From Coraliomargaritaceae bacterium (GTDB taxonomy: Bacteria > Verrucomicrobiota > Verrucomicrobiia > Opitutales > Coraliomargaritaceae): 64,000 nt of DNA. The first letter of the stretch is position 1; each line of letters starts with the position of its first letter. The notes under the pieces are model-generated. The model searched no databases and was not told the DNA's origin. It saw nothing but the letters and a program-made list of their open reading frames with translations. Location of the stretch: NCBI GenBank assembly GCA_965659965.1, contig CBFHXZ010000001.1:9049-73048 (forward strand), read 5' to 3'. The position numbers and the translations under genes are program-made. Shown here in pieces: positions 1-64,000 of the stretch.

Positions 1-59
1 AAGCCGAACTTCAACTTTCATACCTTCCCAGCTTCATACTTTCCCACCATCAAATTCTC

Positions 60-106
60 TTCAAAGGTCGTTCTTTGGTGTTCGATGTTCAGCGTTCAAA
101 GTTCGA
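60..106. repeat. GTTCRA-rich intergenic repeat module (copy C of a dispersed family)
   Basis: 78..98 gtgttcgatgttcagcgttca is 20/21 identical to 55865..55885. It lies immediately 3' of ruvX. Confidence 0.6.
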
Positions 107-541
107 CTAGGCCTCTTCGCTGAAGCTGCCCCCAAAGCGTTGCTCCTCGACAAAATCCTGCAGGATGAGCGCCGCCGCGCTGGAATCAATCGCCCCGCTC
201 TTGCGGTCGGGTTTTTTCTTTGAACCCTTGAGGTGTTTCTCCACCGAATGACTCGACAAGCGTTCATCCAAGCGATGCACGGGCAATCGAAAACGACCCT
301 CGAGCACTGCGATAAAGGCATCCACTTCCTTCGCCTTAAAACCGACACTGCCGTCCATGTTCAGAGGGTAACCGACCACAAGGGCATCCACTTTTCGCTC
401 GGTGATAGCAGCTTCGATTTGCTGCATACGCGCCTGCTTGGTGGATGCCACCGCTGCGGGGAGCGGCACGGCGATTCCCAGCGAATCCGCGAAGGCCAAG
501 CCGATTCTTTTTTCGCCCCAATCAATCCCGAGATAATTCAT
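107..541 (-). CDS. ruvX: Holliday junction resolvase-like protein RuvX/YqgF
   Basis: 144-aa ORF. The N-terminus MNYLGIDWGEKRIGLAFAD is the YqgF/RuvX RNase H-fold signature. Confidence 0.85.
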   Translation of the reverse strand: MNYLGIDWGEKRIGLAFADSLGIAVPLPAAVASTKQARMQQIEAAITERKVDALVVGYPLNMDGSVGFKAKEVDAFIAVLEGRFRLPVHRLDERLSSHSVEKHLKGSKKKPDRKSGAIDSSAAALILQDFVEEQRFGGSFSEEA

Positions 542-549
542 AACCGCTT

Positions 550-1644
550 CTACATCAAATGCTTGAAAGCGGCCTTCGCGCCGATCGCCTTGACCATGTC
601 CTTGATGGCTTGCGCCTGATCCTTACGGCAAACCAAAGTCGCGTCGTCGGTCTTTACCACGATTAAATCCTCCACGCCGAGCAGCGTGACCAGGTGATCG
701 GGATCGCGGTTAAAGACAATATTTCCCTTGGCGTTTTCAAGATGCGCCGCACCGCGAATGACGTTTCCCTCCGCATCAGCCGGATAATGACGCGCCACCG
801 CCGGCCATTCACCGACGTCATCCCAGTCAAAACGACTTTCGAGCATCACCACGTTCTGCGCTTTCTCAATGATGGCGTAGTCCACTGAAATCTTCTCCAG
901 CGAGGGATAATGCTCCGCCAGGAGGGCGTCGAGGGCGTCCCCTCCAGCCAGACCGGAATCAATCGCCTGCAGCGCCTTCCACAATCCAGGCGTGCTTGCT
1001 TCGAGTTCCGCCACGATGGCATTGACCGACCAAATAAACATGCCGGCATTCCAAAAATAACCGCCCGCATCCAGGTAACCCCGGGCTGTAGCGGCATCGG
1101 GTTTTTCCACAAAACGCGCCACCGAATAGACCGTGCTTCCGGCAAACTCTCCGCGCGCTTTGCCCTGTTGAATGTAGCCGTAGCCCGTGGCGGGATGCGT
1201 CGGGGTGATCCCAATCGTCGCAAGTACGGGATCGGCCTCCGCTGCTTCAAAGGCAGCCTCCAAAGTGGCGCGCAATCCAGCGGCGTCATGAATGACGGCA
1301 TCGGCGGGCAGCATCGCAAAACTCGCTCCGGGATCCGCACGCCGTACGAGCACCGTTGCCAATCCAACCGCCGCGGCGGTGTCACGACCCACGGGCTCAC
1401 CGATGACCTTTGCGGGATCGAGCTCGGGGCAAACCTTCAAGACCGCTTCGCGTTGCTCGGTATTGGTGATGACAAAAACATCCTCCGGAGCAACCAGACC
1501 CGCAAGGCGGTCGACCGTTTGTGCCAGCATGGCTTTTTCACCCACGATGGGTAGTAGTTGTTTGGGTTGCGCGAGGCGGCTCTCCGGCCAAAAACGCTCC
1601 CCGCGACCGCCTGCCATAATGACAACATACCGTTTTTTACCCAT
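550..1644 (-). CDS. mannose-1-phosphate guanylyltransferase (nucleotidyltransferase family, no PMI domain)
   Basis: MGKKRYVVIMAGGRGERFWPESR is a nucleotidyl-transferase G-rich loop, and similarity to ManC/CpsB-type enzymes runs along the length. Start moved from the ORF-track 1722 to the internal ATG at 1644, which precedes the conserved N-terminus. Confidence 0.8.
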   Translation of the reverse strand: MGKKRYVVIMAGGRGERFWPESRLAQPKQLLPIVGEKAMLAQTVDRLAGLVAPEDVFVITNTEQREAVLKVCPELDPAKVIGEPVGRDTAAAVGLATVLVRRADPGASFAMLPADAVIHDAAGLRATLEAAFEAAEADPVLATIGITPTHPATGYGYIQQGKARGEFAGSTVYSVARFVEKPDAATARGYLDAGGYFWNAGMFIWSVNAIVAELEASTPGLWKALQAIDSGLAGGDALDALLAEHYPSLEKISVDYAIIEKAQNVVMLESRFDWDDVGEWPAVARHYPADAEGNVIRGAAHLENAKGNIVFNRDPDHLVTLLGVEDLIVVKTDDATLVCRKDQAQAIKDMVKAIGAKAAFKHLM

Positions 1645-1707
1645 GCGCACAGGCTCTAAATCATAGGGACAAAGGCAAGCGCGTTCTTTTTGGAGCCGCA
1701 GGGGTAT

Positions 1708-1740
1708 AAAAAAACCAGCCACTTGCGGGGCTGGTTTTTT
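1708..1740 (-). terminator. Rho-independent terminator downstream of tsf (bidirectional shape)
   Basis: aaaaaaaCCAGCCacttgcggGGCTGGtttttt: a 6-bp GC stem flanked by an A-run and a T-run, 19 nt after the tsf stop. Confidence 0.65.
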
Positions 1741-1758
1741 GAAAGGGACAAATGCGGT

Positions 1759-2352
1759 TTAGGCTCCGATTTGGAAACGGGCAAAACGCTTGATCATCAT
1801 GTTCTCGCCCATCTTGGCGATATTGGCGGTCAGCACTTGTTGCACGGTTTGATCGGGATCCTTGACGTAGGCCTGCTCCAAGAGGCAGTTCTCGCTGAGG
1901 AATTTATTGACCTTGCCCTCAACGATTTTTTCAACCGCTTGCGGGGGCTTGCCCTCGGCTTGGCCGCGGGCGACTTCGCGTTCTTTCTCGAGCAACTCGG
2001 CATCGATGTCGTCGCGGGAAACGCAGACGGGGCTGGCGGCCGCAATGTGCATCGCGATGTCGCGAACGAATTGCTTGAAGTCGTCGGTCTTGGCGACGAA
2101 ATCGCTTTCGCAGTTGATTTCACAAAGGACGCCGACCTTACCACCGAGGTGGATGTAGGTGTCGATCAAACCTTCGCTGGCATCGCGTCCGGCTTTTTTC
2201 GCAGCGGAGGCAATGCCCTTCTTACGCAGCCATTCGCCTGCCTTATCAAAATCGCCCTCGCATTCGACCAAGGCTTTTTTGCAGTCCATCAATCCGGCTC
2301 CTGTGCTTTCGCGCAGTTCGCCGACCATTTTAGCATTAATTTGTACACTCAT
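1759..2352 (-). CDS. tsf: translation elongation factor Ts
   Basis: 197 aa. MVGELRESTGAGLMDCKKALVECEGDFDKAGEWLRKKG is the EF-Ts UBA-like N-terminal signature. Located downstream of rpsB, as in most bacteria. Confidence 0.9.
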   Translation of the reverse strand: MSVQINAKMVGELRESTGAGLMDCKKALVECEGDFDKAGEWLRKKGIASAAKKAGRDASEGLIDTYIHLGGKVGVLCEINCESDFVAKTDDFKQFVRDIAMHIAAASPVCVSRDDIDAELLEKEREVARGQAEGKPPQAVEKIVEGKVNKFLSENCLLEQAYVKDPDQTVQQVLTANIAKMGENMMIKRFARFQIGA

Positions 2353-2397
2353 GATGTTGTTCTTTCGAAATTATGTTTAGAATTCGCGGCGGTAAGC

Positions 2398-3216
2398 TTA
2401 CTGCTCCTCCTTTGTTTCGGCATTTTCATCTTCTTCACCGTAACCTTCGGGCAGGGTGACTTCGACGTCCTCTTGTTCAAAGACCTGTTCGCGTACCAGC
2501 GGGGCAACGTCCTTTTGGAGGCTCTTGGTCTCGCGCTGGGCGAGTCCGTTTTGGGCGGCTTCCATGATCGCTTCAACGATGATGCGGATGGACTTCACGG
2601 CGTCATCATTACCCGGGATGGGGTAGTCGATAACGCTGGGGTCGGAATTGGTGTCGACCAGTCCAATAACGGGAATGCCAAGACGGTTGGCTTCCGCAAC
2701 GGCGATTTCCTCGTTGAGGGTGTCGACGACAAAGAGGGCTGCCGGCATTTCCTTAATTTCAAGGATCCCTTCGAAATTACGGTTCATGCGGGACATCTGC
2801 CGACGGATCGCGGCTTCTTCCTTACCGGGGAGTTTTTCAAGCTCACCGTTCTGTTCCATTTTGAGGAACTTGCGGTATTTCGCGAGGGAAGTCTGGATGG
2901 TGGCAAAATTGGTGAGTCCGCCCCCCATCCAGCGATTGACGCAGAATGGCATTTGGCTGGCAGTCGCCGCTTCGCGCATAATTTCCTGTGCCTGTTTCTT
3001 GGTTCCGACGAAGAGGATGTCTTTACCGGAGGCAATGGTGGTCTCGACAAATTCGCAGGCCTTTTCGAGCAGGGCGTGGGTTTGCGCGAGGTCGATAATG
3101 GAAATGCCGTTACGGTTATCGAAAACGTAGGGCTTGGACTTCGGATTCCAACGACGGAGTTGGTGGCCGAAATGGACGCCTGCATCGAGCAGGTCTTGTG
3201 GTGTTGTATTAATCAT
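2398..3216 (-). CDS. rpsB: 30S ribosomal protein S2
   Basis: 272 aa. LLDAGVHFGHQLRRWNPKSKPYVF and VDTNSDPSVIDYPIPGNDDA are S2 signatures. The C-terminal tail is acidic. Confidence 0.95.
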   Translation of the reverse strand: MINTTPQDLLDAGVHFGHQLRRWNPKSKPYVFDNRNGISIIDLAQTHALLEKACEFVETTIASGKDILFVGTKKQAQEIMREAATASQMPFCVNRWMGGGLTNFATIQTSLAKYRKFLKMEQNGELEKLPGKEEAAIRRQMSRMNRNFEGILEIKEMPAALFVVDTLNEEIAVAEANRLGIPVIGLVDTNSDPSVIDYPIPGNDDAVKSIRIIVEAIMEAAQNGLAQRETKSLQKDVAPLVREQVFEQEDVEVTLPEGYGEEDENAETKEEQ

Positions 3217-3378
3217 GATCGTTCAAAGCCCTGAGCATAAACCCGGGGAGAAACGGTAGTTTCTTTTGGTTGTTGGTTCTTAATGGTTGCTTTGATTCAC
3301 CGCGACGCGATGAGAGAAGCGTAAGAAAGTGGGTAAAATCGGACGCAAAATCAAGCCCAAAGAGGCATAAAACCTGAA

Positions 3379-4401
3379 TTAAATAAGGGTTTCGAGCAGG
3401 TAGTCCCGCGAGGCACGCACTTGGTCGCGACTGAGGGAGGGACTGAGCTCTAGGACAAGGGCATGCTCGGGACGAATGAATTCCGCCACCATTTTAAAAT
3501 CAATGGTACCCGTTCCGGGCACGCGGTGGTCGCGTCCACCCTCGGAAACATCATGTAAATGAAACCCGACCAAGCGCGATGCCATCGCTTCGAGGTGGGC
3601 GCGGTGGTCGAGTAAACCGAGGCGATGCTTGAGCTGGGCATGACCGGTGTCGTGCCAGTAACCAAAGGTCGCGGCGTCCTCGAGTTTTTCTATAAATTGA
3701 GGATAATCAGAGTCCCGGGGCAGTTCTTCGAGGCCCTCGCGATTCTCAAGCCCCAACTGTAAACCACGTTCCTTGGCGTAGGATTCAATAGCGGCGTAGC
3801 TCTCGTTTAAATGGCGCAGGGGTTTCTTGGAGGCCCGCTTGATGCGGCGCAGGGTCCGGTCGCGGCGTTTCTTGAATACCGCGCTGGCATAAAATTCCAT
3901 TTCCAGTTCAAATTCATTGACCTCGCCGCCGGCCTCATCCGCCTCGAGCTTTGCCTTCGCCGCTTCCACCCGTTCCAATTTTTGCGCCGTCATCCATTTT
4001 TCGAATTTTACCTCGGGCGAGCCAAAGAAAAACCACGCGCTCCCGGAATGCATGACGACTTTGGGCGCACCGACCTTCACCGCGAAGTCAAGGGTTTGCT
4101 CGGTGTAGCGTTGCCAGAGATCCCGCTCCCGTTTGTCAGTTGAGGCAGGTTCAAAAAGGTTGGGTGCCGCCTGCCAGGCACTTGGTGGCAAAGGACAAAA
4201 GTTGTGCACCGAGCCCACTTCCACTAGCTTTTCCTCGACCGCCTTTAAAATTCCTGGAATGAGGGATATGCGAATCCCGTGGCTCAATTCGATGCGCTTG
4301 AATCCAAGCTCCACCATTTCCTCGATCATGGCATAGCCGTCCTCATGGCGCGCAGAACACCAGCAGGAGGAGAGCGCCAAACGGTCTGCGATTGAATTCA
4401 T
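3379..4401 (-). CDS. sugar phosphate isomerase/epimerase family protein (xylose isomerase-like TIM barrel)
   Basis: Motifs GFKRIELSHG, VVMHSG, LGLENREG and GYWHDTGHAQ are typical of the AP-endonuclease-2/xylose-isomerase-like TIM barrel. Start set to the ATG at 4401 because the ORF-track TTG at 4413 overlaps the rpsU terminator. Confidence 0.6.
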   Translation of the reverse strand: MNSIADRLALSSCWCSARHEDGYAMIEEMVELGFKRIELSHGIRISLIPGILKAVEEKLVEVGSVHNFCPLPPSAWQAAPNLFEPASTDKRERDLWQRYTEQTLDFAVKVGAPKVVMHSGSAWFFFGSPEVKFEKWMTAQKLERVEAAKAKLEADEAGGEVNEFELEMEFYASAVFKKRRDRTLRRIKRASKKPLRHLNESYAAIESYAKERGLQLGLENREGLEELPRDSDYPQFIEKLEDAATFGYWHDTGHAQLKHRLGLLDHRAHLEAMASRLVGFHLHDVSEGGRDHRVPGTGTIDFKMVAEFIRPEHALVLELSPSLSRDQVRASRDYLLETLI

Positions 4402-4410
4402 GGGAGTAGA

Positions 4411-4449
4411 CAAAAAGACCCCGGTTGCCTGATGAGCAAGACCGGGGTC
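4411..4449 (-). terminator. Rho-independent terminator downstream of rpsU
   Basis: GACCCCGGT (4417..4425) pairs with ACCGGGGTC (4441..4449), a 9-bp stem. On the minus strand it is followed by TTTTTG. Confidence 0.6.
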
Positions 4450-4492
4450 GGAAAAAACATTATAGGGTAGTTAAGACCAAACCTTCCAGGCG

Positions 4493-4693
4493 CTACATCT
4501 TGGAGTAGCGAACACGCAACATGTTGTTGAAGTCGAGCTCCTTGTTCTTGCGGCGTTTGGCCTGCGAAGGCTTTTCAAAGTAACGCTTTGCGCGCACATC
4601 ACGGATCACGCCCTCTCGATCGAGGCGTTTTTTAAGGCGGCGCAGGGCACGCTCCATGGGCTCTCCTTTGCGGACTTGGACATCTAATGACAT
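4493..4693 (-). CDS. rpsU: 30S ribosomal protein S21
   Basis: 66 aa. VRKGEPMERALRRLKKRLDREGVIRDVRAKRYFEKPSQAKRRK is a typical S21 sequence. Confidence 0.9.
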   Translation of the reverse strand: MSLDVQVRKGEPMERALRRLKKRLDREGVIRDVRAKRYFEKPSQAKRRKNKELDFNNMLRVRYSKM

Positions 4694-4771
4694 AAATAAA
4701 ATTCTCCTGTTAATTGAAAAAGCTCACCACAGAAGGGTGTTAGAAGGCCTGAGTCAATCCTATTTGGAAGC

Positions 4772-6007
4772 CTAAACCGCGCCCTCCCAGGAAAGACTGA
4801 CGACATTCTCAATATGCCGGGTATGGGGGAAAAGGTCGAAAGGTTGAATCCGCGTGATGCGGTAACCCCCCGCGACAAATGCCTGCAAATCGCGCGCCTG
4901 GGTAGCGGGATCGCAGGAGACATAAACGAGACGGGCAGGCGCAAACGCCAGTAACTGCTCCCGAAAATCGGCATCACAGCCTTTTCGCGGCGGGTCAATC
5001 ACCAGTGCGGTCTTCGCCGCGGGGAAATCCAAGCCCTGAAAAATCGCTTCGGCTTTCCCGATTAGGAAGCGGGCATTTTCAATTCCGCTGATGCGCGCAT
5101 TCGCCTGCGCCCACAAAACCGAGGCCTGACTGATCTCCACCCCCGCCACCGATTCAAATGCCCGCGCGAGCGAAAGCGCGAAAAGCCCTACCCCGCAATA
5201 GGCATCCACCAGATGATCCGCCCCCTCGGCCTGCGCTTCGCGCCCCACGTATGCCACCAACTCCGGCAGAATGTAGGGATTATTCTGAAAGAACTCACCC
5301 GCCTTGTATTGAAAGGTAACCTCCCCCACCCGCTCGGAAACCACCGCCTGAGGATCACTGACCACCCCCTCGAGGACATCGCGCAAAAGCAAAGTCCCGC
5401 CGCGTTGACGCCGCTTCTTGCCTCCCGATCGTTTGGCCTCCGCGCGCGCTTCAGGTAAAGCAGCATTGATCGCCTCCGTCGCAATCGGGCATTGCTCCAC
5501 GTCCACAATCTCCCGCCGACGACCAAAACGCAAAAAACCAATCGGCTGCGAACCATCTGCATTCGGGCGATTGTAGTGTGGGGTGAGCTTGGAACGATAA
5601 CCATATTCCTGCGGTGAACCCAAGGCGGGCTCGACCGAGTGCGTGATCCCGCCCAGTTTTTCCATCAACTCCGCCACCTGCGCAGTCTTTCCGGACAACT
5701 GCCGTCGGTAAACAATATGTTGATACTGGCAACCGCCGCATTTTTGAAACAGCGGACAGGCAGGTTCCACGCGATCCCGTGACGGTTCCAGAACTTCCAC
5801 GAGATCGGCATCGGAGTAATTGGTGAAATTGCGGAAGATGCGCGCCCGTACCGTCTCCCCGGGAATCACAAAGGGCACCATCACGACCCAGCCGTTGACC
5901 CGCCCCACGCCCATCCCAAGATTCGTCAGGCTTTCAACCTCAAAGCGGACCTCCTCGTGATAGGCGAAGGGTTCGGGTATGAAATTCTTGGGCGTTTCCG
6001 TTGGCAT
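4772..6007 (-). CDS. rlmD: 23S rRNA (uracil-C5)-methyltransferase, RlmD/RumA family (TRAM domain plus Fe-S cysteines)
   Basis: 411 aa with an N-terminal TRAM-like domain, a CPLFQKCGGCQYQH cysteine cluster, an SAM fold (DAYCGVGLFAL, IDPPRKG) and a C-terminal FDLFPHTRHIE motif. Confidence 0.75.
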   Translation of the reverse strand: MPTETPKNFIPEPFAYHEEVRFEVESLTNLGMGVGRVNGWVVMVPFVIPGETVRARIFRNFTNYSDADLVEVLEPSRDRVEPACPLFQKCGGCQYQHIVYRRQLSGKTAQVAELMEKLGGITHSVEPALGSPQEYGYRSKLTPHYNRPNADGSQPIGFLRFGRRREIVDVEQCPIATEAINAALPEARAEAKRSGGKKRRQRGGTLLLRDVLEGVVSDPQAVVSERVGEVTFQYKAGEFFQNNPYILPELVAYVGREAQAEGADHLVDAYCGVGLFALSLARAFESVAGVEISQASVLWAQANARISGIENARFLIGKAEAIFQGLDFPAAKTALVIDPPRKGCDADFREQLLAFAPARLVYVSCDPATQARDLQAFVAGGYRITRIQPFDLFPHTRHIENVVSLSWEGAV

Positions 6008-6098
6008 CCCTCCACTACTGGAGACATTTCACCCGCAGGAAAAGAATAGAATTATAACTTCACAGCCGCCCCTCCTTCGAACAACCTCTTCTTGCGAA

Positions 6099-6905
6099 AT
6101 GGAAGACGCCTACATCCAAAGCCGACACAACGAGCAAATCAAAAACCTCGTCAAGCTCCGCGAACGCAAACACCGCGACCGCCAGGAACGCTTCCTCGTA
6201 GAGGGACTACGCGAACTCAGTCATGCCCTCCAGGCGGGCTACGCCGTCGAAACCCTATACTATTGCCCCGAGCATTTCCCCACCGAAGCGCATGCCGAAT
6301 TCATCCGCGCGCGCCGCGACTTCGAAAGCCCCGCCCTCGTGCGCATCAGCCCCGAAGCCTTTGAAAAGGCAAGCCTCCGCGAAGGCCCCGACGGTATCGT
6401 CGCCGTCGGCAAACAACAAAGCCACGCCCTCGCAGCCCTCGACCTGCCCGAAGCGCCCCTGCTCCTCATTCTCGAGGGCATCGAAAAACCCGGCAACCTC
6501 GGCGCCATCCTTCGCTCTGCCGACGGCGCGGGCGCAGATGCCGTGATTCTCGTCGACTGCGTCCTCGACCTTTACAACCCCAACGCCATCCGTTCCTCGC
6601 AGGGACTCCTCTTTGCCCTGCCCCTGATTACCGCCGAACGCGAACCCCTAAAGCAATGGCTTGCCGAGCACAAAATCCAGACCTGCGCCACCACCCCCGC
6701 TGCCACCCAAAAACATTGGGACTGTGACTACACTCAAGCCACCGCCCTCCTCCTTGGAAGCGAACATTCCGGCCTCTCCGATTTCTGGATCCAAAACGCC
6801 GATCAAAAACTTCTTATTCCCATGGCAGGGCAGGCGGATTCCCTCAACGTCGCCGCCACCGCAGCCGTCTGCCTCTACGAAGCCCGACGACAACGCCAAG
6901 CCTAA
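6099..6905 (+). CDS. TrmH/SpoU family RNA 2'-O-methyltransferase
   Basis: N-terminal substrate-binding region (NEQIKNLVKLRERKHRDRQERFLVEG) followed by SPOUT motifs (EGIEKPGNLGAILRSADGAGA, LGSEHSGLS, IPMAGQADSLNVA). Start moved to the ATG at 6099. Confidence 0.8.
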   Translation: MEDAYIQSRHNEQIKNLVKLRERKHRDRQERFLVEGLRELSHALQAGYAVETLYYCPEHFPTEAHAEFIRARRDFESPALVRISPEAFEKASLREGPDGIVAVGKQQSHALAALDLPEAPLLLILEGIEKPGNLGAILRSADGAGADAVILVDCVLDLYNPNAIRSSQGLLFALPLITAEREPLKQWLAEHKIQTCATTPAATQKHWDCDYTQATALLLGSEHSGLSDFWIQNADQKLLIPMAGQADSLNVAATAAVCLYEARRQRQA

Positions 6906-7107
6906 CAGGCGGGCGCTCAGCCATGCGCTGTCATTTTTTTAAAACAGAGAATCCATCTCAAATGAGACCCTGATTCAGCCGCTACCGCGCTTTCACTAGC
7001 CAAAAGGATTGCTGTCAGCAAACGGGCACGCAGGTATTTTATTGAGACTAATTCTCTTAAACTAATTTTACTTGATTTTTATAACGAAAAAAATTTTAAC
7101 CCTAAAA

Positions 7108-9009
7108 ATGAGATCAGAAAAAACCTACATCAAGGGCGCTCGACTTAGCTTGAGCACATTATTCATCGCATCGGCTGCACTCGCCAACCTTCCTGAAAGC
7201 GAACCGGAGATGGAGCATGAGCTGATACCCTACGTGGTAGTGGCCACCCGCACGCCGGTCGCCTTGGGTGAGCTGAGTATTTCCACCAGCTTCCTCGACG
7301 CCGCCACACTAGAAAAACGCCAATACTTCACCCTTTCGGATGTTCTCAAAGAACTCCCCGGCACCGCCCTTATTCAGAACGGTCACAAAGGAGCGGTCGC
7401 AAGCCTGTTCACCCGAGGCACCGAATCCAACCAAACCGCTATCTTTTTAAATGGGCGTCGTTTGCCCGCAGGCACCTTCGGACAATACGATTTGAGCTCA
7501 TTGGGAATTGAAAACCTCAGCTCGGTGGAATTTGTCCGCGGTCCGTCTTCCAGTCTCTACGGCTCCGATGCTATTGGCGGCGTAATCGATCTTAGAAGTC
7601 GTGAGGCGAGCCCCAACGAACAAAGCTCGGTTTTAACGGCGGAGTACGGCTCCTTCAACAGCCGCTTGGTTAAATATGAAACTTTAATTGGCGGAGAAAA
7701 TTTCAGCCTCTCGGTAGGCATGAGTTATTTTGAGACGGAAAACGACCGTCCCAACAGTGATTACGAACGCTTCGCTGCCAACTGCTACGCCAGCTCTCGC
7801 ATCAATCCAAAACTCCGGCTTGACCTTCAAACCCTTTATTACGACAGCCAACTGGGCGTGCCGGGCGATGAGCGCTACCCTATTGGCACACTTTATGGCA
7901 CCTACCCCGCCAACGAAATCAATCAAACCGAAGCCCATCTGCTCTCACCGGGCCTACACTTCGAGGCGAACGAAAATCTCACCTTTTCAACTTTCTACTC
8001 GCACAGTAAAAACAATTTTGAAGCCCGCGCGGCACCCTTTGACAGCAACTACATTTTCAAGGAAACCGTAGATGAAGTGTACTGCAGCGCAAACTTCTTG
8101 CCAGACGCCCTTCCCGTCACTTTCTCAGGTGGACTCAGCTATTTGCAACTAGAATACGACCGCAAGCCGAATGACCCTAGCTCCACGACCACCCCTTTCG
8201 AATACGCTTACCACAATAAAGCCGTCTTTGGGCAGGCGATCTGGAACATTACTGATGCCTGGCGTTTCACCGGCTCAGCGCGCTATGACCACTTGGACCG
8301 TTTTGAAAATGCCACCACCGGCAACGCGGAAATCAGTTATTACATAAGCACCAGCGATACCCGCCTCTTTCTTAAATACGGTAGCGGTATGGCACCCGCC
8401 GAAGCTAATGACCTCGCTCGCCTCAAAGGTAAATTGAAGTCCGAGCGTAGCAAGTCTTGGGAGGTCGGTTTCAAGCAAAACTTCGCAGACGAAAAATTGA
8501 ACCTTGGCGTGATCTACTTTGATTCCAAAATAAACAACCTCGTTGACGATGACGGCGGTTGGCCGGTGGCAAACTATGAAGTTGTCGATACCAAGCAAAA
8601 AGGCGTGGAATCCGAATTGAACTGGCAAATCACTTCGACCCTTTCGAGTCGAATCGCCTACACCTACCTGAAGGCAGAAGTTACCAGCGGTACTTATTTC
8701 TTTGCTGATGGCCCGGGAGCGCGGCTCATAAGACGCCCAGAACACAGCATCGCCGCGAACCTTGATTGGGAAGCCAGCGAAACCCTACGCCTCGGTTTCG
8801 GCATTCTCGCGGTCAATGACCGTGAAGATCCTGCCGGAACACGCCACGAGGATTATGAAATCTGCCGAATCTACGGCGATTGGAAACTACATGAGGGGCT
8901 GACGCTTTTTGCACGGGTTGAAAATCTCTTCGATCAACACTTCACCTATACCCCCGGATACAGTAATTCCGGTTCAGCCGCCTATCTGGGTGCGCGCATG
9001 CAATTCTAA
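7108..9009 (+). CDS. TonB-dependent outer-membrane receptor (BtuB-sized)
   Basis: Signal peptide, TonB box (LIPYVVVATR), plug motifs (FTRGTESNQTAIFLNGRRL, VEFVRGPSSSLYGSDAIGGVI), a beta-barrel and a terminal aromatic residue (ARMQF). Start set to the ATG at 7108; the ORF track uses a TTG at 7072. Confidence 0.85.
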   Translation: MRSEKTYIKGARLSLSTLFIASAALANLPESEPEMEHELIPYVVVATRTPVALGELSISTSFLDAATLEKRQYFTLSDVLKELPGTALIQNGHKGAVASLFTRGTESNQTAIFLNGRRLPAGTFGQYDLSSLGIENLSSVEFVRGPSSSLYGSDAIGGVIDLRSREASPNEQSSVLTAEYGSFNSRLVKYETLIGGENFSLSVGMSYFETENDRPNSDYERFAANCYASSRINPKLRLDLQTLYYDSQLGVPGDERYPIGTLYGTYPANEINQTEAHLLSPGLHFEANENLTFSTFYSHSKNNFEARAAPFDSNYIFKETVDEVYCSANFLPDALPVTFSGGLSYLQLEYDRKPNDPSSTTTPFEYAYHNKAVFGQAIWNITDAWRFTGSARYDHLDRFENATTGNAEISYYISTSDTRLFLKYGSGMAPAEANDLARLKGKLKSERSKSWEVGFKQNFADEKLNLGVIYFDSKINNLVDDDGGWPVANYEVVDTKQKGVESELNWQITSTLSSRIAYTYLKAEVTSGTYFFADGPGARLIRRPEHSIAANLDWEASETLRLGFGILAVNDREDPAGTRHEDYEICRIYGDWKLHEGLTLFARVENLFDQHFTYTPGYSNSGSAAYLGARMQF

Positions 9010-9074
9010 GCGCGGGCGTTGATGCTTTGAGCTTGGCAGGGGCGGCTTCGCCCTTCGTCATAGCCAAAGCACCG

Positions 9075-10685
9075 ATGCCGCACAACGTCGCCCATTTCCT
9101 CGCCGAGCAAGCCCGCCGCCGTCCCGCACAGGCCGCCGTGCGCGCGCCCGCAGGTCGCGACACAAACGGTGCAATCCGTTATCAGGAACGCAGCTTCGCC
9201 GAATTGGAAAACGAGGCCGCCGCCCTGGCTCATCACTTCCAAGCGCAGGGCATCCAACGCGGCACGCGGGTGCTCCTGATGGTGCGCCCGGGGCTCCACC
9301 TCATTCGCGCCGTCTTCGCCCTCTTTAAGATGGGCGCCGTTCCCATTGTCATTGATCCCGGGATGGGGCTCCGCCGTTTCCTCGCATGCGTGCAACATTC
9401 CAAACCGGAAACCCTTGTGGGAATTCCCGCCGCGCGAATCGTCGCCGCAATCGCCCGCCGCAGCTTTGCCGGGGTTCACATTCGTCTGGCTCCCAAACTC
9501 CCGCGCAATGCCCGTCAGGACGCCTTCCCCGTGGTTGATTCCGCGCCGAATGAACTCGCCGCCATTCTCTTTACCTCCGGTTCCACCGGCCCCGCCAAAG
9601 GCGTCTGCTACGAACACGGGATGTTTGCCGCGCAGGTCGAGGCCATCCGTTCGGGCTACGGCATCGAAGCGGGTGAAGTCGACCTCCCCATGCTTCCGGT
9701 CTTCGCCCTTTTCAATCCCGCCCTCGGTATGTGCACCGTGGTGCCCGAGATGAACCCCAGCCGACCCGCCACCGTCGCGCCTGAAAAAATAGTACAGGCC
9801 ATTCGCCAAAACAAAGTCACCAACAGTTTCGGCTCACCCGCTCTCTGGGCAAAAATCACCCGCCATTGCCGCGCCGGGGAAATCACCCTGCCCGGCGTAA
9901 AACGCATCCTTCTCGCGGGTGCCTCCGTCCCGCCCGCGCTCCTTGCTGAAATGCAAACAGTCTTCCCGGGCGCGGCACTCCACACCCCCTATGGCGCGAC
10001 CGAGGCCCTCCCGCTCTGCTCCATCGAGGCCTCCGAAATCCTCAACGAGACTGCCGTTCAAACCCGCTCCGGTGCGGGTTCCTGCGTGGGGCGTCCTCTC
10101 CCGGGAGTCGAGATCCGCATCATCGAACCCTCCGACGATCCTATCCCAGACCTGAACGCCACCCGTCCCTGCCCCGCCGGAGCGGTCGGCGAAATTATCG
10201 CGCACAGTCCCACCGCTACCCGCGCCTACGATCATTTACCCGAAGCCACCGCCCGCGCGAAAATCCAGGACGGCGAACGTTTTTGGCACCGCATGGGCGA
10301 CCTCGGAAAACTCGATGAAACGGGCCGCCTTTGGTTTTGCGGACGGCAGGTGGAAAAAGTGGAGACCCCCTCGGGCACCTGTTACCCCGATTGTTGTGAA
10401 GCCATCGTCAACCAACACCCCCGCGTTTTTCGCTCCGCCCTCATCGCCTACCGCGGGCATGCCGCCCTCGTCATCGAACCGGAAGCGGGGGCCTTTCCAA
10501 AGAACGCCCCTGACCGCCTTGCCTTTCAAAAAGAATTGCGTGAACTTTGTAACGAACAAGCCATGACCGCCGCCATTGACACCTTCTTTTTTCAGGAAAA
10601 ATTCCCCGTGGACGTGCGGCACAATGCCAAGATTCACCGACTCAGCCTGAGCCGGAAATGGAACACAAAGGAGGGGCGCGCATGA
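9075..10685 (+). CDS. AMP-dependent synthetase/ligase, OleC-like (olefin beta-lactone synthetase-like)
   Basis: Adenylate-forming P-loop LFTSGSTGPAKGV, YGATE, GEI..HSPT. The C-terminal FPVDVRHNAKIHR resembles OleC-type enzymes. Its stop overlaps the next start (ATGA at 10682..10685). Start set to the ATG at 9075. Confidence 0.7.
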   Translation: MPHNVAHFLAEQARRRPAQAAVRAPAGRDTNGAIRYQERSFAELENEAAALAHHFQAQGIQRGTRVLLMVRPGLHLIRAVFALFKMGAVPIVIDPGMGLRRFLACVQHSKPETLVGIPAARIVAAIARRSFAGVHIRLAPKLPRNARQDAFPVVDSAPNELAAILFTSGSTGPAKGVCYEHGMFAAQVEAIRSGYGIEAGEVDLPMLPVFALFNPALGMCTVVPEMNPSRPATVAPEKIVQAIRQNKVTNSFGSPALWAKITRHCRAGEITLPGVKRILLAGASVPPALLAEMQTVFPGAALHTPYGATEALPLCSIEASEILNETAVQTRSGAGSCVGRPLPGVEIRIIEPSDDPIPDLNATRPCPAGAVGEIIAHSPTATRAYDHLPEATARAKIQDGERFWHRMGDLGKLDETGRLWFCGRQVEKVETPSGTCYPDCCEAIVNQHPRVFRSALIAYRGHAALVIEPEAGAFPKNAPDRLAFQKELRELCNEQAMTAAIDTFFFQEKFPVDVRHNAKIHRLSLSRKWNTKEGRA

Positions 10686-11677
10686 AGGTGCTCGTCACCG
10701 GAGGTGGCGGGTTCGTAGGCCGTCATTTGATCAACCGCCTGCTGGCACGCGGTTACTCCGTGCGCAGTTTCGGACGGGCGGCGCAACCGGAATTGGAGGC
10801 GCAGGGGGTCGAGTGCCAACGCGGCGACCTCGGCGACGCGGAGGCGGTCACCTCGGCATGCGCGGGCATGGAGGCGGTTTTTCATGTGGCGGCAAAAGCA
10901 GGCATCTGGGGCAGTTGGGAAAGTTTTTATACGCCCAATGTTCAAGGCGCGCGCAACGTGGTGGCGGCCTGCCGCACGCACGGCATCGGGCGCCTGGTCT
11001 ATACCAGCACCCCCAGCGTTGTTTTTAACCGGACAGCTTTTTGCGGCGCGGATGAATCCCTCCCCTACGGTTCACGCTGGCTCTGCCACTACGCCCACAC
11101 CAAAGCCATCGCGGAAAAAGAAACCCTCGCCGCCAACAGCGCCAACCTGCAGGTGCTTGCTCTGCGCCCCCACCTCGTCTTTGGCCCGGGCGACCCCCAC
11201 CTCCTTACCCGCGTCGTTGAAAAAGCCCGCGCGGGACGTCTGCGTATCGTGGGTGGCGGACAGTCGCAGGTCGATGTGAGTTACGTCGGAAATGTCGCAG
11301 ACGCCCACCTCAACGCTCTCGATGCTCTCGATTCGGGCAAAACTGCGGGCAAAGCCTACTTTATTTCGCAAGGTGACCCCGTTGCACTTTGGCCATGGAT
11401 TAATAGCGTTCTGGAATCGCTCAACATGACCCCAATCACCCGAACTGTTCCCTTGCCCTTGGCATACTGCATCGGTGGTGCCTGTGAAGGCTTGTGGAAA
11501 ATCCTACGCCGCTCAGACGACCCGCCCATGACGCGCTTCGTCGCAGTTGAATTGGCAAAGGATCATTACTTTGACATCAGCGCCGCACGGCGGGATCTGG
11601 GCTACCAACCGCAAACCGATATGGCAACGGCGCTTGAAAAAACCGTCGCCGATTTGCGTGAGCGCGGACTCACCTAG
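10682..11677 (+). CDS. NAD(P)-dependent epimerase/dehydratase, 3-beta-HSD family (OleD-like reductase)
   Basis: Rossmann motif [16 protein letters not shown] and catalytic YAHTK (YxxxK). Translationally coupled to the upstream OleC-like gene. Confidence 0.7.
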
Positions 11678-13146
11678 GAATACCGTTTCCAGAGGCTTGG
11701 CGCAAAAAGCACCAACACCGCGTAGAGTTCCAAACGCCCGAGGATCATCAAGAGGCAAAGATACAGTTTCGTGATGCCGCGCAGGAAGTGGAAGTTTTCC
11801 GTGGGACCCACCGCATCGAAACCGGGCCCGATATTAAAGAGAGTCGATTGCACGCTTGAGAAGACCCCGATAAAACTGAGGTGCGGCTCGCTTGCCGAAA
11901 CGAAGAGCATGGAAATAATCTGCAGCGAAACCATAAGCAGGAGGAATATCCCCACGCTTTGTATAGCCGACTCGCTGAGCAGGCGCCCACCCATTCGGAC
12001 AGGTAGGGTGACGTTCGAACGAAAGGAATGGATGATACTCCGGGAAACCGCACGCAGGGCAATGACCACCCGTACGATCTTGATACCGCCAGCAGTTGAA
12101 CCGGAACAACCCCCAATAAACATTAGGATGATGAGTAGCATTTTGGCAGGCGGTAACCAGGCGTCAAAATCGGCCGAGGCGTAACCGGTGGTCGTCAAAA
12201 TGGAAGTCGCTTGGAAGGCGGCGGCGCGAATCATATCGTGATCCGGCAAATTGCCGTCGAGTTCCACAAGGTAAATCACAAGTAGCCCAACGCTTACCAA
12301 AAGAAAGCCGAAAAACCAAAAGACCTCCGAGAAACTACTCCGATTCGGCACGCGCCCACGAAGCACCCGAATCACTAAAATGAAAGTGGTCGCGCTCAAG
12401 AGCATGAAGAAAATTGCGATCCATTCCAGCAAGGGGCTGTTGAAATGCTCAAAGCTGGTCGCCTCGGTACTGAAACCTCCGGTGGCAACGGTGGTCATGG
12501 CATGATTCACCGCCTGAAACCAATCCATCCCCCCGAAACGGTAGGACAGCAGGCAGGCACCCGTGAGCGCGAGATAGTACAACAAGAGATGAAAGGCACC
12601 CCGTTGTACCCTCCCCTGCTTGAAATCCGAAGACGCGCCCGAGGATTCATTACTGAAAAGAATCTTGGCCCCGGCTCCCAGCGAGGAGAGAATCGCCACG
12701 AAGAAAACAACCACCCCGAGGCCGCCCGCCCATTGACTGAGCGAACGCCACAAAAGTAAACTCTTCGGGAATTCATGGAAGTTCGAAAACGCAGTTGCCC
12801 CGGTCGTGGTAAGTCCCGAGCAACTTTCAAATATCGCATCCGCGATTTCGCAATCCTCCACGATCAAGAGATAGGGCGTTGCTCCAACCAAAGTCGCGAG
12901 TATCCAGGAAATCCCAATCACACAAAGCGCTTCGCGGCGAAAAAGTTTTGACGTTCCCTGCCGCCCGATCCAATGCGCCAACAATGCCAGCACGAGGCTG
13001 ATGGCAATTGCGATACCAAATGCACGAGGCCCCCGATCCGCGAGGGTCTCACCGTTTAGCAAGCCCACTCCGCCACATAGGAGGAAGCCCCCGGCGAGCG
13101 CCAACAAGACCATCGTCAGCAGGCGGTATATAATTGCCGTGTTCAT
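11674..13146 (-). CDS. trkH: Trk-type K+ uptake protein TrkH
   Basis: 490-aa polytopic membrane protein with repeated selectivity-filter-like motifs ([34 protein letters not shown]). Confidence 0.85.
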
Positions 13147-13167
13147 AGTGCCAAAAATGCCTGAAGC

Positions 13168-14514
13168 CTAGAGGAGGTGCTCACGCAGTGCCGCTTCCTT
13201 GGCGGCGTCTACCAACACCAAAACGCGGTCGCCCGCCAGTATGGTATCATCCGCAGTCGGAACCTTTGCTTGAAATTTGTGTTGGAGCGCAACCACCAGG
13301 CAATTACTAGGCAGAGAAATCTCGCGTAATTTGCGACCGACCACCGGGCTTTCGTGCCCAATGCGAATTTGCAAAATACGCCCCCCGTCGGGGAATTGCG
13401 CCAATTCGAGCACTGCTTCATTGGAGAGACTCCGCTCCATAAAATCGGCAGTCGCCTTGCGGGGCGAGACCACCACTTCTATCCCCAGCATGGTTTTAAG
13501 AATGCCAAGCAATTGGTCATAATCGCCCTTGTTGATGACTAACTGAACGTGATCCGCGCCCAGTTTAACCGCCTGCAAACATGTCAAAATGTTGTCCTCA
13601 TCGTCCTTGGTGCAGGCCACAAAATAATCGGAGTCCCCGATTTGCTCTTCCTCAAGGAGGCGCAGCGAAGTCGCGTCACCGTGAATGACGGTGACCTCGG
13701 GGAAGGATTCCGCAAGCTCCCGGCATTGCTGAGGATCTTTTTCAATCACGCGAATCTTGAAACGGGGATTACTCAGGAGACGGATTAAACTGATGGCTGT
13801 TTCACTTCCGCCGTAGAGCACCACCCGCACCTGTTTCACCTTGTGCTTGGGGTCCAGTTTCTCACGCACTGCCAGGACAGACTCCGGGTGACCAAAAAGC
13901 GTGACCTTATCGCCTTCAAAAAGCATCGATTCCGCCTGCGCAACCTCACTCTTGCCCTCGCGCTGAATATACCCAACCCGAAGGCGCTCATCAAATTTCA
14001 CATCCTTTAATTTGCGACCGATGAGGCGGCTTTCCTTGGCAACTTTTTGTTGCTGTACCTCAATCTGACCCCGCGCGAAATTCTCAACCGCGAGGCGCCC
14101 GGCATTGCGGATGGTCTTGGCGAGTTCCACCGCGCAAATCGCCTCAGGGTTAACGAGGAGGTCGATCCCGAAATGGAGTTGATAATTGATAACAGAGTTA
14201 TCGCTATAAGTGCCGTCGTGAATACGGGCGATGGTTTGCTTTGCGCCGAGACCCTTGGCGAGCGAGCAGGAAATAATATTCGTGCGGTCGTCACTGGTCA
14301 TGGCAAGGAAGGCATCGCACTTTGCCACATCGACCTCCAACAACTGGCGCGCGGAGCTACCGTTGCCCCGAACGATGCGGGCGTTGTGCTCCTCATCCAT
14401 GCGTTCACACAGCTCCATTGATTGCTCAATCAGGCACACGTCGTGACCCGCTGCAGCTAGTGTAGCGGTAAGGTTGTGGCCGACTTCGCCGGCGCCCACA
14501 ATGATGATCTTCAT
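13168..14514 (-). CDS. trkA: Trk system K+ uptake protein TrkA (two tandem RCK/NAD-binding modules)
   Basis: [15 protein letters not shown], and a second Rossmann motif [15 protein letters not shown]. Adjacent to trkH. Start moved to the ATG at 14514. Confidence 0.85.
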
Positions 14515-14634
14515 AACCGAAGTTGTTGATACAGAGGTAAGATTCGCACACAGCATGCGGAAAATGCCGCATTTTTCCAGAGCATTCTTTCAGCCCAAAA
14601 GCGGCGTTAAATGCGCCTTAAAACGGGGTATCCC

Positions 14635-15264
14635 TCAGGTTCCGCTCTTCAAAGCGCCTGTTCCGGTTTCCCGAAGCCCCACCGGCGCACCCAAAACTTC
14701 GCCATAGATAAAGGCCGCGCGCGCCGCGCCGGGATTGCGAAGCGCCAAACGTACCGGCCCTTTCAAACCCATACCGCCCGCGCGCGAAATCCGACTGCCT
14801 TGCCGCGCAAGCTTTTTGGTTGCCGCCGCACTCTGTGCCTTCAAGGCCGCCGCTCTTTTTCGCGTTGTCTCAATTTGCGCTAATTGCGCTTGCATGGCGT
14901 CCTCATACGTCGAAGCCGCAAGTTCCGGCTCTGGTGCCGCTGGAGGTTCCTGAGAGCGGGTTTCGTGGACCCGCTCATTGGTTTGCTTCGTGCGTTCACG
15001 CACCGCCCGCGCGGGTTTCGGTGGCGGTACCGGCATGGCGGGACTCGCAGGTGCCTCGCCCCGGCGTTCTGCAATCTTTCTGCGGATCTCTTCACGTACT
15101 TGACGCTGGCGCTCAGCCTGCTCTGGATCCACCTCCCGTTTCCGCTTTCGCGGCGCAGGTAATCCCTCGTCCGCTTCGTCTCCGGACTTCTTCGAGAGTA
15201 TGTTCCCAAAGAAATAAACCGCCGCAATGACGAGCGGAATAAGGATGTCGAAGAGGTCTTCCAT
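14635..15264 (-). CDS. hypothetical membrane-anchored Arg/Pro/Ala-rich protein (last gene of the floA operon)
   Basis: One N-terminal TM helix (LFDILIPLVIAAVYFFGNIL) followed by a charged, low-complexity region. It starts 33 nt after the floA stop. No recognisable domain. Confidence 0.45.
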   Translation of the reverse strand: MEDLFDILIPLVIAAVYFFGNILSKKSGDEADEGLPAPRKRKREVDPEQAERQRQVREEIRRKIAERRGEAPASPAMPVPPPKPARAVRERTKQTNERVHETRSQEPPAAPEPELAASTYEDAMQAQLAQIETTRKRAAALKAQSAAATKKLARQGSRISRAGGMGLKGPVRLALRNPGAARAAFIYGEVLGAPVGLRETGTGALKSGT

Positions 15265-15296
15265 GGGGATACTTCCGGAGCGTGGCAAGCGGGAGC

Positions 15297-16328
15297 TTAG
15301 CTGTTCTCCTCGCCCTTCGAAATGGAGTCGCGCATGTCGGTGTCTGCCTTGATGTTGTTCAGACGATAGTAATCCATCACGCCGAGGTTGCCGGAACGGA
15401 AAGCCTCAGCGAGAGCGAGCGGCACCTGTGCCTCCGCCTCAACGACCTTCGCATTCATTTCCTCAACCTTGGCTTTCATTTCCTGCTCGAGCGCCACCGC
15501 TGCTGCACGGCGCATTTCCGCCTTTGCCTGAGCGACATTTTTATCGGCCTCCGCCTGCGATTCCTGCAACTTGGCGCCGATATTTTCGCCCACATCCACA
15601 TCAGCGATATCGATTGAAAGAATTTCGAAGGCGGTGCCCACATCGAGCCCGCGGTCGAGCACCACCCGCGAGATGGTATCGGGTGATTCGAGCACCGTCT
15701 TGTAGGAATCGGAGGAACCGATGGTGGTCACAATGCCCTCACCCACCCGGGCGATGACTGTTTCCTCAAGAGCGCTGCCCACGTAATTGTCCAGATTGGA
15801 ACGCACCGTTACGCGGGCGCGGGCCTTCACCTGAATGCCGTCCTTGGCAACCCCGTCGATGGTGGAACGTCCGCTTTGCGGATTGGGGCATTCGATGACC
15901 TTGGGATTGATGGAGGTGCGCACCGCCTCGAGGACGGACTTACCCGTTCCCTTGGTGGCGAGGTCGATGGCGCAGGCGCGCTGCCAGTCGAGTTGGATGT
16001 TCGCCTTGTCGGCGGCGATCAACGCCTGAACGGTCTGAATGACGTTACCCTCGGCGAGGTAGTGCGCCTCGAGGTCATTGGAATTCAGGTTGATCCCGGC
16101 CTTCACCGCGGTGATGCGAGCATCCACAATCAAAGAGGCCGGCACCCCCCGCAGGCGCATGGCAACCAGCGTGGGAAAACCCACCGTTGCCCCCGCCAGC
16201 AGGGACTTCACGAAAAGACCAATGTAGGAGATGAAAACCAGCGCAAAGACGAGGACAGCAAGACCGAGAATCCCGAAGATGGCGAGTTGAAGGCCAGAGG
16301 CCATGAGGAGGGGTGTGATTATATTCAT
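15297..16328 (-). CDS. floA: flotillin-like protein FloA (YqfA/UPF0365)
   Basis: 343 aa with full-length FloA-like sequence ([64 protein letters not shown]). Confidence 0.9.
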
Positions 16329-16789
16329 AATTTTTCGATGATAAGTTTAAAATTGTCTTGTGAGAGTACCGTCACGGCGACCCCTGCTTCGAGATAGCCA
16401 TCGCGGGCCTGCGCCTCATAGGTATGACCCTCGATTTCCACTCTGCCCGAGGGATTGAGACGAGTCAACGTCTTGCCGCATTTACCGATCATATCCTCCC
16501 ACGCCTGCGCGGGGTGACAGCCGCCCTCCACCGTTCGCGTAAGAAAAAAACGTTTTCCAAACCGCGTCTTCGCAAAGAGCCGGAATTCCAGCACCACCAG
16601 CACCAAGCCCACCAAAATGGAAGCCATAAATACCAAACTCGCAGTCACCCAGTCATACTCCAGGCCCGTTTGCACCGTCGCCGCGATAACGCAACCCGCC
16701 GCCAATAAACCCAAGAGCCCACCCGGCAACAAAACCTCCAAAAACAGCAACACCGACGCCGCTACTAAAAATCCCACAATCCAGATCAT
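16325..16789 (-). CDS. NfeD-family protein (short form: membrane N-terminus plus OB-fold C-terminus)
   Basis: Three TM segments, then [28 protein letters not shown] (NfeD C-terminal OB-fold pattern). It has 4-nt overlaps with both neighbours. Confidence 0.7.
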
Positions 16790-18198
16790 TCCTCTGCCGC
16801 CTCCACGATGACATTAAAATCCGAAACACCGAGCACCCGCACTCGGGCCCCCGTTTCCAAAGCACCCACTTCGCAACGCGCCGCATGCCGTACCCCCGCG
16901 ATCTCAATCTCGCCCACTGGATGCAGGGGTTTGCAAACCAACCCCGTCACGCCAATCAGTTCCGACTCCGATTCCGACGCCATGCGCGTGCCGCCACCCA
17001 CCGAGTCTTCCAGTACCAGTTGACGCTCAATCCAACTACCCTTCAAGAACCGCGCCATCAAAAGCGCACCGCCCACCGCAATCGCCAAACCATACATTAA
17101 TTGCATCAAGGGCTTCTCAAACATTTCCAGCGTGAAATCCATCTGCCCGCCAGGCCAATAATCCACCATCGCCCAGAGCAGGGAACCCATCATCAACAGC
17201 GCCCCCGCCAGCCCCGCAATGATAATCCCGGGCAAGAGCAATAACTCCACTAACACTAACAACAAACCCAGCAAAAACAGGAAGATCACCTCGTTCCCCG
17301 CCAAGCCCGCAATGTTTTGACTGATGAAAAACAACGCAATCAGCGCAATCCCTCCAATCCCGAAAATACCCCAACCAGGCGTCTTGAATTCAATGAACAA
17401 CAACAGCAAACCCAAACCCATCAAGGCCGGCGCAAAAGTCTGCATCCATTTCGCTAATTCCTCGGAATAAGTCACCTCAAACGCCTCAATCGTGTAACCC
17501 TCCACCCCGTAGCGCGACTCCAGCAAAGCCTCCACCGAGTCATGGATCCCCGCACCCAACAAAGGCTCCGGCGGGTCACCGTAGGTCTTCAACGCCTCCT
17601 CCGCCGTCAAAGTCAACAATTCCCCCGCGGGCTTAATCACCTCCTCACCGATCTTTAATTCAAAATCCGCGTCCATCATCGCACGAATGACCTCTGCCCG
17701 ATAAGGATACGCCGCACTCATTACCCGAATGTTTGCCCGCAAATAACTCTCGATCTTCTGCCGTGCCGTCTCGGGCACATCCTCACCCGTTCCCTGAATC
17801 ACCGCCGACGCTCCAATCTTTCCACGTGGCGAAAAATAAATCGCCTCCGTCGCCGCCGCGATAAAAGAACCTGCCGATATCGCGTCCTCATTCACGTAGG
17901 TCATCGTTTCACCCTCAAAACGATCCAATATTTCCATCATCTCCAGACACACATCCACCCGGCCCCCCGGCGTATCCATATCCAACACCACCGTATCCAC
18001 CTCATTCGCAATCGCCTCCTTAAGACCCCGCCGCAAAATAAACAGATTCGGAGAATCAATCGCCTCCGTGACCGGAATCACATATACCGAGACCGGATCC
18101 GCCTCAGGCATCACCGCCGAGGTTTCCACCGCCTCCTCCGCAGTTCCACCCAAAGCAAAACTGAACACCAGCACAGGAAGTAATAAGAAGTACATCAT
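16786..18198 (-). CDS. NfeD-family membrane-bound serine protease (ClpP/SppA-like N-domain)
   Basis: Signal peptide, DTPGGRVD and AISAGSFIA motifs (ClpP-class fold), four TM helices and a C-terminal OB-fold (GEIEIAGVRHAARCEVGALETGARVRVLG). Confidence 0.75.
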   Translation of the reverse strand: MMYFLLLPVLVFSFALGGTAEEAVETSAVMPEADPVSVYVIPVTEAIDSPNLFILRRGLKEAIANEVDTVVLDMDTPGGRVDVCLEMMEILDRFEGETMTYVNEDAISAGSFIAAATEAIYFSPRGKIGASAVIQGTGEDVPETARQKIESYLRANIRVMSAAYPYRAEVIRAMMDADFELKIGEEVIKPAGELLTLTAEEALKTYGDPPEPLLGAGIHDSVEALLESRYGVEGYTIEAFEVTYSEELAKWMQTFAPALMGLGLLLLFIEFKTPGWGIFGIGGIALIALFFISQNIAGLAGNEVIFLFLLGLLLVLVELLLLPGIIIAGLAGALLMMGSLLWAMVDYWPGGQMDFTLEMFEKPLMQLMYGLAIAVGGALLMARFLKGSWIERQLVLEDSVGGGTRMASESESELIGVTGLVCKPLHPVGEIEIAGVRHAARCEVGALETGARVRVLGVSDFNVIVEAAEE

Positions 18199-18345
18199 TA
18201 GAAACCTTTACAATGCCCGCCACAGCGTAAATTGCAAGCGCGGCCAACAAGGTAGCTTGGTTTCTGATGATTCTATCCCCAAATAGAAAAAACCACGAAT
18301 GCACACAAATACTCACCAATAAATCCATCATATCCAGTACGCTGC

Positions 18346-18600
18346 CCTGAGTCCGGCAGAGCCGGAAACCGCTCATTTTCGCTTATACCCGCTCATTCAA
18401 AAAACTATTAGTGTACATCAGCGTATATCAGCGGTCGCCAGCTCGGCTGGCTCTAGGTCAGGAATCAGGAGTAAGGAGCTGGAAGATAGCATTAAAGCAA
18501 CTACCAATCACACCGATCCTGCGAATGAATCCGGATCCTATCGGCGCGATTCGTGCAATTCGTAGTTTTAACCACAAGAAAAGCGGCAGGAGTGCCGCTT
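18346..18600. repeat. mosaic intergenic repeat (copy A of a dispersed family)
   Basis: Shares five modules with 55823..56082: an 18-nt exact core atcagcgtatatcagcgg (18417..18434 = 55927..55944); a 28-nt module 26/28 identical but inverted (18346..18373 vs 55940..55967); attcgtagtttt (18558..18569 = 55912..55923); cgcttat; and the hairpin aagcgRcaggagtgYcgcttccac. Confidence 0.7.
18573..18600 (-). terminator. Rho-independent terminator downstream of sdhB
   Basis: The minus strand reads AAGCGGCActccTGCCGCTTTTCTTGTGG: a perfect 8-bp stem, a 4-nt loop and a T-rich tail, 20 nt after the sdhB stop. Confidence 0.65.
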
Positions 18601-18620
18601 CCACTGTATCGAGCGTGGGG

Positions 18621-19382
18621 CTAGTTGACAGGTTCGAAAAGGTTTTTGACCTGTGCGCTGGTGTAGTCGCGGTTGAGCTGGGCGATCATGTCGAGGGCGA
18701 TGCCTTTGGGGCAGACGGCCTCGCATTCGCCGACGTTGGTGCAACCGCCGAAGCCTTCGCCGTCCATGGTGCTGACCATGGCGAGGGTGCGGCGGTCTTT
18801 CTCGACCTCACCCTGTGGAAGGTTGTTCATGTGGGTGACCTTGGCGGCGGTAAAGAGCATGGCGGAGGCGTTGGGACAGGCGGCGACGCAGGCCCCGCAA
18901 CCGATACAGGCGGCGGCATCCATGGCGGTATCGGCGGTCTGTTTGGGAATGGGGACGGCGTTGGCGTCGACGGCGCTTCCGGTACGGGCGGTGATGAATC
19001 CGCCGGACTGGATGATGCGGTCGAGGGGGGAACGGTCGACGACGAGGTCCTTAATGACGGGAAGGGGTTTGGCGCGCCAGGGCTCGATGGTGATGGTTTC
19101 ACCGTCTTTGAAGTGACGCATGTGAAGCTGGCAGGTGGTGGTCTGTTTTTCCGGGCCGTGGGGGATGCCGTTGATGGTGAGGGCACACATGCCGCAGATG
19201 CCTTCGCGGCAATCATGGTCAAAGGCGAGGGCTTCTTTGCCCTGCGCGACGAGTTGCTCGCAGAGGAGGTCGAGCATTTCGAGGAAGGAGGAATCCTCGG
19301 AGACGTCGTCGAGTTGATAGTCCTCAAAGCGGCCCTTGTCGAGGGGGCTCTTTTGTCGCCAGATGCGAAGGTTTAATTTCAT
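18621..19382 (-). CDS. sdhB: succinate dehydrogenase/fumarate reductase iron-sulfur subunit
   Basis: Three Cys clusters ([34 protein letters not shown]). Confidence 0.9.
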
Positions 19383-19405
19383 GATGGGTCGGGTTTTTTA
19401 AAAGT

Positions 19406-21349
<1,944 letters not shown>

Positions 21350-21370
21350 GGCTGCGGCAAATCGGACGAA

Positions 21371-22192
<822 letters not shown>

Positions 22193-22437
22193 AATGTTTA
22201 AATTTTATTAATTAGAGCTATTAGCGGAGGTGGCAGTTTTCAAACAAGAAGGCGCGGAAACCCCACATATTAGGTTATAGAATTATGGTAATAAGTTCCG
22301 CTTAAGTCTCGATTAGAGGTGATTGTGGAAGCGGAAAGGCCCACCGTGCGGATTTTTTTGTATTTGTGGGGTCTTGCGCGGGAAAAAGGGTTGCCAAGCA
22401 CAAAGCCCGAGGTGTTGATTGTTGCACATAATTTTAG

Positions 22438-24081
<1,644 letters not shown>

Positions 24082-24087
24082 GCTTCC

Positions 24088-24621
24088 ATGAATCACTACC
24101 AATACCAACAAACGCTTAAGGGCATATGGACTGAGACGGTCGCCAAGTACGAAAGCGGAAACCGCGAACCGGAGACTTATTTTGACGCCGAAGGACGCGC
24201 CAAACTCGCTGCCTTTGGCCTCAAGATCATGGATCTCTACGATGCCGCTGAGGATTGGATCAAATACGGTGAGCCCGATTTTGAAACCTTCCTCATGATG
24301 TCCGAGGCCCGTCGTGACTACTTCGTCACCGCTCAAAAAGGCCAGCCTTCCAACGCGGAACTCGATCCTGCCACCCTCCCCGCCAAGACCGACGCAGTTC
24401 GCGGTATCGAGTGGCTGCCCCGCATCATTCCCAAGGCGATTGCTAAAATTCGCGGCGAGTTGCCCCCTGTCACCATGTATAATTGCGGCGGCGACCGCGC
24501 CTTCTTTAAAGCCCATAATATCCACCCCGCCGAATTCCTCCGCGTCGCCTGGGCCTACGAAGATAATCCCGAAAAAATTATCGACTGGGTCGAAACCCGA
24601 CGCGCCGAAAGCAATGGATAA
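24088..24621 (+). CDS. hypothetical protein, DUF5069-like C-terminal half
   Basis: 177 aa. LPRIIPKAIAKIRGELPPVTMYNCGGDRAFFKAHNIHPAEFL resembles the DUF5069 pattern as I remember it. The stop overlaps the trpC start (ATGGATAA). Confidence 0.45.
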   Translation: MNHYQYQQTLKGIWTETVAKYESGNREPETYFDAEGRAKLAAFGLKIMDLYDAAEDWIKYGEPDFETFLMMSEARRDYFVTAQKGQPSNAELDPATLPAKTDAVRGIEWLPRIIPKAIAKIRGELPPVTMYNCGGDRAFFKAHNIHPAEFLRVAWAYEDNPEKIIDWVETRRAESNG

Positions 24622-25411
24622 ACTCGCCGAAATCATGGCTGCCAAACGGGAGGCTCTCAAAGCTTCCATCCGGCCCGTTCGCGACTCCGAACTGGAACGA
24701 CTCGCCCAAAACGCCCATGCCGGGGCTTCCTTTCGCAACGCCCTTGCGCAACCCGACCGACTCTCCGTCATCGCGGAGATCAAGCGCAAGTCCCCCTCCG
24801 CAGGCGAGATCGCCGACCCCAAACTCAATGCCGTCGATCAGGCCCGCGAATACGTTAATGCCGGGGCAGACTGCCTTTCCATCCTGACCGACCACGACTA
24901 CTTTGGCGGCAGCATGCAGGATCTCTGGGATGTCATCGAATTCCTCGAAGTGCACAACCGCAAGACCCCCTGCCTTCGCAAAGACTTCATGGTACATCCC
25001 GTTCAGGTGGTTGAGGCCGCCGAAGCAGGAGCGCGTTGCATCCTCATCATCGTGCGCGCCCTAGAGGACGACGAAATCCGCGCCCTTGACCACGCCGCCC
25101 GAATCGCCGGACTCGACGCGCTTTACGAAATCCACGAAGCCTCCGAACTCGAACGCGCCCTCCGTTTCGAGCCGTCCATCATCGGCGTCAATAACCGCGA
25201 CCTCAAACGCTTCAAAACCGACCTTGCCGTTTCCGAATCCCTGATACCGCAAATCCCCGAGAGCATTGTCCGCGTCAGTGAAAGCGGCATCTTTACACCT
25301 GAAGACGCCGAACGCGCGCGTGATTGCGGAGCCGATGCCATCCTTGTGGGCGAAGCCCTCATGAACGCCGACGATTGCGACGCCCTCATGCAAGCCTTTC
25401 ACGAAGCCTAA
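24614..25411 (+). CDS. trpC: indole-3-glycerol phosphate synthase
   Basis: MDKLAEIMAAKRE, IAEIKRKSPSAG, IGVNNRDLKRF, SESGI. Start set to the ATG at 24614, inside the longer ORF-track frame. Confidence 0.9.
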   Translation: MDKLAEIMAAKREALKASIRPVRDSELERLAQNAHAGASFRNALAQPDRLSVIAEIKRKSPSAGEIADPKLNAVDQAREYVNAGADCLSILTDHDYFGGSMQDLWDVIEFLEVHNRKTPCLRKDFMVHPVQVVEAAEAGARCILIIVRALEDDEIRALDHAARIAGLDALYEIHEASELERALRFEPSIIGVNNRDLKRFKTDLAVSESLIPQIPESIVRVSESGIFTPEDAERARDCGADAILVGEALMNADDCDALMQAFHEA

Positions 25412-25427
25412 TCCCTTCGAATCCCGC

Positions 25428-26261
25428 GTGCCGCTCAATCCCAGCCAAACCCGACAACTGCTCGAAACCCTCGCGCACCATCCCAATAAAAAACTGGGGC
25501 AAAATTTCCTGATTGATGGCAACATCGTCCGCAAATCAATCGAACTCGCCGAGTTGGAACCCGAACAAGCCGTTGTGGAAATCGGTCCCGGCCTCGGCAC
25601 ACTCACCCAGGCGCTACTCGAAAACGGCCACCCCGTCTGGGCGGTCGAGCGCGACCCCACGCTCGCGGACTACCTGCGCCGCGAACTGACAGCAGACCAA
25701 CCCAAGCTGCACCTGACCGAAGGCGATTGCCTCGAATTCCCCCGCGCGGGTCTTCCCGACGCCAATGCCGAAGCGGGCTACCAGGTGGTCGCCAACCTGC
25801 CCTACGCGGTCTCCACGCCGTGGATGGACGCCCTCCTTGCCGGTCCCCTGCCGGAGCGCATGGTGCTCATGCTTCAAAAAGAAGCCGGCGACCGCTACAC
25901 CGCCACCCACGGCACAAAAAACTTTGGAGCGATCTCCATTTTTCTACAATCCGCGTTCACCGTGGCGGGTCGGCATCTTGTTTCCGGCGCCTGTTTTCAC
26001 CCCGCCCCAAAAGTGGATTCCCTCCTCCTGCGCCTCGACCGAAAACCCGAGGCGGTTGGCTTTGACCGCGCCACCCGCGAGTGCATCCGTCGCATCTTCA
26101 CCCAACGCCGCAAACAACTCGGCAGCCTTTGCCGTAAAGAGGACTCGCCTGCCGTCCTTCATTGGTTTGAATCACTCATTACAAAAGGCTACCCCGCCAC
26201 CGCCCGCCCCGAGGACATTCCCGGCGAGGAGTGGACCCGTCTCAAAATCCAAAACCCGTAA
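25428..26261 (+). CDS. rsmA: 16S rRNA (adenine1518/1519-N6)-dimethyltransferase
   Basis: LGQNFLIDGNIVRK, EIGPGLGTLT, VVANLPYAVSTP. GTG start. Confidence 0.9.
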   Translation: MPLNPSQTRQLLETLAHHPNKKLGQNFLIDGNIVRKSIELAELEPEQAVVEIGPGLGTLTQALLENGHPVWAVERDPTLADYLRRELTADQPKLHLTEGDCLEFPRAGLPDANAEAGYQVVANLPYAVSTPWMDALLAGPLPERMVLMLQKEAGDRYTATHGTKNFGAISIFLQSAFTVAGRHLVSGACFHPAPKVDSLLLRLDRKPEAVGFDRATRECIRRIFTQRRKQLGSLCRKEDSPAVLHWFESLITKGYPATARPEDIPGEEWTRLKIQNP

Positions 26262-26273
26262 CCACGCCGTCTT

Positions 26274-27605
26274 ATGAAAACCAATCCCCTCCGCTGGGCC
26301 CTTCATTGGCAAATCCTTTCTGCCCTCCTCCTCGCCCTCCTCTTTGGGCGCGGCATCCTGCCCCAACTGGACCCCGCCTCCGCTGGCACCATCGAGCAAA
26401 TCTGCAATTTCCTTGGCAGCCTCTTTATGAACGCCCTCAAGATGTTGATCGTGCCGCTCATTGTGGCGTCCATCATCTCCGGCGTGATGCACCTCGGCGC
26501 CAACAAGGGCGTCGGTCGTATGAGCCTTAAGACTTTCCTGTATTATAGCCTCAGCGGGGCCGCCGCCATCCTCGTTGGGCTCATCCTCGTCAATGTCATC
26601 GGTCCCGGTCGCGTGGACAGCGAGACTGCCACCGCCCTCCTCGGGCAGGCGGGCGCGACCGCTGAAAGCGAAGGTCTTCTCCAAAAAGTCGAGGGCCGGG
26701 ATTCAGGAGACCTGCTCGATATTTTCCTGCGCATGTTTCCCTCCAACATCCTCGAGGCCGCCACCGATAACGGGCAACTCCTTGGCGTGATTACCTTCTC
26801 TATTTTATTCGGTGCCTTCATCGGCGTCCTGCCCCCCGACCTCCGCAAGGCCCAAACCCAATTCTGGGACAGCGCACAGGCGGTCATGCTTCACCTCACC
26901 AATTTCATTATCCGCTTTGTTCCCATCGGCGTCTTTGGACTCGTCACCCCCGTGCTCCTGCACGCACCCTTTAAGAATTTGCTCGGCGCTATCGCCCTCT
27001 TTTTCTTCACCGTCCTCCTCGCCCTAGCCGTTCACCTCGTCATCAACCTCGGACTCGCCCTGCGCCTCCTCGGCGGAATCAACCCCATCACCCACTTCCG
27101 CCAGATGGCACCCGTCCTCTTGACGGCCTTCTCCACCGCCAGTTCCTCCGCTACCTTGCCCCTTACCATTGAAACCGTGGAAGAACGCGCGAAGGTCTCG
27201 AACAAAACCTGCGCCTTCACCCTTCCCCTCGGCGCGACCGTCAATATGGACGGCACCGCTCTTTACGAATGCGTGGTCGTCCTCTTTATCGCCCAACTCT
27301 ACGCCGCCACCGGACAAGTCGCCCTCGATCTGGGACAACAACTACTCGTGGTCGTTCTCGCCCTCACCACCAGTATCGGCGTCGCCGGCATCCCCGCCGC
27401 CAGTCTCGTCGCCATCGCCGTTATCCTGCCCGCAGTCGGCTTGCCCGTCGAAGCCATCGGAGTCGTCTGGATCACCGACCGCCTCCTCGACATGTGCCGC
27501 ACCGCGGTCAACGTCTTCAGTGATACCGTCGGCGCAGTCGTGATCGCAAAAAGTGAAGGTGAACAACCCTATCCAGCGGAACCCAACCCCGCCGCAGCTG
27601 ACTGA
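26274..27605 (+). CDS. dicarboxylate/amino acid:cation symporter (DAACS/SLC1 family)
   Basis: 443 aa, polytopic, with SSSATLP and GATVNMDGTALYE hairpin motifs typical of GltP/GltT-type carriers. Confidence 0.85.
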   Translation: MKTNPLRWALHWQILSALLLALLFGRGILPQLDPASAGTIEQICNFLGSLFMNALKMLIVPLIVASIISGVMHLGANKGVGRMSLKTFLYYSLSGAAAILVGLILVNVIGPGRVDSETATALLGQAGATAESEGLLQKVEGRDSGDLLDIFLRMFPSNILEAATDNGQLLGVITFSILFGAFIGVLPPDLRKAQTQFWDSAQAVMLHLTNFIIRFVPIGVFGLVTPVLLHAPFKNLLGAIALFFFTVLLALAVHLVINLGLALRLLGGINPITHFRQMAPVLLTAFSTASSSATLPLTIETVEERAKVSNKTCAFTLPLGATVNMDGTALYECVVVLFIAQLYAATGQVALDLGQQLLVVVLALTTSIGVAGIPAASLVAIAVILPAVGLPVEAIGVVWITDRLLDMCRTAVNVFSDTVGAVVIAKSEGEQPYPAEPNPAAAD

Positions 27606-27611
27606 GGCACA

Positions 27612-28172
27612 TTGGTCACGCGTGAAAAGTATTCCCGCAGAAAATTCCTCCTCTCCACAAGTCTTGCCGCTGCCGGACTTTCCCCCGGTTGCGCCAAAAA
27701 GGATACATCTATGAAAATTGAAGCACGACTCGCCGAACTCGGCATCACCCTCCCCAAAGCGCCCGCGCCTGCCGGCAATTACCTGCCCGCCCGCCAAAGC
27801 GGCAACCAGCTATTCCTTTCCGGCGCCATTTGCCTCGTCGACGGCGCCATGACCCATAACGGAAAAGTCGGCGACGAGCGCGATATTGCTTACGGTCAAG
27901 CCGCCGCCCGCGTCTGCGCTCTCAACCTCCTCTCCGTTGCCAACGCACACCTCGGTTCCCTCGACTACGTGGAAGCCATCCTTCAACTCAACGGCTTCGT
28001 CAACGCTGTACCCGGTTTCCCAGACAGCCCCGCCGTCATTAATGGTGCCTCCGACGTCCTTGTCGAAATCCTCGGTGATGCCGGTCGCCACACCCGCGCC
28101 GCCCTCGCGGTCACGGGGCTCCCCCTTAATTCCACCGTAGAATTACAGGCCGTTTTGCAGCTACGGACTTGA
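27612..28172 (+). CDS. RidA/YjgF family protein, possibly with a Tat-type N-terminal extension
   Basis: The core from MKIEARLAELGITLP onward is RidA/YjgF-like. The TTG start at 27612 would add SRRKFLLSTSLAAAGLSPGC (twin-arginine-like motif, hydrophobic stretch, Cys). An alternative start is the ATG at 27711, preceded by AAGGA. Confidence 0.7.
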   Translation: MVTREKYSRRKFLLSTSLAAAGLSPGCAKKDTSMKIEARLAELGITLPKAPAPAGNYLPARQSGNQLFLSGAICLVDGAMTHNGKVGDERDIAYGQAAARVCALNLLSVANAHLGSLDYVEAILQLNGFVNAVPGFPDSPAVINGASDVLVEILGDAGRHTRAALAVTGLPLNSTVELQAVLQLRT

Positions 28173-28203
28173 TCGCCCGATACAAATCCCTTTCCATGGC
28201 GTC

Positions 28204-29664
28204 GTGCCTCACTTAATAAAAATATTTCCCCTTCTGTGCCTTCTCGTAGCGGGAATCCTACAGGCCAACGAAGCCGAACGCGCAGTCGTTAAAATCGTGA
28301 ACTTCAGTCAGTCGCCCGACTGGCAGGAACCCTGGAAATTCTCGCAAGTGCGCCCGGGCGCAGGCAGCGGATTTGTCATCGAAGGTAACCGTATCATGAC
28401 CAACGCCCACGTTGTCAGTTGGTCACGACAAATCCTCGTCTTCCGTTATCAGGATCCTCAACCCTACCGCGCCACCATTGAATACATCGGGCATGACTGC
28501 GACCTCGCCGTCCTCCTCGTAGAAGATACCGCCTTCTTCGAAGGCCTCAACCCCCTTGAAATTGGCGAACTCCCCACCGTCCGCTCCTCCGTCACCACCT
28601 ACGGTTACCCCGCCGGGGGCCAACAAATCTCCTACACCAGCGGCGTTGTCTCGCGTATCGAAGTCCAACGCTACTCACACATCTACAATCGTTCCCTCCT
28701 TACACTGCAAACCGACGCCGCCCTCAATCCGGGTAACAGCGGCGGCCCTGCCGTTCAGGACGGTCGCGTGGTTGGCGTCTCTTTTCAGGGTAACCCCGAT
28801 CTCGAAAACGCCGGCTTCATTATCCCGCCCGAAATTATCCGCCATTTCCTCAAGGATATCGAGGACGGGCACTACCACGGCTTCCCCGATGCCGGCATCA
28901 ACGTCGTCCCCCTACACAACCCCGCTTTCCGCAAATACCTTAAACTGCCCAATGGCGAGGGTGCGCGCATCGACCGCATCTTTGAACCCTTCCCCGAAAC
29001 CCGTAAACGGATCAAAGAAAACGACGTCCTCCTTGAAATCGACGGTTATTCTGTCGGCAGCGATGGCATGATCCTCTACAAAGGAAACCGTATGCAGGCG
29101 AGTATCCTCTTTGATACCGCCCAAAACGGAGCAAGCGTCCCCATCAAAATCCGGCGTGACGGTGCCGAGCTGGCAATTGACCTGCCCGTCTTTGTGAACA
29201 CCGAGGATCGCATCAGCGGCAGACAATACGATACGCCCCCGCCCTATCGCATGATTGGCGGACTCGTCTTTACCGAACTCAGCCTGGACTTCCTGCGTAG
29301 CCTCGGGCGCGACAAACGCAACACCAACGCCGAGATCCTCTATGAACTCTTCTACCGTAATTTCCAAAACGAGGACGCCTCGCGCGCCAAGCCCATCCTT
29401 CTCGCCAGTCAAATCAACCACCCGGGCAATATCGACTTCCGCGTGCCTTTGCGTTCCATCCTCACCCATCTGAACGGACAAGCCATCCATTCCATGCACG
29501 ACCTTCAAGCCGCGCTTGAAACCCCCATCGACGGCTTCCACCGCTTTAAATTCTCCAACCATAGGATTGAGGCACTCGAGGTCGAAAATGCCACCGCCAT
29601 CGATCAGGAACTCATGGAAGCATACCAAATCCCCGCTACCAGCGGGATTAACGACCATGAATAA
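28204..29664 (+). CDS. secreted trypsin-like serine protease, Deg2/Deg9-type (S1C) with a PDZ-like C-terminal region
   Basis: Signal peptide, then an intact catalytic triad context: TNAHVV (His), DCDLAVL (Asp), NPGNSGGPAV (Ser). GTG start. Confidence 0.8.
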   Translation: MPHLIKIFPLLCLLVAGILQANEAERAVVKIVNFSQSPDWQEPWKFSQVRPGAGSGFVIEGNRIMTNAHVVSWSRQILVFRYQDPQPYRATIEYIGHDCDLAVLLVEDTAFFEGLNPLEIGELPTVRSSVTTYGYPAGGQQISYTSGVVSRIEVQRYSHIYNRSLLTLQTDAALNPGNSGGPAVQDGRVVGVSFQGNPDLENAGFIIPPEIIRHFLKDIEDGHYHGFPDAGINVVPLHNPAFRKYLKLPNGEGARIDRIFEPFPETRKRIKENDVLLEIDGYSVGSDGMILYKGNRMQASILFDTAQNGASVPIKIRRDGAELAIDLPVFVNTEDRISGRQYDTPPPYRMIGGLVFTELSLDFLRSLGRDKRNTNAEILYELFYRNFQNEDASRAKPILLASQINHPGNIDFRVPLRSILTHLNGQAIHSMHDLQAALETPIDGFHRFKFSNHRIEALEVENATAIDQELMEAYQIPATSGINDHE

Positions 29665-31129
29665 ATTTATCCCCTACCTCCTCCTAATGGCCTGCGCAGG
29701 CTCCCAACTCCACGCCTTTTCCTGGCGCGCCGATAAAGCATTCCAAGCGCAAGACTCGCTCGTTGAAATCGAGCTCACCAAAAAAATACACAGCTACCGG
29801 CAGCCCTGGCTTACCAATAATCAAACCGGTAACAAAAACGGCCTCGTCATCGGCCCCAAGCAAATCTTGACCACCGCTGACGGACTCCGCTCCGGCGCCA
29901 CCTACCGCATTCGCAAGGGCGGCGAAAGTAAACGTTACCAAGCCCAACTCCGCTCCATTGATTTTCAGGCGAACCTCGCCCTCCTCGATGTCGAGGATCC
30001 CGAGTTTTGGCTTCATATGAAACCCGTTCAACTCGCCGATGCCACCCCTCAGAACGGACTCCTCCAAATCTATCGCTGGCGCTCCGGTCGTATCGAAGAA
30101 CGCGCTGCCGAGATTGTCCGCCTCCATGTGGGCTCCGCCAAACTCAGCGACCTCAGCCACCTCGTCCTCCTCGCCTCCAGCGAAATCAATGCCGCCGGTT
30201 GGGCGGAAGTCGTCATGGATGGCGACCGCCTCGTCGGACTCACCACTTCCGGTTCGGAAAACAAACAACTCACCATTCTGCCCGCAACTTTTATCGCGGA
30301 AGCCCTCGAGCGCGGCCCCTGCGCCGATGGCCCGGGACACGGTTTCTTTGATTTTTATTGGATGCGCGCCAGCAACCCCGCCCTCCTTAAGTCCAAGGGA
30401 CTCGACCCCGATACCACTGAGGGGATTGTCGTTACCCACGCGGGAATCTTTGAGGACAGTTCCAGCCCCCTCCGTGACGGCGACGTTATTCTTGAAATCG
30501 ACGGCTTCCCCATCGATAAGGAAGGCAAATACATCGACCCGGAATACGGACGACTTTCCCTTGAAGGGCTCTCAACCCGCAAGCACGCCGCCGGTGAAAA
30601 CATCCCCATGAAAATCTGGCGCAACCAGCAAGTAGTGCAGATCGACTACCCCCTACCCCGCGCCGATTTTAACCAGGGCCTCATTCCAAATCGCCAGTAT
30701 GACGTCGAACCGCATTACCTCATTGCAGGCGGCCTGCTCTTTCAACCCCTCGACGGTCCCCTTATGCGCGCCCTAAGCAAGTCCAATTCCGGCGCCATGG
30801 AATACTACAGAGAAATGCAGCCCGAAATCGGGCGACCCTCACTGGTCATCCTTTCCACCGTTCTACCTGACGACTACAACCTCGGCTATGAAAACATCGG
30901 CCCTCTCATGCTCGACCGCATCAATGGCAAAACTATTCACACGCTCGAAGACGTCGCCCGCGCGCTTGCCAATCCGCCCAACGGATTTCACCGCATCGAA
31001 TTCATGCACGACGACACCCTAAAACATCTCGTACTCGATGCCGGAACCCTACAATCCGCTACCGAACGCGTCCTTCAGAAATATCGAATCCCCAGCGCCT
31101 CCAAGGGGCTAAAGCCACTCAAGCCCTGA
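29657..31129 (+). CDS. secreted Deg-like pseudoprotease (paralog of the upstream gene lacking all three triad residues)
   Basis: Colinear with 28204..29664, but TTADGL replaces TNAHVV, ANLALL replaces CDLAVL and NAAGWAEVV replaces NPGNSGGPAV. The start ATG at 29657 overlaps the upstream stop (ATGAATAA). Has a signal peptide, MNKFIPYLLLMACAGSQLHA. Confidence 0.65.
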   Translation: MNKFIPYLLLMACAGSQLHAFSWRADKAFQAQDSLVEIELTKKIHSYRQPWLTNNQTGNKNGLVIGPKQILTTADGLRSGATYRIRKGGESKRYQAQLRSIDFQANLALLDVEDPEFWLHMKPVQLADATPQNGLLQIYRWRSGRIEERAAEIVRLHVGSAKLSDLSHLVLLASSEINAAGWAEVVMDGDRLVGLTTSGSENKQLTILPATFIAEALERGPCADGPGHGFFDFYWMRASNPALLKSKGLDPDTTEGIVVTHAGIFEDSSSPLRDGDVILEIDGFPIDKEGKYIDPEYGRLSLEGLSTRKHAAGENIPMKIWRNQQVVQIDYPLPRADFNQGLIPNRQYDVEPHYLIAGGLLFQPLDGPLMRALSKSNSGAMEYYREMQPEIGRPSLVILSTVLPDDYNLGYENIGPLMLDRINGKTIHTLEDVARALANPPNGFHRIEFMHDDTLKHLVLDAGTLQSATERVLQKYRIPSASKGLKPLKP

Positions 31130-31493
31130 ACGGCTCGGTCTTCGGGCCTTCGTAATCCTCGGCCTGCGCCTCCACCACCACATTCGAGCGGATGCCACCG
31201 CGCCCGCGCCAAATCGTCTCCAAACGCGCCCAACGCGGTTTCGCCGCTGCATACAAATCATCGAAAATCTTGTTGCTCGCCGCCTCAAAGAAAATCCCCT
31301 TGTTGCGGAAACTGTGGAGGTACAGCTTCATCGATTTCAACTCCAGGCATATCTCCCCCGGCGCATAACTGAACACCACCGTGGCGTAATCGGGATGTCC
31401 CGTCATAGGGCAGGTCGAAGTAAACTCCTCCTGAATGTGCTGAATGGTGTAGTCGCGCGCGGGACTGGGGTTTGGAAAGGTTTCAATCTCCAT
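31119..31493 (-). CDS. queF: NADPH-dependent 7-cyano-7-deazaguanine (preQ0) reductase
   Basis: 124 aa with TCPMTGHPDY (catalytic Cys motif) and ELKSMKLYLHSFRN (QueF motif). Confidence 0.85.
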   Translation of the reverse strand: MEIETFPNPSPARDYTIQHIQEEFTSTCPMTGHPDYATVVFSYAPGEICLELKSMKLYLHSFRNKGIFFEAASNKIFDDLYAAAKPRWARLETIWRGRGGIRSNVVVEAQAEDYEGPKTEPFRA

Positions 31494-31528
31494 AGTCGTG
31501 TTCGGTCTTTAAATACTCACTACGCTGC

Positions 31529-33547
31529 TTAAGCCGGAGCACCTGCCGGAGCACTCTCGCCTGCGAGGTCACCGTCATCGGCTTTATCGGCTTCCGGTTT
31601 TTTTGCCGCGTCGTCCGCTGCCTCCGCTTCGGGTTTCGGCACCTCAATCTCGCGTTTCACCACGGGCGAACGCATTTCCCCGTGCTCGAGAATTTCCTGC
31701 ACGTGCTTGCCGTCAATGGTTTCATGCTCCAACAATGCTTCCGCGCACACATCCAGCGCACTGCGGTGTTGCTTTAAAATCTCGAGCGAGCGTTGGTATT
31801 GCTCCTCCACGATATCGTGAATCATTTTGTCGATCCGCTGGGCTGTCGCCTCGCTGTAATTCTGTGAGCGCTCGATTTCCTGCCCAAGGAAGATGTGGTC
31901 CTTGTTTTCACCGTAGGCGACCGGACCGAGATCCGTCATTCCCCAGTCACATACCATGTGGCGCGCAGTCTTGGTCGCCATTCGGATATCACCCGAAGCG
32001 CCCGAGGTGATGTCGCCCATCACGATTTCCTCCGCGCAACGTCCGCCCATCGCACAGCAAATCTGATTCAATAAACGACGCTTGGAGTGATTCAAAATGT
32101 CCTTCTTCGGCATGAACATCGTCGAACCGAGGCTCTGTCCGCGAGGGATAATGGTCACCTTGTGGACAGGCATATTGCCGTCGTCCACCACCGCCTGCAC
32201 CAAGGCGTGACCCGCCTCGTGGTAAGCCGTGATCTTGCGGTCCTCCTCATCCATTAACTTCCGGCGTTCACGCCCAAAGGAAATTTTGTCGCGGGCCTCG
32301 TCGAGGTCCTGCATCTCAACGACCTTCTTGTTGTAACGCGCTGCAATCAAGGCACCCTCGTTCAAAAGATTTGCCAAATCCGCGCCCGAAAAACCGGGGG
32401 TATTCCGCGCCACGTATTCCAAATTCACTTCCTCAGACAACGCGATCTTCTTGGCGTGTACTTGCAAAATTTCATGACGACCCGTCAAGTCAGGCAAATC
32501 AATCGTCACTTGGCGGTCAAAACGACCGGGGCGCAGGAGCGCATTGTCCAACACGTCAGGGCGATTGGTCGCCGCGATGATGATCACTCCTTCGTGACCG
32601 TCAAAGCCGTCCATTTCCACCAGCAGGGAATTCAGGGTTTGCTCGCGCTCGTCATTGCCACCGCCGAGACCTGCCCCGCGCTGACGACCCACCGCGTCAA
32701 TCTCATCAATAAAAACAATGCACGGCGCATTCTTGCGTCCCTGCTCGAACATGTCGCGCACCCGCGCCGCGCCCACACCCACAAACATCTCGACGAAATC
32801 CGAACCACTGATCGAAAAGAACGGTACATCGGCCTCGCCCGCCACGGCCTTCGCAAGGAGCGTCTTACCTGTTCCGGGAGGCCCCACCATGAGCACTCCT
32901 TTGGGAATCTGCCCGCCGATGGCCTGAAACTTCTTCGGGTCTTTCAGGAAATCAACCACTTCCGCGACTTCTTCCTTCGCTTCATCGCAACCCGCGACAT
33001 TCTTAAAAGTCACCGCATCCTTTTCACGCGTGAGCATCTTGGCCTTGCTTTTACCAAAACTCATCGCACCGCGGCCGGCACTGCGCAACTGGCGCACAAA
33101 AAGAAAATACAACAACCCGATGATAAGCAGAAATGGCAGAAAACTAAAAAGCAAATCCTGCATCGCCGTGCTGCTACGCTCCTCCTTCAAAAAGACTCGC
33201 AACTGCAAAAAGTCTTCTTCCGTCAAGCGGCCTTCCACCCGATACGGAATCTTCGGAGAATCCTCCCCCGCTTCAACCAAACTGCTCATTTCACCGGTAA
33301 TGATGTAACCGTCCAATCCCAGCGAGGGATCCGGCTTCATCATGCCTGAATCCTTGGCAATGCGACCAGCTTCCACCGCCTCCATTAATTCGCTTACCCC
33401 CAGCACCCGCTGGTTGCCGCTTACGCCGGGAGTCGAAAACCACAAGGCCACAATCGCCGTGATGATGACTGCCCAAAGCAACAGGACTTTCGGTTGAAAG
33501 CGCTCGGGCGGTGAATTCTTCTGCTGTTTTGGTGTTTTTTCTGACAT
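31529..33547 (-). CDS. ftsH: ATP-dependent zinc metalloprotease FtsH
   Basis: Two TM segments, Walker [14 protein letters not shown], the second region of homology, and the HEAGHAL zinc motif. Confidence 0.95.
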
Positions 33548-33559
33548 TCTTAGATTGGT

Positions 33560-35020
33560 TTAAGTTGCTTCAACCGCTCCGTAAGTCAACCTAAGAGCCC
33601 GTTTCGCATCTGGTCCTAAGCGGCAAGCCTCCGAGACCGGTAATCCGGGAACCCAAATAATCCGAGTTCCCATACAAGAGACCACGGGGAGCAACTTCCG
33701 TTCCCTTTCACCCAAACCGCGATCCAGTAAACAATCTTTTAACTTGCGGCTTCCCGGCGCTCCCAGCGCTGCATAACGATCCCCCGACGCCGGCGCGCGC
33801 ACCTCCAAAATTTCGACTCCCTCTGGCAAAACCGCAAAACATTCCTCCGCCGGATTCACTTCGCCATCGGCAAGCCGCGCCAAAAGCGCCCCGTCCACCG
33901 GCACCCATTCGCTTTCCAAAACCGCCCCCGTGCTCAGCCGTAGCAACTCACCCGCCCGAAGTTCACCATCCTCAAGAACCGCTACCGGAGCACCAGCCCT
34001 CTCACACCAAATACGCTCGGCATCAAACACCACAAACTGCGTCCCAGCACTTTGGCGTCCCTTCATTTCCCTTCCACGCAGGGCCTCCAACAAACTGTCT
34101 AAACCCGATGCGCTCAGCGAAGCCAAGACCCCGCACCCCTGCAGCCAAGCCGTCAAGGCCCGCCGACCCAATGCCTCAGGCATGGAACGCAAGCACTCGC
34201 GCGTCAAAGATGCCACCCCCTCGTAGGCCTCAGGCAGAGCTGTCCGCGCCAAGGACTCCAAGGCTACCGCATCCGCCTGCAGTAAACGACGCGTCCGCGC
34301 TGCCCCCGCCGATGCGTCCCGTCCAAGCATCCCCTCCAATTCGGGAATGAACTTTCCCCTCAAGGCATTCCGCGCGATCCCCAAATCCGCATTCGAGGCG
34401 TCCTCGCGCCAGGGAATCCCCGCGCCCTCCAAATGCCCGCGTAGCACCGCCGCACTCATGTCCAGCAAGGGACGCAAATGAACGGGTTCATCCCCCTCAA
34501 AAACATGCACCGGGCGGGGTGCCGCCAAACCATCTATCCCCGCGCCACGTGCCAAACGTTGCAACTGCGTCTCCAAAATATCATCCCGTTGATGCCCGAA
34601 ACAAATCGCACCACATCCGCTCTCCGCTGCCGCGCGGCGTAAAAATTCCAAGCGCAAGGCCCGCGCCTTGGTCTCCGTAAAACCATCCGCCTCACTCGGG
34701 CGCACCGCCGTCAAAAATTCACAGCCCAAGCCACGCGCCATCGCCCCCACAAATTCCGCGTCGGCATCGGAGGCCGCCCCGCGCCAAGCGTGGTTATAAT
34801 GCCCCACCACCACTTCCAAACCCAGTTCCGCACGCAAAGCCCATAATTGACACAACAAAAATACCGAATCCGCACCCCCAGAGCACGCCACCATGACCCG
34901 CTTGATTCCCGATTCCACCAACCATGCCCGCACCTCAGCCGCCCATGAGTCCACACCCGCTCCCGCAGCCAGTGACTGCGCCAACGCTTCCCAATCAATT
35001 TCTTTTTCCGGAATCGACAT
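33560..35020 (-). CDS. tilS: tRNA(Ile)-lysidine synthase
   Basis: PP-loop VACSGGADSVFLL. Immediately upstream of ftsH, a conserved pairing. Confidence 0.8.
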   Translation of the reverse strand: MSIPEKEIDWEALAQSLAAGAGVDSWAAEVRAWLVESGIKRVMVACSGGADSVFLLCQLWALRAELGLEVVVGHYNHAWRGAASDADAEFVGAMARGLGCEFLTAVRPSEADGFTETKARALRLEFLRRAAAESGCGAICFGHQRDDILETQLQRLARGAGIDGLAAPRPVHVFEGDEPVHLRPLLDMSAAVLRGHLEGAGIPWREDASNADLGIARNALRGKFIPELEGMLGRDASAGAARTRRLLQADAVALESLARTALPEAYEGVASLTRECLRSMPEALGRRALTAWLQGCGVLASLSASGLDSLLEALRGREMKGRQSAGTQFVVFDAERIWCERAGAPVAVLEDGELRAGELLRLSTGAVLESEWVPVDGALLARLADGEVNPAEECFAVLPEGVEILEVRAPASGDRYAALGAPGSRKLKDCLLDRGLGERERKLLPVVSCMGTRIIWVPGLPVSEACRLGPDAKRALRLTYGAVEAT

Positions 35021-35089
35021 CCTCTACTTTCATCTTGAACGTCTTTGAACATGACAACCCAACGCAAGAGAACCAGTTTATTTTAGATC

Positions 35090-36178
35090 ATGGACGCCAC
35101 CCGCTTCGACTATCACCTTCCCAACGACCGCATCGCCCAGGAACCCGCACCCCGCCGCGATGCCGCCCGCCTCATGGTTATCGACCGCGCCACCCGTCGC
35201 GTGACCCATACCACCTTTGACCACATCGGCGATCACCTCCCCGAAAACGCCCGCTGCTTCCGCAACAACGCCGCCGTCCTGAAAGCACGTCTCTACGGTC
35301 AACGCCCCACCGGAGGAAAAGTCGAATGCCTTCTCCTTCACCCCGCCGAAGATCCCCAAACTTGGTGGTGCCTCCTCAAGCCCGGCAAAAAAACCTTCGC
35401 CGCCGGTCACTTTGAACACGCCTGGCAATTCTCCGCCCAAGTCCTTGAAGCCGGACAAAACGGCAACTACCGCGTCCGCTTTCAAACCGCCAACGGGGAA
35501 GCCGTTACCGAACTCGCCGAGCGCATCGGCAGCATGCCCCTTCCGCCCTATATCGAACGCAGTCCCAACGACCCCCGCCAAGCCAGCGACAACGACCGCT
35601 ACCAAACCGTTTACGCGGACTATTCCAAACAACAAGCCGTCGCCGCCCCCACTGCCGGGCTACACTTTACCCCCGAACTCATCCAACAACTCGAGCAAAG
35701 CGGCACCACCTTCCACGACCTCACCCTGCAAGTCGGCATCGGTACCTTCCACCCCATCCAAGTCGACAATATCCGCGAACACCCTATCCATCACGAGTGG
35801 TATACCATCCCGCCGGAAAGCCTAACCGCACTTGAAAACCCTGCCGCAGGCCCGCGCGTCGCTGTCGGCACCACCAGTGTCCGCTCCATGGAGGACGCCC
35901 TCCAACGCCTGCAAGAAAATCCCAACACCCCACGCCTCCAGGACGGTTCCTTTCAAGCGGAAGCCGATATTTTCATCTACCCGCCCGCCACCTTCCGTGG
36001 CGTCGACCACCTAATCACTAATTTTCACCTCCCCAAATCTACTCTCCTCTGCCTCGTCTCCGCATTCCTTACCCCCGGTTCAAGCGACGGTATCGATTGG
36101 CTCCACCAGCTCTATCAAGAAGCCATAGGCGAACAATACCGCTTTTACAGCTACGGTGACGCCATGCTTGTCCTCTAA
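35090..36178 (+). CDS. queA: S-adenosylmethionine:tRNA ribosyltransferase-isomerase
   Basis: FDYHLPNDRIAQEPA, PLPPYI, YQTVYA, AAPTAGLHFT, GTTSVRS, SYGDAML. Confidence 0.9.
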   Translation: MDATRFDYHLPNDRIAQEPAPRRDAARLMVIDRATRRVTHTTFDHIGDHLPENARCFRNNAAVLKARLYGQRPTGGKVECLLLHPAEDPQTWWCLLKPGKKTFAAGHFEHAWQFSAQVLEAGQNGNYRVRFQTANGEAVTELAERIGSMPLPPYIERSPNDPRQASDNDRYQTVYADYSKQQAVAAPTAGLHFTPELIQQLEQSGTTFHDLTLQVGIGTFHPIQVDNIREHPIHHEWYTIPPESLTALENPAAGPRVAVGTTSVRSMEDALQRLQENPNTPRLQDGSFQAEADIFIYPPATFRGVDHLITNFHLPKSTLLCLVSAFLTPGSSDGIDWLHQLYQEAIGEQYRFYSYGDAMLVL

Positions 36179-36357
36179 AACCTGCCCTAAATAGAAAACC
36201 ATAGCTTTTATTTTTAAAATAGACCTTAATATACCCATAAATAATTAGCTATTCTTTAATAAAAATCTTTATTTTACCAAAATATAGTGTTTAATGCGTA
36301 ATTAGAGAAATTTTCCTGTCGGAATCTTCACCGATAGGGAAACCTAGGTTCAGTTAA

Positions 36358-36389
36358 CGGGTCGTGCCATGGGGCGCGGCCCGTTTTTG
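36358..36389 (+). terminator. Rho-independent terminator, plus-strand specific
   Basis: CGGGTCGTGCC-atgg-GGCGCGGCCCG followed by TTTTTG. The two G-U pairs become C-A mismatches on the other strand, so it is oriented for plus-strand transcripts. It lies 180 nt after the queA stop. Confidence 0.5.
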
Positions 36390-36407
36390 TGCCCAGCACT
36401 CCAGAAA

Positions 36408-36887
36408 TTAGTTCGAGACTGCCGTCACGATCACAGTAGCGTGAATGCCCTCCCCGCGTCCCATACCGGTCAAGCCCTCGCCCGTGGTCGCGGTGATGCA
36501 CACATCCGCCACCGCAAGACCCAGCAAACCCGCGATGTTTTCACGCAGTGCCGGCACCTTCGCATCGATTTTCGGGCGCAAACATTCCAGCGCAATCGAG
36601 ACATGCGTCAGTCGCCACGTGCCCAGACTTTCCAATACCAGTTTCAAATATTCCACGCTGTCCGTCACCCCCTGCTTGCACAGCGCATCCGCTACCGTAC
36701 CGATGACCGTAACTCCCGTCACCCCGCTCACCGCATCTGTCAAAGCGTGCAGGATCACATCCGCATCACTATTCCCCGCCAGCGCGGGCGCATCGTCAAA
36801 AGCCAAACCACCCAACATTAAAACCCGCTCCGTTTCGCCCTCTGCGAAACGATGACTGTCAATCCCAAGCCCGGTTTTTATCTTCAC
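36408..36887 (-). CDS. ispF: 2-C-methyl-D-erythritol 2,4-cyclodiphosphate synthase
   Basis: GLGIDSHRF and NSDADVILHAL motifs. 159 aa. Confidence 0.9.
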   Translation of the reverse strand: MKIKTGLGIDSHRFAEGETERVLMLGGLAFDDAPALAGNSDADVILHALTDAVSGVTGVTVIGTVADALCKQGVTDSVEYLKLVLESLGTWRLTHVSIALECLRPKIDAKVPALRENIAGLLGLAVADVCITATTGEGLTGMGRGEGIHATVIVTAVSN

Positions 36888-36890
36888 ATC

Positions 36891-37295
36891 CTAAAGTTCA
36901 GGGAAAAAACGCTTTTTTTCAAGCGCCGCGCTCTCCAGACCATCCGAAGCATGCACCACATTCCGCATCATATCCGTTCCCAGATCCCCGCGAATCGTGC
37001 CCGCCGGAGCCTCGTTTGAATTCGTCGGACCCAATAATTCCCGAACCGCCGCGATGACATTTTCACCTCGGAGGAGCATCGGCATCACCGGACGACTGCT
37101 CATAAAAGCTTCAATGTCCGGAAAAAACGGCAAATCCGCCACATGCGCGTAATGCTCACGCAGGATGGCCCCATCCAGTTGAATCACCTTTGAAGCAACG
37201 ATTTCAAAACCCGCTTTCTCGAAGCGACCAATCACTTCGCCCACCAAACCTTTTTCCATGCAGTCGGGCTTAAGAATAATAAGTGTTTCTTCCAT
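36891..37295 (-). CDS. ndk: nucleoside-diphosphate kinase
   Basis: TLIILKPD, the active-site context NVVHASD, and GTIRGD. Confidence 0.9.
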   Translation of the reverse strand: MEETLIILKPDCMEKGLVGEVIGRFEKAGFEIVASKVIQLDGAILREHYAHVADLPFFPDIEAFMSSRPVMPMLLRGENVIAAVRELLGPTNSNEAPAGTIRGDLGTDMMRNVVHASDGLESAALEKKRFFPEL

Positions 37296-37419
37296 AAGTG
37301 TTTAAATTGATTTCGCGCGAATCTGCCCATACCCCGCATAAAGACAAGCCTAAAGCTCGAAAGCAAAGCCCGCCTTCAATCGCCACTTCCAGACCAGCGA
37401 CCCGCCAGCCACGAATCCG

Positions 37420-37941
37420 CTAGTACGTCTTCAAGGCATCCGCTTCGGCCTGCGCTTCACGCGCCCGGGCTTCCGCTTCCTCAATCCGGCGCTGACGCTC
37501 AATCGCCTCTGCCCGTTCCTTTTGCTTACGACGCAACTCATTCTCCGCCGCGATTGCCCGTTGTTCCGCTTCCAAAACTTCCTGATCCGTCACATTAAAA
37601 CCCCGCGCAATATCACGCTCCGTCTCCGCTTTACGGATTTCCGCCTCCTGAGCCCGGCGTTCCGCCCGGATGCGCGCCTGTTCCGCCCGCGCTTCCGCCT
37701 CACGCTTGTCCTGAGAATTGCCCACCATGCCGCCTAAAACCGCACCCGTAGCCGCGCCAACCGCCGCACCCTCACCGGCATTGCCCGACTGATGCCCAAT
37801 GACCGCACCCGCGATACCACCCAGCACCGCACCCGCGGCCGCCTTCTCACCCGTGTTCGGACCAGTGCTCTCGCAACCCGTGAAACTCAAAACCAAAAGC
37901 AGCGAAAGCGGCAACGACAGAACAGAGGATAATTTTTTCAT
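37420..37941 (-). CDS. lipoprotein with glycine-zipper and charged coiled-coil regions
   Basis: Signal peptide ending LSFTGC (lipobox-like), a Gly-zipper (GAVLGGIAGAVIGHQSG..GAATGAVLGGMVG), then an E/R/A-rich helix. Confidence 0.6.
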   Translation of the reverse strand: MKKLSSVLSLPLSLLLVLSFTGCESTGPNTGEKAAAGAVLGGIAGAVIGHQSGNAGEGAAVGAATGAVLGGMVGNSQDKREAEARAEQARIRAERRAQEAEIRKAETERDIARGFNVTDQEVLEAEQRAIAAENELRRKQKERAEAIERQRRIEEAEARAREAQAEADALKTY

Positions 37942-38032
37942 AGTGATGGATCGTATATATTTATACTAAAGTTACTAAATATACGTCAAAAATCCACCCC
38001 GAAAGTTCCCCGAAAGAAATGCCGGGAGAACC

Positions 38033-38215
38033 TTACTCCTCAGTCGGAACCGCGGGCTCCACAAGCGATCTGCTCTCAAAGAATTCTTGAACACACTCAT
38101 TAATACCTTCTTCAACAAAATAACTGGCAGGGTATAATTCCTGAGCTTGCAGGTATGCGATCAGGGCTTTGCTAAAATAATCATCATCACGTGCCTTCTC
38201 CGCTTCGCTCCACAA
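38033..38215 (-). CDS. small hypothetical protein (doubtful)
   Basis: 60-aa ORF with no recognisable motif. Its first codons are built from the local CTCCGCTTCGCTCC repeat. Confidence 0.2.
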   Translation of the reverse strand: MWSEAEKARDDDYFSKALIAYLQAQELYPASYFVEEGINECVQEFFESRSLVEPAVPTEE

Positions 38216-38278
38216 ACCCTCTCCTCGGGTTCTCCATCTCCTCTCTCTTGCCGCCCCTTCGGCGACTTCGTCTTAAAA

Positions 38279-38298
38279 TGGCGGAGAGAGAGGGATTC
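38279..38298 (-). repeat. duplicated 3' end of tRNA-Ser (20 nt, includes CCA)
   Basis: tggcggagagagagggattc is identical to 38372..38391, the 3' end of the intact tRNA. It lies 73 nt downstream of that tRNA. Confidence 0.7.
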
Positions 38299-38303
38299 CT
38301 TCG

Positions 38304-38328
38304 CCATCTCCGCTTCGCTCCGTCGAAC
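38304..38328. repeat. 25-nt direct repeat CCATCTCCGCTTCGCTCCGTCGAAC (copy 1)
   Basis: Identical to 38587..38611. A 15-nt core, tctccgcttcgctcc, also occurs at 38197..38211. Confidence 0.75.
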
Positions 38329-38371
38329 AAGTTCTCATCCCTTGTTGAATACCAAGCATTTGCTTCGCAAA

Positions 38372-38461
<90 letters not shown>

Positions 38462-38586
38462 TTTGGCGAAGGTTTAGAAACATACTTCGCGGTTGCGGGG
38501 GTCAATCATAAAGCATTCCACGATTCGGCTCTATTCGGTCGGGATTGGTGGCTGCGCCATCGCTCCGCGATCATCCTGCGGATGCC

Positions 38587-38605
38587 CCATCTCCGCTTCG
38601 CTCCG

Positions 38606-38611
<6 letters not shown>
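38587..38611. repeat. 25-nt direct repeat CCATCTCCGCTTCGCTCCGTCGAAC (copy 2)
   Basis: Identical to 38304..38328. Here it replaces the 3' end of the truncated tRNA copy. Confidence 0.75.
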
Positions 38612-38679
<68 letters not shown>

Positions 38680-38757
38680 TGCCGAAGGGTTTGAACTATA
38701 CCGAGCCGATCATCAGTTAAATAATAAAGCGTCGGGAAGCGAGGGGCAGGAACATGT

Positions 38758-40062
38758 CTATTCGGTGGCGGTATCGTCGACGAGGCGTACGCAGAGGGCG
38801 GCGAGCAGCATGGAGGCGCCGCCGAGGAGGACGGCGTTCATGGTGTTGTTGCCGAGGAGGCTGGACATAATTTTACCGAGGCCAAGGGAGGCGCCAATCT
38901 GAGGAAGGACGATAAAGAAGTTAAAGACGCCCATATAGAAACCCATGCGGTTGCCGGGTATGGCGTTGGAGAGAATGGCATAGGGCATGGAAAGGATGCT
39001 GGCCCAGGCAATACCGACGGCGAGCATGGAGAGGAGCAGGAGGTTGGGGCTGCCAACAAAGTTGACAGAAAGGAGCCCGAGTCCACCGATGGTGAGGCAA
39101 ATAGTGTGAATGGCTTTGGCGCTGTATTTGCGGACAAGGAGAAGGAGGAGGAAAGCAAAGACAAAGGCAACGCCGTTGTAGGCGGAGAAACAAACCCCGC
39201 CCCACTCGGCTCCGGCCTGATATTCGGGACTGCCCTGTGCGCCGCCAAAGACGTGGGTGGCGACGGCGGGGATGAAATAAATCCACATACAGAAGAGGCC
39301 GAACCAGGTGAAGAATTGGACCACCGCAAGTTGTTTCATGGTGCGGGGCATGGAGGCGATACCGGCAAAGATTTCGCGGAAGGCGTTGGAAACGCCGGCA
39401 GTTTTTTTGTTTTCCTCACGGAAGGCTTCGAGGTCTTCCGGCGGGTATTCACGGGTAGTGAGGACGGTATAGAGGACGGCGATAAAGAAGACAAAGGAAC
39501 CGATATAAAAGGCGAGGTGAACGGATTGGGGGATGGCGTTTCCGCCGGTGGTTTCGTTGGAGACGTTGAACCAATTGGAGAGGACCCATGGGAGCGCGGA
39601 GGAAAGAACGGCTCCGAGACCGATAAGAACACTCTGCATGGCAAAGCCGCTTTTGCGTTGTTCGCGGTTGAGTTTATCGCCGACGAAGGCGCGGAAAGGT
39701 TCCATACTGATGTTGACGGAGGCGTCGAGAATCCAAAGCAAGCCGGCAGCCATCCAGAGGGAACTGGAATTGGGCATGGCGATCAGGGCTAGGCTGGCAA
39801 GGATGGCACCGATTAGGAAATAGGGACGGCGGCGCCCAAGGAAGCACCAGGTACGGTCACTGTAGTAACCGACGAGGGGTTGAACGATGAGCCCGGTGAG
39901 GGGTGCGGCGAGCCAGAGGAAGGGAATGGCGCTTTCCTCAGCACCGAGGTATTGGTAGATGGCACTCATGTTCGCCATCTGTAAACCCCAGCCAAATTGG
40001 ATGCCGAAGAATCCGAAACTCATGTTCCAGATTTGCCAGAAGGAAAGATTGGGTTTGTTCAT
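38758..40062 (-). CDS. MFS sugar:H+ symporter, GPH/SUT/SLC45-like (probable maltose/maltodextrin carrier)
   Basis: 12-TM protein with YYSDRTWCFLGRRRPYFL (the SUT/SLC45-type RxGRR motif). Last gene after malQ. Confidence 0.75.
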   Translation of the reverse strand: MNKPNLSFWQIWNMSFGFFGIQFGWGLQMANMSAIYQYLGAEESAIPFLWLAAPLTGLIVQPLVGYYSDRTWCFLGRRRPYFLIGAILASLALIAMPNSSSLWMAAGLLWILDASVNISMEPFRAFVGDKLNREQRKSGFAMQSVLIGLGAVLSSALPWVLSNWFNVSNETTGGNAIPQSVHLAFYIGSFVFFIAVLYTVLTTREYPPEDLEAFREENKKTAGVSNAFREIFAGIASMPRTMKQLAVVQFFTWFGLFCMWIYFIPAVATHVFGGAQGSPEYQAGAEWGGVCFSAYNGVAFVFAFLLLLLVRKYSAKAIHTICLTIGGLGLLSVNFVGSPNLLLLSMLAVGIAWASILSMPYAILSNAIPGNRMGFYMGVFNFFIVLPQIGASLGLGKIMSSLLGNNTMNAVLLGGASMLLAALCVRLVDDTATE

Positions 40063-40081
40063 TTTTATATGGGAGTTGAGG

Positions 40082-41659
40082 TTATTTTAAATGAGCAAGG
40101 GTAGGATGCGCGGCGAGTCCGCGGTCGCTATTGGTGGTGATGGTTGCAAGCTGCTGCATAGCCGGGGCAAGGCCGTCGGTACTGGACAAGCGCCAAACCC
40201 AACTACCAGAGGCTTGCCCGGGAATATTCATGCGGGCCTCGGAACCAAGGCCGAGTAGATCCTGCAGAGGGATAAGGGCGGCGGCAGCATGGGAAGCACA
40301 TAGGCTGCGAATAAAGTCGAGGTGGATTTGAGAGCCATCGGTTCCAAAATACGCGCAGGCAGCGGCTTTTTCACGGTCAATCGCTTCCTGATTGCGGGTA
40401 CTGTTGGTTCCGGCGGCGCTATTGAACCAACCGACCGTGGTATCGTTGTCGTGCGTGCCCGTATAAGCTACGCAAGAGGAATCGTAGGCATCGGGAATGA
40501 AGCTCGATTTCATTTCGTCGGTACCAAAGGCAAATTGCAGGATGCGGATTCCAGGTAATTTGTAGCGGTCGCGGAGGGCAATGACGGCATCGGTAATCAC
40601 GCCCAAATCCTCGGCGATAAGGGGAAGCGGCTTGCCAAAAGCAGCTACCATATCTGCGAGTATTTCATCTCCACAGGAGGGAACCCATGCACCGTCCGTA
40701 GCAGTCGAAGCCCCAGCAGGCACTTCCCAGCATGCGTCAAAACCGCGGAAATGGTCGATTCGCACGATGTCTAGCCAATCAAGGGTTTGCTGCACGCGAC
40801 TGCGCCACCAATGAAAATGCTCGGCGCGGTGAGCGTCCCAGTCGTAGATGGGGTTACCCCAGAGTTGTCCGGTGGCGGAAAAGTAATCGGGCGGTACGCC
40901 GGCAACGACGCGCGGGCGCCCGTCGGGCTTGAGTTTGAACAATTCCGGCCGGCACCAAACATCCACGCTGTCATGCGCTACGAAGATAGGAAGATCGCCA
41001 ACGATGCGGATTCCCAGCTCCTTGGCGCAATGGCGCACCTCCGACCATTGTTGATGGAGGATGAATTGCTCGAAGAAGACGCGTTGGATGTCCTCTTGTA
41101 ATGCATGGCTGACTCTATCGAGGGCACCGCGGTCGCGGTCTCGGAATTCGGCAGGCCATTCTGTCCATGCGATGCCTCCATGCTTTTCCTTGAGGGCGTA
41201 AAAAAGGGCGTAGTCGGGCAACCATGATTTGGCATTCTCGAAAAAACGGGCATAGCTTTTTCGCAGGGGACTGGCGGCATTGGTCTGGAAAAAGCGCTTG
41301 GCGGCGAGCTCGGCCATTTGCTTTTTATTTTGGTAAACCCGGGCGTAATCAATGCGGTCCCCCATGGGTAATTTCAAACGCTCTAATTCCTGCGCGGTGA
41401 TGAGTTCCCGCTGGCACAGGTCTTCGGGGCTGATAAAAATGGGATTGGCGGCAAAGGCAGAAAGTCCCTGATAGGGCGAGTCCCCGTAACCAGCGGGATT
41501 AAGGGGAAGGATTTGCCACAGGCTTTGTTGTGCCGCCGCGAGGGTTTTAAGCCAATCAAGCGCTCCAGGTCCGAAGTCGCCTACCCCGTAGTCACCTGGC
41601 AAAGAACTGGGGTGAAGCAGGATGCCACTGTCGCGGTTGAATAGAGGTGAGGCGTTCAT
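40082..41659 (-). CDS. malQ: 4-alpha-glucanotransferase (amylomaltase, GH77)
   Basis: 525 aa. SGILLHPSSLPGDYGVGDFG, SPYQGLSAFAANP, DLPIFVAHDSVDVW, GVPPDYFSATGQLWGNPIY, IVRIDHFRGF, IAEDLG, YTGTHDNDT. Confidence 0.9.
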   Translation of the reverse strand: MNASPLFNRDSGILLHPSSLPGDYGVGDFGPGALDWLKTLAAAQQSLWQILPLNPAGYGDSPYQGLSAFAANPIFISPEDLCQRELITAQELERLKLPMGDRIDYARVYQNKKQMAELAAKRFFQTNAASPLRKSYARFFENAKSWLPDYALFYALKEKHGGIAWTEWPAEFRDRDRGALDRVSHALQEDIQRVFFEQFILHQQWSEVRHCAKELGIRIVGDLPIFVAHDSVDVWCRPELFKLKPDGRPRVVAGVPPDYFSATGQLWGNPIYDWDAHRAEHFHWWRSRVQQTLDWLDIVRIDHFRGFDACWEVPAGASTATDGAWVPSCGDEILADMVAAFGKPLPLIAEDLGVITDAVIALRDRYKLPGIRILQFAFGTDEMKSSFIPDAYDSSCVAYTGTHDNDTTVGWFNSAAGTNSTRNQEAIDREKAAACAYFGTDGSQIHLDFIRSLCASHAAAALIPLQDLLGLGSEARMNIPGQASGSWVWRLSSTDGLAPAMQQLATITTNSDRGLAAHPTLAHLK

Positions 41660-41672
41660 GATTACAAATGCT

Positions 41673-42515
41673 CTAATCCGTACGGGTCACTTGCAGTGCA
41701 CCAAAGTAAGCGTTGTTGGCGCCGCCGTTGAGATTAAAGAAGGCGAGGCCGCGAACCTCGCGTTTCACTTCAGAATCGGCATTTTGCTTCTGCTGTGGCA
41801 ACTGTAGGGGACGGTTTTTGAAATGATGTACGACCTGATCGCTGAGGGTCATGATCTGCAAATCATAATGGTTGTCCTCGCGGATTGTGATCCCCAGTTC
41901 GGCTCCACGGGGGTCTATAAAGACACGGGTATTGAAACGATTGCCGCCATCAAAAAGCTGGTAAGTGCTGAGCCCTTCCAGAATCGCAAGGACAAAAAGA
42001 CGCCCCTCGGCAATGGCATCGAGTGAGTTGGCGGTGGCATCGTTGCGCAGGGCAATCCCGACGCTGGAGATTTCCTCGGCATCGCGTTCAAACTTGGTGG
42101 TAAAGCCTTCGAACTTAAAGCGCAGGGAAAAATGGTCACCCGGTGCGAGGCTGCGATCAAAGGCGCGAAAAGCGACGGTCTCTTCAAATTGAGTCCCGTT
42201 GGCAAAGATCCCAAAGGCCTTGCCGTAGCTGCCAAAATCCGCGAGTTCGGTTTCGCTTGCAGCATCTGCAATGAAAAAGCCTGCGTATTGTTCCTCGTCC
42301 TCGCTTGCGTACTCGGGCGCGAGGAGTTGCCAAACTCCGAAGCCGCGACCGCTTTGTTCACCGGATTGCCAACCATCGCTGTAAGCGTCGAAATAAGCTT
42401 CGTCCTCTCCTGCGATATAGGTCTGAGCATAGACGGTTGTAAAAGCGCACAAGGCCAGAACGGTGGCGCGAAACAAACCCGATCGATAAATGAAAGAAAT
42501 TGGTAGGTGGGACAT
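41673..42515 (-). CDS. secreted hypothetical protein, GFGxW family (paralog of the PEP-CTERM protein at 56161..56979, without the anchor)
   Basis: Signal peptide. Shares AY..W..G...G.GFG.W.L....YAG.FI.D....FG..AN and a C-terminal N..YF..L.VT pattern with 56161..56979. Start chosen at the ATG at 42515; an ATG at 42572 is also possible. Confidence 0.55.
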   Translation of the reverse strand: MSHLPISFIYRSGLFRATVLALCAFTTVYAQTYIAGEDEAYFDAYSDGWQSGEQSGRGFGVWQLLAPEYASEDEEQYAGFFIADAASETELADFGSYGKAFGIFANGTQFEETVAFRAFDRSLAPGDHFSLRFKFEGFTTKFERDAEEISSVGIALRNDATANSLDAIAEGRLFVLAILEGLSTYQLFDGGNRFNTRVFIDPRGAELGITIREDNHYDLQIMTLSDQVVHHFKNRPLQLPQQKQNADSEVKREVRGLAFFNLNGGANNAYFGALQVTRTD

Positions 42516-42577
42516 TATTTCTGTAAAGGTGAAGGGTATAAAATTAAGGACTTCGCCCGCACTGCAGGACATGCTGA

Positions 42578-42589
42578 ACCGTTGAACAA
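42578..42589 (-). promoter_or_regulatory. TTRTTCAACKRT motif (TTGTTCAACGGT), candidate operator or internal-promoter element
   Basis: Lies in the 99-nt gap inside the glucan cluster, 63 nt upstream of the 42515 start. 42578..42595 is 16/18 identical to 53266..53283. Confidence 0.4.
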
Positions 42590-42614
42590 ATTTAGAATAT
42601 TAGAATTATGGCAA

Positions 42615-43046
42615 TCAGCCCTCACCGAAAGAAATGGAACGGATTCCGACGGCTTTAAGAACATTGAGGACGTTGACCACGCTTTGCTGGTAGGTTTCGG
42701 GGTCGGGTTGGATGATGACAATGGTTTTGAGTCCGGCGCGGTCGGAGGAAAGCTTGAGGCCTTGTAGGGTTCGCCTGAGATTGGGCAGGTCGGGGTTGCC
42801 GGGATTGTCGGAGGGCATGCCGTTGAGCAAGGTTGTTCCGTCGACAAGAATATCAATGTAATGCTGCTCAGGAAGCGGAGTATCGGGGGGCGCGGCCATG
42901 CTGGAGGGCAAGGTCACTCCGAGGTCGGCCTCCTCTTTGATTATAGAAGTGGTAACCATGAAATAAACCAACAGGAGGAAGACGATGTCGATCATAGGGG
43001 TGAGATCGACCCGGTCTTCAGAGATTTGGATGCGGCGCGCTTTCAT
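42615..43046 (-). CDS. exbD: biopolymer transport protein ExbD/TolR
   Basis: 143 aa. DLTPMIDIVFLLLVYFM TM helix and an ExbD periplasmic domain. Confidence 0.85.
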   Translation of the reverse strand: MKARRIQISEDRVDLTPMIDIVFLLLVYFMVTTSIIKEEADLGVTLPSSMAAPPDTPLPEQHYIDILVDGTTLLNGMPSDNPGNPDLPNLRRTLQGLKLSSDRAGLKTIVIIQPDPETYQQSVVNVLNVLKAVGIRSISFGEG

Positions 43047-43051
43047 GGTTC

Positions 43052-43465
43052 TTATTTATCGCTCTGGAAACTGGCAAAAATAACATTGGGTACCCCACCG
43101 GCTGCGGCGGCGGCAAAGAGCTTGCGAACCTCCTTGAAGGGTACACGGGCATCCGCGCGAATGTAGACCTTGATTTTCGGGCTGTCCTCGCGTGCCTGTT
43201 GTACGTAAGCGGTCATGTCTTCAACCGCGATAGGCTGGGATCCAAAAAAGAGGGAACCGTCGTTTTGAATAGTAACAACCACCCGTGAACTACGGTCCTC
43301 TGGGATGACGGCGTTGGCGGCAATAGGAACGTCAATTTCGACCAATTCCTGCACCTGCATTTTCGCCACAGTCATAAAAAAGACGATCAGCAAAAAGACG
43401 ATATCGATCATCGGAGTGAGATCGGGAAGGTCGTTCGCGGTATCGTTCTGTCTGGCTGGTTTCAC
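43052..43465 (-). CDS. exbD: biopolymer transport protein ExbD/TolR
   Basis: 137 aa. DLTPMIDIVFLLIVFFM, a second ExbD paralog, 5 nt upstream of the next gene. Confidence 0.85.
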   Translation of the reverse strand: MKPARQNDTANDLPDLTPMIDIVFLLIVFFMTVAKMQVQELVEIDVPIAANAVIPEDRSSRVVVTIQNDGSLFFGSQPIAVEDMTAYVQQAREDSPKIKVYIRADARVPFKEVRKLFAAAAAGGVPNVIFASFQSDK

Positions 43466-43510
43466 GCGTGGGAAAAATTCAACAGGGCCGGTGCTTCAGG
43501 AAATATAGGC

Positions 43511-44281
43511 TCAGTTGTTCTCCTTGTGGAGCATACCCTGTTTGGCCATCAGACGGGTCATGGTGCCCAGGGCTTCATAAACTCCTGAGGAGGCAGTGAG
43601 GTATTTGTTCTTAAAATAGAAATACGCCATCAGGGCGGGAATGGCGATAAGGAGCCCGCTGGCGGTCGTGACAAGCGCCTCGGAAATATTGTTGGCGAGC
43701 AACTCGGGTTTACCGAGTCCTTGCGAAGCGATGTTACGGAAGGCTTTCACCATTCCGCTGACGGTTCCGAGCAGTCCCATCATGGGAGAGATGGAGGCGA
43801 TCACTTGCAGGTATTGCACAAAGACCAGGGGTTTCGCCAATATTTTACCCGCGCGTTCCTCCATCGCTTCGTTTACGGCGGCAACGGAACAATGCCCCTC
43901 TTCGATGGTATTGAATGCAATCGCAAGAATTTCGGTCATATAACCTTCTTGCTCGCGACAAGCCTTGAGACCCTTTTCAGGATCGCCGCTCTCGATTGCC
44001 TGTTTCAGGGCGTCAACCGCCTCCGGTTGGGTAAAGCGCGATTCTTTAATCAAGAGAGCGCAGTAGACCGCGAGTCCAACCAGAGCGACGGAGAATGCGA
44101 GGAGGGGATACATGGCCCAACCTCCCTGTTGAAAGAGCGTCCATAGGGTTACGGAAGTCTCGCTGGTTTCGGGAACCGTAGATGCGTTCTCCTGTGCGTT
44201 AAGAGTGGCGGCAGTTCCAAGAAGAAGTAACGCGAAGCGCGTCCACAAGGTGCCGGTGGCTTGATAGTTCAGTGCAGTCAT
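43511..44281 (-). CDS. exbB: MotA/TolQ/ExbB proton-channel protein
   Basis: 256 aa with an N-terminal signal-like segment and three TM helices. Contains MMGLLGTVSGMVKAF and ALVTTASGLLIAIPA motifs. Confidence 0.85.
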   Translation of the reverse strand: MTALNYQATGTLWTRFALLLLGTAATLNAQENASTVPETSETSVTLWTLFQQGGWAMYPLLAFSVALVGLAVYCALLIKESRFTQPEAVDALKQAIESGDPEKGLKACREQEGYMTEILAIAFNTIEEGHCSVAAVNEAMEERAGKILAKPLVFVQYLQVIASISPMMGLLGTVSGMVKAFRNIASQGLGKPELLANNISEALVTTASGLLIAIPALMAYFYFKNKYLTASSGVYEALGTMTRLMAKQGMLHKENN

Positions 44282-44296
44282 AATTGAGGAGCTTTA

Positions 44297-45382
44297 TTAT
44301 TTTGGTGATGAATGATTTCGAGACTTTTCGCAGCCCCATTGGCTGGCGGGAAACATAATGGAGACTTCCTGGTGCGCCTGAGTGGCAGCGTCCGGCATTT
44401 CCATTTTTTCATAAAGTAAGGCGAGGGTATGCAGCAATTCAGGGTACCATGGGTCCGTGGCGGCGGCATGGGTCTTGCCCCGCGCCGCGGCCCGCATGGC
44501 AGCCGGATACTCCCCTTGTCGTAATTTCCAGCGGGCATCGATTAATTCCCGAAGGGAGAAGTAAGGTTCGTTGATCTGGATTTTCGGCAAATCCTGCAGG
44601 ATGGATTGGAGCGATTCCGAATCCACGAGATAAAATCCACAATACGCAGCCCATAACCAGGCGGCCAATTGATGCGCGGATTTCTCCCCACTGACTTTGT
44701 GGTACATATCAAAGGCCTTTTGATATTCACCGATCTCGCGCCAGGAATCCCCAAGTGACAATAGCACCTCAAGCCGGGCAGGCCCACCACCCTCCATCGA
44801 AAGGAAGGAGCGGTGAATTGATTCCAATTCTGTTGTGGCCTGTACACGGTGGAGCGAAAGCGCGCTTCGGCCAATTTCATCCAGAATTGCAGGCGGAACC
44901 TCACGCATGGGCAGCGCGGTGACCAAAGCGGCCAAACGCTTCCAGTTTCCCGTGCCCCGCAGGGCCTCAAAATAGGCCCGCACGGTGGAAACGTAGTTCC
45001 CGGGCAAATGACTCAAGCCCATATATTTCAAGAAAGGGCGTGCTTCCGGCTCAATAAGCGGCAACGCCTGAAGCGGTTGATCGTTGTTTAGTTTTTTAAG
45101 GCCATCGTAGAATGCATCACTCAGCAGGAAATTGAGCATAACCTTCTCTTTTTCGAGGGTATCAAAATCAAGGTAAGCCCGTCCCCCAAAATCAGTGCCC
45201 TTTGGCCGGAAAACCAGTGAACGACTTTCCAATCCTGTCAGTATGACCGAGTCCGTCTGCATGGGGTATCGAAGTTCAACGGGAAGCTCCGCCGCGCCGA
45301 GCGGTCCTGCGCAACACGGGGCAAGCGCAAGCACACAGAGGCGTGGAATCATTTTTATCAGCAGTGGCGGCATGAGGTTCAT
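44297..45382 (-). CDS. hypothetical exported helical-repeat (TPR-like) protein
   Basis: Signal peptide (MIPRLCVLALAPCCAGPLGA), alpha-helical repeat character, and a 4-nt overlap with the upstream TPR gene. No TonB signature seen. Confidence 0.5.
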   Translation of the reverse strand: MNLMPPLLIKMIPRLCVLALAPCCAGPLGAAELPVELRYPMQTDSVILTGLESRSLVFRPKGTDFGGRAYLDFDTLEKEKVMLNFLLSDAFYDGLKKLNNDQPLQALPLIEPEARPFLKYMGLSHLPGNYVSTVRAYFEALRGTGNWKRLAALVTALPMREVPPAILDEIGRSALSLHRVQATTELESIHRSFLSMEGGGPARLEVLLSLGDSWREIGEYQKAFDMYHKVSGEKSAHQLAAWLWAAYCGFYLVDSESLQSILQDLPKIQINEPYFSLRELIDARWKLRQGEYPAAMRAAARGKTHAAATDPWYPELLHTLALLYEKMEMPDAATQAHQEVSIMFPASQWGCEKSRNHSSPK

Positions 45383-48300
45383 GGGGTCAACCGTTTGCGG
45401 CGGATAGCATCATAGTATGGAGAGGCCTTTGAAGTGGGCAGGTCGAGGAAATATTGATAGGTTCGCTGTGCGGAATCAGAATCCCCCATCGCTTCGAGCA
45501 AATCCGCACTGGCCAGGACGGCCTTGCCCGACCACTCGGGGTAGGCGGAGAATGCAAGATAGGTGCGCTCATAAAAACCCTGTGCTTTGGCGAGATCCTC
45601 CAATTGGGCAAAACATTCGCCCATTTTAAAGCTTGCCTCGGCCCAAGCCTCGCCGCGCCATTCCCGTTGGTTAAGCACCATTGCATAGGCCTCCACCGCT
45701 TCTTGCAACCGCTCGGTCTGGCGCAAGGCATCACCGCGCAGGATCGCCGACCGCCGGGCATAAACAGAAGTAAAGTGTTCCTCCAGCACACGGTTGTGAT
45801 ACGCTTGGGCAGCTTCGTGATTGTGGCGTTGGGATTCCAATGCTCCCAATAGAAAAAGACCCTCTGCAGCAGCAACGCTATCCGGCACTCCGGAAACCAG
45901 TTCCGTGAGAATTGTAATCGCACGCTCCGCATCTTCCTCCGCGATCAAACGAGCAATCCAGACCTTGGAGGCAGGGCTTGCAGACTCGACCCAGTCAGCC
46001 GTGAATTGCCCTGTTTCAACTGCCTCACCGTCACGCTGGTTCAGCACCCGAAGGAGACGCAAAGCAAGGGTTTCCTGTCCCGCCGCCACCGCAGCAGCAT
46101 ACATCGCTCTAAAAACCCAGGCAGGTTTTTCAGGGGGTAGTTTCGCAAGCCGTGCCTGGTTACGCGCAAGCAACTCACCCAGCGCAGGGTAGTCCTCAAG
46201 GCTCAACGCGCGTCCATCGGTCGTCGCAACTGCGGCATCGGTATGCGCTGCCAACTCTCCGTACAGGGGATGGCGCATTGTGAGCAATTCCTTAATACCG
46301 GAATCAATGGCTTCGTGTTGCTGGAAATAACTTATTTGTGCAATGCGATCATAGAGCATGCGCGCACGAAAAGACTCATCACCCAACAAGGCCTCAATGA
46401 ATGTTGCCGTTTCTGCCGCCCCCGCGCGTATTGCCGAATCCTGCTCCCACCAAGAATCAATAACCACATCCACGTCGTCCGATTTCGAGTCATTCCCAAA
46501 ACGCTCAATCCCGTCGCGGTAGCGCGCAAAGGCCTCGGGCACCCTACCCTGGTCCAATGCAGCCTCAGCCATCCGCATAATGGCCTCGGCACAGGATGCC
46601 GACTCCGGGTATTTGTTAAGAAATTCCTCCAGAATCCCGTCATGTTCCGCATGACGCTTATTCGCAAGCAAGAGTGCCGCCGATTCAAAATAGGCGTGCT
46701 TGATCATAGCCAAGGCACCTCCATGGGTTTCCACCAGGCGATAATGCATGAGTGCACGCTCCACCCGGGCATCCATCGCATCAAGATCCCCCATAAATAC
46801 ATACGCCTCCGGAACAAGCGGGTGCCCGGATGAATCAGACAACCAGGACTCAAAGACCTCGCGGGCCTCTGCGTATTGACCCAATCCAAAATGCGCAACC
46901 CCCCGGCGGAAACTCGCCTCTTTGAAATATACACTCCCCGGATAATTCGCCAGCAAGGTGTTGAAGGCACTCAGGGCAGATTCAAAATCCCCGCTAAAAA
47001 GGTAGGCCATCCCAATCCAGTAACTGGCGCTGTCGATGAATGCACCATCAGGATATTCCGCGACCCAAAACGAGAAATCTTCGATGATGCGATCGACCAT
47101 CCCCTTCTTGAGGAGCGCCTGACCCAGGTAATGGCTCATTTGAGCCGCGACGGGTTCAAATGGAAAACGGTGCAGGAAATCATCCGCCAGTATCGAGAGT
47201 TTTTCGACTGCTTCAAAACGAGCATAGAGACCGGCGAGTCGCACCGCCAACGGTTTCTCAAAAAGCAGGTAGGACGGCTCAGCAAGGTAGTATTCTCCGT
47301 GGCCCATCGCCTCACTCAAATAATCACAGGCAATACCCTGAGTGAAGGCAGCGTAACGGAATTGCTCAATTTGCCGATGCTGCGGGTAGTTATCGACCAA
47401 TCGCTGAAAGCCAAAATAGGCCTCATACTTACGCTCCATTAATTGCAGGACCCGAGCCTGCCGCCAACGCAAATTGGCGGTATATTTTGGCGCCTCCATT
47501 AATTTCATGCGCTGTTCACGCAGGGCTTCCAGTTCAGCAAACTGTGCTTTTGACGCATCCCCCGAAGACCGGTTGCGGAATGCCCACTCCTCGAGTTCAA
47601 TGAGGCGATCCTCCACCACCTTGAGCAATCGCTCCACCGGCAAAACCATGGAAAATAAAAAACCCGCCTCAAGATAACGCTCCTCATCTTCAAATTTATC
47701 ACCGGTATGTAACAGGCGTAGATTTACCCCAATGTCATATCGAAAATCGCGGTCGGCATTGATCGCGGTCACCAGTTTCAAGAGTTCCGTGATATTATCC
47801 TCCTCAAGGGATTGATCAAAAAGACTGTTCAGGCAAAAGAGACGCACGGCATAGGGATAGCTCCCGCCAAGGAAATTCCATAGTGGTTCATTCGCCTCCG
47901 CAATCCGGTTACTTTCACGTGCCGCATGCACCATGCGCTGAAGCAAGCCTAGCAAATCCTCCTCCTTGATCTGGGCATGGTAAACTTGGGTCGAGTAGAG
48001 ATACCCCTCCATCGCCGCTTCCCATTGCTCACCCGCAAATAAACTATCCGCCCGATTCAGTACCGCCAGCGGGTGCCGCTTGTCACTCAGGAATTCTGCA
48101 ATGAATTCCTCCCAATACGGCACTCCCTTGAGTAGTGTTTCCTTATTTCCGTTCTGCTCAAACCAGCGCATATGCGCGAGCCCCAGACGGTAAAGGTTCT
48201 CGCGGTAAATGCCGCGGTATTCCTCACTCATCGCGTTGGTCAGGCGCGTCCTTATCTCAACCATAAAGGGTATCACGGCAGCTGGCTGCGTCTCGTAAAG

Positions 48301-48450
48301 CGTATCCACCTGAGCCGCGAGATCCTCCAGGGTTAAATCTGGAAAATTCTCCACCTGCGCTTCCCCAAAAAGCAAGGGCGCGGGTGTGATGAGGCAGAGC
48401 GTAAGAGCAACCAAGCACGAAAAACGAATCAACTGCCCTTTCACCATCAT
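45379..48450 (-). CDS. large exported tetratricopeptide-repeat protein
   Basis: 1023 aa with a signal peptide and many W/Y-x-A-x-F/Y-x-G-type TPR units (e.g. AAQAYHNRVLEEH, EASFKMGECFAQLEDLAKAQGFYERT). It has 4-nt overlaps with both neighbours. Confidence 0.7.
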   Translation of the reverse strand: MMVKGQLIRFSCLVALTLCLITPAPLLFGEAQVENFPDLTLEDLAAQVDTLYETQPAAVIPFMVEIRTRLTNAMSEEYRGIYRENLYRLGLAHMRWFEQNGNKETLLKGVPYWEEFIAEFLSDKRHPLAVLNRADSLFAGEQWEAAMEGYLYSTQVYHAQIKEEDLLGLLQRMVHAARESNRIAEANEPLWNFLGGSYPYAVRLFCLNSLFDQSLEEDNITELLKLVTAINADRDFRYDIGVNLRLLHTGDKFEDEERYLEAGFLFSMVLPVERLLKVVEDRLIELEEWAFRNRSSGDASKAQFAELEALREQRMKLMEAPKYTANLRWRQARVLQLMERKYEAYFGFQRLVDNYPQHRQIEQFRYAAFTQGIACDYLSEAMGHGEYYLAEPSYLLFEKPLAVRLAGLYARFEAVEKLSILADDFLHRFPFEPVAAQMSHYLGQALLKKGMVDRIIEDFSFWVAEYPDGAFIDSASYWIGMAYLFSGDFESALSAFNTLLANYPGSVYFKEASFRRGVAHFGLGQYAEAREVFESWLSDSSGHPLVPEAYVFMGDLDAMDARVERALMHYRLVETHGGALAMIKHAYFESAALLLANKRHAEHDGILEEFLNKYPESASCAEAIMRMAEAALDQGRVPEAFARYRDGIERFGNDSKSDDVDVVIDSWWEQDSAIRAGAAETATFIEALLGDESFRARMLYDRIAQISYFQQHEAIDSGIKELLTMRHPLYGELAAHTDAAVATTDGRALSLEDYPALGELLARNQARLAKLPPEKPAWVFRAMYAAAVAAGQETLALRLLRVLNQRDGEAVETGQFTADWVESASPASKVWIARLIAEEDAERAITILTELVSGVPDSVAAAEGLFLLGALESQRHNHEAAQAYHNRVLEEHFTSVYARRSAILRGDALRQTERLQEAVEAYAMVLNQREWRGEAWAEASFKMGECFAQLEDLAKAQGFYERTYLAFSAYPEWSGKAVLASADLLEAMGDSDSAQRTYQYFLDLPTSKASPYYDAIRRKRLTP

Positions 48451-51400
48451 GGATTTTGTAATATGAGCAGTGCCGAAGATTGTGGTTCTAGTTTCAAGCG
48501 AACCTTACCTTCACGAACTTTAAGGCGGTTACTACCAAGGACGTCCTGCAATTCCCCGCTTTGTATTTCAGGACCCAAATCCAATTCCATGACCGCGTCC
48601 CGATCGCTGCGGTTAAAGGCCACCAGCGCGCGATTCGAGCCATGAGCACGAAGGTAGGCATACGCCGTATCATTAGCGACAAGCGTGCGGCGGCTCCCCA
48701 TATACAAGGCAGGATTCGAGCGCCGTGCCTGCGCCAATTTTGAGAAATGATCCCGAACGGAAAGCTCCGCGATGGTGACTTCGCCATCAAAACGCATCCT
48801 GCGCCGGTTGTCGGGATCCCCTGCTCCCGTCATACCTATTTCATCACCATAATACAGCATAGGTACCCCGTCGATCGACATAAGGAAAGTCATTGCCAGC
48901 TTTAATTTCCTGAAGGCTGCCGGGTCGTCCACCCGAAGCGTTTTACTCCAACCCACCTCTTCCTCATCCGCTTCATCCGAGTCCGGCAAATCTCCATCCG
49001 CATAAGCCATGAAACGCGGCTTGTCATGATTGCCGAACAAGGGCGACATACGGGTGCTGCGACCATAAGCCGCCTCCGATTCACGCAAGGCCGCCTCCAA
49101 TTTAACAAAGCCCGCAGTATCAAGCGCAAAGCATTCCATCAGGGTGTCGTACAGCGGAAAATCAAATTGCCCATCCAGCATATTGGGCCCCACAAAAGCC
49201 GAAATACCTTCCCTGCTTTGAAAGGTCTCCCCGACAAAATAATGACGCGCACCCGGGAAGCTATCCCGCATATGTGTACGGAAGCGCCACCAAAAATCAG
49301 GGCGTATATGCTTCACCGCATCGAGGCGGTAACCGTCCAAACCAAAGCTGCTAATCCAGTATGCCGCATCCTCAAGTAGGAAATCCACCGTCTCGGGATT
49401 TCGAAAATCAAAAGCGGGAAGGAAGGGTTCAAACCACGTAGTAAACGGATTATCATCCCAGCGCCGCAAATTCCGTGTACCATCGCTGAGCTCTAATTCC
49501 CCAAATAATTCCGGTCGCTCTGTTCGGATGGGGTTTTCAATGTGCACGTGTTTGAGCACCAAATCCGCGAGAATCTTGACCTCTCTCTCATGCGCGGCAT
49601 CCACGAGTGCACGCAGGGCTGCCTCGCCCCCAAAACGCGGCTCAACCGCATAGCGGCGAATGGGCCAGTAACCGTGGTAACCGGTGTAGGAACGAAACGG
49701 CGGCAGGTATTCCTGCCAGGCACCCGCAGGGTTTTGATTCAGCGGCGCGAGCCAAATAACATTCACCCCCAGTGATTCAAAGTAGCCCGCCTCAAGCGCT
49801 TGCAGCACGCCCTCAAAATCACCTCCGTGATAATTCGCCACCGGATCAACTTCGGGGTCTTCCACCCGAGCAGTATTGGCAGGATTCCCATCTTTAAAAC
49901 GATCGGTAAAGGCATAATAAATGATGTCGTCACGCCAGTTGTCCTTTGGCGGTTTTCCTGCAAACGCAATCGCCGGCCATCCAACCCTACCGTCCGCACC
50001 AACCGTGATCACCCGAACCAAAGTTCCCGTGGGTACCAAGCCCTTGTAAGCAACACGCAGGGCATGTTTATCCAACTCCACCGGCAAGGAAACACACCCG
50101 CCCTTTTCAAGAAGGCCTTCAGCATAGGCGCTTTGAATTTCCTGATTCGCACGCAACTTAATGGCGGCGCGATCCAGCTGCTCCACATATAAGGTCAGTT
50201 GTTCCTTTTCCCCGGTCGCACCGGAAGCCTGCATCAAGCTGTTGAAACCACCATGTCCGTCCGCTTCCTGTGATGGATTTCCCGGGTCCGGCATCCAGTT
50301 TCCGTCGACCACATATTTATACCGAATGCTCGGTTCCTTAATTGCTTTATCGAGCTGCCAACCCTCCTTTGTGCGCTGCAATAAATCCGCCGCTGCATTC
50401 CACCCATTGAAATCCCCAACCAAAGCGACCGAGTTCGCCTCATGATAGCCTTTTAATTCGAAGGTCAAACGTGCTACCACATCAATAGCGACCGGAATGG
50501 AACTCTCAATCACGGGCTCTCCCGCACGGGTTGGCACGAGCCGCAAGGGCAACACCCGCAAGCCCAAAGCATTACTGTCCACCCGTAGATTCAAGCGATG
50601 GTTCAGCGAATCCAACTCTGCATTTATACCATCAACTTTCCCAACCGCAAAACGATGGTACTCGCCGGGGTTTCCGTATCGGCGCAAATCGATGCTGTGG
50701 CTTGCGCCCGCTTCCAATCGAATCAAAGGCGAAGCACCGAGATATGCCTGCCCCGCCGGAAGCATCGCCCCCACCCTTATCCCCGCGGGTTGCGCCTCCA
50801 CCAAACTCAACTTGAGGTAGGCCGACGAATGCGACCCTATGCTTTCCAAATATAGCCCTTCGCGCCCCACGTAATCCGCTGGCCAAGCGACCGACTCCCC
50901 ATCATTACCCCTGAGGCGTTCCTCCATCACGATCCAGCCCGATCCCCCTTCATTAATGCCCAGGCTAGACAATGCCGCTTCGGGGAGGCGAATCCGAACA
51001 TGACGCATATCCGCTTTGGGATGAAAATTACTGGCTACCAAGTAATGCGAGTCTGCGGTCGGATCACTCCGCAAATATGCGTGCAGCCAATGCCCCGACG
51101 GGCCCACATCCTCGATTTTCCCGTAGAAGGGATTGTCCTGATTCGCCTCATTCAAGAGAATGGTATTTCCCGTCGTAAAAGCACGCTCCCCAAGCAAACC
51201 TAGCAAACCCACGTACCAGGCGCGCAAATCCCTCTGCTCCGACGATAGCCCCGCTCCGTCAGCAGCACCTTCGTTCCACCATTTGTTCAACTCCGACAAC
51301 GACCAATAATCAAAAATCGAAGTGCGCTCATCGTCCCCGCCAAACCCTTCACGACCCAGCGCAGGCTCACCCACTTTTTGTCCGTGGTAAACCATCACCG

Positions 51401-53189
51401 GTCCGCGCGACAACCCGAAGAGTGTACCCGATACCGGGCGACCTACGTCCATTCCGCCTCCGCCCCAGGTATGAGGGTGCGCCAGCCGTACCTCATCGTG
51501 ATTTTCAGTGTAACGCAGGGCGCGGTCAAAAAACATCGCCCCCTTCTCCGCGTTCACGCGGTCCAGATCATTCGCCCATGCACCGGCCTCCACTAATTCC
51601 ATAAGCACGTCGTAACTCGCGTCATCATAGACCGCATTGAAACCCGCATCGAGTAGCGCCACCATTACCCCGTCCGATTCACGCAGCGTTGGCTCATGAC
51701 TCGGCACTTTCGCAGGGTCGTCCTCGTAGGCCTCTGCCACAAAGAAGACTTCCGCCTGCCGCCCGCGGGCCCGATGAATCAACCATTTCCAAAACTCCGG
51801 CGGAACCATGTGCGCCATATCCACCCGAAAACCATCCACTCCCAATTCCTGCCAATACGCTATGATGGCATCCATCTTTTTCCAGGTGTCGGGAATGCGT
51901 TGTCGCGGACTCAACGCGCTGGGGTATTCCGGCGGCGCCCCCCGATCCCGAAAATTGAAGCCGTAGTTCAACTTCACGGTTTCATACCAATCGCCAGTCG
52001 AAGGTTGCCAACTGACCACGTTATTGCCGGTGACCTTGCCATGCCTGCGCTCAGGCTTAAAATAGCCATCCGCTCTCCCGACCACCCGCGCGGTCTCGTT
52101 AACGACCTTTCCCGTTTGCGGGTCGATGGTCGGAAGTCGCAAGGGGCCGCCCCCCTCAACCACCTCAGGAGTCAGGTAAAAGAAATTATTATCCGGTAAA
52201 AAGAATTTACTCCGGCGATCCTTGTTACCAAAGACCAGCTCCGGTCGAATGTCAGAAGCGTAGCTGCGCGCGACGTGATTGGGCACAAAATCAATGACCA
52301 ATTTCAACCCGGCGGCACGGATACGAGCCGCCAGGGCTTTGAACTCCTCGAGCCGCGCCGCGGGGTCCTCCGCAAGATCGGGGCTCACATCAAAGTAATC
52401 ACGGATAGCGTAGGGACTGCCCGCAATCCCCTTGAGGAGGTCGGGGTCATCCGCGGGTTGCCCGGCGGCGGCGTAATCCGTTGAGGTGGCGTGCTGCAGG
52501 ATTCCGGTGAGCCAGAGGTGGGTGTAGTGATCCGCCCGCAATTTTTCGAGCACCGCCTCACTGAGGTCGCTGAATTTTCCTGAACCGTTCTCGGCGAGGG
52601 TGCCGTTGACTTTACGCCGCTCGTTTTCATTGCCAAAGAGGCGCGGGAGGAGCTGATAGATGCGTGGTTTCTCACCCCAAGCGCCCAAAGCGCCCTGCAC
52701 CTTGAGTGCTCCCGAACCGGAAGGTTGGTAATAACGCGGCAGGTAAACATCGCCCCCCGCACTGCGGGCGATATCCCGCTTTTTAGGCGCCAGCATTCCG
52801 GATTCCGCAAGCCCAAACCATTGCACCGCCTGAACGGCATCCCAGCCAGCAGCACCCCTGAAGCGAAGCGTGAGCTGCCCCCCCTTGTGCTTCAGATCTA
52901 CTCCGGGGTCGCTCGAGGTGTTCCATTTGAAATCGCGGTAAACCTTAAAAACCGGCGCGCTACCACCACGAGATTCAATGATGAGGTCCGCTTGAAAGGG
53001 AAGAAACACCCGGCGCCCACCATCAACCGCCACCACCGTTGAACCAAACCGCGCACTTGCATCTAAAGCAATCCAAAGACTTTCACCCGGCGCAGGCGCC
53101 ACGATGGGCAATTCCAAGGTAAGGGTCTTTGCTTCCAGGCAAAATGACCCAAGTAATAAGGATAAGCAAAAACGGATTTTTAACAGCAT
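48447..53189 (-). CDS. secreted multi-domain alpha-glucan enzyme: two GH13 catalytic modules separated by a CBM48/AMPK-beta-like glycogen-binding module
   Basis: Signal peptide. GH13 module 1: VIDFVPNHVA, GVDGFRVDMAHMV, FFVAEAYE, YTENHDEVRL. CBM48-like: VALVGDFNGWN..YKYVVDGNWMPDPGN. GH13 module 2: ILADLVLKHVH, GLDGYRLDAVKHI, YFVGETFQ, FGNHDKPRF. Confidence 0.85.
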   Translation of the reverse strand: MLLKIRFCLSLLLGSFCLEAKTLTLELPIVAPAPGESLWIALDASARFGSTVVAVDGGRRVFLPFQADLIIESRGGSAPVFKVYRDFKWNTSSDPGVDLKHKGGQLTLRFRGAAGWDAVQAVQWFGLAESGMLAPKKRDIARSAGGDVYLPRYYQPSGSGALKVQGALGAWGEKPRIYQLLPRLFGNENERRKVNGTLAENGSGKFSDLSEAVLEKLRADHYTHLWLTGILQHATSTDYAAAGQPADDPDLLKGIAGSPYAIRDYFDVSPDLAEDPAARLEEFKALAARIRAAGLKLVIDFVPNHVARSYASDIRPELVFGNKDRRSKFFLPDNNFFYLTPEVVEGGGPLRLPTIDPQTGKVVNETARVVGRADGYFKPERRHGKVTGNNVVSWQPSTGDWYETVKLNYGFNFRDRGAPPEYPSALSPRQRIPDTWKKMDAIIAYWQELGVDGFRVDMAHMVPPEFWKWLIHRARGRQAEVFFVAEAYEDDPAKVPSHEPTLRESDGVMVALLDAGFNAVYDDASYDVLMELVEAGAWANDLDRVNAEKGAMFFDRALRYTENHDEVRLAHPHTWGGGGMDVGRPVSGTLFGLSRGPVMVYHGQKVGEPALGREGFGGDDERTSIFDYWSLSELNKWWNEGAADGAGLSSEQRDLRAWYVGLLGLLGERAFTTGNTILLNEANQDNPFYGKIEDVGPSGHWLHAYLRSDPTADSHYLVASNFHPKADMRHVRIRLPEAALSSLGINEGGSGWIVMEERLRGNDGESVAWPADYVGREGLYLESIGSHSSAYLKLSLVEAQPAGIRVGAMLPAGQAYLGASPLIRLEAGASHSIDLRRYGNPGEYHRFAVGKVDGINAELDSLNHRLNLRVDSNALGLRVLPLRLVPTRAGEPVIESSIPVAIDVVARLTFELKGYHEANSVALVGDFNGWNAAADLLQRTKEGWQLDKAIKEPSIRYKYVVDGNWMPDPGNPSQEADGHGGFNSLMQASGATGEKEQLTLYVEQLDRAAIKLRANQEIQSAYAEGLLEKGGCVSLPVELDKHALRVAYKGLVPTGTLVRVITVGADGRVGWPAIAFAGKPPKDNWRDDIIYYAFTDRFKDGNPANTARVEDPEVDPVANYHGGDFEGVLQALEAGYFESLGVNVIWLAPLNQNPAGAWQEYLPPFRSYTGYHGYWPIRRYAVEPRFGGEAALRALVDAAHEREVKILADLVLKHVHIENPIRTERPELFGELELSDGTRNLRRWDDNPFTTWFEPFLPAFDFRNPETVDFLLEDAAYWISSFGLDGYRLDAVKHIRPDFWWRFRTHMRDSFPGARHYFVGETFQSREGISAFVGPNMLDGQFDFPLYDTLMECFALDTAGFVKLEAALRESEAAYGRSTRMSPLFGNHDKPRFMAYADGDLPDSDEADEEEVGWSKTLRVDDPAAFRKLKLAMTFLMSIDGVPMLYYGDEIGMTGAGDPDNRRRMRFDGEVTIAELSVRDHFSKLAQARRSNPALYMGSRRTLVANDTAYAYLRAHGSNRALVAFNRSDRDAVMELDLGPEIQSGELQDVLGSNRLKVREGKVRLKLEPQSSALLILQNP

Positions 53190-53265
53190 TTTAAAGAAAC
53201 AAAACTATTGGAAACCCCAAGAATAACAAGGATTCACCGACCTGAACGAGCCGCCTCCCTATTTG

Positions 53266-53277
53266 ACAGTTGAACAA
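53266..53277 (-). promoter_or_regulatory. TTRTTCAACKRT motif (TTGTTCAACTGT), candidate operator upstream of the glucan operon
   Basis: 77 nt upstream of the start at 53189, in the divergent intergenic region. AACCCTAAA lies 1 nt away. Confidence 0.4.
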
Positions 53278-53323
53278 GTTTAGGGTTTTCCTCAAGTACC
53301 CCGCATTTTATCTTTACCCCTTA

Positions 53324-54451
53324 ATGATTGCATCCACATCCGCCCGCAAAACGCCCCTGCAACGACTCCTCAAGCGGCCCTTGTGGCTCATTTTGTGCAT
53401 CAGCCTGCTCCTGCACCTCATGGTCGGCCTTTTCTTCGGCAGCTGGAAGATTTTTTCCATTCTCACCAAAGACGAAGCCGTCTTTGAAGTCGCCACCCCT
53501 CCGCAATCCATCCAGCCCAAACAGCGCGACTATAAAATTAAAACCATGCGTGCCCAGCGTTCCACCGCGATGGCGACCCAAATCCCCATTACCGTGGATA
53601 TGCCCAACTCCATCGACCTCCCCTCCATTCAAATTCCCAAAACGCAAAGCGCCCAGAGCGCGATCAAGGCGCGGGGCGACGCCGGTAGTTTTGGTGCCGG
53701 CGACGGCGGGGGCGGCTTTACCACCCTCTTCGGAAACACCGCGCCGCTCGCCGGCGCGCTCGAGGGTACCTTTATCGACCTCAAACAGGACCGCTATCGC
53801 GAGGGCGCCTCTGGAGAGGACTGGATGGATGTCGGCAAAGGATTCCTTCGCAGTTACCGCCTCCGCGAATTCCGCAAATGCTTCAACGCCCCGCAAAAAC
53901 TCTTCGCCACCCATTTTTATATCCCCCTGATGGCGGCAGATGGCGTGCCCCGCGCCTATGGCGTCGAGAATTTGGTGGAAGCCAGCAACTGTGTGGCGCT
54001 TTATCAGGGGAAGTTCAGATCCCTCTCGGGCGGAAGGTATCGCTTTGTAGGAACCGCCGATGATATCCTCATTGTGGGCGTGGATGGAAAAACCGTGCTT
54101 TCGGCAGGCTTCACTGAAGCCAACCCCGGCAAGTGGGAACCCAAAGATGAACCGGTTCATTCCGGCCCGCCGGTCTCGGAATATTTACCCAAGCTCACCG
54201 TCGGTGACTGGTTTGACCTGCCAGCGGGAGCGCCGGTCGACCTCTCCGTTCTCATCGGCGAAATACCCGGCGGGGAATTCGGTTGCTACCTCTTTATTGA
54301 AAAAAGCGGCGAAACATACGAGACCACCGCCGAGGGACGCCCCATCCTACCCGTCTTCAAACTCAAGGAATTTTCCCGCTCCGAACGCCAGACCCTCGAA
54401 CAGGACGGCTACCCCAAACGCCTCGACGGCGAAGTCTTCGGCTACTACTAG
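53324..54451 (+). CDS. membrane-anchored hypothetical protein with a PA14-like C-terminal region
   Basis: One TM helix (LWLILCISLLLHLMVGLFFG). ALYQGKFRSLSGGRYRFVGTADDILIVGVDGKTVL resembles the PA14 beta-sandwich core. Start set to the ATG at 53324; the ORF-track TTG at 53270 lies inside the regulatory motif. Confidence 0.45.
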   Translation: MIASTSARKTPLQRLLKRPLWLILCISLLLHLMVGLFFGSWKIFSILTKDEAVFEVATPPQSIQPKQRDYKIKTMRAQRSTAMATQIPITVDMPNSIDLPSIQIPKTQSAQSAIKARGDAGSFGAGDGGGGFTTLFGNTAPLAGALEGTFIDLKQDRYREGASGEDWMDVGKGFLRSYRLREFRKCFNAPQKLFATHFYIPLMAADGVPRAYGVENLVEASNCVALYQGKFRSLSGGRYRFVGTADDILIVGVDGKTVLSAGFTEANPGKWEPKDEPVHSGPPVSEYLPKLTVGDWFDLPAGAPVDLSVLIGEIPGGEFGCYLFIEKSGETYETTAEGRPILPVFKLKEFSRSERQTLEQDGYPKRLDGEVFGYY

Positions 54452-54683
54452 ACCCTCCCTCCAGCAGCCGACCCCATGGCTTAAAATCCGCTCAATTAGA
54501 ATTGAGCCGCCTCAGTTCCTGGCATCAATAAAACCCTCCAACCGCAGGCTGCCACCCGCAGTTTGCCCACATTCTGCCTTTTAATTTTTTAAATTTAACA
54601 TAATTTAATAAATTTATTAGGTTATTTAACGACTTAATAAAATTTAATTTGCAACATTCCCACAGCTGCATTGGTGTAACTCC

Positions 54684-55919
54684 ATGTCGCTACACAAGCA
54701 TAAGTTTTTATTTTTAATTCTTTTTACGACGCTTGTTCTCCTATTTCTAGTGCTGCGACATTCAGGTACTCGCGGCGACCCGCAACCCCTGAGCCCGCCA
54801 ATAAGCCAAGCGGCCACAGAGACCCCAAAACCGGAAAGACCACCCGTTCACCAGGGTGAACACGACACCCTCCTTCCCAAAGAAAAACAAGCCCCGCCCG
54901 CGGCCAAAATCCCAAACCCCGACCCAGCTGCGGATTCCCCTACACCGTTGCTCGCCCGCGAAGGTGGCACACTGGGCACCCAAATCCCACCCCTCCCCCG
55001 CGGACACGCCACCATCAATCTGGAAGCGGGCACCCGTTCCCCACGTAATTTTGAAGGACACTACCAGCGCGTACACATGCCCCGCGAGGCCCCCGCCGAG
55101 ATCACCCTTCATTGGCCCGGCGCCGGATCCCGACAAATCGTAGTCCACCCCATCCACGGCGGCACCGTCAACGGCAAGCCCGGCGCACAAATTCTCCAAA
55201 CCGACCCGCGTGGGCATTTAAATTTCCGCTTTGAAAGCGCCGGCAACACCGGGCGCTACGAAATACTCCTCCGCTCAGGCCCAAGCGAGGAAGTCCTCCA
55301 TTTCGGGTCCCCACCGGACACCCGGAAGTCGATTTACACGGCATCTGAAACCGGCTCTGCACCAACAACCCCACCATCCATGAAAGACCTGTCCCGCTTC
55401 ACACTCGCCTTCCTCCTCATCGCATTGGCAAATCCCGCCCGGGCGGAATCCTGCGGTAATAATTCCAACCCCAGCACCCCGCCCAATCCCTGCGGCAATT
55501 CCGGCGGCGCCAACCTCTTCAACCCCTTCACCGGCAATGTCTCCCGTGAAATCACCGACCTCGAACTGCACGCTTCCATCGGTGAACGACCCCTCCGCTT
55601 CACCCGCCTCAGCACCAGCCGTTACCTCGGTGGACTCCCCACCCCCCTCGGCCCCTCGGGGAACTGGCGCCACAACTACCTCTGGAAAATCCGCTTCCTC
55701 GGGTCCGATGCCGCCGGGGAACCCCGCATCGCCGTTGATTACCCCGACGGCTCCGGCTGGGAATTCCAGTTCGCCGAACCCGGCCCGCGCTTCATGACTG
55801 CCACCGCCCGCACCCATGACCGCCATTCGTGTCCATTCGTCGTTCCTTCAATGTTCAACCTTCAGTGTTCGATGTTCAACGTTCAGTGCCCCCATCCGTG
55901 CCATCTGTGTTATTCGTAG
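54684..55919 (+). pseudogene. hypothetical membrane-anchored ORF fused in frame to a truncated RHS/YD-type N-terminal fragment
   Basis: A second signal peptide, MKDLSRFTLAFLLIALANPARA, starts at the ATG at 55380. It is followed by NPFTGNVSREITDLEL..GERPLRFTRL..LGPSGNWRHNY, the pattern that opens RHS-family proteins. No YD repeats follow. The last ~30 codons are a translation of the intergenic repeat (55823 onward). Confidence 0.4.
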
Positions 55920-56082
55920 TTTTCCTATCAGCGTATATCAGCGGTTTCCGGCTATGCCGGACTCGGGTTCCGGGCCAGCTTAGCCGGCAACCACTAATTC
56001 CCGCTGATCCACGCTTATCTATAACCTCTCCGCTCGGTGTCCTCGGTGTCTTGGTGGTGAATAAGCGACAGGAGTGTCGCTT
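55823..56082. repeat. mosaic intergenic repeat (copy B of the dispersed family)
   Basis: Contains all modules shared with 18346..18600 and the GTTCGATGTTCA module shared with 78..98. Ends with the hairpin AAGCGACAggagTGTCGCTT (56063..56082). Confidence 0.7.
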
Positions 56083-56160
56083 CCACGGGCAGGTCATTCC
56101 CCATGCCTGCCATTCGCGGTTCCTTCAGCGATCAAGGCGCAACCTTCGCTGTTGGTTCGG

Positions 56161-56979
56161 CTATCGTGAGGAGCCCGCGGTAATCTTACGACGGCGGCGA
56201 ATGCTAACGACAAGCAAGGTTACTGCGGCAAGCGCCAAGACACTGTGTGCAGGCTCGGGTACGTTAGTCACGCTCAGGGAATTGAAGTAGAGATTATTCT
56301 GATCTCCATTGTCAGTTCCGCTGATGTAGAATTTCACATTGTCGATTGCGGCGGTGATTCCACTTACGGTACCTGTAAAGAGTACCCCCTGTGAGCCCTG
56401 ACTGGATGTTCGGCTGATCTCATAACTGAGACTGGTCGCGTTGATAACCTGTATAACAACATCGATCATGGCGTCATCGCCGCCGTAATCATAAGTCACT
56501 GCAGTGGTGGCATTGTTTGTGAAGTCGGTATTAATTTCAGTGGTATTACCCACATTAAAGCCAACCACCTCGTCGGTGCCGCTGCGCAAGACAAGGCCTT
56601 TATTGCCGTTGTTGTTATTTAAAGCCAGTTTAGCGGTGAAACGATCGTTAGCCACCAAGCTGCTTGAAAAACTGCGGGTGGCGTTCATGTATGCCGTGCT
56701 CGGGTTGGCATAGAGGCCAAAAGACTGATTGGCGCCCGTATTAATATCGCCCGCGCCCGCGGTGGAATCACCGATGAAGGAACCCGCGTAAATGGTGGTG
56801 TCATCATTATTGTTATCACTTAGATCCCAGGCGCCAAAACCGGTGCCGAAATTACTGCCGTTGCTCCATGACGAACCGTAAGCGGAGGCGTCATCACTAG
56901 CCTCAAGTGCATAGGATTGTGCTGTTAATAAGAGCGAAAGGAGTACAAATGCAGCAAAACTTTTTATCTTATTTTTCAT
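56161..56979 (-). CDS. PEP-CTERM-anchored surface protein, GFGxW family
   Basis: Signal peptide. The C-terminus VPEPAHSVLALAAVTLLVVSIRRRRK is a PEP-CTERM sorting signal. The N-terminal body is paralogous to 41673..42515. Confidence 0.75.
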   Translation of the reverse strand: MKNKIKSFAAFVLLSLLLTAQSYALEASDDASAYGSSWSNGSNFGTGFGAWDLSDNNNDDTTIYAGSFIGDSTAGAGDINTGANQSFGLYANPSTAYMNATRSFSSSLVANDRFTAKLALNNNNGNKGLVLRSGTDEVVGFNVGNTTEINTDFTNNATTAVTYDYGGDDAMIDVVIQVINATSLSYEISRTSSQGSQGVLFTGTVSGITAAIDNVKFYISGTDNGDQNNLYFNSLSVTNVPEPAHSVLALAAVTLLVVSIRRRRKITAGSSR

Positions 56980-57044
56980 TTCTGAGGTAAATTTATCGAA
57001 AGTTTGTCACCACCGACGAACAGACTAAAACATAAAACCATTCA

Positions 57045-57056
57045 ATAGTTGAATAA
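57045..57056 (-). promoter_or_regulatory. TTRTTCAACKRT motif (TTATTCAACTAT)
   Basis: 66 nt upstream of the PEP-CTERM gene start at 56979. Embedded in the inverted repeat ATTCAAtagTTGAAT. Confidence 0.35.
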
Positions 57057-57115
57057 ATGAACCCACCTGCAGGGCTGCAGGCTTTTACCAGCTTTGGCTT
57101 TGCGGCTCTGATTTT

Positions 57116-57811
57116 TTATTCTCCAGAGAAGATAATGCCCGCCGCATCTGCGGTCTCGCGGAAATCGCGGTCCATTACGCCCGTTGTGCCATCAATTTTG
57201 CCTTTTATAGCGTTATTCGCCTCCGCGCCGTTCGGCCCGGTGGAATAGAGGTGGTAGCCGTAAACCTCCCAGGCGCCCGAACTATTTTCCCATTTATACC
57301 AATAGATGTATGGGTTTCCCCAGGGGTCGAGCAGTTGATTGGGCTCGTTGGCATCACCATTCACCTGGAATTTACTGGTCTCGATAAATTGTGGATTGGC
57401 GATGACCTGAGCATCGTCCAACTCATCCGCAACTTTTCTGACTTCAACCTTGCTACGATCCGGACCATCCGGAACCCGTTCCATTGTCATACGCCCGGTC
57501 AAAGCATAGAGGAGCATGGTGTTGGTCATTTCACCGCCGTCGGGCGTGGGGTAATCACCGTCATCGGAATCGTGCCTCGGGTAATCACCGTAACGCGACT
57601 TGTATTGCTCCAGCGCCTGAGCCAGGACCGAAAGCTCTGCCTTCGCAAGGGCACGGGATTGTGCGCTTTTGACTCCCCGCGCGACCCCAAAGGTAATACT
57701 GACCAAAATCCCGACCACCGAGATAACGACGAGGAGTTCGATCAGGGTGAAGCCTTTGCGGCGACGAGCTTGGGGGTTTAGCGGGTGGTAGCTTTTTGGG
57801 GTGGCTTGCAT
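57116..57811 (-). CDS. type II secretion/type IV pilus-like pseudopilin (prepilin-type N-terminal methylation domain, GspG-like)
   Basis: RRRKGFTLIELLVVISVVGILVSI is a prepilin cleavage/methylation motif. LLDPWGNPYIYWY resembles GspG. No other T2SS genes lie nearby. Confidence 0.8.
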   Translation of the reverse strand: MQATPKSYHPLNPQARRRKGFTLIELLVVISVVGILVSITFGVARGVKSAQSRALAKAELSVLAQALEQYKSRYGDYPRHDSDDGDYPTPDGGEMTNTMLLYALTGRMTMERVPDGPDRSKVEVRKVADELDDAQVIANPQFIETSKFQVNGDANEPNQLLDPWGNPYIYWYKWENSSGAWEVYGYHLYSTGPNGAEANNAIKGKIDGTTGVMDRDFRETADAAGIIFSGE

Positions 57812-57967
57812 TGGTATGGTTAATTTTGGCGATTTACGTGGATTGGCCCGATGCTGTCAATCCATGAGCCATACCGAGATGGGTCTGTCCCCACTAAATC
57901 CCCAAATATCGCTTCGAGAATAGTGCTTTCTTGGGTTAGAGCTGCCCTAAAGCATTTGTATTCAAGG

Positions 57968-57979
57968 TTATTCAACTGT
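57968..57979 (+). promoter_or_regulatory. TTRTTCAACKRT motif (TTATTCAACTGT)
   Basis: 74 nt upstream of the PEP-CTERM gene start at 58053. AACCCTAAA follows after 2 nt. Confidence 0.4.
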
Positions 57980-58052
57980 TTAACCCTAAAAGTTTTTTCA
58001 TTTCATCAAAATTAGCCAATTGTTGAAGTATTAATCGATTTATATTTTTATC

Positions 58053-58658
58053 ATGAAAACAAAGCTCATAACTTCTTTGGCCTTACTTGTCCTTGGCAGC
58101 GCACTCTCTGCGCAATCAATCTTCAACGGATATGCCTACGTTTCTGACACAACCGCGGGTGCCGATACCATTTGGTACAATCTTAGCGGGACCGGACAAA
58201 GCTCCAGCTTTCAAGGCGCAGATCTCGGAGATTTTAACACCAACCTCTGGTTAGGCGGACAATCCGGTTTCTTTAGTGACTTCGCTGGCACACAGTCCGT
58301 TATCCTGAACTATAACATTACTGGTGATGCGACTGCAACCGGAACAGTTGCCTACTCCTTCCAGTATTTTGAAGGACCTGCTGGGACCAACAACGATCAA
58401 TATGGCACGGATATCAACGGAGCCAACACCTCAGACGGATCAGTCGATCTCATTGCGGCGCACTCGCTTGCAGCGGGTGATTACAACATCGCGGTATGGG
58501 TAGTCGGCACTGCTAACGATAGCGATACTGCTTTTGACAGCAACAATAGTAACAACTACAATGCCTCTTTCACGGTGGTTCCTGAAGCTTCTACTTATGC
58601 ACTCTTTGCCGGTCTGGGCGCACTAGCCTTCGCGCTGATCAGACGTTTGAAGCAATAA
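58053..58658 (+). CDS. PEP-CTERM-anchored surface protein (second family)
   Basis: Signal peptide. The C-terminus VVPEASTYALFAGLGALAFALIRRLKQ is a PEP-CTERM variant followed by a TM helix and a basic tail. Confidence 0.75.
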   Translation: MKTKLITSLALLVLGSALSAQSIFNGYAYVSDTTAGADTIWYNLSGTGQSSSFQGADLGDFNTNLWLGGQSGFFSDFAGTQSVILNYNITGDATATGTVAYSFQYFEGPAGTNNDQYGTDINGANTSDGSVDLIAAHSLAAGDYNIAVWVVGTANDSDTAFDSNNSNNYNASFTVVPEASTYALFAGLGALAFALIRRLKQ

Positions 58659-58698
58659 AATTTTTCACTGGCCATGGCTCGATACGAGCCACCCCGAA

Positions 58699-58747
58699 GA
58701 CCCGCTGTCATTTGAGCCTCATCGCTCAAAAGCGCGGGTCTTTTATT
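58699..58747 (+). terminator. Rho-independent terminator after the PEP-CTERM gene
   Basis: GACCCGC (58699..58705) pairs with GCGGGTC (58734..58740) and encloses an inner hairpin TTTGAGC/GCTCAAA. Followed by TTTTATTT. Confidence 0.6.
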
Positions 58748-58757
58748 TATAGGATCC

Positions 58758-59432
58758 ATGCGTTTCATCGTTCTAGTTACTTGGCTTGCCATACTCGCTT
58801 GCCACTCGACCAAGGCTTACCCGCTCCAAGCATGGAAAATTAAAACGGTCACCAATCAAGTAACGACTCGTTTTAATGGCATTGAACTGGAACTCTTGGT
58901 TGTCACCAAAAAAGACGCCGGAATTCGGGCAACGGTTTTTTCTCCCACACAAAAACCTGACGCCTTGATTCTCTTTGATGAAAAAGAACTCTATTTATCA
59001 TCAAAAAACGGGATCGATCCCGTAGTCTACACAAAGCTTACTGGGCAAGAAGCTGCGGAAAACCTTTTTCAGATGCTTGCCCTCAACCCCTGGATTCATT
59101 TTCCAGAAGGCAGGCTCAAACACGAATGTCCTGCGCTCGAGGACTACCTCATTGTTTTTAATTATATCCTCAAGGAAGATACTGTTAAACCCACTGAGAT
59201 GCGTTTGTATCAGATGGCTCCAGTGAAAGATAAATTAGTCAGCACCATTCGATTTGTAGAATTTTTCTCCTCGCGCACCAATTTGTTTCAGCCGAAAATC
59301 CTTTTAGTAACCGATCATACGAAGCAAACAAGCGGTGAGGTGCACATCAAAAATTTTACTTATAATCTTGGCTTGGGCGATTTTCTTTTTGAAGCGCAGG
59401 AAGCTTCGGGCAGTAGCCTCAATGAGCCTTAG
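58758..59432 (+). CDS. hypothetical exported protein
   Basis: 224-aa ORF with a signal-like N-terminus (MRFIVLVTWLAILACHS). Visibly AT-richer than the housekeeping genes. No recognised motif. The ATG lies only ~10 nt after the upstream terminator. Confidence 0.4.
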   Translation: MRFIVLVTWLAILACHSTKAYPLQAWKIKTVTNQVTTRFNGIELELLVVTKKDAGIRATVFSPTQKPDALILFDEKELYLSSKNGIDPVVYTKLTGQEAAENLFQMLALNPWIHFPEGRLKHECPALEDYLIVFNYILKEDTVKPTEMRLYQMAPVKDKLVSTIRFVEFFSSRTNLFQPKILLVTDHTKQTSGEVHIKNFTYNLGLGDFLFEAQEASGSSLNEP

Positions 59433-60483
59433 TGGAGGCGACCGATTCCCGGACACTTGCTCCATCCACCCAGATGCTCTCAATCTCAACCACTTGGGGG
59501 TATTCCTGCGCGCCAAATTCATTGCGCTGTAGCTGACCGACGACTAAATCGACCCCAACCTGACCCACAACTTTGTTATTTTGGCGCATGCCCGCCATCT
59601 CTTTCAAACCGGCATGCCAGTCCAAATGTACAAGACCCACTTCATCCGGAATGCTGAACCCGGAATCCCGCAGGGCGCTATAAAGTTCACTTTGATTGGT
59701 TATAATGACATCTGCCTTGCGCGCCTTGATAGTCTTGATTGCCTGTGGTAGGCTTTCCAATTCCAGGCCTACTACTTCGAGTTGATCGCGCTTGGGCAAT
59801 GATTTGACAATGCTGTAGAAACCAGCGCTGAACTTATTTTCCAATACCGCATCATCCGCTTCGGGCACTACTAGAATAGGCCTTCGATAGCCCATCTTGA
59901 GGACCTTTCGGGTGGCCCGTCGCGCGGTGAGGTATTGATCATTGGTGGAGCAATTGATGCGCTTGTTCAGTTGCGCCGTACCAATAACGGCACAGGCGAA
60001 TTGCTTATAAAATAGAGCGAATTGCTCGTCATCAATTTCATCGAATCCAAGCATGCCGATAAGCACGACTCCCCGAATACCTCGTGTCTCAAGAATTTGC
60101 TTAAGCCGTTGGGGTCTCAAATCCGGCTTTTGAAGCCAGAATTCCTCTACGCCGTAACCCAACTTTCGGCTGCGTTCGAGAACGCCCTCGCGCAATCGAC
60201 TGAAGGTATGATTGCTACTTAGGTTCTCAAAGGGCGCACAATTGATGAGCGCAAGATTGGCTCGAAATCCCGGTTGCCGCCCCGCCCGCAATTGCGACAT
60301 CAGCGTGTCCACGACCGGGTTCCGTTGGTAGCCCATTTTTTTGGCAATCTGCTGAATACGCGCCCGCGTGCTTTCAGGAATTCTGGGGTCATTGCGCAAA
60401 GCCAGTGAGACGGCAGATTTGCTCACTGCCGCCGCGTCGGCGATTTGTTGCATATTGGGGCGACCAGCCCGTAGGGTTGGCAT
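59419..60483 (-). CDS. LacI-family transcriptional regulator
   Basis: N-terminal HTH (MQQIADAAAVSKSAVSLALRNDPRIPESTRARIQQIAKKMGYQRNP) plus a periplasmic-binding-protein-like sugar-binding core. An alternative start is the ATG at 60453. Confidence 0.85.
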   Translation of the reverse strand: MPTLRAGRPNMQQIADAAAVSKSAVSLALRNDPRIPESTRARIQQIAKKMGYQRNPVVDTLMSQLRAGRQPGFRANLALINCAPFENLSSNHTFSRLREGVLERSRKLGYGVEEFWLQKPDLRPQRLKQILETRGIRGVVLIGMLGFDEIDDEQFALFYKQFACAVIGTAQLNKRINCSTNDQYLTARRATRKVLKMGYRRPILVVPEADDAVLENKFSAGFYSIVKSLPKRDQLEVVGLELESLPQAIKTIKARKADVIITNQSELYSALRDSGFSIPDEVGLVHLDWHAGLKEMAGMRQNNKVVGQVGVDLVVGQLQRNEFGAQEYPQVVEIESIWVDGASVRESVASTKAH

Positions 60484-60537
60484 AGTAATAATAGGTAGTA
60501 AGGGATCCTAAACATACACAAGAAGCCCACTTAGTCG

Positions 60538-60549
60538 ACAGTTGAATAC
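60538..60549 (-). promoter_or_regulatory. TTRTTCAACKRT motif (GTATTCAACTGT)
   Basis: 55 nt upstream of the LacI-family gene start at 60483, in the divergent AT-rich region shared with the GH13 gene. Confidence 0.35.
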
Positions 60550-60730
60550 AGTTATAGTCGAAAAACGGTTAAATTGAAGTAATATACGAATTTATTTTGG
60601 TACTATTCATTATTAAGCTGTTGAATAACAATTATTTTTACAAAAATCCAAAGCTAGGGTTAAAGTGAACTTTTTTTACCCATCCTTATCTAAATTCTAT
60701 ATGTAGGTAATCACCACATAGACCCATTTT

Positions 60731-63700
60731 ATGATTCCCGGTTATAAACATATGCTTCTCTGCTTCCTAATGTCTACCCAGGCATTGCTCGGTGAGGCTA
60801 TGTTGCAATATTTCAACACCGACTGGAGTGAAATAACGCGCAAGATGCCGGAACTTGCGGAAGCAGGCTATTCCTCGCTCTGGCTCCCCCCGCCAACCAA
60901 GGGCTCGGGCGGACTCTCAGTGGGTTATGACATGTGGGATCCCTTTGACCTTGGAAGTAAGGATCAGCGGAATACCGTGCGCACTCGCTATGGCGCCGAG
61001 GCCGAACTCCTGCGACTCGTCAAGGTGGCACACCGTTTCGGTATTCGGGTTTATTTCGATAACATCATGAATCACCGGGCTTTTGATATCCCGGGCTATA
61101 ATGAATCCACCGCCATCGATATTTATCCCGGTCTCGTGCCTGAAGATTTTCACCTGCAACTCACCCAGGAAGGGTTCTACCGCAAATGGGATAATACGCG
61201 TGACTGGAATAGTTCCTGGCAGGTACAAAACCTTGGTCTTGCCGACCTCATCGATATCGCTCAGGAGCCCGGCACCACCAATTACAATTTTGGGGAAAGC
61301 GAGGGCAGTACCTTTCCCAAGATGAAATTCATTCGCGACCTCGAGCGGCCCGAGCAATACGCCTACGACAAAGACGGAAATTATGTTGGATTCGGAGGCC
61401 TCCTAACACTTGCAGAAGCACTCCTCGTAGCTGCCGGTAACGCCAGCCCCACCGAGGCAGAAGTCAAAGCCCGCGCTCAACTCTACCTTCAGGACAACCG
61501 CAGTGTTTATGAGGAATACGTAGAGACCTACCTTAACCGCGCCGCCAGCTGGCTCATGGATCGCACCAAAGCCGACGGACTACGCCTCGATGCCGTCAAG
61601 CACGTCGCCCCGGATTTCTTCGGTGCGACCTACGGTGCCGACAAGGACAGTAATGACTACGGCTACCTCGGGCAGGTTCAACGCCAATTCAACCTCACCC
61701 GTGGCTTTAGTGATGCCAATCATCGGGACACTGTTTTTGATACCGAAAAGCCACGCGACGATGCCATGGTCTTTGGCGAGCACCTTGGCGAACCACCCGG
61801 CTACGGTTCCTACTTTGATTCCGGGATGCGACTGGTGGACAATCCTCTCCGCCAACAATTCAACGACCGGCTTGGCAGTCCCTGGAATGGACTGAACGGC
61901 TTTGATAACCCCGGAGCAGGTGGCTTCGACCCCGCCTTGACAGTCATGCACGCCCAAAGCCATGACAACGACTACGCCAGCCGCCGCGAACTCCAGCACG
62001 CGATGTATTTCACCCGCGCCGGCATCGGGCTTCTCTATACCGACGGCAACTACCAAGCGGAAACTCTCGGTGAATCCGGCGGCGCCTTTCCCCGGCATTC
62101 CAACACCTCTTTCCTCGGCCAATGGGATGACCCCAGAGTCCCGAACCTTCTCTACGTCCATGAGCAATTTGCCCGCGGTTACCAACAGGGCAAGTGGTCG
62201 GACAATGATGTCGTTATCTATGAGCGAGTTGATAAACGCGAAAACTCCGGCATGAGCGATGCCGACGGAGTAACCATGTTGTTTATGCTGAATGATGACT
62301 ACTCCAGCGGTCATGGGCGCAGCTTCAGTTCCAGCTTCCCCTCACAATCCGGCGGCGCGAATGCTTACCTCTACAACTACTCAACCTACGGGGGCGGCTT
62401 CTATAAGTGGGCTTCTGAAATCGAAGATGGTTCCACCGTTATTCCTGCCGGGGGTTATTTTATCTTTGGCTACAAAAACCCCGACCCCTCTGACCTCTGG
62501 GCGGGTTCCGGCGGCAGACCCATCACGATTTATCAAAACAACACCGAGGTAGGCACCCTTGATGTCCTGCGCGAGGACGGCCCCAACGGCGATGCCGATT
62601 TTCACGGCGACATGCTTCAAGCCGAGAGCTGTCCGGTAATTTCAAATGCGGAGAGTGATGACTACGCCTACACCGCTACCCTTCCCCGCATCACGGATGG
62701 TTCCAATCTTGATTTTGTGGTGCGGGTTGATGGCTCTGCGGAAAACGTCATGCTCAAGCTCGACGGCGGCATTGACCTGAATGGCACACGTCCTGCCAGT
62801 ACCAATGTGGGCATGGCAAATACCGATCCTGTCAATCGCGACAACCCGCCCGCCCTTTCCTGGGATATGTTTCTCGGTTACGAGCAACCCACTTTCATTG
62901 ACCGCATCCACCCCGAACTTTTTGCCGCCAAAGTTACTGGTAGCCGTGATATAACCGGTTCATCCGGCGCGGAAACTTTCAGTCTGACTATGGGTCAGGC
63001 CAGCTTCACCATCACCGAAGGTGCCGGCACCCGCTTCACTGATGCCAATACCGCCAGCTTCCTTTACCACGATCCTGAAGTAGCGGTGAGTGGCGATCCT
63101 ACCGTTAGCGACAACATGTTTGTCGATGATGGAAGCAACCTAATGCTTTGGGCCAAAACAAATGCGGTGGGTTCGGGCTATAAAATGTTTCTCTATTACA
63201 CCACGGACGGCACTTTCCCTGAAGGCGCTGCGGGCAATGAACGCGGCACGACCTCGGTGGTGGAAATGACCTACCAACACGATGACGACAGCGGGGCATC
63301 CAACTGGTGGCGCTCGTCCTCAGTTAACCGACCCACGGCCGGCGCAACCCTGCGCTATAAAATCGCTATTCACAAGGAAGCTGCACCCAGTTGGTTCCCC
63401 GGCGATGCCGCCTCGGTGGCGCGCAAGACTCAGATGCTGACTCAGTTCGAGGTAAACGATTTCGATGCCACCGCCGCGATCTATTACCCTCATTTTGACT
63501 ATGCCAGCGACCCTGACGGAAACGCCCTAACCACTACCGGCCTTGAGGAGGGATTCCACATCCTCCGCGCCCGTGCGTTCCTGGATCGTTCCGGCAGCGC
63601 TTCCATCTACAACACCTTTACCCAAACCTTCTATTACGACACCCAGCGTCCTCAGGGTGAGATTTGCTTCCCCGACAGTGACGGGCAAACCGTCGGCGGT

Positions 63701-64000
63701 TCCTCATATGAAGTGGTCGTGCGAACAGACCCCACCGTTGAGGAAGTTTGGTATCGCATTGAGGATTCGGACAACAGTAATGATGATGTCGAAACCGGTG
63801 CGCGTAACGGCAACGGTACGGGCTTTGAACCCTTTAGCGATGTCAACCAAAACGGCACCCGTGACACCGGGGAAAGCTACGAAGACCTCAACCTCAACGG
63901 CCAGTGGGACAACAACCTTACCAACAACTGGGCCTCTGCCAGTGAGGTAACCCCCAGCACCGCCTTTGATCCAACAGATGCAAGTTACCAGAAGGAATGG
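60731..64000 (+). CDS. secreted GH13 alpha-amylase-family enzyme with a long C-terminal extension (partial, continues beyond the window)
   Basis: Not in the ORF track because it has no stop in the window. I translated the frame by hand: it is open from the ATG at 60731 (in-frame TAG at 60719) to 64000, 1090 codons. GH13 regions: VYFDNIMNH, GLRLDAVKHV, VFGEHLG, HAQSHDN. The C-terminal part has Asp/Asn-rich Ca-binding-like repeats (DVNQNGTRDTGESYEDLNLNGQWDNN). Confidence 0.8.
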   Translation, partial: MIPGYKHMLLCFLMSTQALLGEAMLQYFNTDWSEITRKMPELAEAGYSSLWLPPPTKGSGGLSVGYDMWDPFDLGSKDQRNTVRTRYGAEAELLRLVKVAHRFGIRVYFDNIMNHRAFDIPGYNESTAIDIYPGLVPEDFHLQLTQEGFYRKWDNTRDWNSSWQVQNLGLADLIDIAQEPGTTNYNFGESEGSTFPKMKFIRDLERPEQYAYDKDGNYVGFGGLLTLAEALLVAAGNASPTEAEVKARAQLYLQDNRSVYEEYVETYLNRAASWLMDRTKADGLRLDAVKHVAPDFFGATYGADKDSNDYGYLGQVQRQFNLTRGFSDANHRDTVFDTEKPRDDAMVFGEHLGEPPGYGSYFDSGMRLVDNPLRQQFNDRLGSPWNGLNGFDNPGAGGFDPALTVMHAQSHDNDYASRRELQHAMYFTRAGIGLLYTDGNYQAETLGESGGAFPRHSNTSFLGQWDDPRVPNLLYVHEQFARGYQQGKWSDNDVVIYERVDKRENSGMSDADGVTMLFMLNDDYSSGHGRSFSSSFPSQSGGANAYLYNYSTYGGGFYKWASEIEDGSTVIPAGGYFIFGYKNPDPSDLWAGSGGRPITIYQNNTEVGTLDVLREDGPNGDADFHGDMLQAESCPVISNAESDDYAYTATLPRITDGSNLDFVVRVDGSAENVMLKLDGGIDLNGTRPASTNVGMANTDPVNRDNPPALSWDMFLGYEQPTFIDRIHPELFAAKVTGSRDITGSSGAETFSLTMGQASFTITEGAGTRFTDANTASFLYHDPEVAVSGDPTVSDNMFVDDGSNLMLWAKTNAVGSGYKMFLYYTTDGTFPEGAAGNERGTTSVVEMTYQHDDDSGASNWWRSSSVNRPTAGATLRYKIAIHKEAAPSWFPGDAASVARKTQMLTQFEVNDFDATAAIYYPHFDYASDPDGNALTTTGLEEGFHILRARAFLDRSGSASIYNTFTQTFYYDTQRPQGEICFPDSDGQTVGGSSYEVVVRTDPTVEEVWYRIEDSDNSNDDVETGARNGNGTGFEPFSDVNQNGTRDTGESYEDLNLNGQWDNNLTNNWASASEVTPSTAFDPTDASYQKEW

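Follow-up and report, generated by a model that had tools for sequence, protein, structure and literature searches.

A putative sugar-regulated alpha-glucan utilisation regulon with a built-in Ton-like motor cassette in Puniceicoccaceae

What does a proton-driven stator of the ExbB-ExbD-ExbD type do in the middle of genes for alpha-glucan degradation? The question is raised by the window analysed here, i.e. the whole stretch of 64,000 nucleotides from a Coraliomargaritaceae bacterium (assembly GCA_965659965.1, contig CBFHXZ010000001.1, positions 9,049 to 73,048), in which nine minus-strand ORFs run from 53189 down to 38758. We confirmed the coordinates of all nine, as well as the domain calls of the preliminary description (a double GH13 with CBM48, two TPR proteins, ExbB, two ExbD, the protein referred to below as X, GH77 and an MFS symporter) and the "locked" placement of the stator and TPR genes, with the exported amylase on one side and the cytoplasmic steps on the other. 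Two junctions are indeed 4-nt overlaps (48447-48450 and 45379-45382), and the gaps of 15, 45, 5, 13 and 19 nt were also reproduced; only the ExbD2-X gap needs correction, being 96 nt and not 99 if X (281 aa) starts at 42518. Profile searches gave no match to TonB_C, Plug/TBDT or SusD in the nine products or the neighbouring genes, and a check of the 361-aa and 1023-aa TPR proteins found TonB_C in neither; the single TBDT of the window lies at 7072-9009. What has to be abandoned is the earlier view that the cluster and its borders lack a TonB-like ORF, along with the suggestion that the TPR proteins act in place of TonB: the divergent ORF 53324..54451 (plus strand), which starts 134 nt away from the GH13 start and adjoins the cluster, is predicted to encode a transducer that resembles TonB but has another kind of C-terminal domain.

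The product of this ORF (TD-PA14, 375 aa) has a basic N-terminus and a TM helix with S27xxxH31, followed by a linker rich in Pro and Gly (aa ~46-145) and, at the C-terminus, a divergent domain resembling PA14; a search at E<=10 gave no TonB_C. TD-PA14 is homologous to the gene downstream of ExbD2 in locus L028 (tblastn, E=2e-26), and its N-terminal module to that of transducers with a vWA head (tblastn, E=3e-13, 31% over 97 aa), in the alignment with which His31 is invariant. Among the 62 members of the transducer family, the serine of the SxxxH motif is present in 51 and the histidine in 53. The head is assigned at the family level: Pfam PA14 is matched by 28/62 members, the window's own protein falls under every Pfam PA14 threshold, and its top PDB profile matches are PA14 adhesins (E=0.007). 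The single-sequence AF2 model is confident for the TM helix alone and unusable otherwise. Judging from these sequence comparisons, TD-PA14 should be a TonB-like transducer with a PA14 (lectin) head. Its gene is divergent beside GH13 in 10 metagenome loci and in C. algicola, and in Cerasicoccus it directly adjoins the gene of the large TPR protein (TPR-L). Several tandem transducers per motor occur in some loci.

The ExbB/TolQ-type proton channel (43511..44281, minus strand, 256 aa) matches PF01618 with 92.9 bits; its top NCBIfam matches are TolQ and ExbB, each under its equivalog cutoff, and its identity is at least 60% to orthologues and 45-54% to other Opitutales cassettes. The two ExbD/TolR paralogues (43052..43465, 137 aa, and 42615..43046, 143 aa, both on the minus strand; PF02472, 91.3 and 69.4 bits, respectively) share the TM motif PMIDIVF with the conserved Asp and only ~34% identity with each other; the second is 75-100% identical in related loci. 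TPR-L (45379..48450, minus strand, 1023 aa) is exported and consists of YbgF/CpoB- and BamD-like repeats, with matches to TPR_6/16/12 and to TIGR02795 (YbgF-type, 118.3 bits vs the cutoff of 90.1), and its equivalent of ~1000-1040 aa is the first gene in every cassette examined. The smaller exported protein TPR-S (44297..45382, minus strand, 361 aa) combines a small N-terminal domain with a TPR-like helical C-terminal part, for which the TPR profile matches are weak. Its family is found in Opitutales only, and its identity drops to 33% across the related loci and to 21-22% with the counterpart genes of other cassettes.

As to the alpha-glucan genes, the exported 1580-aa enzyme (48447..53189, minus strand; signal peptide MLLKIRFCLSLLLGSFCLEA by sequence inspection) contains a weakly matching GH13 region at aa ~200-620 (36 and 24 bits), CBM48/AMPK1_CBM at aa 916-987, a second, strongly matching GH13 region at aa ~1094-1457 and a maltogenic-amylase C-domain (Malt_amylase_C) at the C-terminus, and is 60-65% identical across related loci. 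The GH77 4-alpha-glucanotransferase MalQ (40082..41659, minus strand, 525 aa) has no signal peptide and matches PF02446 with 538.9 bits and NF011080 with 624 bits, exceeding the cutoff of the latter. The MFS sugar:H+ symporter (38758..40062, minus strand, 434 aa; MFS_1 93.7 bits, TIGR01301 GPH_sucrose 117.8 bits) is closest to the GPH sucrose/H+ family and is 81-97% identical in related loci. X (41673..42518, minus strand, 281 aa) has zero family matches in Pfam and NCBIfam, and all of its 68 homologues belong to Opitutales, to which the family is restricted. Its hydrophobic, variable N-terminus, ending with AQ in the style of a cleavable signal peptide, points to export, and its AF2 model (pLDDT 74) is an all-beta sandwich with legume-lectin-like, calreticulin, Emp47p, CBM11 and GH16 structures as the top Foldseek matches, so X is probably a ConA-like lectin/glucanase beta-sandwich. 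Its paralogue X2 (56161..56979, minus strand; 34% identity across 103 aa) is probably surface-anchored via a C-terminal PEP-CTERM sorting signal, and is conserved beside the transducer gene in L030-36, L040, L042 and L043. One more conserved neighbour, at 58053..58658 (plus strand), encodes a 201-aa protein with a PEP-CTERM match and 66% identity in L034 and L035.

Is the nesting of the motor within these genes accidental? Relatives have preserved the gene order, with the cassette, X, GH77 and MFS lying side by side in 15/20 species-level genomes (Puniceicoccaceae/Opitutales), and in 6 of these 15 the block extends into GH13. The flanking genes of the window (NDK, QueA, TilS, FtsH) were matched in none of the related loci, and since the arrangement recurs in many genomes with differing flanking genes, it goes beyond chance. 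The two halves are nevertheless separable, as seen in C. algicola, Thalassobacterium and Cerasicoccus: X-GH77-MFS is located away from the motor in the first two and in L005, while Cerasicoccus has kept the cassette, X and the transducer, with no GH13, GH77 or MFS nearby. Neither an outer-membrane channel nor a TBDT nor SusC/D was found in the cluster of the window or in the 65 related loci.

A shared cis element argues that the parts belong together even when separated. It is present as TTGACAGTTGAACAA at 53263..53277 (plus strand) in the GH13/transducer divergent intergenic region, 74 nt from the GH13 start and 47 nt from the transducer start, and occupies the same position in 13 related loci. 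A degenerate copy, TGAACCGTTGAACAA (42575..42589, plus strand, three mismatches), lies in the ExbD2-X gap, 57 nt upstream of X; exact or near-exact copies are found 49-61 nt upstream of X in L001, L014 and L016-L020. Another degenerate copy (57968..57982, minus strand; three mismatches vs the 15-mer and one vs the core) is located 71 nt upstream of the 201-aa PEP-CTERM gene. The transducer-side neighbourhood also includes a LacI-family regulator (59419..60483, minus strand; LacI HTH and Peripla_BP_1, weak matches to MalI, TreR and CcpA), which is 62-65% identical in L031, L032, L034, L035, L040 and L042. A copy with the exact core GACAGTTGAA lies 52 nt upstream of its gene (60535..60549, plus strand), and in related loci this gene has two upstream copies, at ~6 and 52 nt. 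In 0.9 Mb, 45/86 core matches fall within 150 nt upstream of X, GH13/transducer, LacI or X2, and an orphan transducer gene (L037) retains the element. In the single genome of C. algicola, the exact 13-mer TTGACAGTTGAAC occurs both at GH13/transducer (L023) and at the unlinked X-GH77-MFS (L001). The presence of TTGACAGTTGAAC before GH13/transducer, X-GH77-MFS (even when unlinked) and the LacI gene therefore argues for one regulon comprising all three. In loci with a long GH13-TPR-L gap, no copy turned up immediately before TPR-L, so co-expression of the motor depends on assumed read-through from GH13.

The TPR-TPR-ExbB-ExbD-ExbD set turned out not to be an alpha-glucan-specific unit, as it recurs in unrelated settings throughout Opitutales. 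Rubellicoccus, an Opitutaceae MAG, Lentimonas and other genomes carry it without any alpha-glucan genes, so its basic job is not glucan-specific. Such cassettes usually end with a TM-His transducer after ExbD2, the head of which is vWA in L025-27 and L064 and PA14-like in L028, L053, L054, L057, L059 and L063. Genes for a pseudopilin-like ~1200-aa protein and a ~238-aa protein often follow, and other cassettes adjoin exported hydrolases (M60 peptidase, esterase). By gene content and homology, the stator, the two TPR proteins and the transducer of the window appear to be one copy of this widespread motor cassette, here nested in alpha-glucan genes.

Taken together, we give roughly even odds (about 0.5) to the reading that the locus is a sugar-regulated alpha-glucan utilisation regulon of Puniceicoccaceae (Opitutales, Verrucomicrobiota) with a complete built-in Ton-like motor cassette of six parts, namely ExbB, two ExbD, two exported TPR scaffold proteins and the divergently encoded TonB-like transducer. 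ExbB and the two different ExbD would form a proton-driven 5:2 stator; the transducer would be anchored in the inner membrane by its SxxxH helix, span the periplasm with its ~100-residue linker and carry the PA14 lectin-like head in place of the TonB C-terminal domain. Through this transducer the proton-motive force may drive an envelope step of alpha-glucan acquisition; at the outer membrane, for instance, glucan chains or a partner loaded with glucan could be pulled or released. Glucan would be trimmed by the double GH13/CBM48 enzyme, either in the periplasm or on the cell surface, and bound by two proteins with a lectin fold, the soluble X and the PEP-CTERM-anchored X2; maltodextrins would be imported by the MFS symporter and processed by MalQ. 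The energised role of the motor in alpha-glucan capture or import, which we infer, is plausible, and makes this marine verrucomicrobial locus a testable candidate for powering glycan capture in bacteria without SusC/D.

It is possible, though rather unlikely, that the cassette is a general, glucan-independent envelope machine, serving for example to tether the outer membrane as Tol-Pal does, to adhere, to glide or to work a surface fibre of pseudopilin type, around which the alpha-glucan genes were inserted in one Puniceicoccaceae ancestor, the nesting being kept by descent and shared transcription rather than by any action of the motor on glucans. The autonomy and varied contexts of the cassette in other Opitutales, the pseudopilin-like and ~238-aa proteins that often follow it, the Cerasicoccus copy away from glucan enzymes, the splitting of the two halves and the gliding or adhesion role proposed for the vWA version (PMC12204202) agree with this view, but the block survives though the surrounding gene order is wholly lost, X accompanies either half, the transducer promoter region shares its cis element with the unlinked X-GH77-MFS unit and the LacI gene, and three components (X, the PA14 head and X2) have lectin-type folds. 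We consider it improbable that the PA14-headed protein is a functional TonB, or one of several, energising an unlinked maltodextrin TBDT in classical gated-barrel import, as might be supposed from its TonB-resembling SxxxH helix and linker, the presence of TBDTs in the genome (7072-9009), the tandem transducers of some loci, comparable to multiple TonBs, and the ExbBD dependence of maltodextrin import by MalA (Neugebauer 2005, as cited in PMC6851124); the transducer has no TonB_C domain and a TBDT is linked to the cluster in 0/65 loci. We know of no means by which a PA14 or vWA head could bind a TonB box. Least probable of all, by analogy with the GldLM motor, which drives type IX secretion, is that the cassette powers export or surface anchoring of the very large GH13 enzyme, and possibly of X2, the lectin with PEP-CTERM: in C. 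algicola GH13 has kept its place immediately upstream of the cassette despite the departure of X-GH77-MFS, GH13 and TPR-L overlap by 4 nt in the window, TPR-L weakly matches PorW/SprE (53 bits) and other cassettes lie beside exported hydrolases, but the overlap gives way to gaps of 17-230 nt elsewhere, Cerasicoccus keeps the cassette without GH13, and no secretin, translocon or GH13 sorting signal was seen.

Among the closest known systems are the vWA "force transducers" described in 2025 beside TPR-tolQ-tolR-tolR genes in PVC bacteria (Williams-Jones et al., Mol Biol Evol, PMC12204202). Shared with them are the motor gene set and order (a large TPR, an ExbB/TolQ-like and two heterologous ExbD/TolR-like proteins) and the transducer N-terminal module, with its TM helix and conserved His, Pro-rich stretch, EYKIK box and Gly-rich stretch. 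In contrast, the head here is PA14-like, a variant not mentioned in that paper; the transducer gene is inverted and upstream, with the GH13 gene between it and the motor; and there are a second, smaller TPR gene, surrounding alpha-glucan genes and a shared cis element. With Tol-Pal the locus shares TolQ/TolR as the top NCBIfam matches of ExbB/ExbD and the YbgF/CpoB-type repeats of TPR-L, above the TIGR02795 cutoff, but the TolQ/TolR scores are far under the equivalog cutoffs, and neither the cluster nor the genes immediately beside it yielded TolA, TolB or Pal. The ExbB-ExbD-TonB system has the same ExbB/ExbD families, TM Asp of ExbD, single-pass SxxxH transducer and extended linker and, in Caulobacter crescentus (MalA), the same link to alpha-glucan oligomer uptake; the present locus differs by two ExbD paralogues, two TPR proteins and the lack of TonB_C and of a TBDT/TonB-box partner in or near the cluster.

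The preliminary description knew of no characterised example, which stands only in part, as a partly characterised analogue does exist in Fibrobacter succinogenes S85, where FSU_2396-2403, genes for adhesion to and uptake of cellulose, encode OmpA, two TPR proteins, ExbB, two ExbD and TonB (Raut et al. 2019, PMC6851124), up-regulated on cellulose together with PA14 fibro-slime proteins. This organism is likewise a polysaccharide degrader without SusC/D, which encodes the TPR pair, the stator with its two ExbD and a TonB-type protein together and has PA14-domain proteins within its capture complex; the likeness is one of gene content, its TPR proteins being matched to ours by description. The phylum and the substrate (cellulose) are different, TonB and PA14 are on separate proteins, and OmpA is present. 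Finally, the Bacteroidota Sus system (SusA-G) also links exported GH13 enzymes and proteins that bind glycans at the surface to energised import, with control by a sugar-responsive regulator, whereas the locus described here, having no SusC/SusD, relies at the inner membrane on a predicted MFS symporter followed by cytoplasmic MalQ and carries its energiser inside the locus.

All nine minus-strand ORFs of the preliminary description are present, running head-to-tail from 53189 down to 38758, and HMM scans of their products bore out the identities claimed for them. The 1580-aa product of the first gene (GH13), for which a signal peptide was read, contains two GH13 catalytic regions, of which the N-terminal matches weakly and the C-terminal strongly; a CBM48/AMPK1_CBM module separates them, and a maltogenic-amylase C-domain comes after the second. 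The 1023-aa protein (TPR-L) is a TPR protein with repeats of the YbgF/CpoB type, and the TPR matches of the 361-aa protein (TPR-S) are weak. ExbB matches PF01618 at 92.9 bits; the two ExbD paralogues (ExbD1 and ExbD2) match PF02472 at 91.3 and 69.4 bits, are about 34% identical to each other and both carry the PMIDIVF motif with the conserved aspartate of the transmembrane (TM) helix. The block is completed by the secreted protein X, a GH77 MalQ and an MFS transporter of the GPH/sucrose type. Directly 3' of the MFS gene a tRNA-Ser(GGA) gene (38372-38461, minus strand) marks the end of the conserved block. As to the junctions, the 4-nt overlaps at 48447-48450 and 45379-45382 and the gaps of 15, 45, 5, 13 and 19 nt were reproduced, while the gap between ExbD2 and X, previously given as 99 nt, measures 96 nt with the start of X at 42518. 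Scans for promoter and terminator consensus sequences gave 10 hits versus 10.5±3.5 in shuffled sequence and 29 versus 22.2±5.3, respectively; with no excess over the shuffled counts, they are uninformative on the transcription units.

The same domain scans found no TonB_C, Plug/TBDT or SusD in the nine products or their neighbours, and there is no SusC-like TBDT with a SusD-like lipoprotein among the products of 38758-62314; the absence of a TBDT or a SusC/SusD pair in and beside the cluster, claimed earlier, thus holds, and the sole TBDT of the window lies far from it, at 7072-9009. A TonB_C domain hidden within TPR-S or TPR-L was considered and rejected, as the HMM scans found none there. 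The claim that there is no TonB-like ORF in or beside the cluster had, however, to be given up: the divergent ORF directly upstream of GH13 (53270-54451, plus strand; the probable start, ATG 53324, gives 375 aa) encodes a transducer with a histidine-bearing TM helix and without TonB_C.

This protein matched no Pfam family, TonB_C and PA14 included, at E<=10. It shows full-length homology to the sixth gene of L028, a related cassette from another genome (29% identity over 386 aa, E=2e-26, tblastn), and is likewise homologous to the N-terminal ~100 residues of the vWA transducers, a type described as force transducers of PVC bacteria (PMC12204202): the vWA protein of locus L026 hits 53357-53635 with E=3e-13 (tblastn). 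In this protein a basic N-terminal segment leads into the helix LWLILCISLLLHLMVGLFFGS; the linker that follows is 101 residues long (8 Pro, 10 Gly) and has a Pro-rich, an EYKIK-like and a Gly-rich section, and the C-terminal domain takes up ~230 residues. The helix contains the motif S27xxxH31, whose histidine is invariant in an alignment of 8 sequences; among the 62 members of a broader alignment, Ser27 is kept in 51 and His31 in 53. The family is large: 1124 representatives remained at 50% identity (E<=1e-3), which makes at least 1,100 clusters.

With regard to the C-terminal head, vWA was matched neither by the window transducer nor by its orthologues, whereas the L026 protein matches VWA_3, VWA and VWA_2. 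Pfam PA14 (PF07691) was matched by 28 of the 62 full-length homologues (best value 5.4e-8) and GLEYA by five of them; a four-sequence profile of close orthologues ranked PA14 adhesins first in the PDB (E=0.007), and no TonB_C appeared in the PDB profile searches. The head is probably of the PA14 type, an assignment at family level because the window protein alone stays below the threshold and its single-sequence AF2 model (pLDDT 37.6) is usable for the helix alone. Literature searches pairing the PA14 domain with ExbD or TonB yielded no paper describing such transducers, and those on Coraliomargarita with ExbB yielded nothing relevant.

Orthologues of the transducer gene divergently adjoin GH13 in Coraliomargarita algicola and in 10 metagenome loci, and in Cerasicoccus, which lacks GH13, the orthologue directly adjoins TPR-L. 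More distant PA14-headed members occupy the canonical place after ExbD2, which in the window is held by X, the transducer gene being divergent and upstream of GH13. At times these members stand in tandem, two or three genes together (L046:65-3435, L047:9965-13341, L053:7595-9954, L055:9005-11020), in L047 with no ExbB/ExbD within 10 kb upstream; the tandems resemble cases in which several TonB paralogues share one motor. The N-terminal helix region of one distant member (L053:7595-8743) weakly matches GltJ (E=0.007), a TonB-like protein of the Myxococcus gliding machinery. Downstream of the window transducer gene lies a 411-aa ORF (54684-55919, plus strand) with a hydrophobic N-terminus and long Pro-rich stretches; it matches no known family, and none of the related loci has a homologue of it. 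Possibly it is specific to the lineage or decayed, or two ORFs have been read as one.

The arrangement is conserved. A scan of species-representative genomes gave 20 loci (Coraliomargarita, Cerasicoccus, Thalassobacterium and MAGs of Puniceicoccaceae/Opitutales), onto which the nine window proteins were mapped by tblastn. In 15 of these the motor cassette, X, GH77 and MFS form an uninterrupted series within the limits of the contigs, and six of the 15 reach GH13 as well; the gene order, whose conservation in relatives had been put forward as a check, is thus kept. Identities go down to 33-47% for TPR-S and 44-60% for X. The outer neighbours of the block (glycine-zipper protein, NDK, QueA, TilS, FtsH) have no match in any related locus, so the block has stayed intact while the gene order around it was lost. 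There are exceptions. X-GH77-MFS stands alone in C. algicola, Thalassobacterium and two further loci (L005, L009), with GH13-TPR-TPR-ExbB-ExbD-ExbD some 300 kb away in C. algicola; Cerasicoccus has TPR-TPR-ExbB-ExbD-ExbD-X without GH13, GH77 and MFS; UBA7441 has GH13 through X and lacks GH77 and MFS. X can thus accompany either half. The MAG XS_MAG35 (JAYYDJ01) carries the entire cluster in two versions, on the contigs of L012 and L021, with X 54% and 45% identical to that of the window, either by true duplication or because the bin mixes two populations.

X, whose homologues are confined to Opitutales, has no family match in HMM scans. In an alignment-based model (pLDDT 74), the signal peptide is followed by an acidic, disordered stretch and then by a beta-sandwich, the best structural matches of which are legume-lectin-like domains, calreticulin, Emp46/47p, CBM11, CBM4 and GH16 (TM-scores 0.4-0.5). 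The predicted fold is that of ConA-like lectins/glucanases, with which both binding and cleavage of glycans are compatible. Its position, typical of tonB, and the succession of helix, disordered stretch and globular domain in the model suggested a membrane-anchored TonB analogue; we rejected this, the N-terminus being short and variable, with an AQ-type cleavage site and no conserved histidine. A paralogue, X2 (56161-56979, minus strand; 272 aa, 34% identity to X over ~100 aa), has a PEP-CTERM sorting signal at its end and may thus be a form of the lectin-fold protein that is anchored at the surface; its place beside the transducer gene is conserved in at least 10 related loci. Between X2 and a PEP-CTERM gene lies a GspG-like pseudopilin gene (57116-57811, minus strand), the product of which has a prepilin-type N-terminal methylation motif and a weak match to 'Verru_Chthon cassette protein D'; its homologues are found 3' of the MFS gene in L021 and L022.

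A short cis element bears on the regulation of the locus. The intergenic regions between GH13 and the transducer gene, otherwise unalignable, have TTGACAGTTGAAC(AA) in common, and the exact 13-mer also occurs 49-61 nt upstream of X in several loci, including the X-GH77-MFS cluster of C. algicola, which is unlinked to the motor; the same genome carries the element in its GH13/transducer region too. In the window, the exact copy is at 53263-53277 in the GH13/transducer region, and degenerate copies are found in the ExbD2-X gap (42575-42589) and upstream of two genes, the PEP-CTERM gene (57968-57982) and one of the LacI family (60535-60549). Over the 0.9 Mb of the window and related loci, the 10-nt core was matched 86 times (<=1 mismatch), and 45 of these matches fall within 150 nt upstream of X, GH13/transducer, LacI or X2, and LacI genes usually have two copies upstream. 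The LacI-family gene itself is conserved on the transducer side in six loci. Elsewhere an orthologous transducer (L037:9701-11088, 66% identity) stands alone between fasciclin and PAPS-reductase genes, with no cassette within 10 kb and with the element TTGACAGTTGAA upstream. A reading of TTGACAGTTGAAC as a sigma-70 -35 box was rejected, as neither direction has a plausible -10 at a distance of 16-18 nt; we treat it as a putative operator-like element. It is not a clean palindrome. These data are the strongest evidence for regulation of the transducer gene and the GH13-led operon in common with X-GH77-MFS. Where the GH13-TPR-L gap is long, no copy was seen directly before TPR-L, and the co-expression of the motor genes therefore is still inferred. 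On the far side of the LacI-family gene, the stretch 61580-62314 (minus strand) has an implausible low-complexity translation, yet is 50-55% conserved in six related loci (tblastn); a real conserved gene probably lies there in another frame or on the other strand.

We conclude that a complete Ton-like cassette, comprising a stator, two TPR proteins and a transducer with a TM histidine, is nested in an alpha-glucan gene set, and that this nesting is conserved and held together by a common cis element. The cassette itself is a lineage-specific version of a widespread, uncharacterised Opitutales/PVC motor. The earlier interpretation, an energised alpha-glucan machine using TPR proteins in place of TonB, gains from the nesting and the element and loses its premise that a TonB-like partner is absent. 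Judging from the genes, we favour, at a probability of about 0.5, the view that an envelope step in the capture or import of alpha-glucans is energised: the motor would drive this step, and the lectin-like head of the transducer would be the end that applies force. The main weaknesses of this reading are the lack of an outer-membrane partner, no TBDT having been found in 65 loci, and the existence of cassettes without glucan genes.

The latter lend some credit to a glucan-independent envelope machine that merely shares the neighbourhood, which we regard as rather unlikely.

The motor is one member of a broader cassette family. The homologues of ExbB fall into two tiers, orthologues at >=60% identity and a second tier at 45-54%. 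All seven second-tier contexts examined (L024-L029 and L064) have the same five genes in the order TPR, TPR-like, ExbB, ExbD, ExbD, the TPR protein being ~1000-1040 aa and the TPR-like one ~360-390 aa long, in mutually unrelated surroundings. In six of the seven a sixth gene follows, of ~380 aa in five and cut by the contig end in L029; in L025, L026, L027 and L064 its product consists of a TM helix with S-x3-H, stretches rich in Pro and then in Gly, and a vWA domain. Between L028, where the transducer has a PA14-like head, and the vWA cassettes L025-L027, ExbB is 72-79% identical, and heads have therefore been swapped within one cassette lineage. The clade of the window is a distinct branch, ~50% identical to all others. 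Many cassettes of other lineages are followed by a ~1170-1270-aa protein with a pseudopilin-like N-terminus and a weak GspK match (L053:10898-15131, L059:10823-15327, L025:14634-18248, L002:1-2737, L041:4067-5077, L061:4152-5141), and in L002, L053 and L059 this is followed in turn by a family-less protein of ~236-239 aa; the pseudopilin-like protein has no homologue in the window and may be an additional, dispensable component of the machine.

Alternatively, the transducer could be an odd kind of TonB that works for a TBDT encoded elsewhere, in the manner of MalA in Caulobacter. Against this, no TBDT is linked to the cluster in any of the 65 loci, and that of the window has zero tblastn matches in them; we consider the proposal improbable. 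That the motor should serve the export or display of the giant GH13 enzyme seems to us very doubtful indeed.

Returning to the energised glucan step, one may speculate, tentatively, that TonB analogues with a PA14 head make up a large class, so far undescribed, of proton-driven 'glycan hooks', in which the head would grip a polysaccharide or a glycan-loaded surface protein and ExbB-ExbD1-ExbD2 would reel it through the outer membrane. If true, this would amount to 'selfish' alpha-glucan uptake independent of SusC/D and TBDT in Verrucomicrobia and perhaps other PVC bacteria, under a LacI-type regulator. "Selfish" polysaccharide uptake without SusC/D is reported for Verrucomicrobiota and Planctomycetes, its mechanism being stated as unknown (PMC12323593), and the window locus is a concrete candidate for it in Verrucomicrobiota. 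It would also be the first tie of such an orphan motor to a defined substrate regulon, hence an entry point to the role of the widespread cassettes, and extends the newly recognised diversity of Ton/Tol-type force transducers from vWA to probable lectin (PA14) heads. Culturable strains (C. algicola, Thalassobacterium maritimum and Cerasicoccus arenae) offer intact, naturally "split" and "reduced" versions for comparison.

As to known systems, the locus shares with the Ton system the ExbB/ExbD domains, the TM aspartate of ExbD, the S...H helix and an extended linker, but differs from it in having no TonB_C and no TBDT in or near the cluster. Of the Tol-Pal system only the YbgF-type TPR passes its cutoff (118.3 versus 90.1 bits), whereas TolQ scores 72.7 against 221 and TolR 60.7 and 49.1 against 127.3, and no TolA, TolB or Pal domains occur in the cluster or its neighbours. 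A Sus-like PUL would have an adjacent SusC-like TBDT and SusD-like lipoprotein, which the window locus lacks. An anti-phage MotAB-like system (e.g., Zorya) was rejected, the seven cassette proteins having no PADLOC match. The likeness to the PVC cassette (PMC12204202) covers the gene order (TPR, then a tolQ-like gene, then two heterologous tolR-like ones) and a transducer with an SHLS-type helix and a homologous N-terminal module; however, the window transducer has no vWA head, is not directly downstream of the second tolR-like gene, and the genomic embedding is different. The nearest functional analogy is found in Fibrobacter succinogenes, where an OmpA/TPR/TPR/ExbB/ExbD/ExbD/TonB cluster and separate PA14 "fibro-slime" proteins are up-regulated on cellulose and have been proposed to capture and take up the products of the polymer (PMC6851124).

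What the first reader, a model, noticed from the sequence alone, without database searches (positions are those of the whole stretch)
42578..60549. Oriented 12-mer TTRTTCAACKRT 55-77 nt upstream of five genes of the glucan/cell-surface region
Seen in sequence, read in the direction of the downstream gene: (1) TTGTTCAACTGT at 53277..53266, 77 nt before the double-GH13 start at 53189. (2) TTGTTCAACGGT at 42589..42578, 63 nt before the 42515 start, in the only sizeable gap of the cluster. (3) TTATTCAACTGT at 57968..57979, 74 nt before the PEP-CTERM gene at 58053. (4) TTATTCAACTAT at 57056..57045, 66 nt before the PEP-CTERM gene start at 56979. (5) GTATTCAACTGT at 60549..60538, 55 nt before the LacI-family gene start at 60483. 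All five have the same orientation relative to their gene. Sites 1 and 2 extend to 16/18 identity on the plus strand (ACAGTTGAACAAGTTTAG vs ACCGTTGAACAAATTTAG). Sites 1 and 3 also carry AACCCTAAA within 1-2 nt of the core, on opposite sides of it. A given 9-mer is expected only about 0.5 times in 128 kb of double-stranded sequence (equal base frequencies assumed), yet ACAGTTGAA occurs three times, each time in an intergenic region. Inference: this is a shared cis-element (operator or activator site) tying the glucan cluster, both PEP-CTERM genes and the LacI-family gene into one regulon. It is not palindromic, so it does not look like a classical LacI operator, and the cognate factor may be encoded elsewhere.
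Basis: partly seen in the sequence, partly recalled or inferred. Interest (0 to 1): 0.6.

Follow-up and report, generated by a model that had tools for sequence, protein, structure and literature searches.

The report
LacI-type operator of a starch regulon
The repeated 12-mer is real: it is the well-conserved half of a short palindromic docking site for the sugar-sensing LacI-family regulator encoded next door, and it ties starch-degrading enzymes, surface (PEP-CTERM) proteins and a pilin-like protein into one conserved, otherwise ordinary, regulon in marine Verrucomicrobia.

Summary
TTRTTCAACKRT occurs 4 times in the window (0.03 expected). These are its only copies in the 1.65-Mb genome, and all lie in promoter regions of one alpha-glucan locus. 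The fifth, variant site is also where stated.

The reading is partly right. The 12-mer is one half plus the centre of a 13-15-bp pseudo-palindrome, R-TTCAAC-W-GTTGAA-Y, whose other half is degenerate.

Sites sit at the same promoters in about 15 Puniceicoccaceae/Coraliomargaritaceae genomes: LacI/giant GH13, double-GH13/hyp393, GH77, and both PEP-CTERM genes. Several copies there are perfect palindromes, and the surrounding intergenic DNA has diverged.

The motif follows the LacI ortholog and its recognition helix (VSKSAVSLALR) down to 39% identity. It is absent upstream of paralogs. It shows no excess or clustering in five congeners that lack the regulator.

The cognate factor is therefore most likely the adjacent LacI-family protein, autoregulated and probably a maltodextrin-responsive repressor, not a factor encoded elsewhere.

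This is a new member of a known kind. The palindrome has odd length and no central CG, a rare LacI operator type. An earlier scan note describes an analogous LacI/PEP-CTERM/pilin-like/amylase regulon in a Phycisphaerae genome.

The parts
53262..53274 (-). Operator site 1 (minus strand TTCAACTGTCAAA). It lies in the 134-bp divergent region between the double-GH13 gene (start 53189) and hyp393 (start about 53324).
   Evidence: Sequence. PWM trained on other genomes scores 23.1 bits, the top hit of the whole genome. An orthologous site occurs in L029, L031, L035, L042 and L023, 72-90 nt before the GH13x2 start.
42574..42586 (-). Operator site 2 (TTCAACGGTTCAG), a weak site. It lies 58 nt before the 42515 start of the hyp299-GH77-MFS unit.
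   Evidence: Sequence. PWM scores only 11.7 bits, not significant on its own. The site is identical in sister genome G001, while the DNA just upstream has diverged. Strong sites (TTCAACTGTCAAA) stand before GH77 in G012, G009 and L033.
57041..57053 (-). Operator site 4 (TTCAACTATTGAA, 1 mismatch from the perfect palindrome). It lies 61 nt before PEP-CTERM gene 1 (start 56979), just after a terminator-like hairpin at 57082-57065.
   Evidence: (18.3 bits). Orthologous sites, three of them perfect palindromes, lie 41-103 nt before PEP1 orthologs.
57971..57983 (+). Operator site 3 (TTCAACTGTTTAA). It lies in the divergent region between the pseudopilin gene (start 57811, minus strand) and PEP-CTERM gene 2 (start 58053, plus strand).
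   Evidence: 23.0 bits. Orthologous sites occur in L029, L035, L038 and L023.
60534..60546 (-). Operator site 5 (TTCAACTGTCGAC), 50 nt before the LacI start (60483).
   Evidence: 21.6 bits. A site lies within about 150 nt upstream of the regulator gene in every ortholog at 55% identity or more.
60613..60625 (-). It lies 105 nt before the giant GH13 gene (start 60731) and 129 nt before LacI.
   Evidence: 17.5 bits. A second or third site at 98-122 nt before the GH13big start occurs in 12 other genomes.
59419..60483 (-). LacI-family transcription factor, the proposed cognate regulator. Recognition helix VSKSAVSLALRN, hinge NPVVDTLMSQL.
   Evidence: Pfam LacI HTH PF00356 (2.4e-11) and Peripla_BP_1. 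The helix is conserved only in motif-bearing orthologs. All named homologs are Verrucomicrobiota.
42615..53189 (-). Regulated unit 1: double-GH13 enzyme (1580 aa), TPR protein, hypothetical 361-aa protein, ExbB, ExbD, ExbD.
   Evidence: Pfam. The genes overlap or are tightly spaced. Co-transcription is inferred, not shown.
38758..42515 (-). Regulated unit 2: hyp299 (unanchored paralog of PEP-CTERM protein 1), GH77 4-alpha-glucanotransferase, MFS transporter.
   Evidence: Pfam. The PEP1 query hits the hyp299 region. GH77 and MFS sit in the same cluster in G012, G009, L033 and L037.
53324..54451 (+). Regulated gene hyp393: membrane-anchored conserved protein of unknown function, divergent from the double GH13.
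   Evidence: The start was set from ortholog alignment. It is 64-87% identical in L029, L031, L035 and L042. No family hit was found, apart from a weak PA14 hint in 1 of 5 orthologs. The structure model is poor.
56161..56979 (-). PEP-CTERM protein 1 (ends VPEP, then a TM helix, then RRRRK).
   Evidence: Sequence. VPEP is invariant in 9 orthologs. The model has pLDDT 76 and shows a beta-sandwich with weak resemblance to ConA-like lectins (TM 0.3-0.43).
57116..57811 (-). Pseudopilin-like protein (N-terminal methylation motif), sharing the divergent operator region with PEP-CTERM gene 2.
   Evidence: Pfam N_methyl and T2SSG. NCBIfam GspG N-terminal part. The position is conserved in L029, L035 and L038.
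58053..59432 (+). PEP-CTERM protein 2 (58053-58658; ends VVPEA, then a TM helix, then RRLKQ) and the hypothetical 224-aa gene (58758-59432).
60731..64000 (+). Giant GH13 enzyme (2793 aa; runs beyond the window to C1:78160), followed by two more GH13-type genes.
   Evidence: It is divergent from the LacI ortholog in all 15 loci at 55% identity or more, and in G012 and G009.

Best explanation
The 12-mer is the strongly conserved half-site plus centre of a 13-15-bp pseudo-palindromic operator, R-TTCAAC-W-GT(y)(n)AA-Y, whose perfect form is TTCAAC-W-GTTGAA.

A dimer of the LacI-family regulator encoded at 59419-60483 most likely binds it. Six operators in the window sit 50-130 nt upstream of start codons. 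They place the following genes under one local control, including autoregulation of the regulator:
- the double-GH13/TPR/ExbB-ExbD-ExbD unit;
- the hyp299/GH77(MalQ)/MFS unit;
- hyp393;
- two PEP-CTERM surface proteins;
- a pseudopilin-like gene;
- the giant-GH13 operon.

Shown here: the sites, their dyad symmetry, their conservation at orthologous promoters, and their co-occurrence with the regulator and its recognition helix.

Inferred from what is established for the LacI family: the protein binds the sites, acts as a repressor, and is released by an alpha-glucan breakdown product such as maltose or maltodextrin.
For: 1. Specificity. A PWM built only from sites of other genomes gives its 8 best hits in G000 (17.5 bits or more; 6 places) all in this locus, 5 of the 6 places intergenic.

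2. Dyad symmetry. All six window sites match TTCAACNGTTGAA with at most 2 mismatches. Among 54 collected sites, 5 are perfect and 21 have one mismatch.

3. Footprinting. The element is the only conserved island in otherwise diverged upstream regions of GH13x2, PEP1, PEP2 and GH77 across genera.

4. Whole-genome counts of TTCAACWGTNNAMY. The share of matches falling in the cluster is G012 4 of 5, G009 6 of 7, G001 4 of 4 and G000 3 of 4. The reversed control pattern gives 1-3 scattered matches per genome.

5. Link to the regulator.
- Best upstream PWM score is 14.8 bits or more in 15 of 15 orthologs at 55% identity or more, and 14.6 or more in 4 of 5 at 38-43%. It is 1.8 or less in 5 of 5 paralogs at 31% or less.
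- The recognition helix VSKS(A/S)VSLALR(N/D)D and the hinge are conserved exactly in the motif-bearing set and differ in the paralogs.
- The regulator and the double GH13 are present together in G000, G001, G009 and G012, and neither was found in congeners G002-G006. In those five congeners the pattern is at control level and unclustered.
- Distant orthologs (39-43%) keep the site in front of their own gene although their neighbours differ. A CBM48-GH13 gene is still nearby in the two loci examined, L045 and L048.

6. Agreement with the family. In Ravcheev et al. 2014 (PMC4052901), 72% of LacI-family factors are autoregulated, more than 75% of their sites lie 140-30 bp before the start codon, and about 4% have odd-length palindromes. 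The site distances here are 0-244 nt, mostly 40-135.
Against:
- The operator is atypical for the family. It has odd length, no central CG and one systematically degenerate half: 27 of 28 two-mismatch sites carry both mismatches in the same half.
- The G015 ortholog (51% identity, same recognition helix) has no site upstream of its gene on its short contig.
- Site 2 is weak (11.7 bits), and about 30 places in the genome score as high.
- The PWM and the site list were seeded from the window's own consensus, so their statistics are partly circular. The whole-genome pattern counts with a reversed control are the unbiased part.
- Orthologous sites are inherited, so the counts across genomes are not independent.
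- No promoter could be located, so repression rather than activation is inferred only from family behaviour.
Confidence: 0.8

Rival explanations
1. The element is a real operator but is bound by a different transcription factor, encoded elsewhere in the genome. The LacI-family protein would then be merely one of its targets.
For: The motif departs from the usual LacI pattern of an even palindrome with a central CG. One half is degenerate. G015 has an ortholog with the same recognition helix but no upstream site.
Against: The motif tracks the LacI ortholog group down to 39% identity, even where the neighbouring genes change. It also co-varies with the recognition helix. No other DNA-binding protein is conserved in the locus. 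Regulator, regulon and motif excess are absent together in five congeners.
Confidence: 0.1
2. The conserved TTCAAC is a promoter element, for example the -35 box of an ECF or other alternative sigma factor dedicated to this locus, rather than a repressor operator.
For: The sites lie 50-80 nt before start codons. An 'AAC'-containing -35 box is typical of ECF promoters (general knowledge).
Against: The element has dyad symmetry, with perfect palindromes in several genomes. No information content is seen at a fixed distance downstream where a -10 box should be (positions 15-23). Sites occur in both orientations within single divergent regions, and some abut the regulator's ATG. No sigma or anti-sigma gene is present in the locus.
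Confidence: 0.04
3. The similarity reflects chance, or a remnant of duplicated promoter DNA (paralogous PEP-CTERM genes and their upstream regions), with no function.
For: PEP1 and hyp299 are paralogs. Sites 1 and 2 share 16 of 18 bases including flanks.
Against: Shuffles give 0.03 expected matches against 4 observed. The element is kept at orthologous promoters across genera while the flanks diverge. It also occurs before non-paralogous genes: GH13x2, GH77 and LacI.
Confidence: 0.02

Closest known systems
Local LacI/GalR-family sugar repressors and their operators, as catalogued by comparative genomics (Ravcheev et al. 2014, Front Microbiol 5:294, PMC4052901); for example MalI and MalR of maltose/maltodextrin regulons
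   Same: - The regulator has a LacI-type HTH plus a sugar-binding-like domain.
- The operator is an inverted repeat.
- The regulator is autoregulated, with 1-3 sites in a divergent control region.
- Most sites lie 30-140 nt before start codons.
- The regulon is small and local, made of glycoside hydrolases and a transporter.
   Different: - The palindrome has odd length (13-15 bp) with a central A/T instead of the central CG found in about 90% of family motifs.
- One half is systematically degenerate.
- The regulon also holds PEP-CTERM surface proteins, a pseudopilin-like protein and an ExbB/ExbD/TPR unit.
- The phylum (Verrucomicrobiota) is not mentioned in that survey's text.
- The effector domain has no close solved relative.
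E. coli lac O1 operator / LacI (general knowledge; LacR, GalR and EbgR are named as odd-palindrome cases in PMC4052901)
   Same: It is a pseudo-symmetric operator of odd length with one better-conserved half. Auxiliary operators lie tens of bp away.
   Different: The half-site sequence is unrelated. This protein has no obvious C-terminal tetramerisation helix (sequence), so looping between sites is not expected by that route. Nothing has been measured here.
Earlier scan note e1-1170609: a LacI-type regulon in a Phycisphaerae (Planctomycetota) genome linking a DUF1559 pilin-like gene, PEP-CTERM proteins and a surface amylase
   Same: The cast of genes is the same (LacI regulator, pilin-like protein, lectin-like PEP-CTERM proteins, surface amylase), wired by a shared palindrome.
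   Different: It is a different phylum. No word-level similarity to this regulator was found in the scan's index, and all named homologs of this regulator are Verrucomicrobiota. I did not test that note; the relationship may be analogy rather than orthology.
Earlier scan note e1-2135787: a verrucomicrobial alpha-glucan regulon with a CCGCA-N6-TGCGG palindrome, assigned to a NarL/FixJ-type response regulator
   Same: It is also a conserved operator in front of several alpha-glucan transcription units in a Verrucomicrobium.
   Different: The motif is different and the proposed regulator belongs to a different family. Not tested here.

Membership tests
LacI/GalR-family regulator with its operator (local sugar regulon) | The regulator carries an N-terminal LacI-type HTH and a periplasmic-binding-protein-like effector domain | tested here: met
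   PF00356 at 2.4e-11 (residues 11-55) and PF00532 at 1e-4. NCBIfam MalI, TreR and CcpA models match, all below their cut-offs. PDB LacI-family chains match the HTH region only.
LacI/GalR-family regulator with its operator (local sugar regulon) | The operator is an inverted repeat (two half-sites for a dimer) | tested here: met
   The consensus is TTCAAC-W-GTTGAA. Of 54 sites, 5 are perfect and 21 have one mismatch. The flanking R/Y positions are also symmetric.
LacI/GalR-family regulator with its operator (local sugar regulon) | Even-length palindrome with a central CG. This is typical of about 90% of members but is not obligatory. | tested here: not met
   The centre is a single A/T (49 of 54 sites) and the length is odd. 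Ravcheev 2014 reports about 4% odd palindromes in the family, so the feature is rare but not excluding.
LacI/GalR-family regulator with its operator (local sugar regulon) | The motif is inherited together with the regulator: sites upstream of the regulator gene across orthologs, and absent for paralogs | tested here: met
   15 of 15 orthologs at 55% identity or more, 4 of 5 at 38-43%, and 0 of 5 paralogs at 31% or less. The recognition helix co-varies. One exception is G015.
LacI/GalR-family regulator with its operator (local sugar regulon) | Sites lie in promoter regions, mostly 30-140 nt before start codons | tested here: met
   The window sites lie 50-129 nt upstream of the nearest regulated start. 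Orthologous sites lie 0-244 nt upstream, mostly 40-135.
LacI/GalR-family regulator with its operator (local sugar regulon) | Direct, sugar-relieved binding of the protein to the operator | not testable with these tools
   This needs EMSA or DAP-seq, and expression data.
ECF/alternative-sigma promoter | One-directional -35 element with a conserved -10 element at a fixed spacing of 16-17 nt | tested here: not met
   No information content is seen at positions 15-23 after the core. The element is a dyad and occurs in both orientations within single divergent regions.
Response-regulator (OmpR/PhoB-type) direct-repeat site | Tandem direct repeats with a period of 10-11 bp | tested here: not met
   Apparent direct repeats beside sites 3 and 5 in the window are not conserved in other genomes. 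The conserved symmetry is inverted.

The most novel reading that the evidence does not exclude
The regulon membership defined by this operator would reveal a Sus-independent alpha-glucan capture apparatus typical of PVC bacteria. In it, lectin-like PEP-CTERM surface proteins, a pseudopilin-like protein and an ExbB/ExbD/TPR motor work with giant surface GH13 enzymes. The apparatus would be controlled by a LacI-family lineage that reads an unusual odd, CG-less, obligately asymmetric operator. The analogous gene set noted earlier in a Phycisphaerae genome would then be the same functional module.
Probability: 0.3. Interest if true: 0.6.

Novelty: new member of a known kind. Interest (0 to 1): 0.4.

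Why it matters
Transcriptional regulation in Verrucomicrobiota is almost unexplored. This gives a concrete operator consensus and a candidate regulator. It also gives a compact regulon that can be tested in cultured relatives: Cerasicoccus arenae, Coraliomargarita sinensis, C. algicola.

Its main practical value is guilt by association. It assigns several proteins of unknown role to alpha-glucan (starch, glycogen, maltodextrin) use in streamlined marine bacteria that lack SusC/D-type systems. These proteins are two PEP-CTERM surface proteins, an unanchored paralog, a pseudopilin-like protein, hyp393 and an ExbB/ExbD/TPR unit.

The operator adds a case to the rare odd-length class of LacI-family motifs. 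Conceptually the regulon is still an ordinary local sugar regulon.

Tried and rejected
- Sigma-70 promoter and terminator scan of 42400-60800. It gave 17 promoter-like hits against 14.0 +/- 3.7 in shuffles, and none was convincingly placed beside the sites. The only useful result was a terminator-like hairpin just upstream of site 4.
- AACCCTAAA as part of the element. Rejected: it is intergenic-enriched genome-wide and not conserved beside the sites outside the genus.
- Direct-repeat reading (ATTCAA-N4-ATTCAA at site 3, AACTGT-N4-AACTGT at site 5). Rejected: not conserved in other genomes.
- ECF -35 reading. No conserved -10 element was found.
- Extra PWM or pattern hits outside the cluster. 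These were G012:414517, G009:C11:157455, G015:C35 and C52, and G000 C2, C8 and C18. They lie inside ORFs or beside unrelated genes (PRA isomerase, AP2-domain protein, histidine kinase), so I did not take them as regulon members.
- Structure of hyp393. The model was too poor to search (pLDDT 42). Pfam gave only a 0.022 PA14 hint in 1 of 5 orthologs.
- Structure of PEP1. The model is usable (pLDDT 76), but matches to ConA-like lectins, calreticulin and ERGIC-53 have low TM scores (0.30-0.43). A carbohydrate-binding role is only a suggestion.
- Literature searches for the motif, or for a verrucomicrobial LacI/PEP-CTERM regulon, found nothing relevant.
- PDB sequence search with the regulator matched only the HTH region.

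Full report
**1. The observation**

The pattern TTRTTCAACKRT has four exact matches in the window, at 42578-42589(-), 53266-53277(-), 57045-57056(-) and 57968-57979(+). Dinucleotide-preserving shuffles give 0.03 expected. ACAGTTGAA occurs three times against 0.43 expected. Reading the five intergenic regions confirmed the following:
- the fifth, one-base variant site (GTATTCAACTGT, 60549..60538);
- the distances to the start codons (77, 63, 74, 66 and 55 nt);
- the 16/18 identity of sites 1 and 2;
- the neighbouring AACCCTAAA.

The window is G000:C1:9049-73048 of a 1.65-Mb, 98%-complete assembly. In the whole assembly the 12-mer pattern has only these four matches. The observation therefore stands and is far beyond chance.

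**2. Gene context**

On the minus strand lie two units:
- a 1580-aa double GH13 enzyme, a TPR protein, a 361-aa hypothetical, ExbB and two ExbD genes (42615-53189);
- a 280-aa hypothetical, GH77 4-alpha-glucanotransferase and an MFS transporter (38758-42515).

Further along lie hyp393 (start reset to about 53324 from ortholog alignment), two PEP-CTERM proteins, a pseudopilin-like gene and a 224-aa hypothetical. After these come a LacI-family regulator (59419-60483, minus strand) and a divergent 2793-aa GH13 enzyme, which is followed by two more GH13-type genes. The PEP-CTERM tails (VPEP or VPEA, then a TM helix, then an Arg-rich end) are visible in the sequences and are invariant in orthologs. 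This is an alpha-glucan utilisation locus.

**3. What the 12-mer really is**

Homologous loci supplied the key. Upstream of the regulator's orthologs in related genomes the same core recurs, sometimes as ATTCAACAGTTGAGT or TTCAACTGTTGAA. That pointed to a dyad, TTCAAC-N-GTTGAA.

All six are intergenic.

I collected 54 intergenic sites from the window and 14 other loci and oriented each by its better half. They give R-TTCAAC-W-GT-y-n-A-A-Y. Positions 1-6, 8, 9 and 12 are nearly invariant, and the flanking R and Y are symmetric. Positions 10 and 11, which mirror the invariant C3 and A4, are degenerate.
- Five sites are perfect palindromes and 21 have one mismatch.
- Of the 28 sites with two mismatches, 27 carry both in the same half, where about 45% would be expected at random.

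The statement 'it is not palindromic' is therefore incorrect, though the asymmetry it reflects is real.

**4. Conservation and specificity**

Record titles place the relatives in Verrucomicrobiota: Opitutia, Puniceicoccaceae/Coraliomargaritaceae, including the cultured Cerasicoccus arenae. Named homologs also include Coraliomargarita sinensis, C. algicola and Rubellicoccus.

Mapping the window's proteins onto 20 loci shows the element at the same promoters in genus after genus:
- one to three sites between the regulator and the giant GH13;
- one between the double GH13 and hyp393;
- one before PEP-CTERM 1;
- one between the pilin-like gene and PEP-CTERM 2;
- one before GH77.

When these upstream regions are anchored on the element, it is the only conserved island between genera.

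A PWM built only from other genomes' sites gives its eight best hits in G000 (17.5 bits or more) in this locus. These are sites 1, 3, 5, 4 and 6, plus one place inside the 3' end of the giant GH13 gene, outside the window. Site 2 is weak (11.7 bits). It is unchanged in sister genome G001 although the adjacent DNA has diverged, and it occupies the place where relatives have a strong site before GH77.

The most unbiased test is a whole-genome count of TTCAACWGTNNAMY with the reversed pattern as control. In the complete 3.06-Mb genome G012, 4 of 5 matches fall within 10 kb. The corresponding figures are 6 of 7 in G009, 4 of 4 in G001 and 3 of 4 in G000, all inside the cluster. Controls give 1-3 scattered matches.

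**5. Which factor?**

Four lines of evidence point to the adjacent LacI-family protein.

(a) The best PWM score within 320 nt upstream of the regulator gene falls into clear groups:
- 14.8 bits or more in 15 of 15 orthologs at 55% identity or more;
- 14.6 bits or more in 4 of 5 at 38-43%;
- 1.8 bits or less in 5 of 5 paralogs at 31% or less.

The 95th percentile for random 330-nt windows of the same loci is 10.2.

(b) The distant orthologs keep the site (TTCGACCGTTGAAC, about 20 nt before their start) although their neighbours differ. In the two of these loci that I examined (L045, L048) a CBM48-GH13 gene is still nearby.

(c) The recognition helix VSKS(A/S)VSLALR(N/D)D and the hinge NP(V/I)V..LM.QLR are conserved in exactly the motif-bearing set. 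Paralogs have VHFTTVGLALRN or VSVMTVSRALRG. One paralog's upstream region shows a canonical CG-centred palindrome, CAAACGTTTG.

(d) The regulator and the double GH13 occur together in G000, G001, G009 and G012. Neither was found in the five congeners G002-G006 (97-100% complete). In those five the pattern is at control level, 5 matches against 7 for the control, and unclustered.

One exception remains: the G015 ortholog (51% identity, same helix) has no site on its 9.7-kb contig.

No other DNA-binding protein is conserved in the locus.

**6. Mechanism**

According to Ravcheev et al. 2014 (PMC4052901):
- LacI-family motifs are palindromes, and 1251 of 1303 are even;
- 1173 have a central CG, and about 4% are odd (LacR, GalR, EbgR);
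- 72% of the factors are autoregulated;
- more than 75% of the sites lie 140-30 bp before the start codon.

The present element fits in symmetry, autoregulation, position and regulon content. It belongs to the rare odd class and lacks the central CG.

I infer a dimeric repressor that occupies the six operators and is released by maltose or maltodextrin. Both the repressor role and the effector are inferred from the family and the regulon content. Neither is shown.

No promoter could be located. In several genomes one operator abuts the regulator's ATG (TTCAACTGTTGAAtATGGC). That position is more compatible with repression than with activation.

**7. Orientation**

PEP2 is split 3 to 4. In divergent regions the partner gene necessarily sees the opposite orientation: GH13big 2 to 18, hyp393 0 to 5 and pilin 0 to 3. 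Orthologous sites are inherited, so only about six independent site families exist. The orientation is conserved at each position, but it is not evidence for a one-directional element.

**8. Rivals**

- A different, distant factor cannot be excluded without binding data, but the co-variation above argues against it (about 0.1).
- A dedicated sigma-factor promoter is contradicted by the dyad, by the lack of a fixed -10 element and by the mixed orientations (about 0.04).
- Chance or a duplication remnant is contradicted by the cross-genus footprint (about 0.02).

**9. Co-regulated unknowns**

An AlphaFold model of PEP-CTERM protein 1 (9-sequence alignment, pLDDT 76, pTM 0.74) is a beta-sandwich. 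Its best PDB matches are legume lectins, calreticulin, ERGIC-53 and VIP36. The TM scores are only 0.30-0.43, so a carbohydrate-binding role is a suggestion, not a finding. The model of hyp393 was unusable.

**10. Novelty and verdict**

I found no paper describing this motif or regulon.

Another (e1-2135787) reports a different operator on a verrucomicrobial alpha-glucan regulon. I did not test either note. The scan's index shows no word-level relative of this regulator outside its own genome.

The finding is real. The regulon reading is right and the 'factor elsewhere, non-palindromic' reading is wrong. The result is a new member of a well-known kind, a local LacI-family sugar regulon, with a rare operator geometry and an informative set of co-regulated surface proteins. 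Interest is moderate (0.4).

Noticed in passing
G000 genome-wide; in the window at 53279-53287 (minus strand) and 57982-57990 (plus strand): AACCCTAAA / ACCCTAAA is strongly enriched in non-coding DNA across the genome. Ten of the 18 AACCCTAAA copies lie upstream of genes, one of them inside a crude ORF call that over-extends the hyp393 start, although only 9% of the genome is non-coding. Several copies lie 1-60 nt before start codons. It may be a general promoter-type element of this lineage and is not specific to the regulon.
   Followed up: partly
G000:C1:77902-77916 (window coordinate about 68854, beyond the window end): A strong operator-like site (GTTCAACCGTTTAAC, 19.9 bits) lies inside the 3' end of the 2793-aa GH13 gene, 267 nt before the next GH13 gene. 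Similar sites sit near the equivalent position in G001, L031 and L033. It could be an auxiliary or internal operator, or simply coding-sequence conservation.
   Followed up: partly
window 54684-55919: The 411-codon ORF between hyp393 and PEP-CTERM gene 1 has no counterpart at the syntenic position in sister genome G001, or in L031, L035 and L042, where hyp393 is followed directly by PEP1. It looks like a lineage-specific insertion and has no operator in front of it.
   Followed up: no
L033 9966, L034 9967, L037 9966, L042 9966, L024 422, L026 18350: In several related genomes one operator directly abuts the regulator's start codon (for example TTCAACTGTTGAAtATGGC). This suggests either a very short or absent leader, or occlusion of the translation start region.
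   Followed up: no
window 57065-57082 (minus strand): A terminator-like hairpin (GCCTGCAGCCCTGCAGGT followed by a T-rich run) lies between the pilin-like gene and site 4. PEP-CTERM gene 1 therefore probably has its own operator-controlled promoter.
   Followed up: no
window 56161-56979 (PEP-CTERM protein 1) and 41673-42515 (hyp299): The PEP1 model is a beta-sandwich with weak resemblance to ConA-like lectins, calreticulin and ERGIC-53 (TM 0.30-0.43). hyp299 is an unanchored paralog of it placed at the head of the GH77-MFS unit.
   Followed up: partly
L051, about 187 nt upstream of a 30%-identical LacI paralog: The paralog's upstream region carries a canonical CG-centred palindrome (CAAACGTTTG). 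This shows that paralogs in the same phylum use the usual LacI operator geometry.
   Followed up: no
G015 (L005/L028, L061): A 51%-identical ortholog with the same recognition helix has no upstream site on its 9.7-kb contig. The best site in that genome (ATTCAACTGTCTAAT, 24 bits) lies between a PRA isomerase gene and a small AP2-domain gene. This is unexplained.
   Followed up: partly
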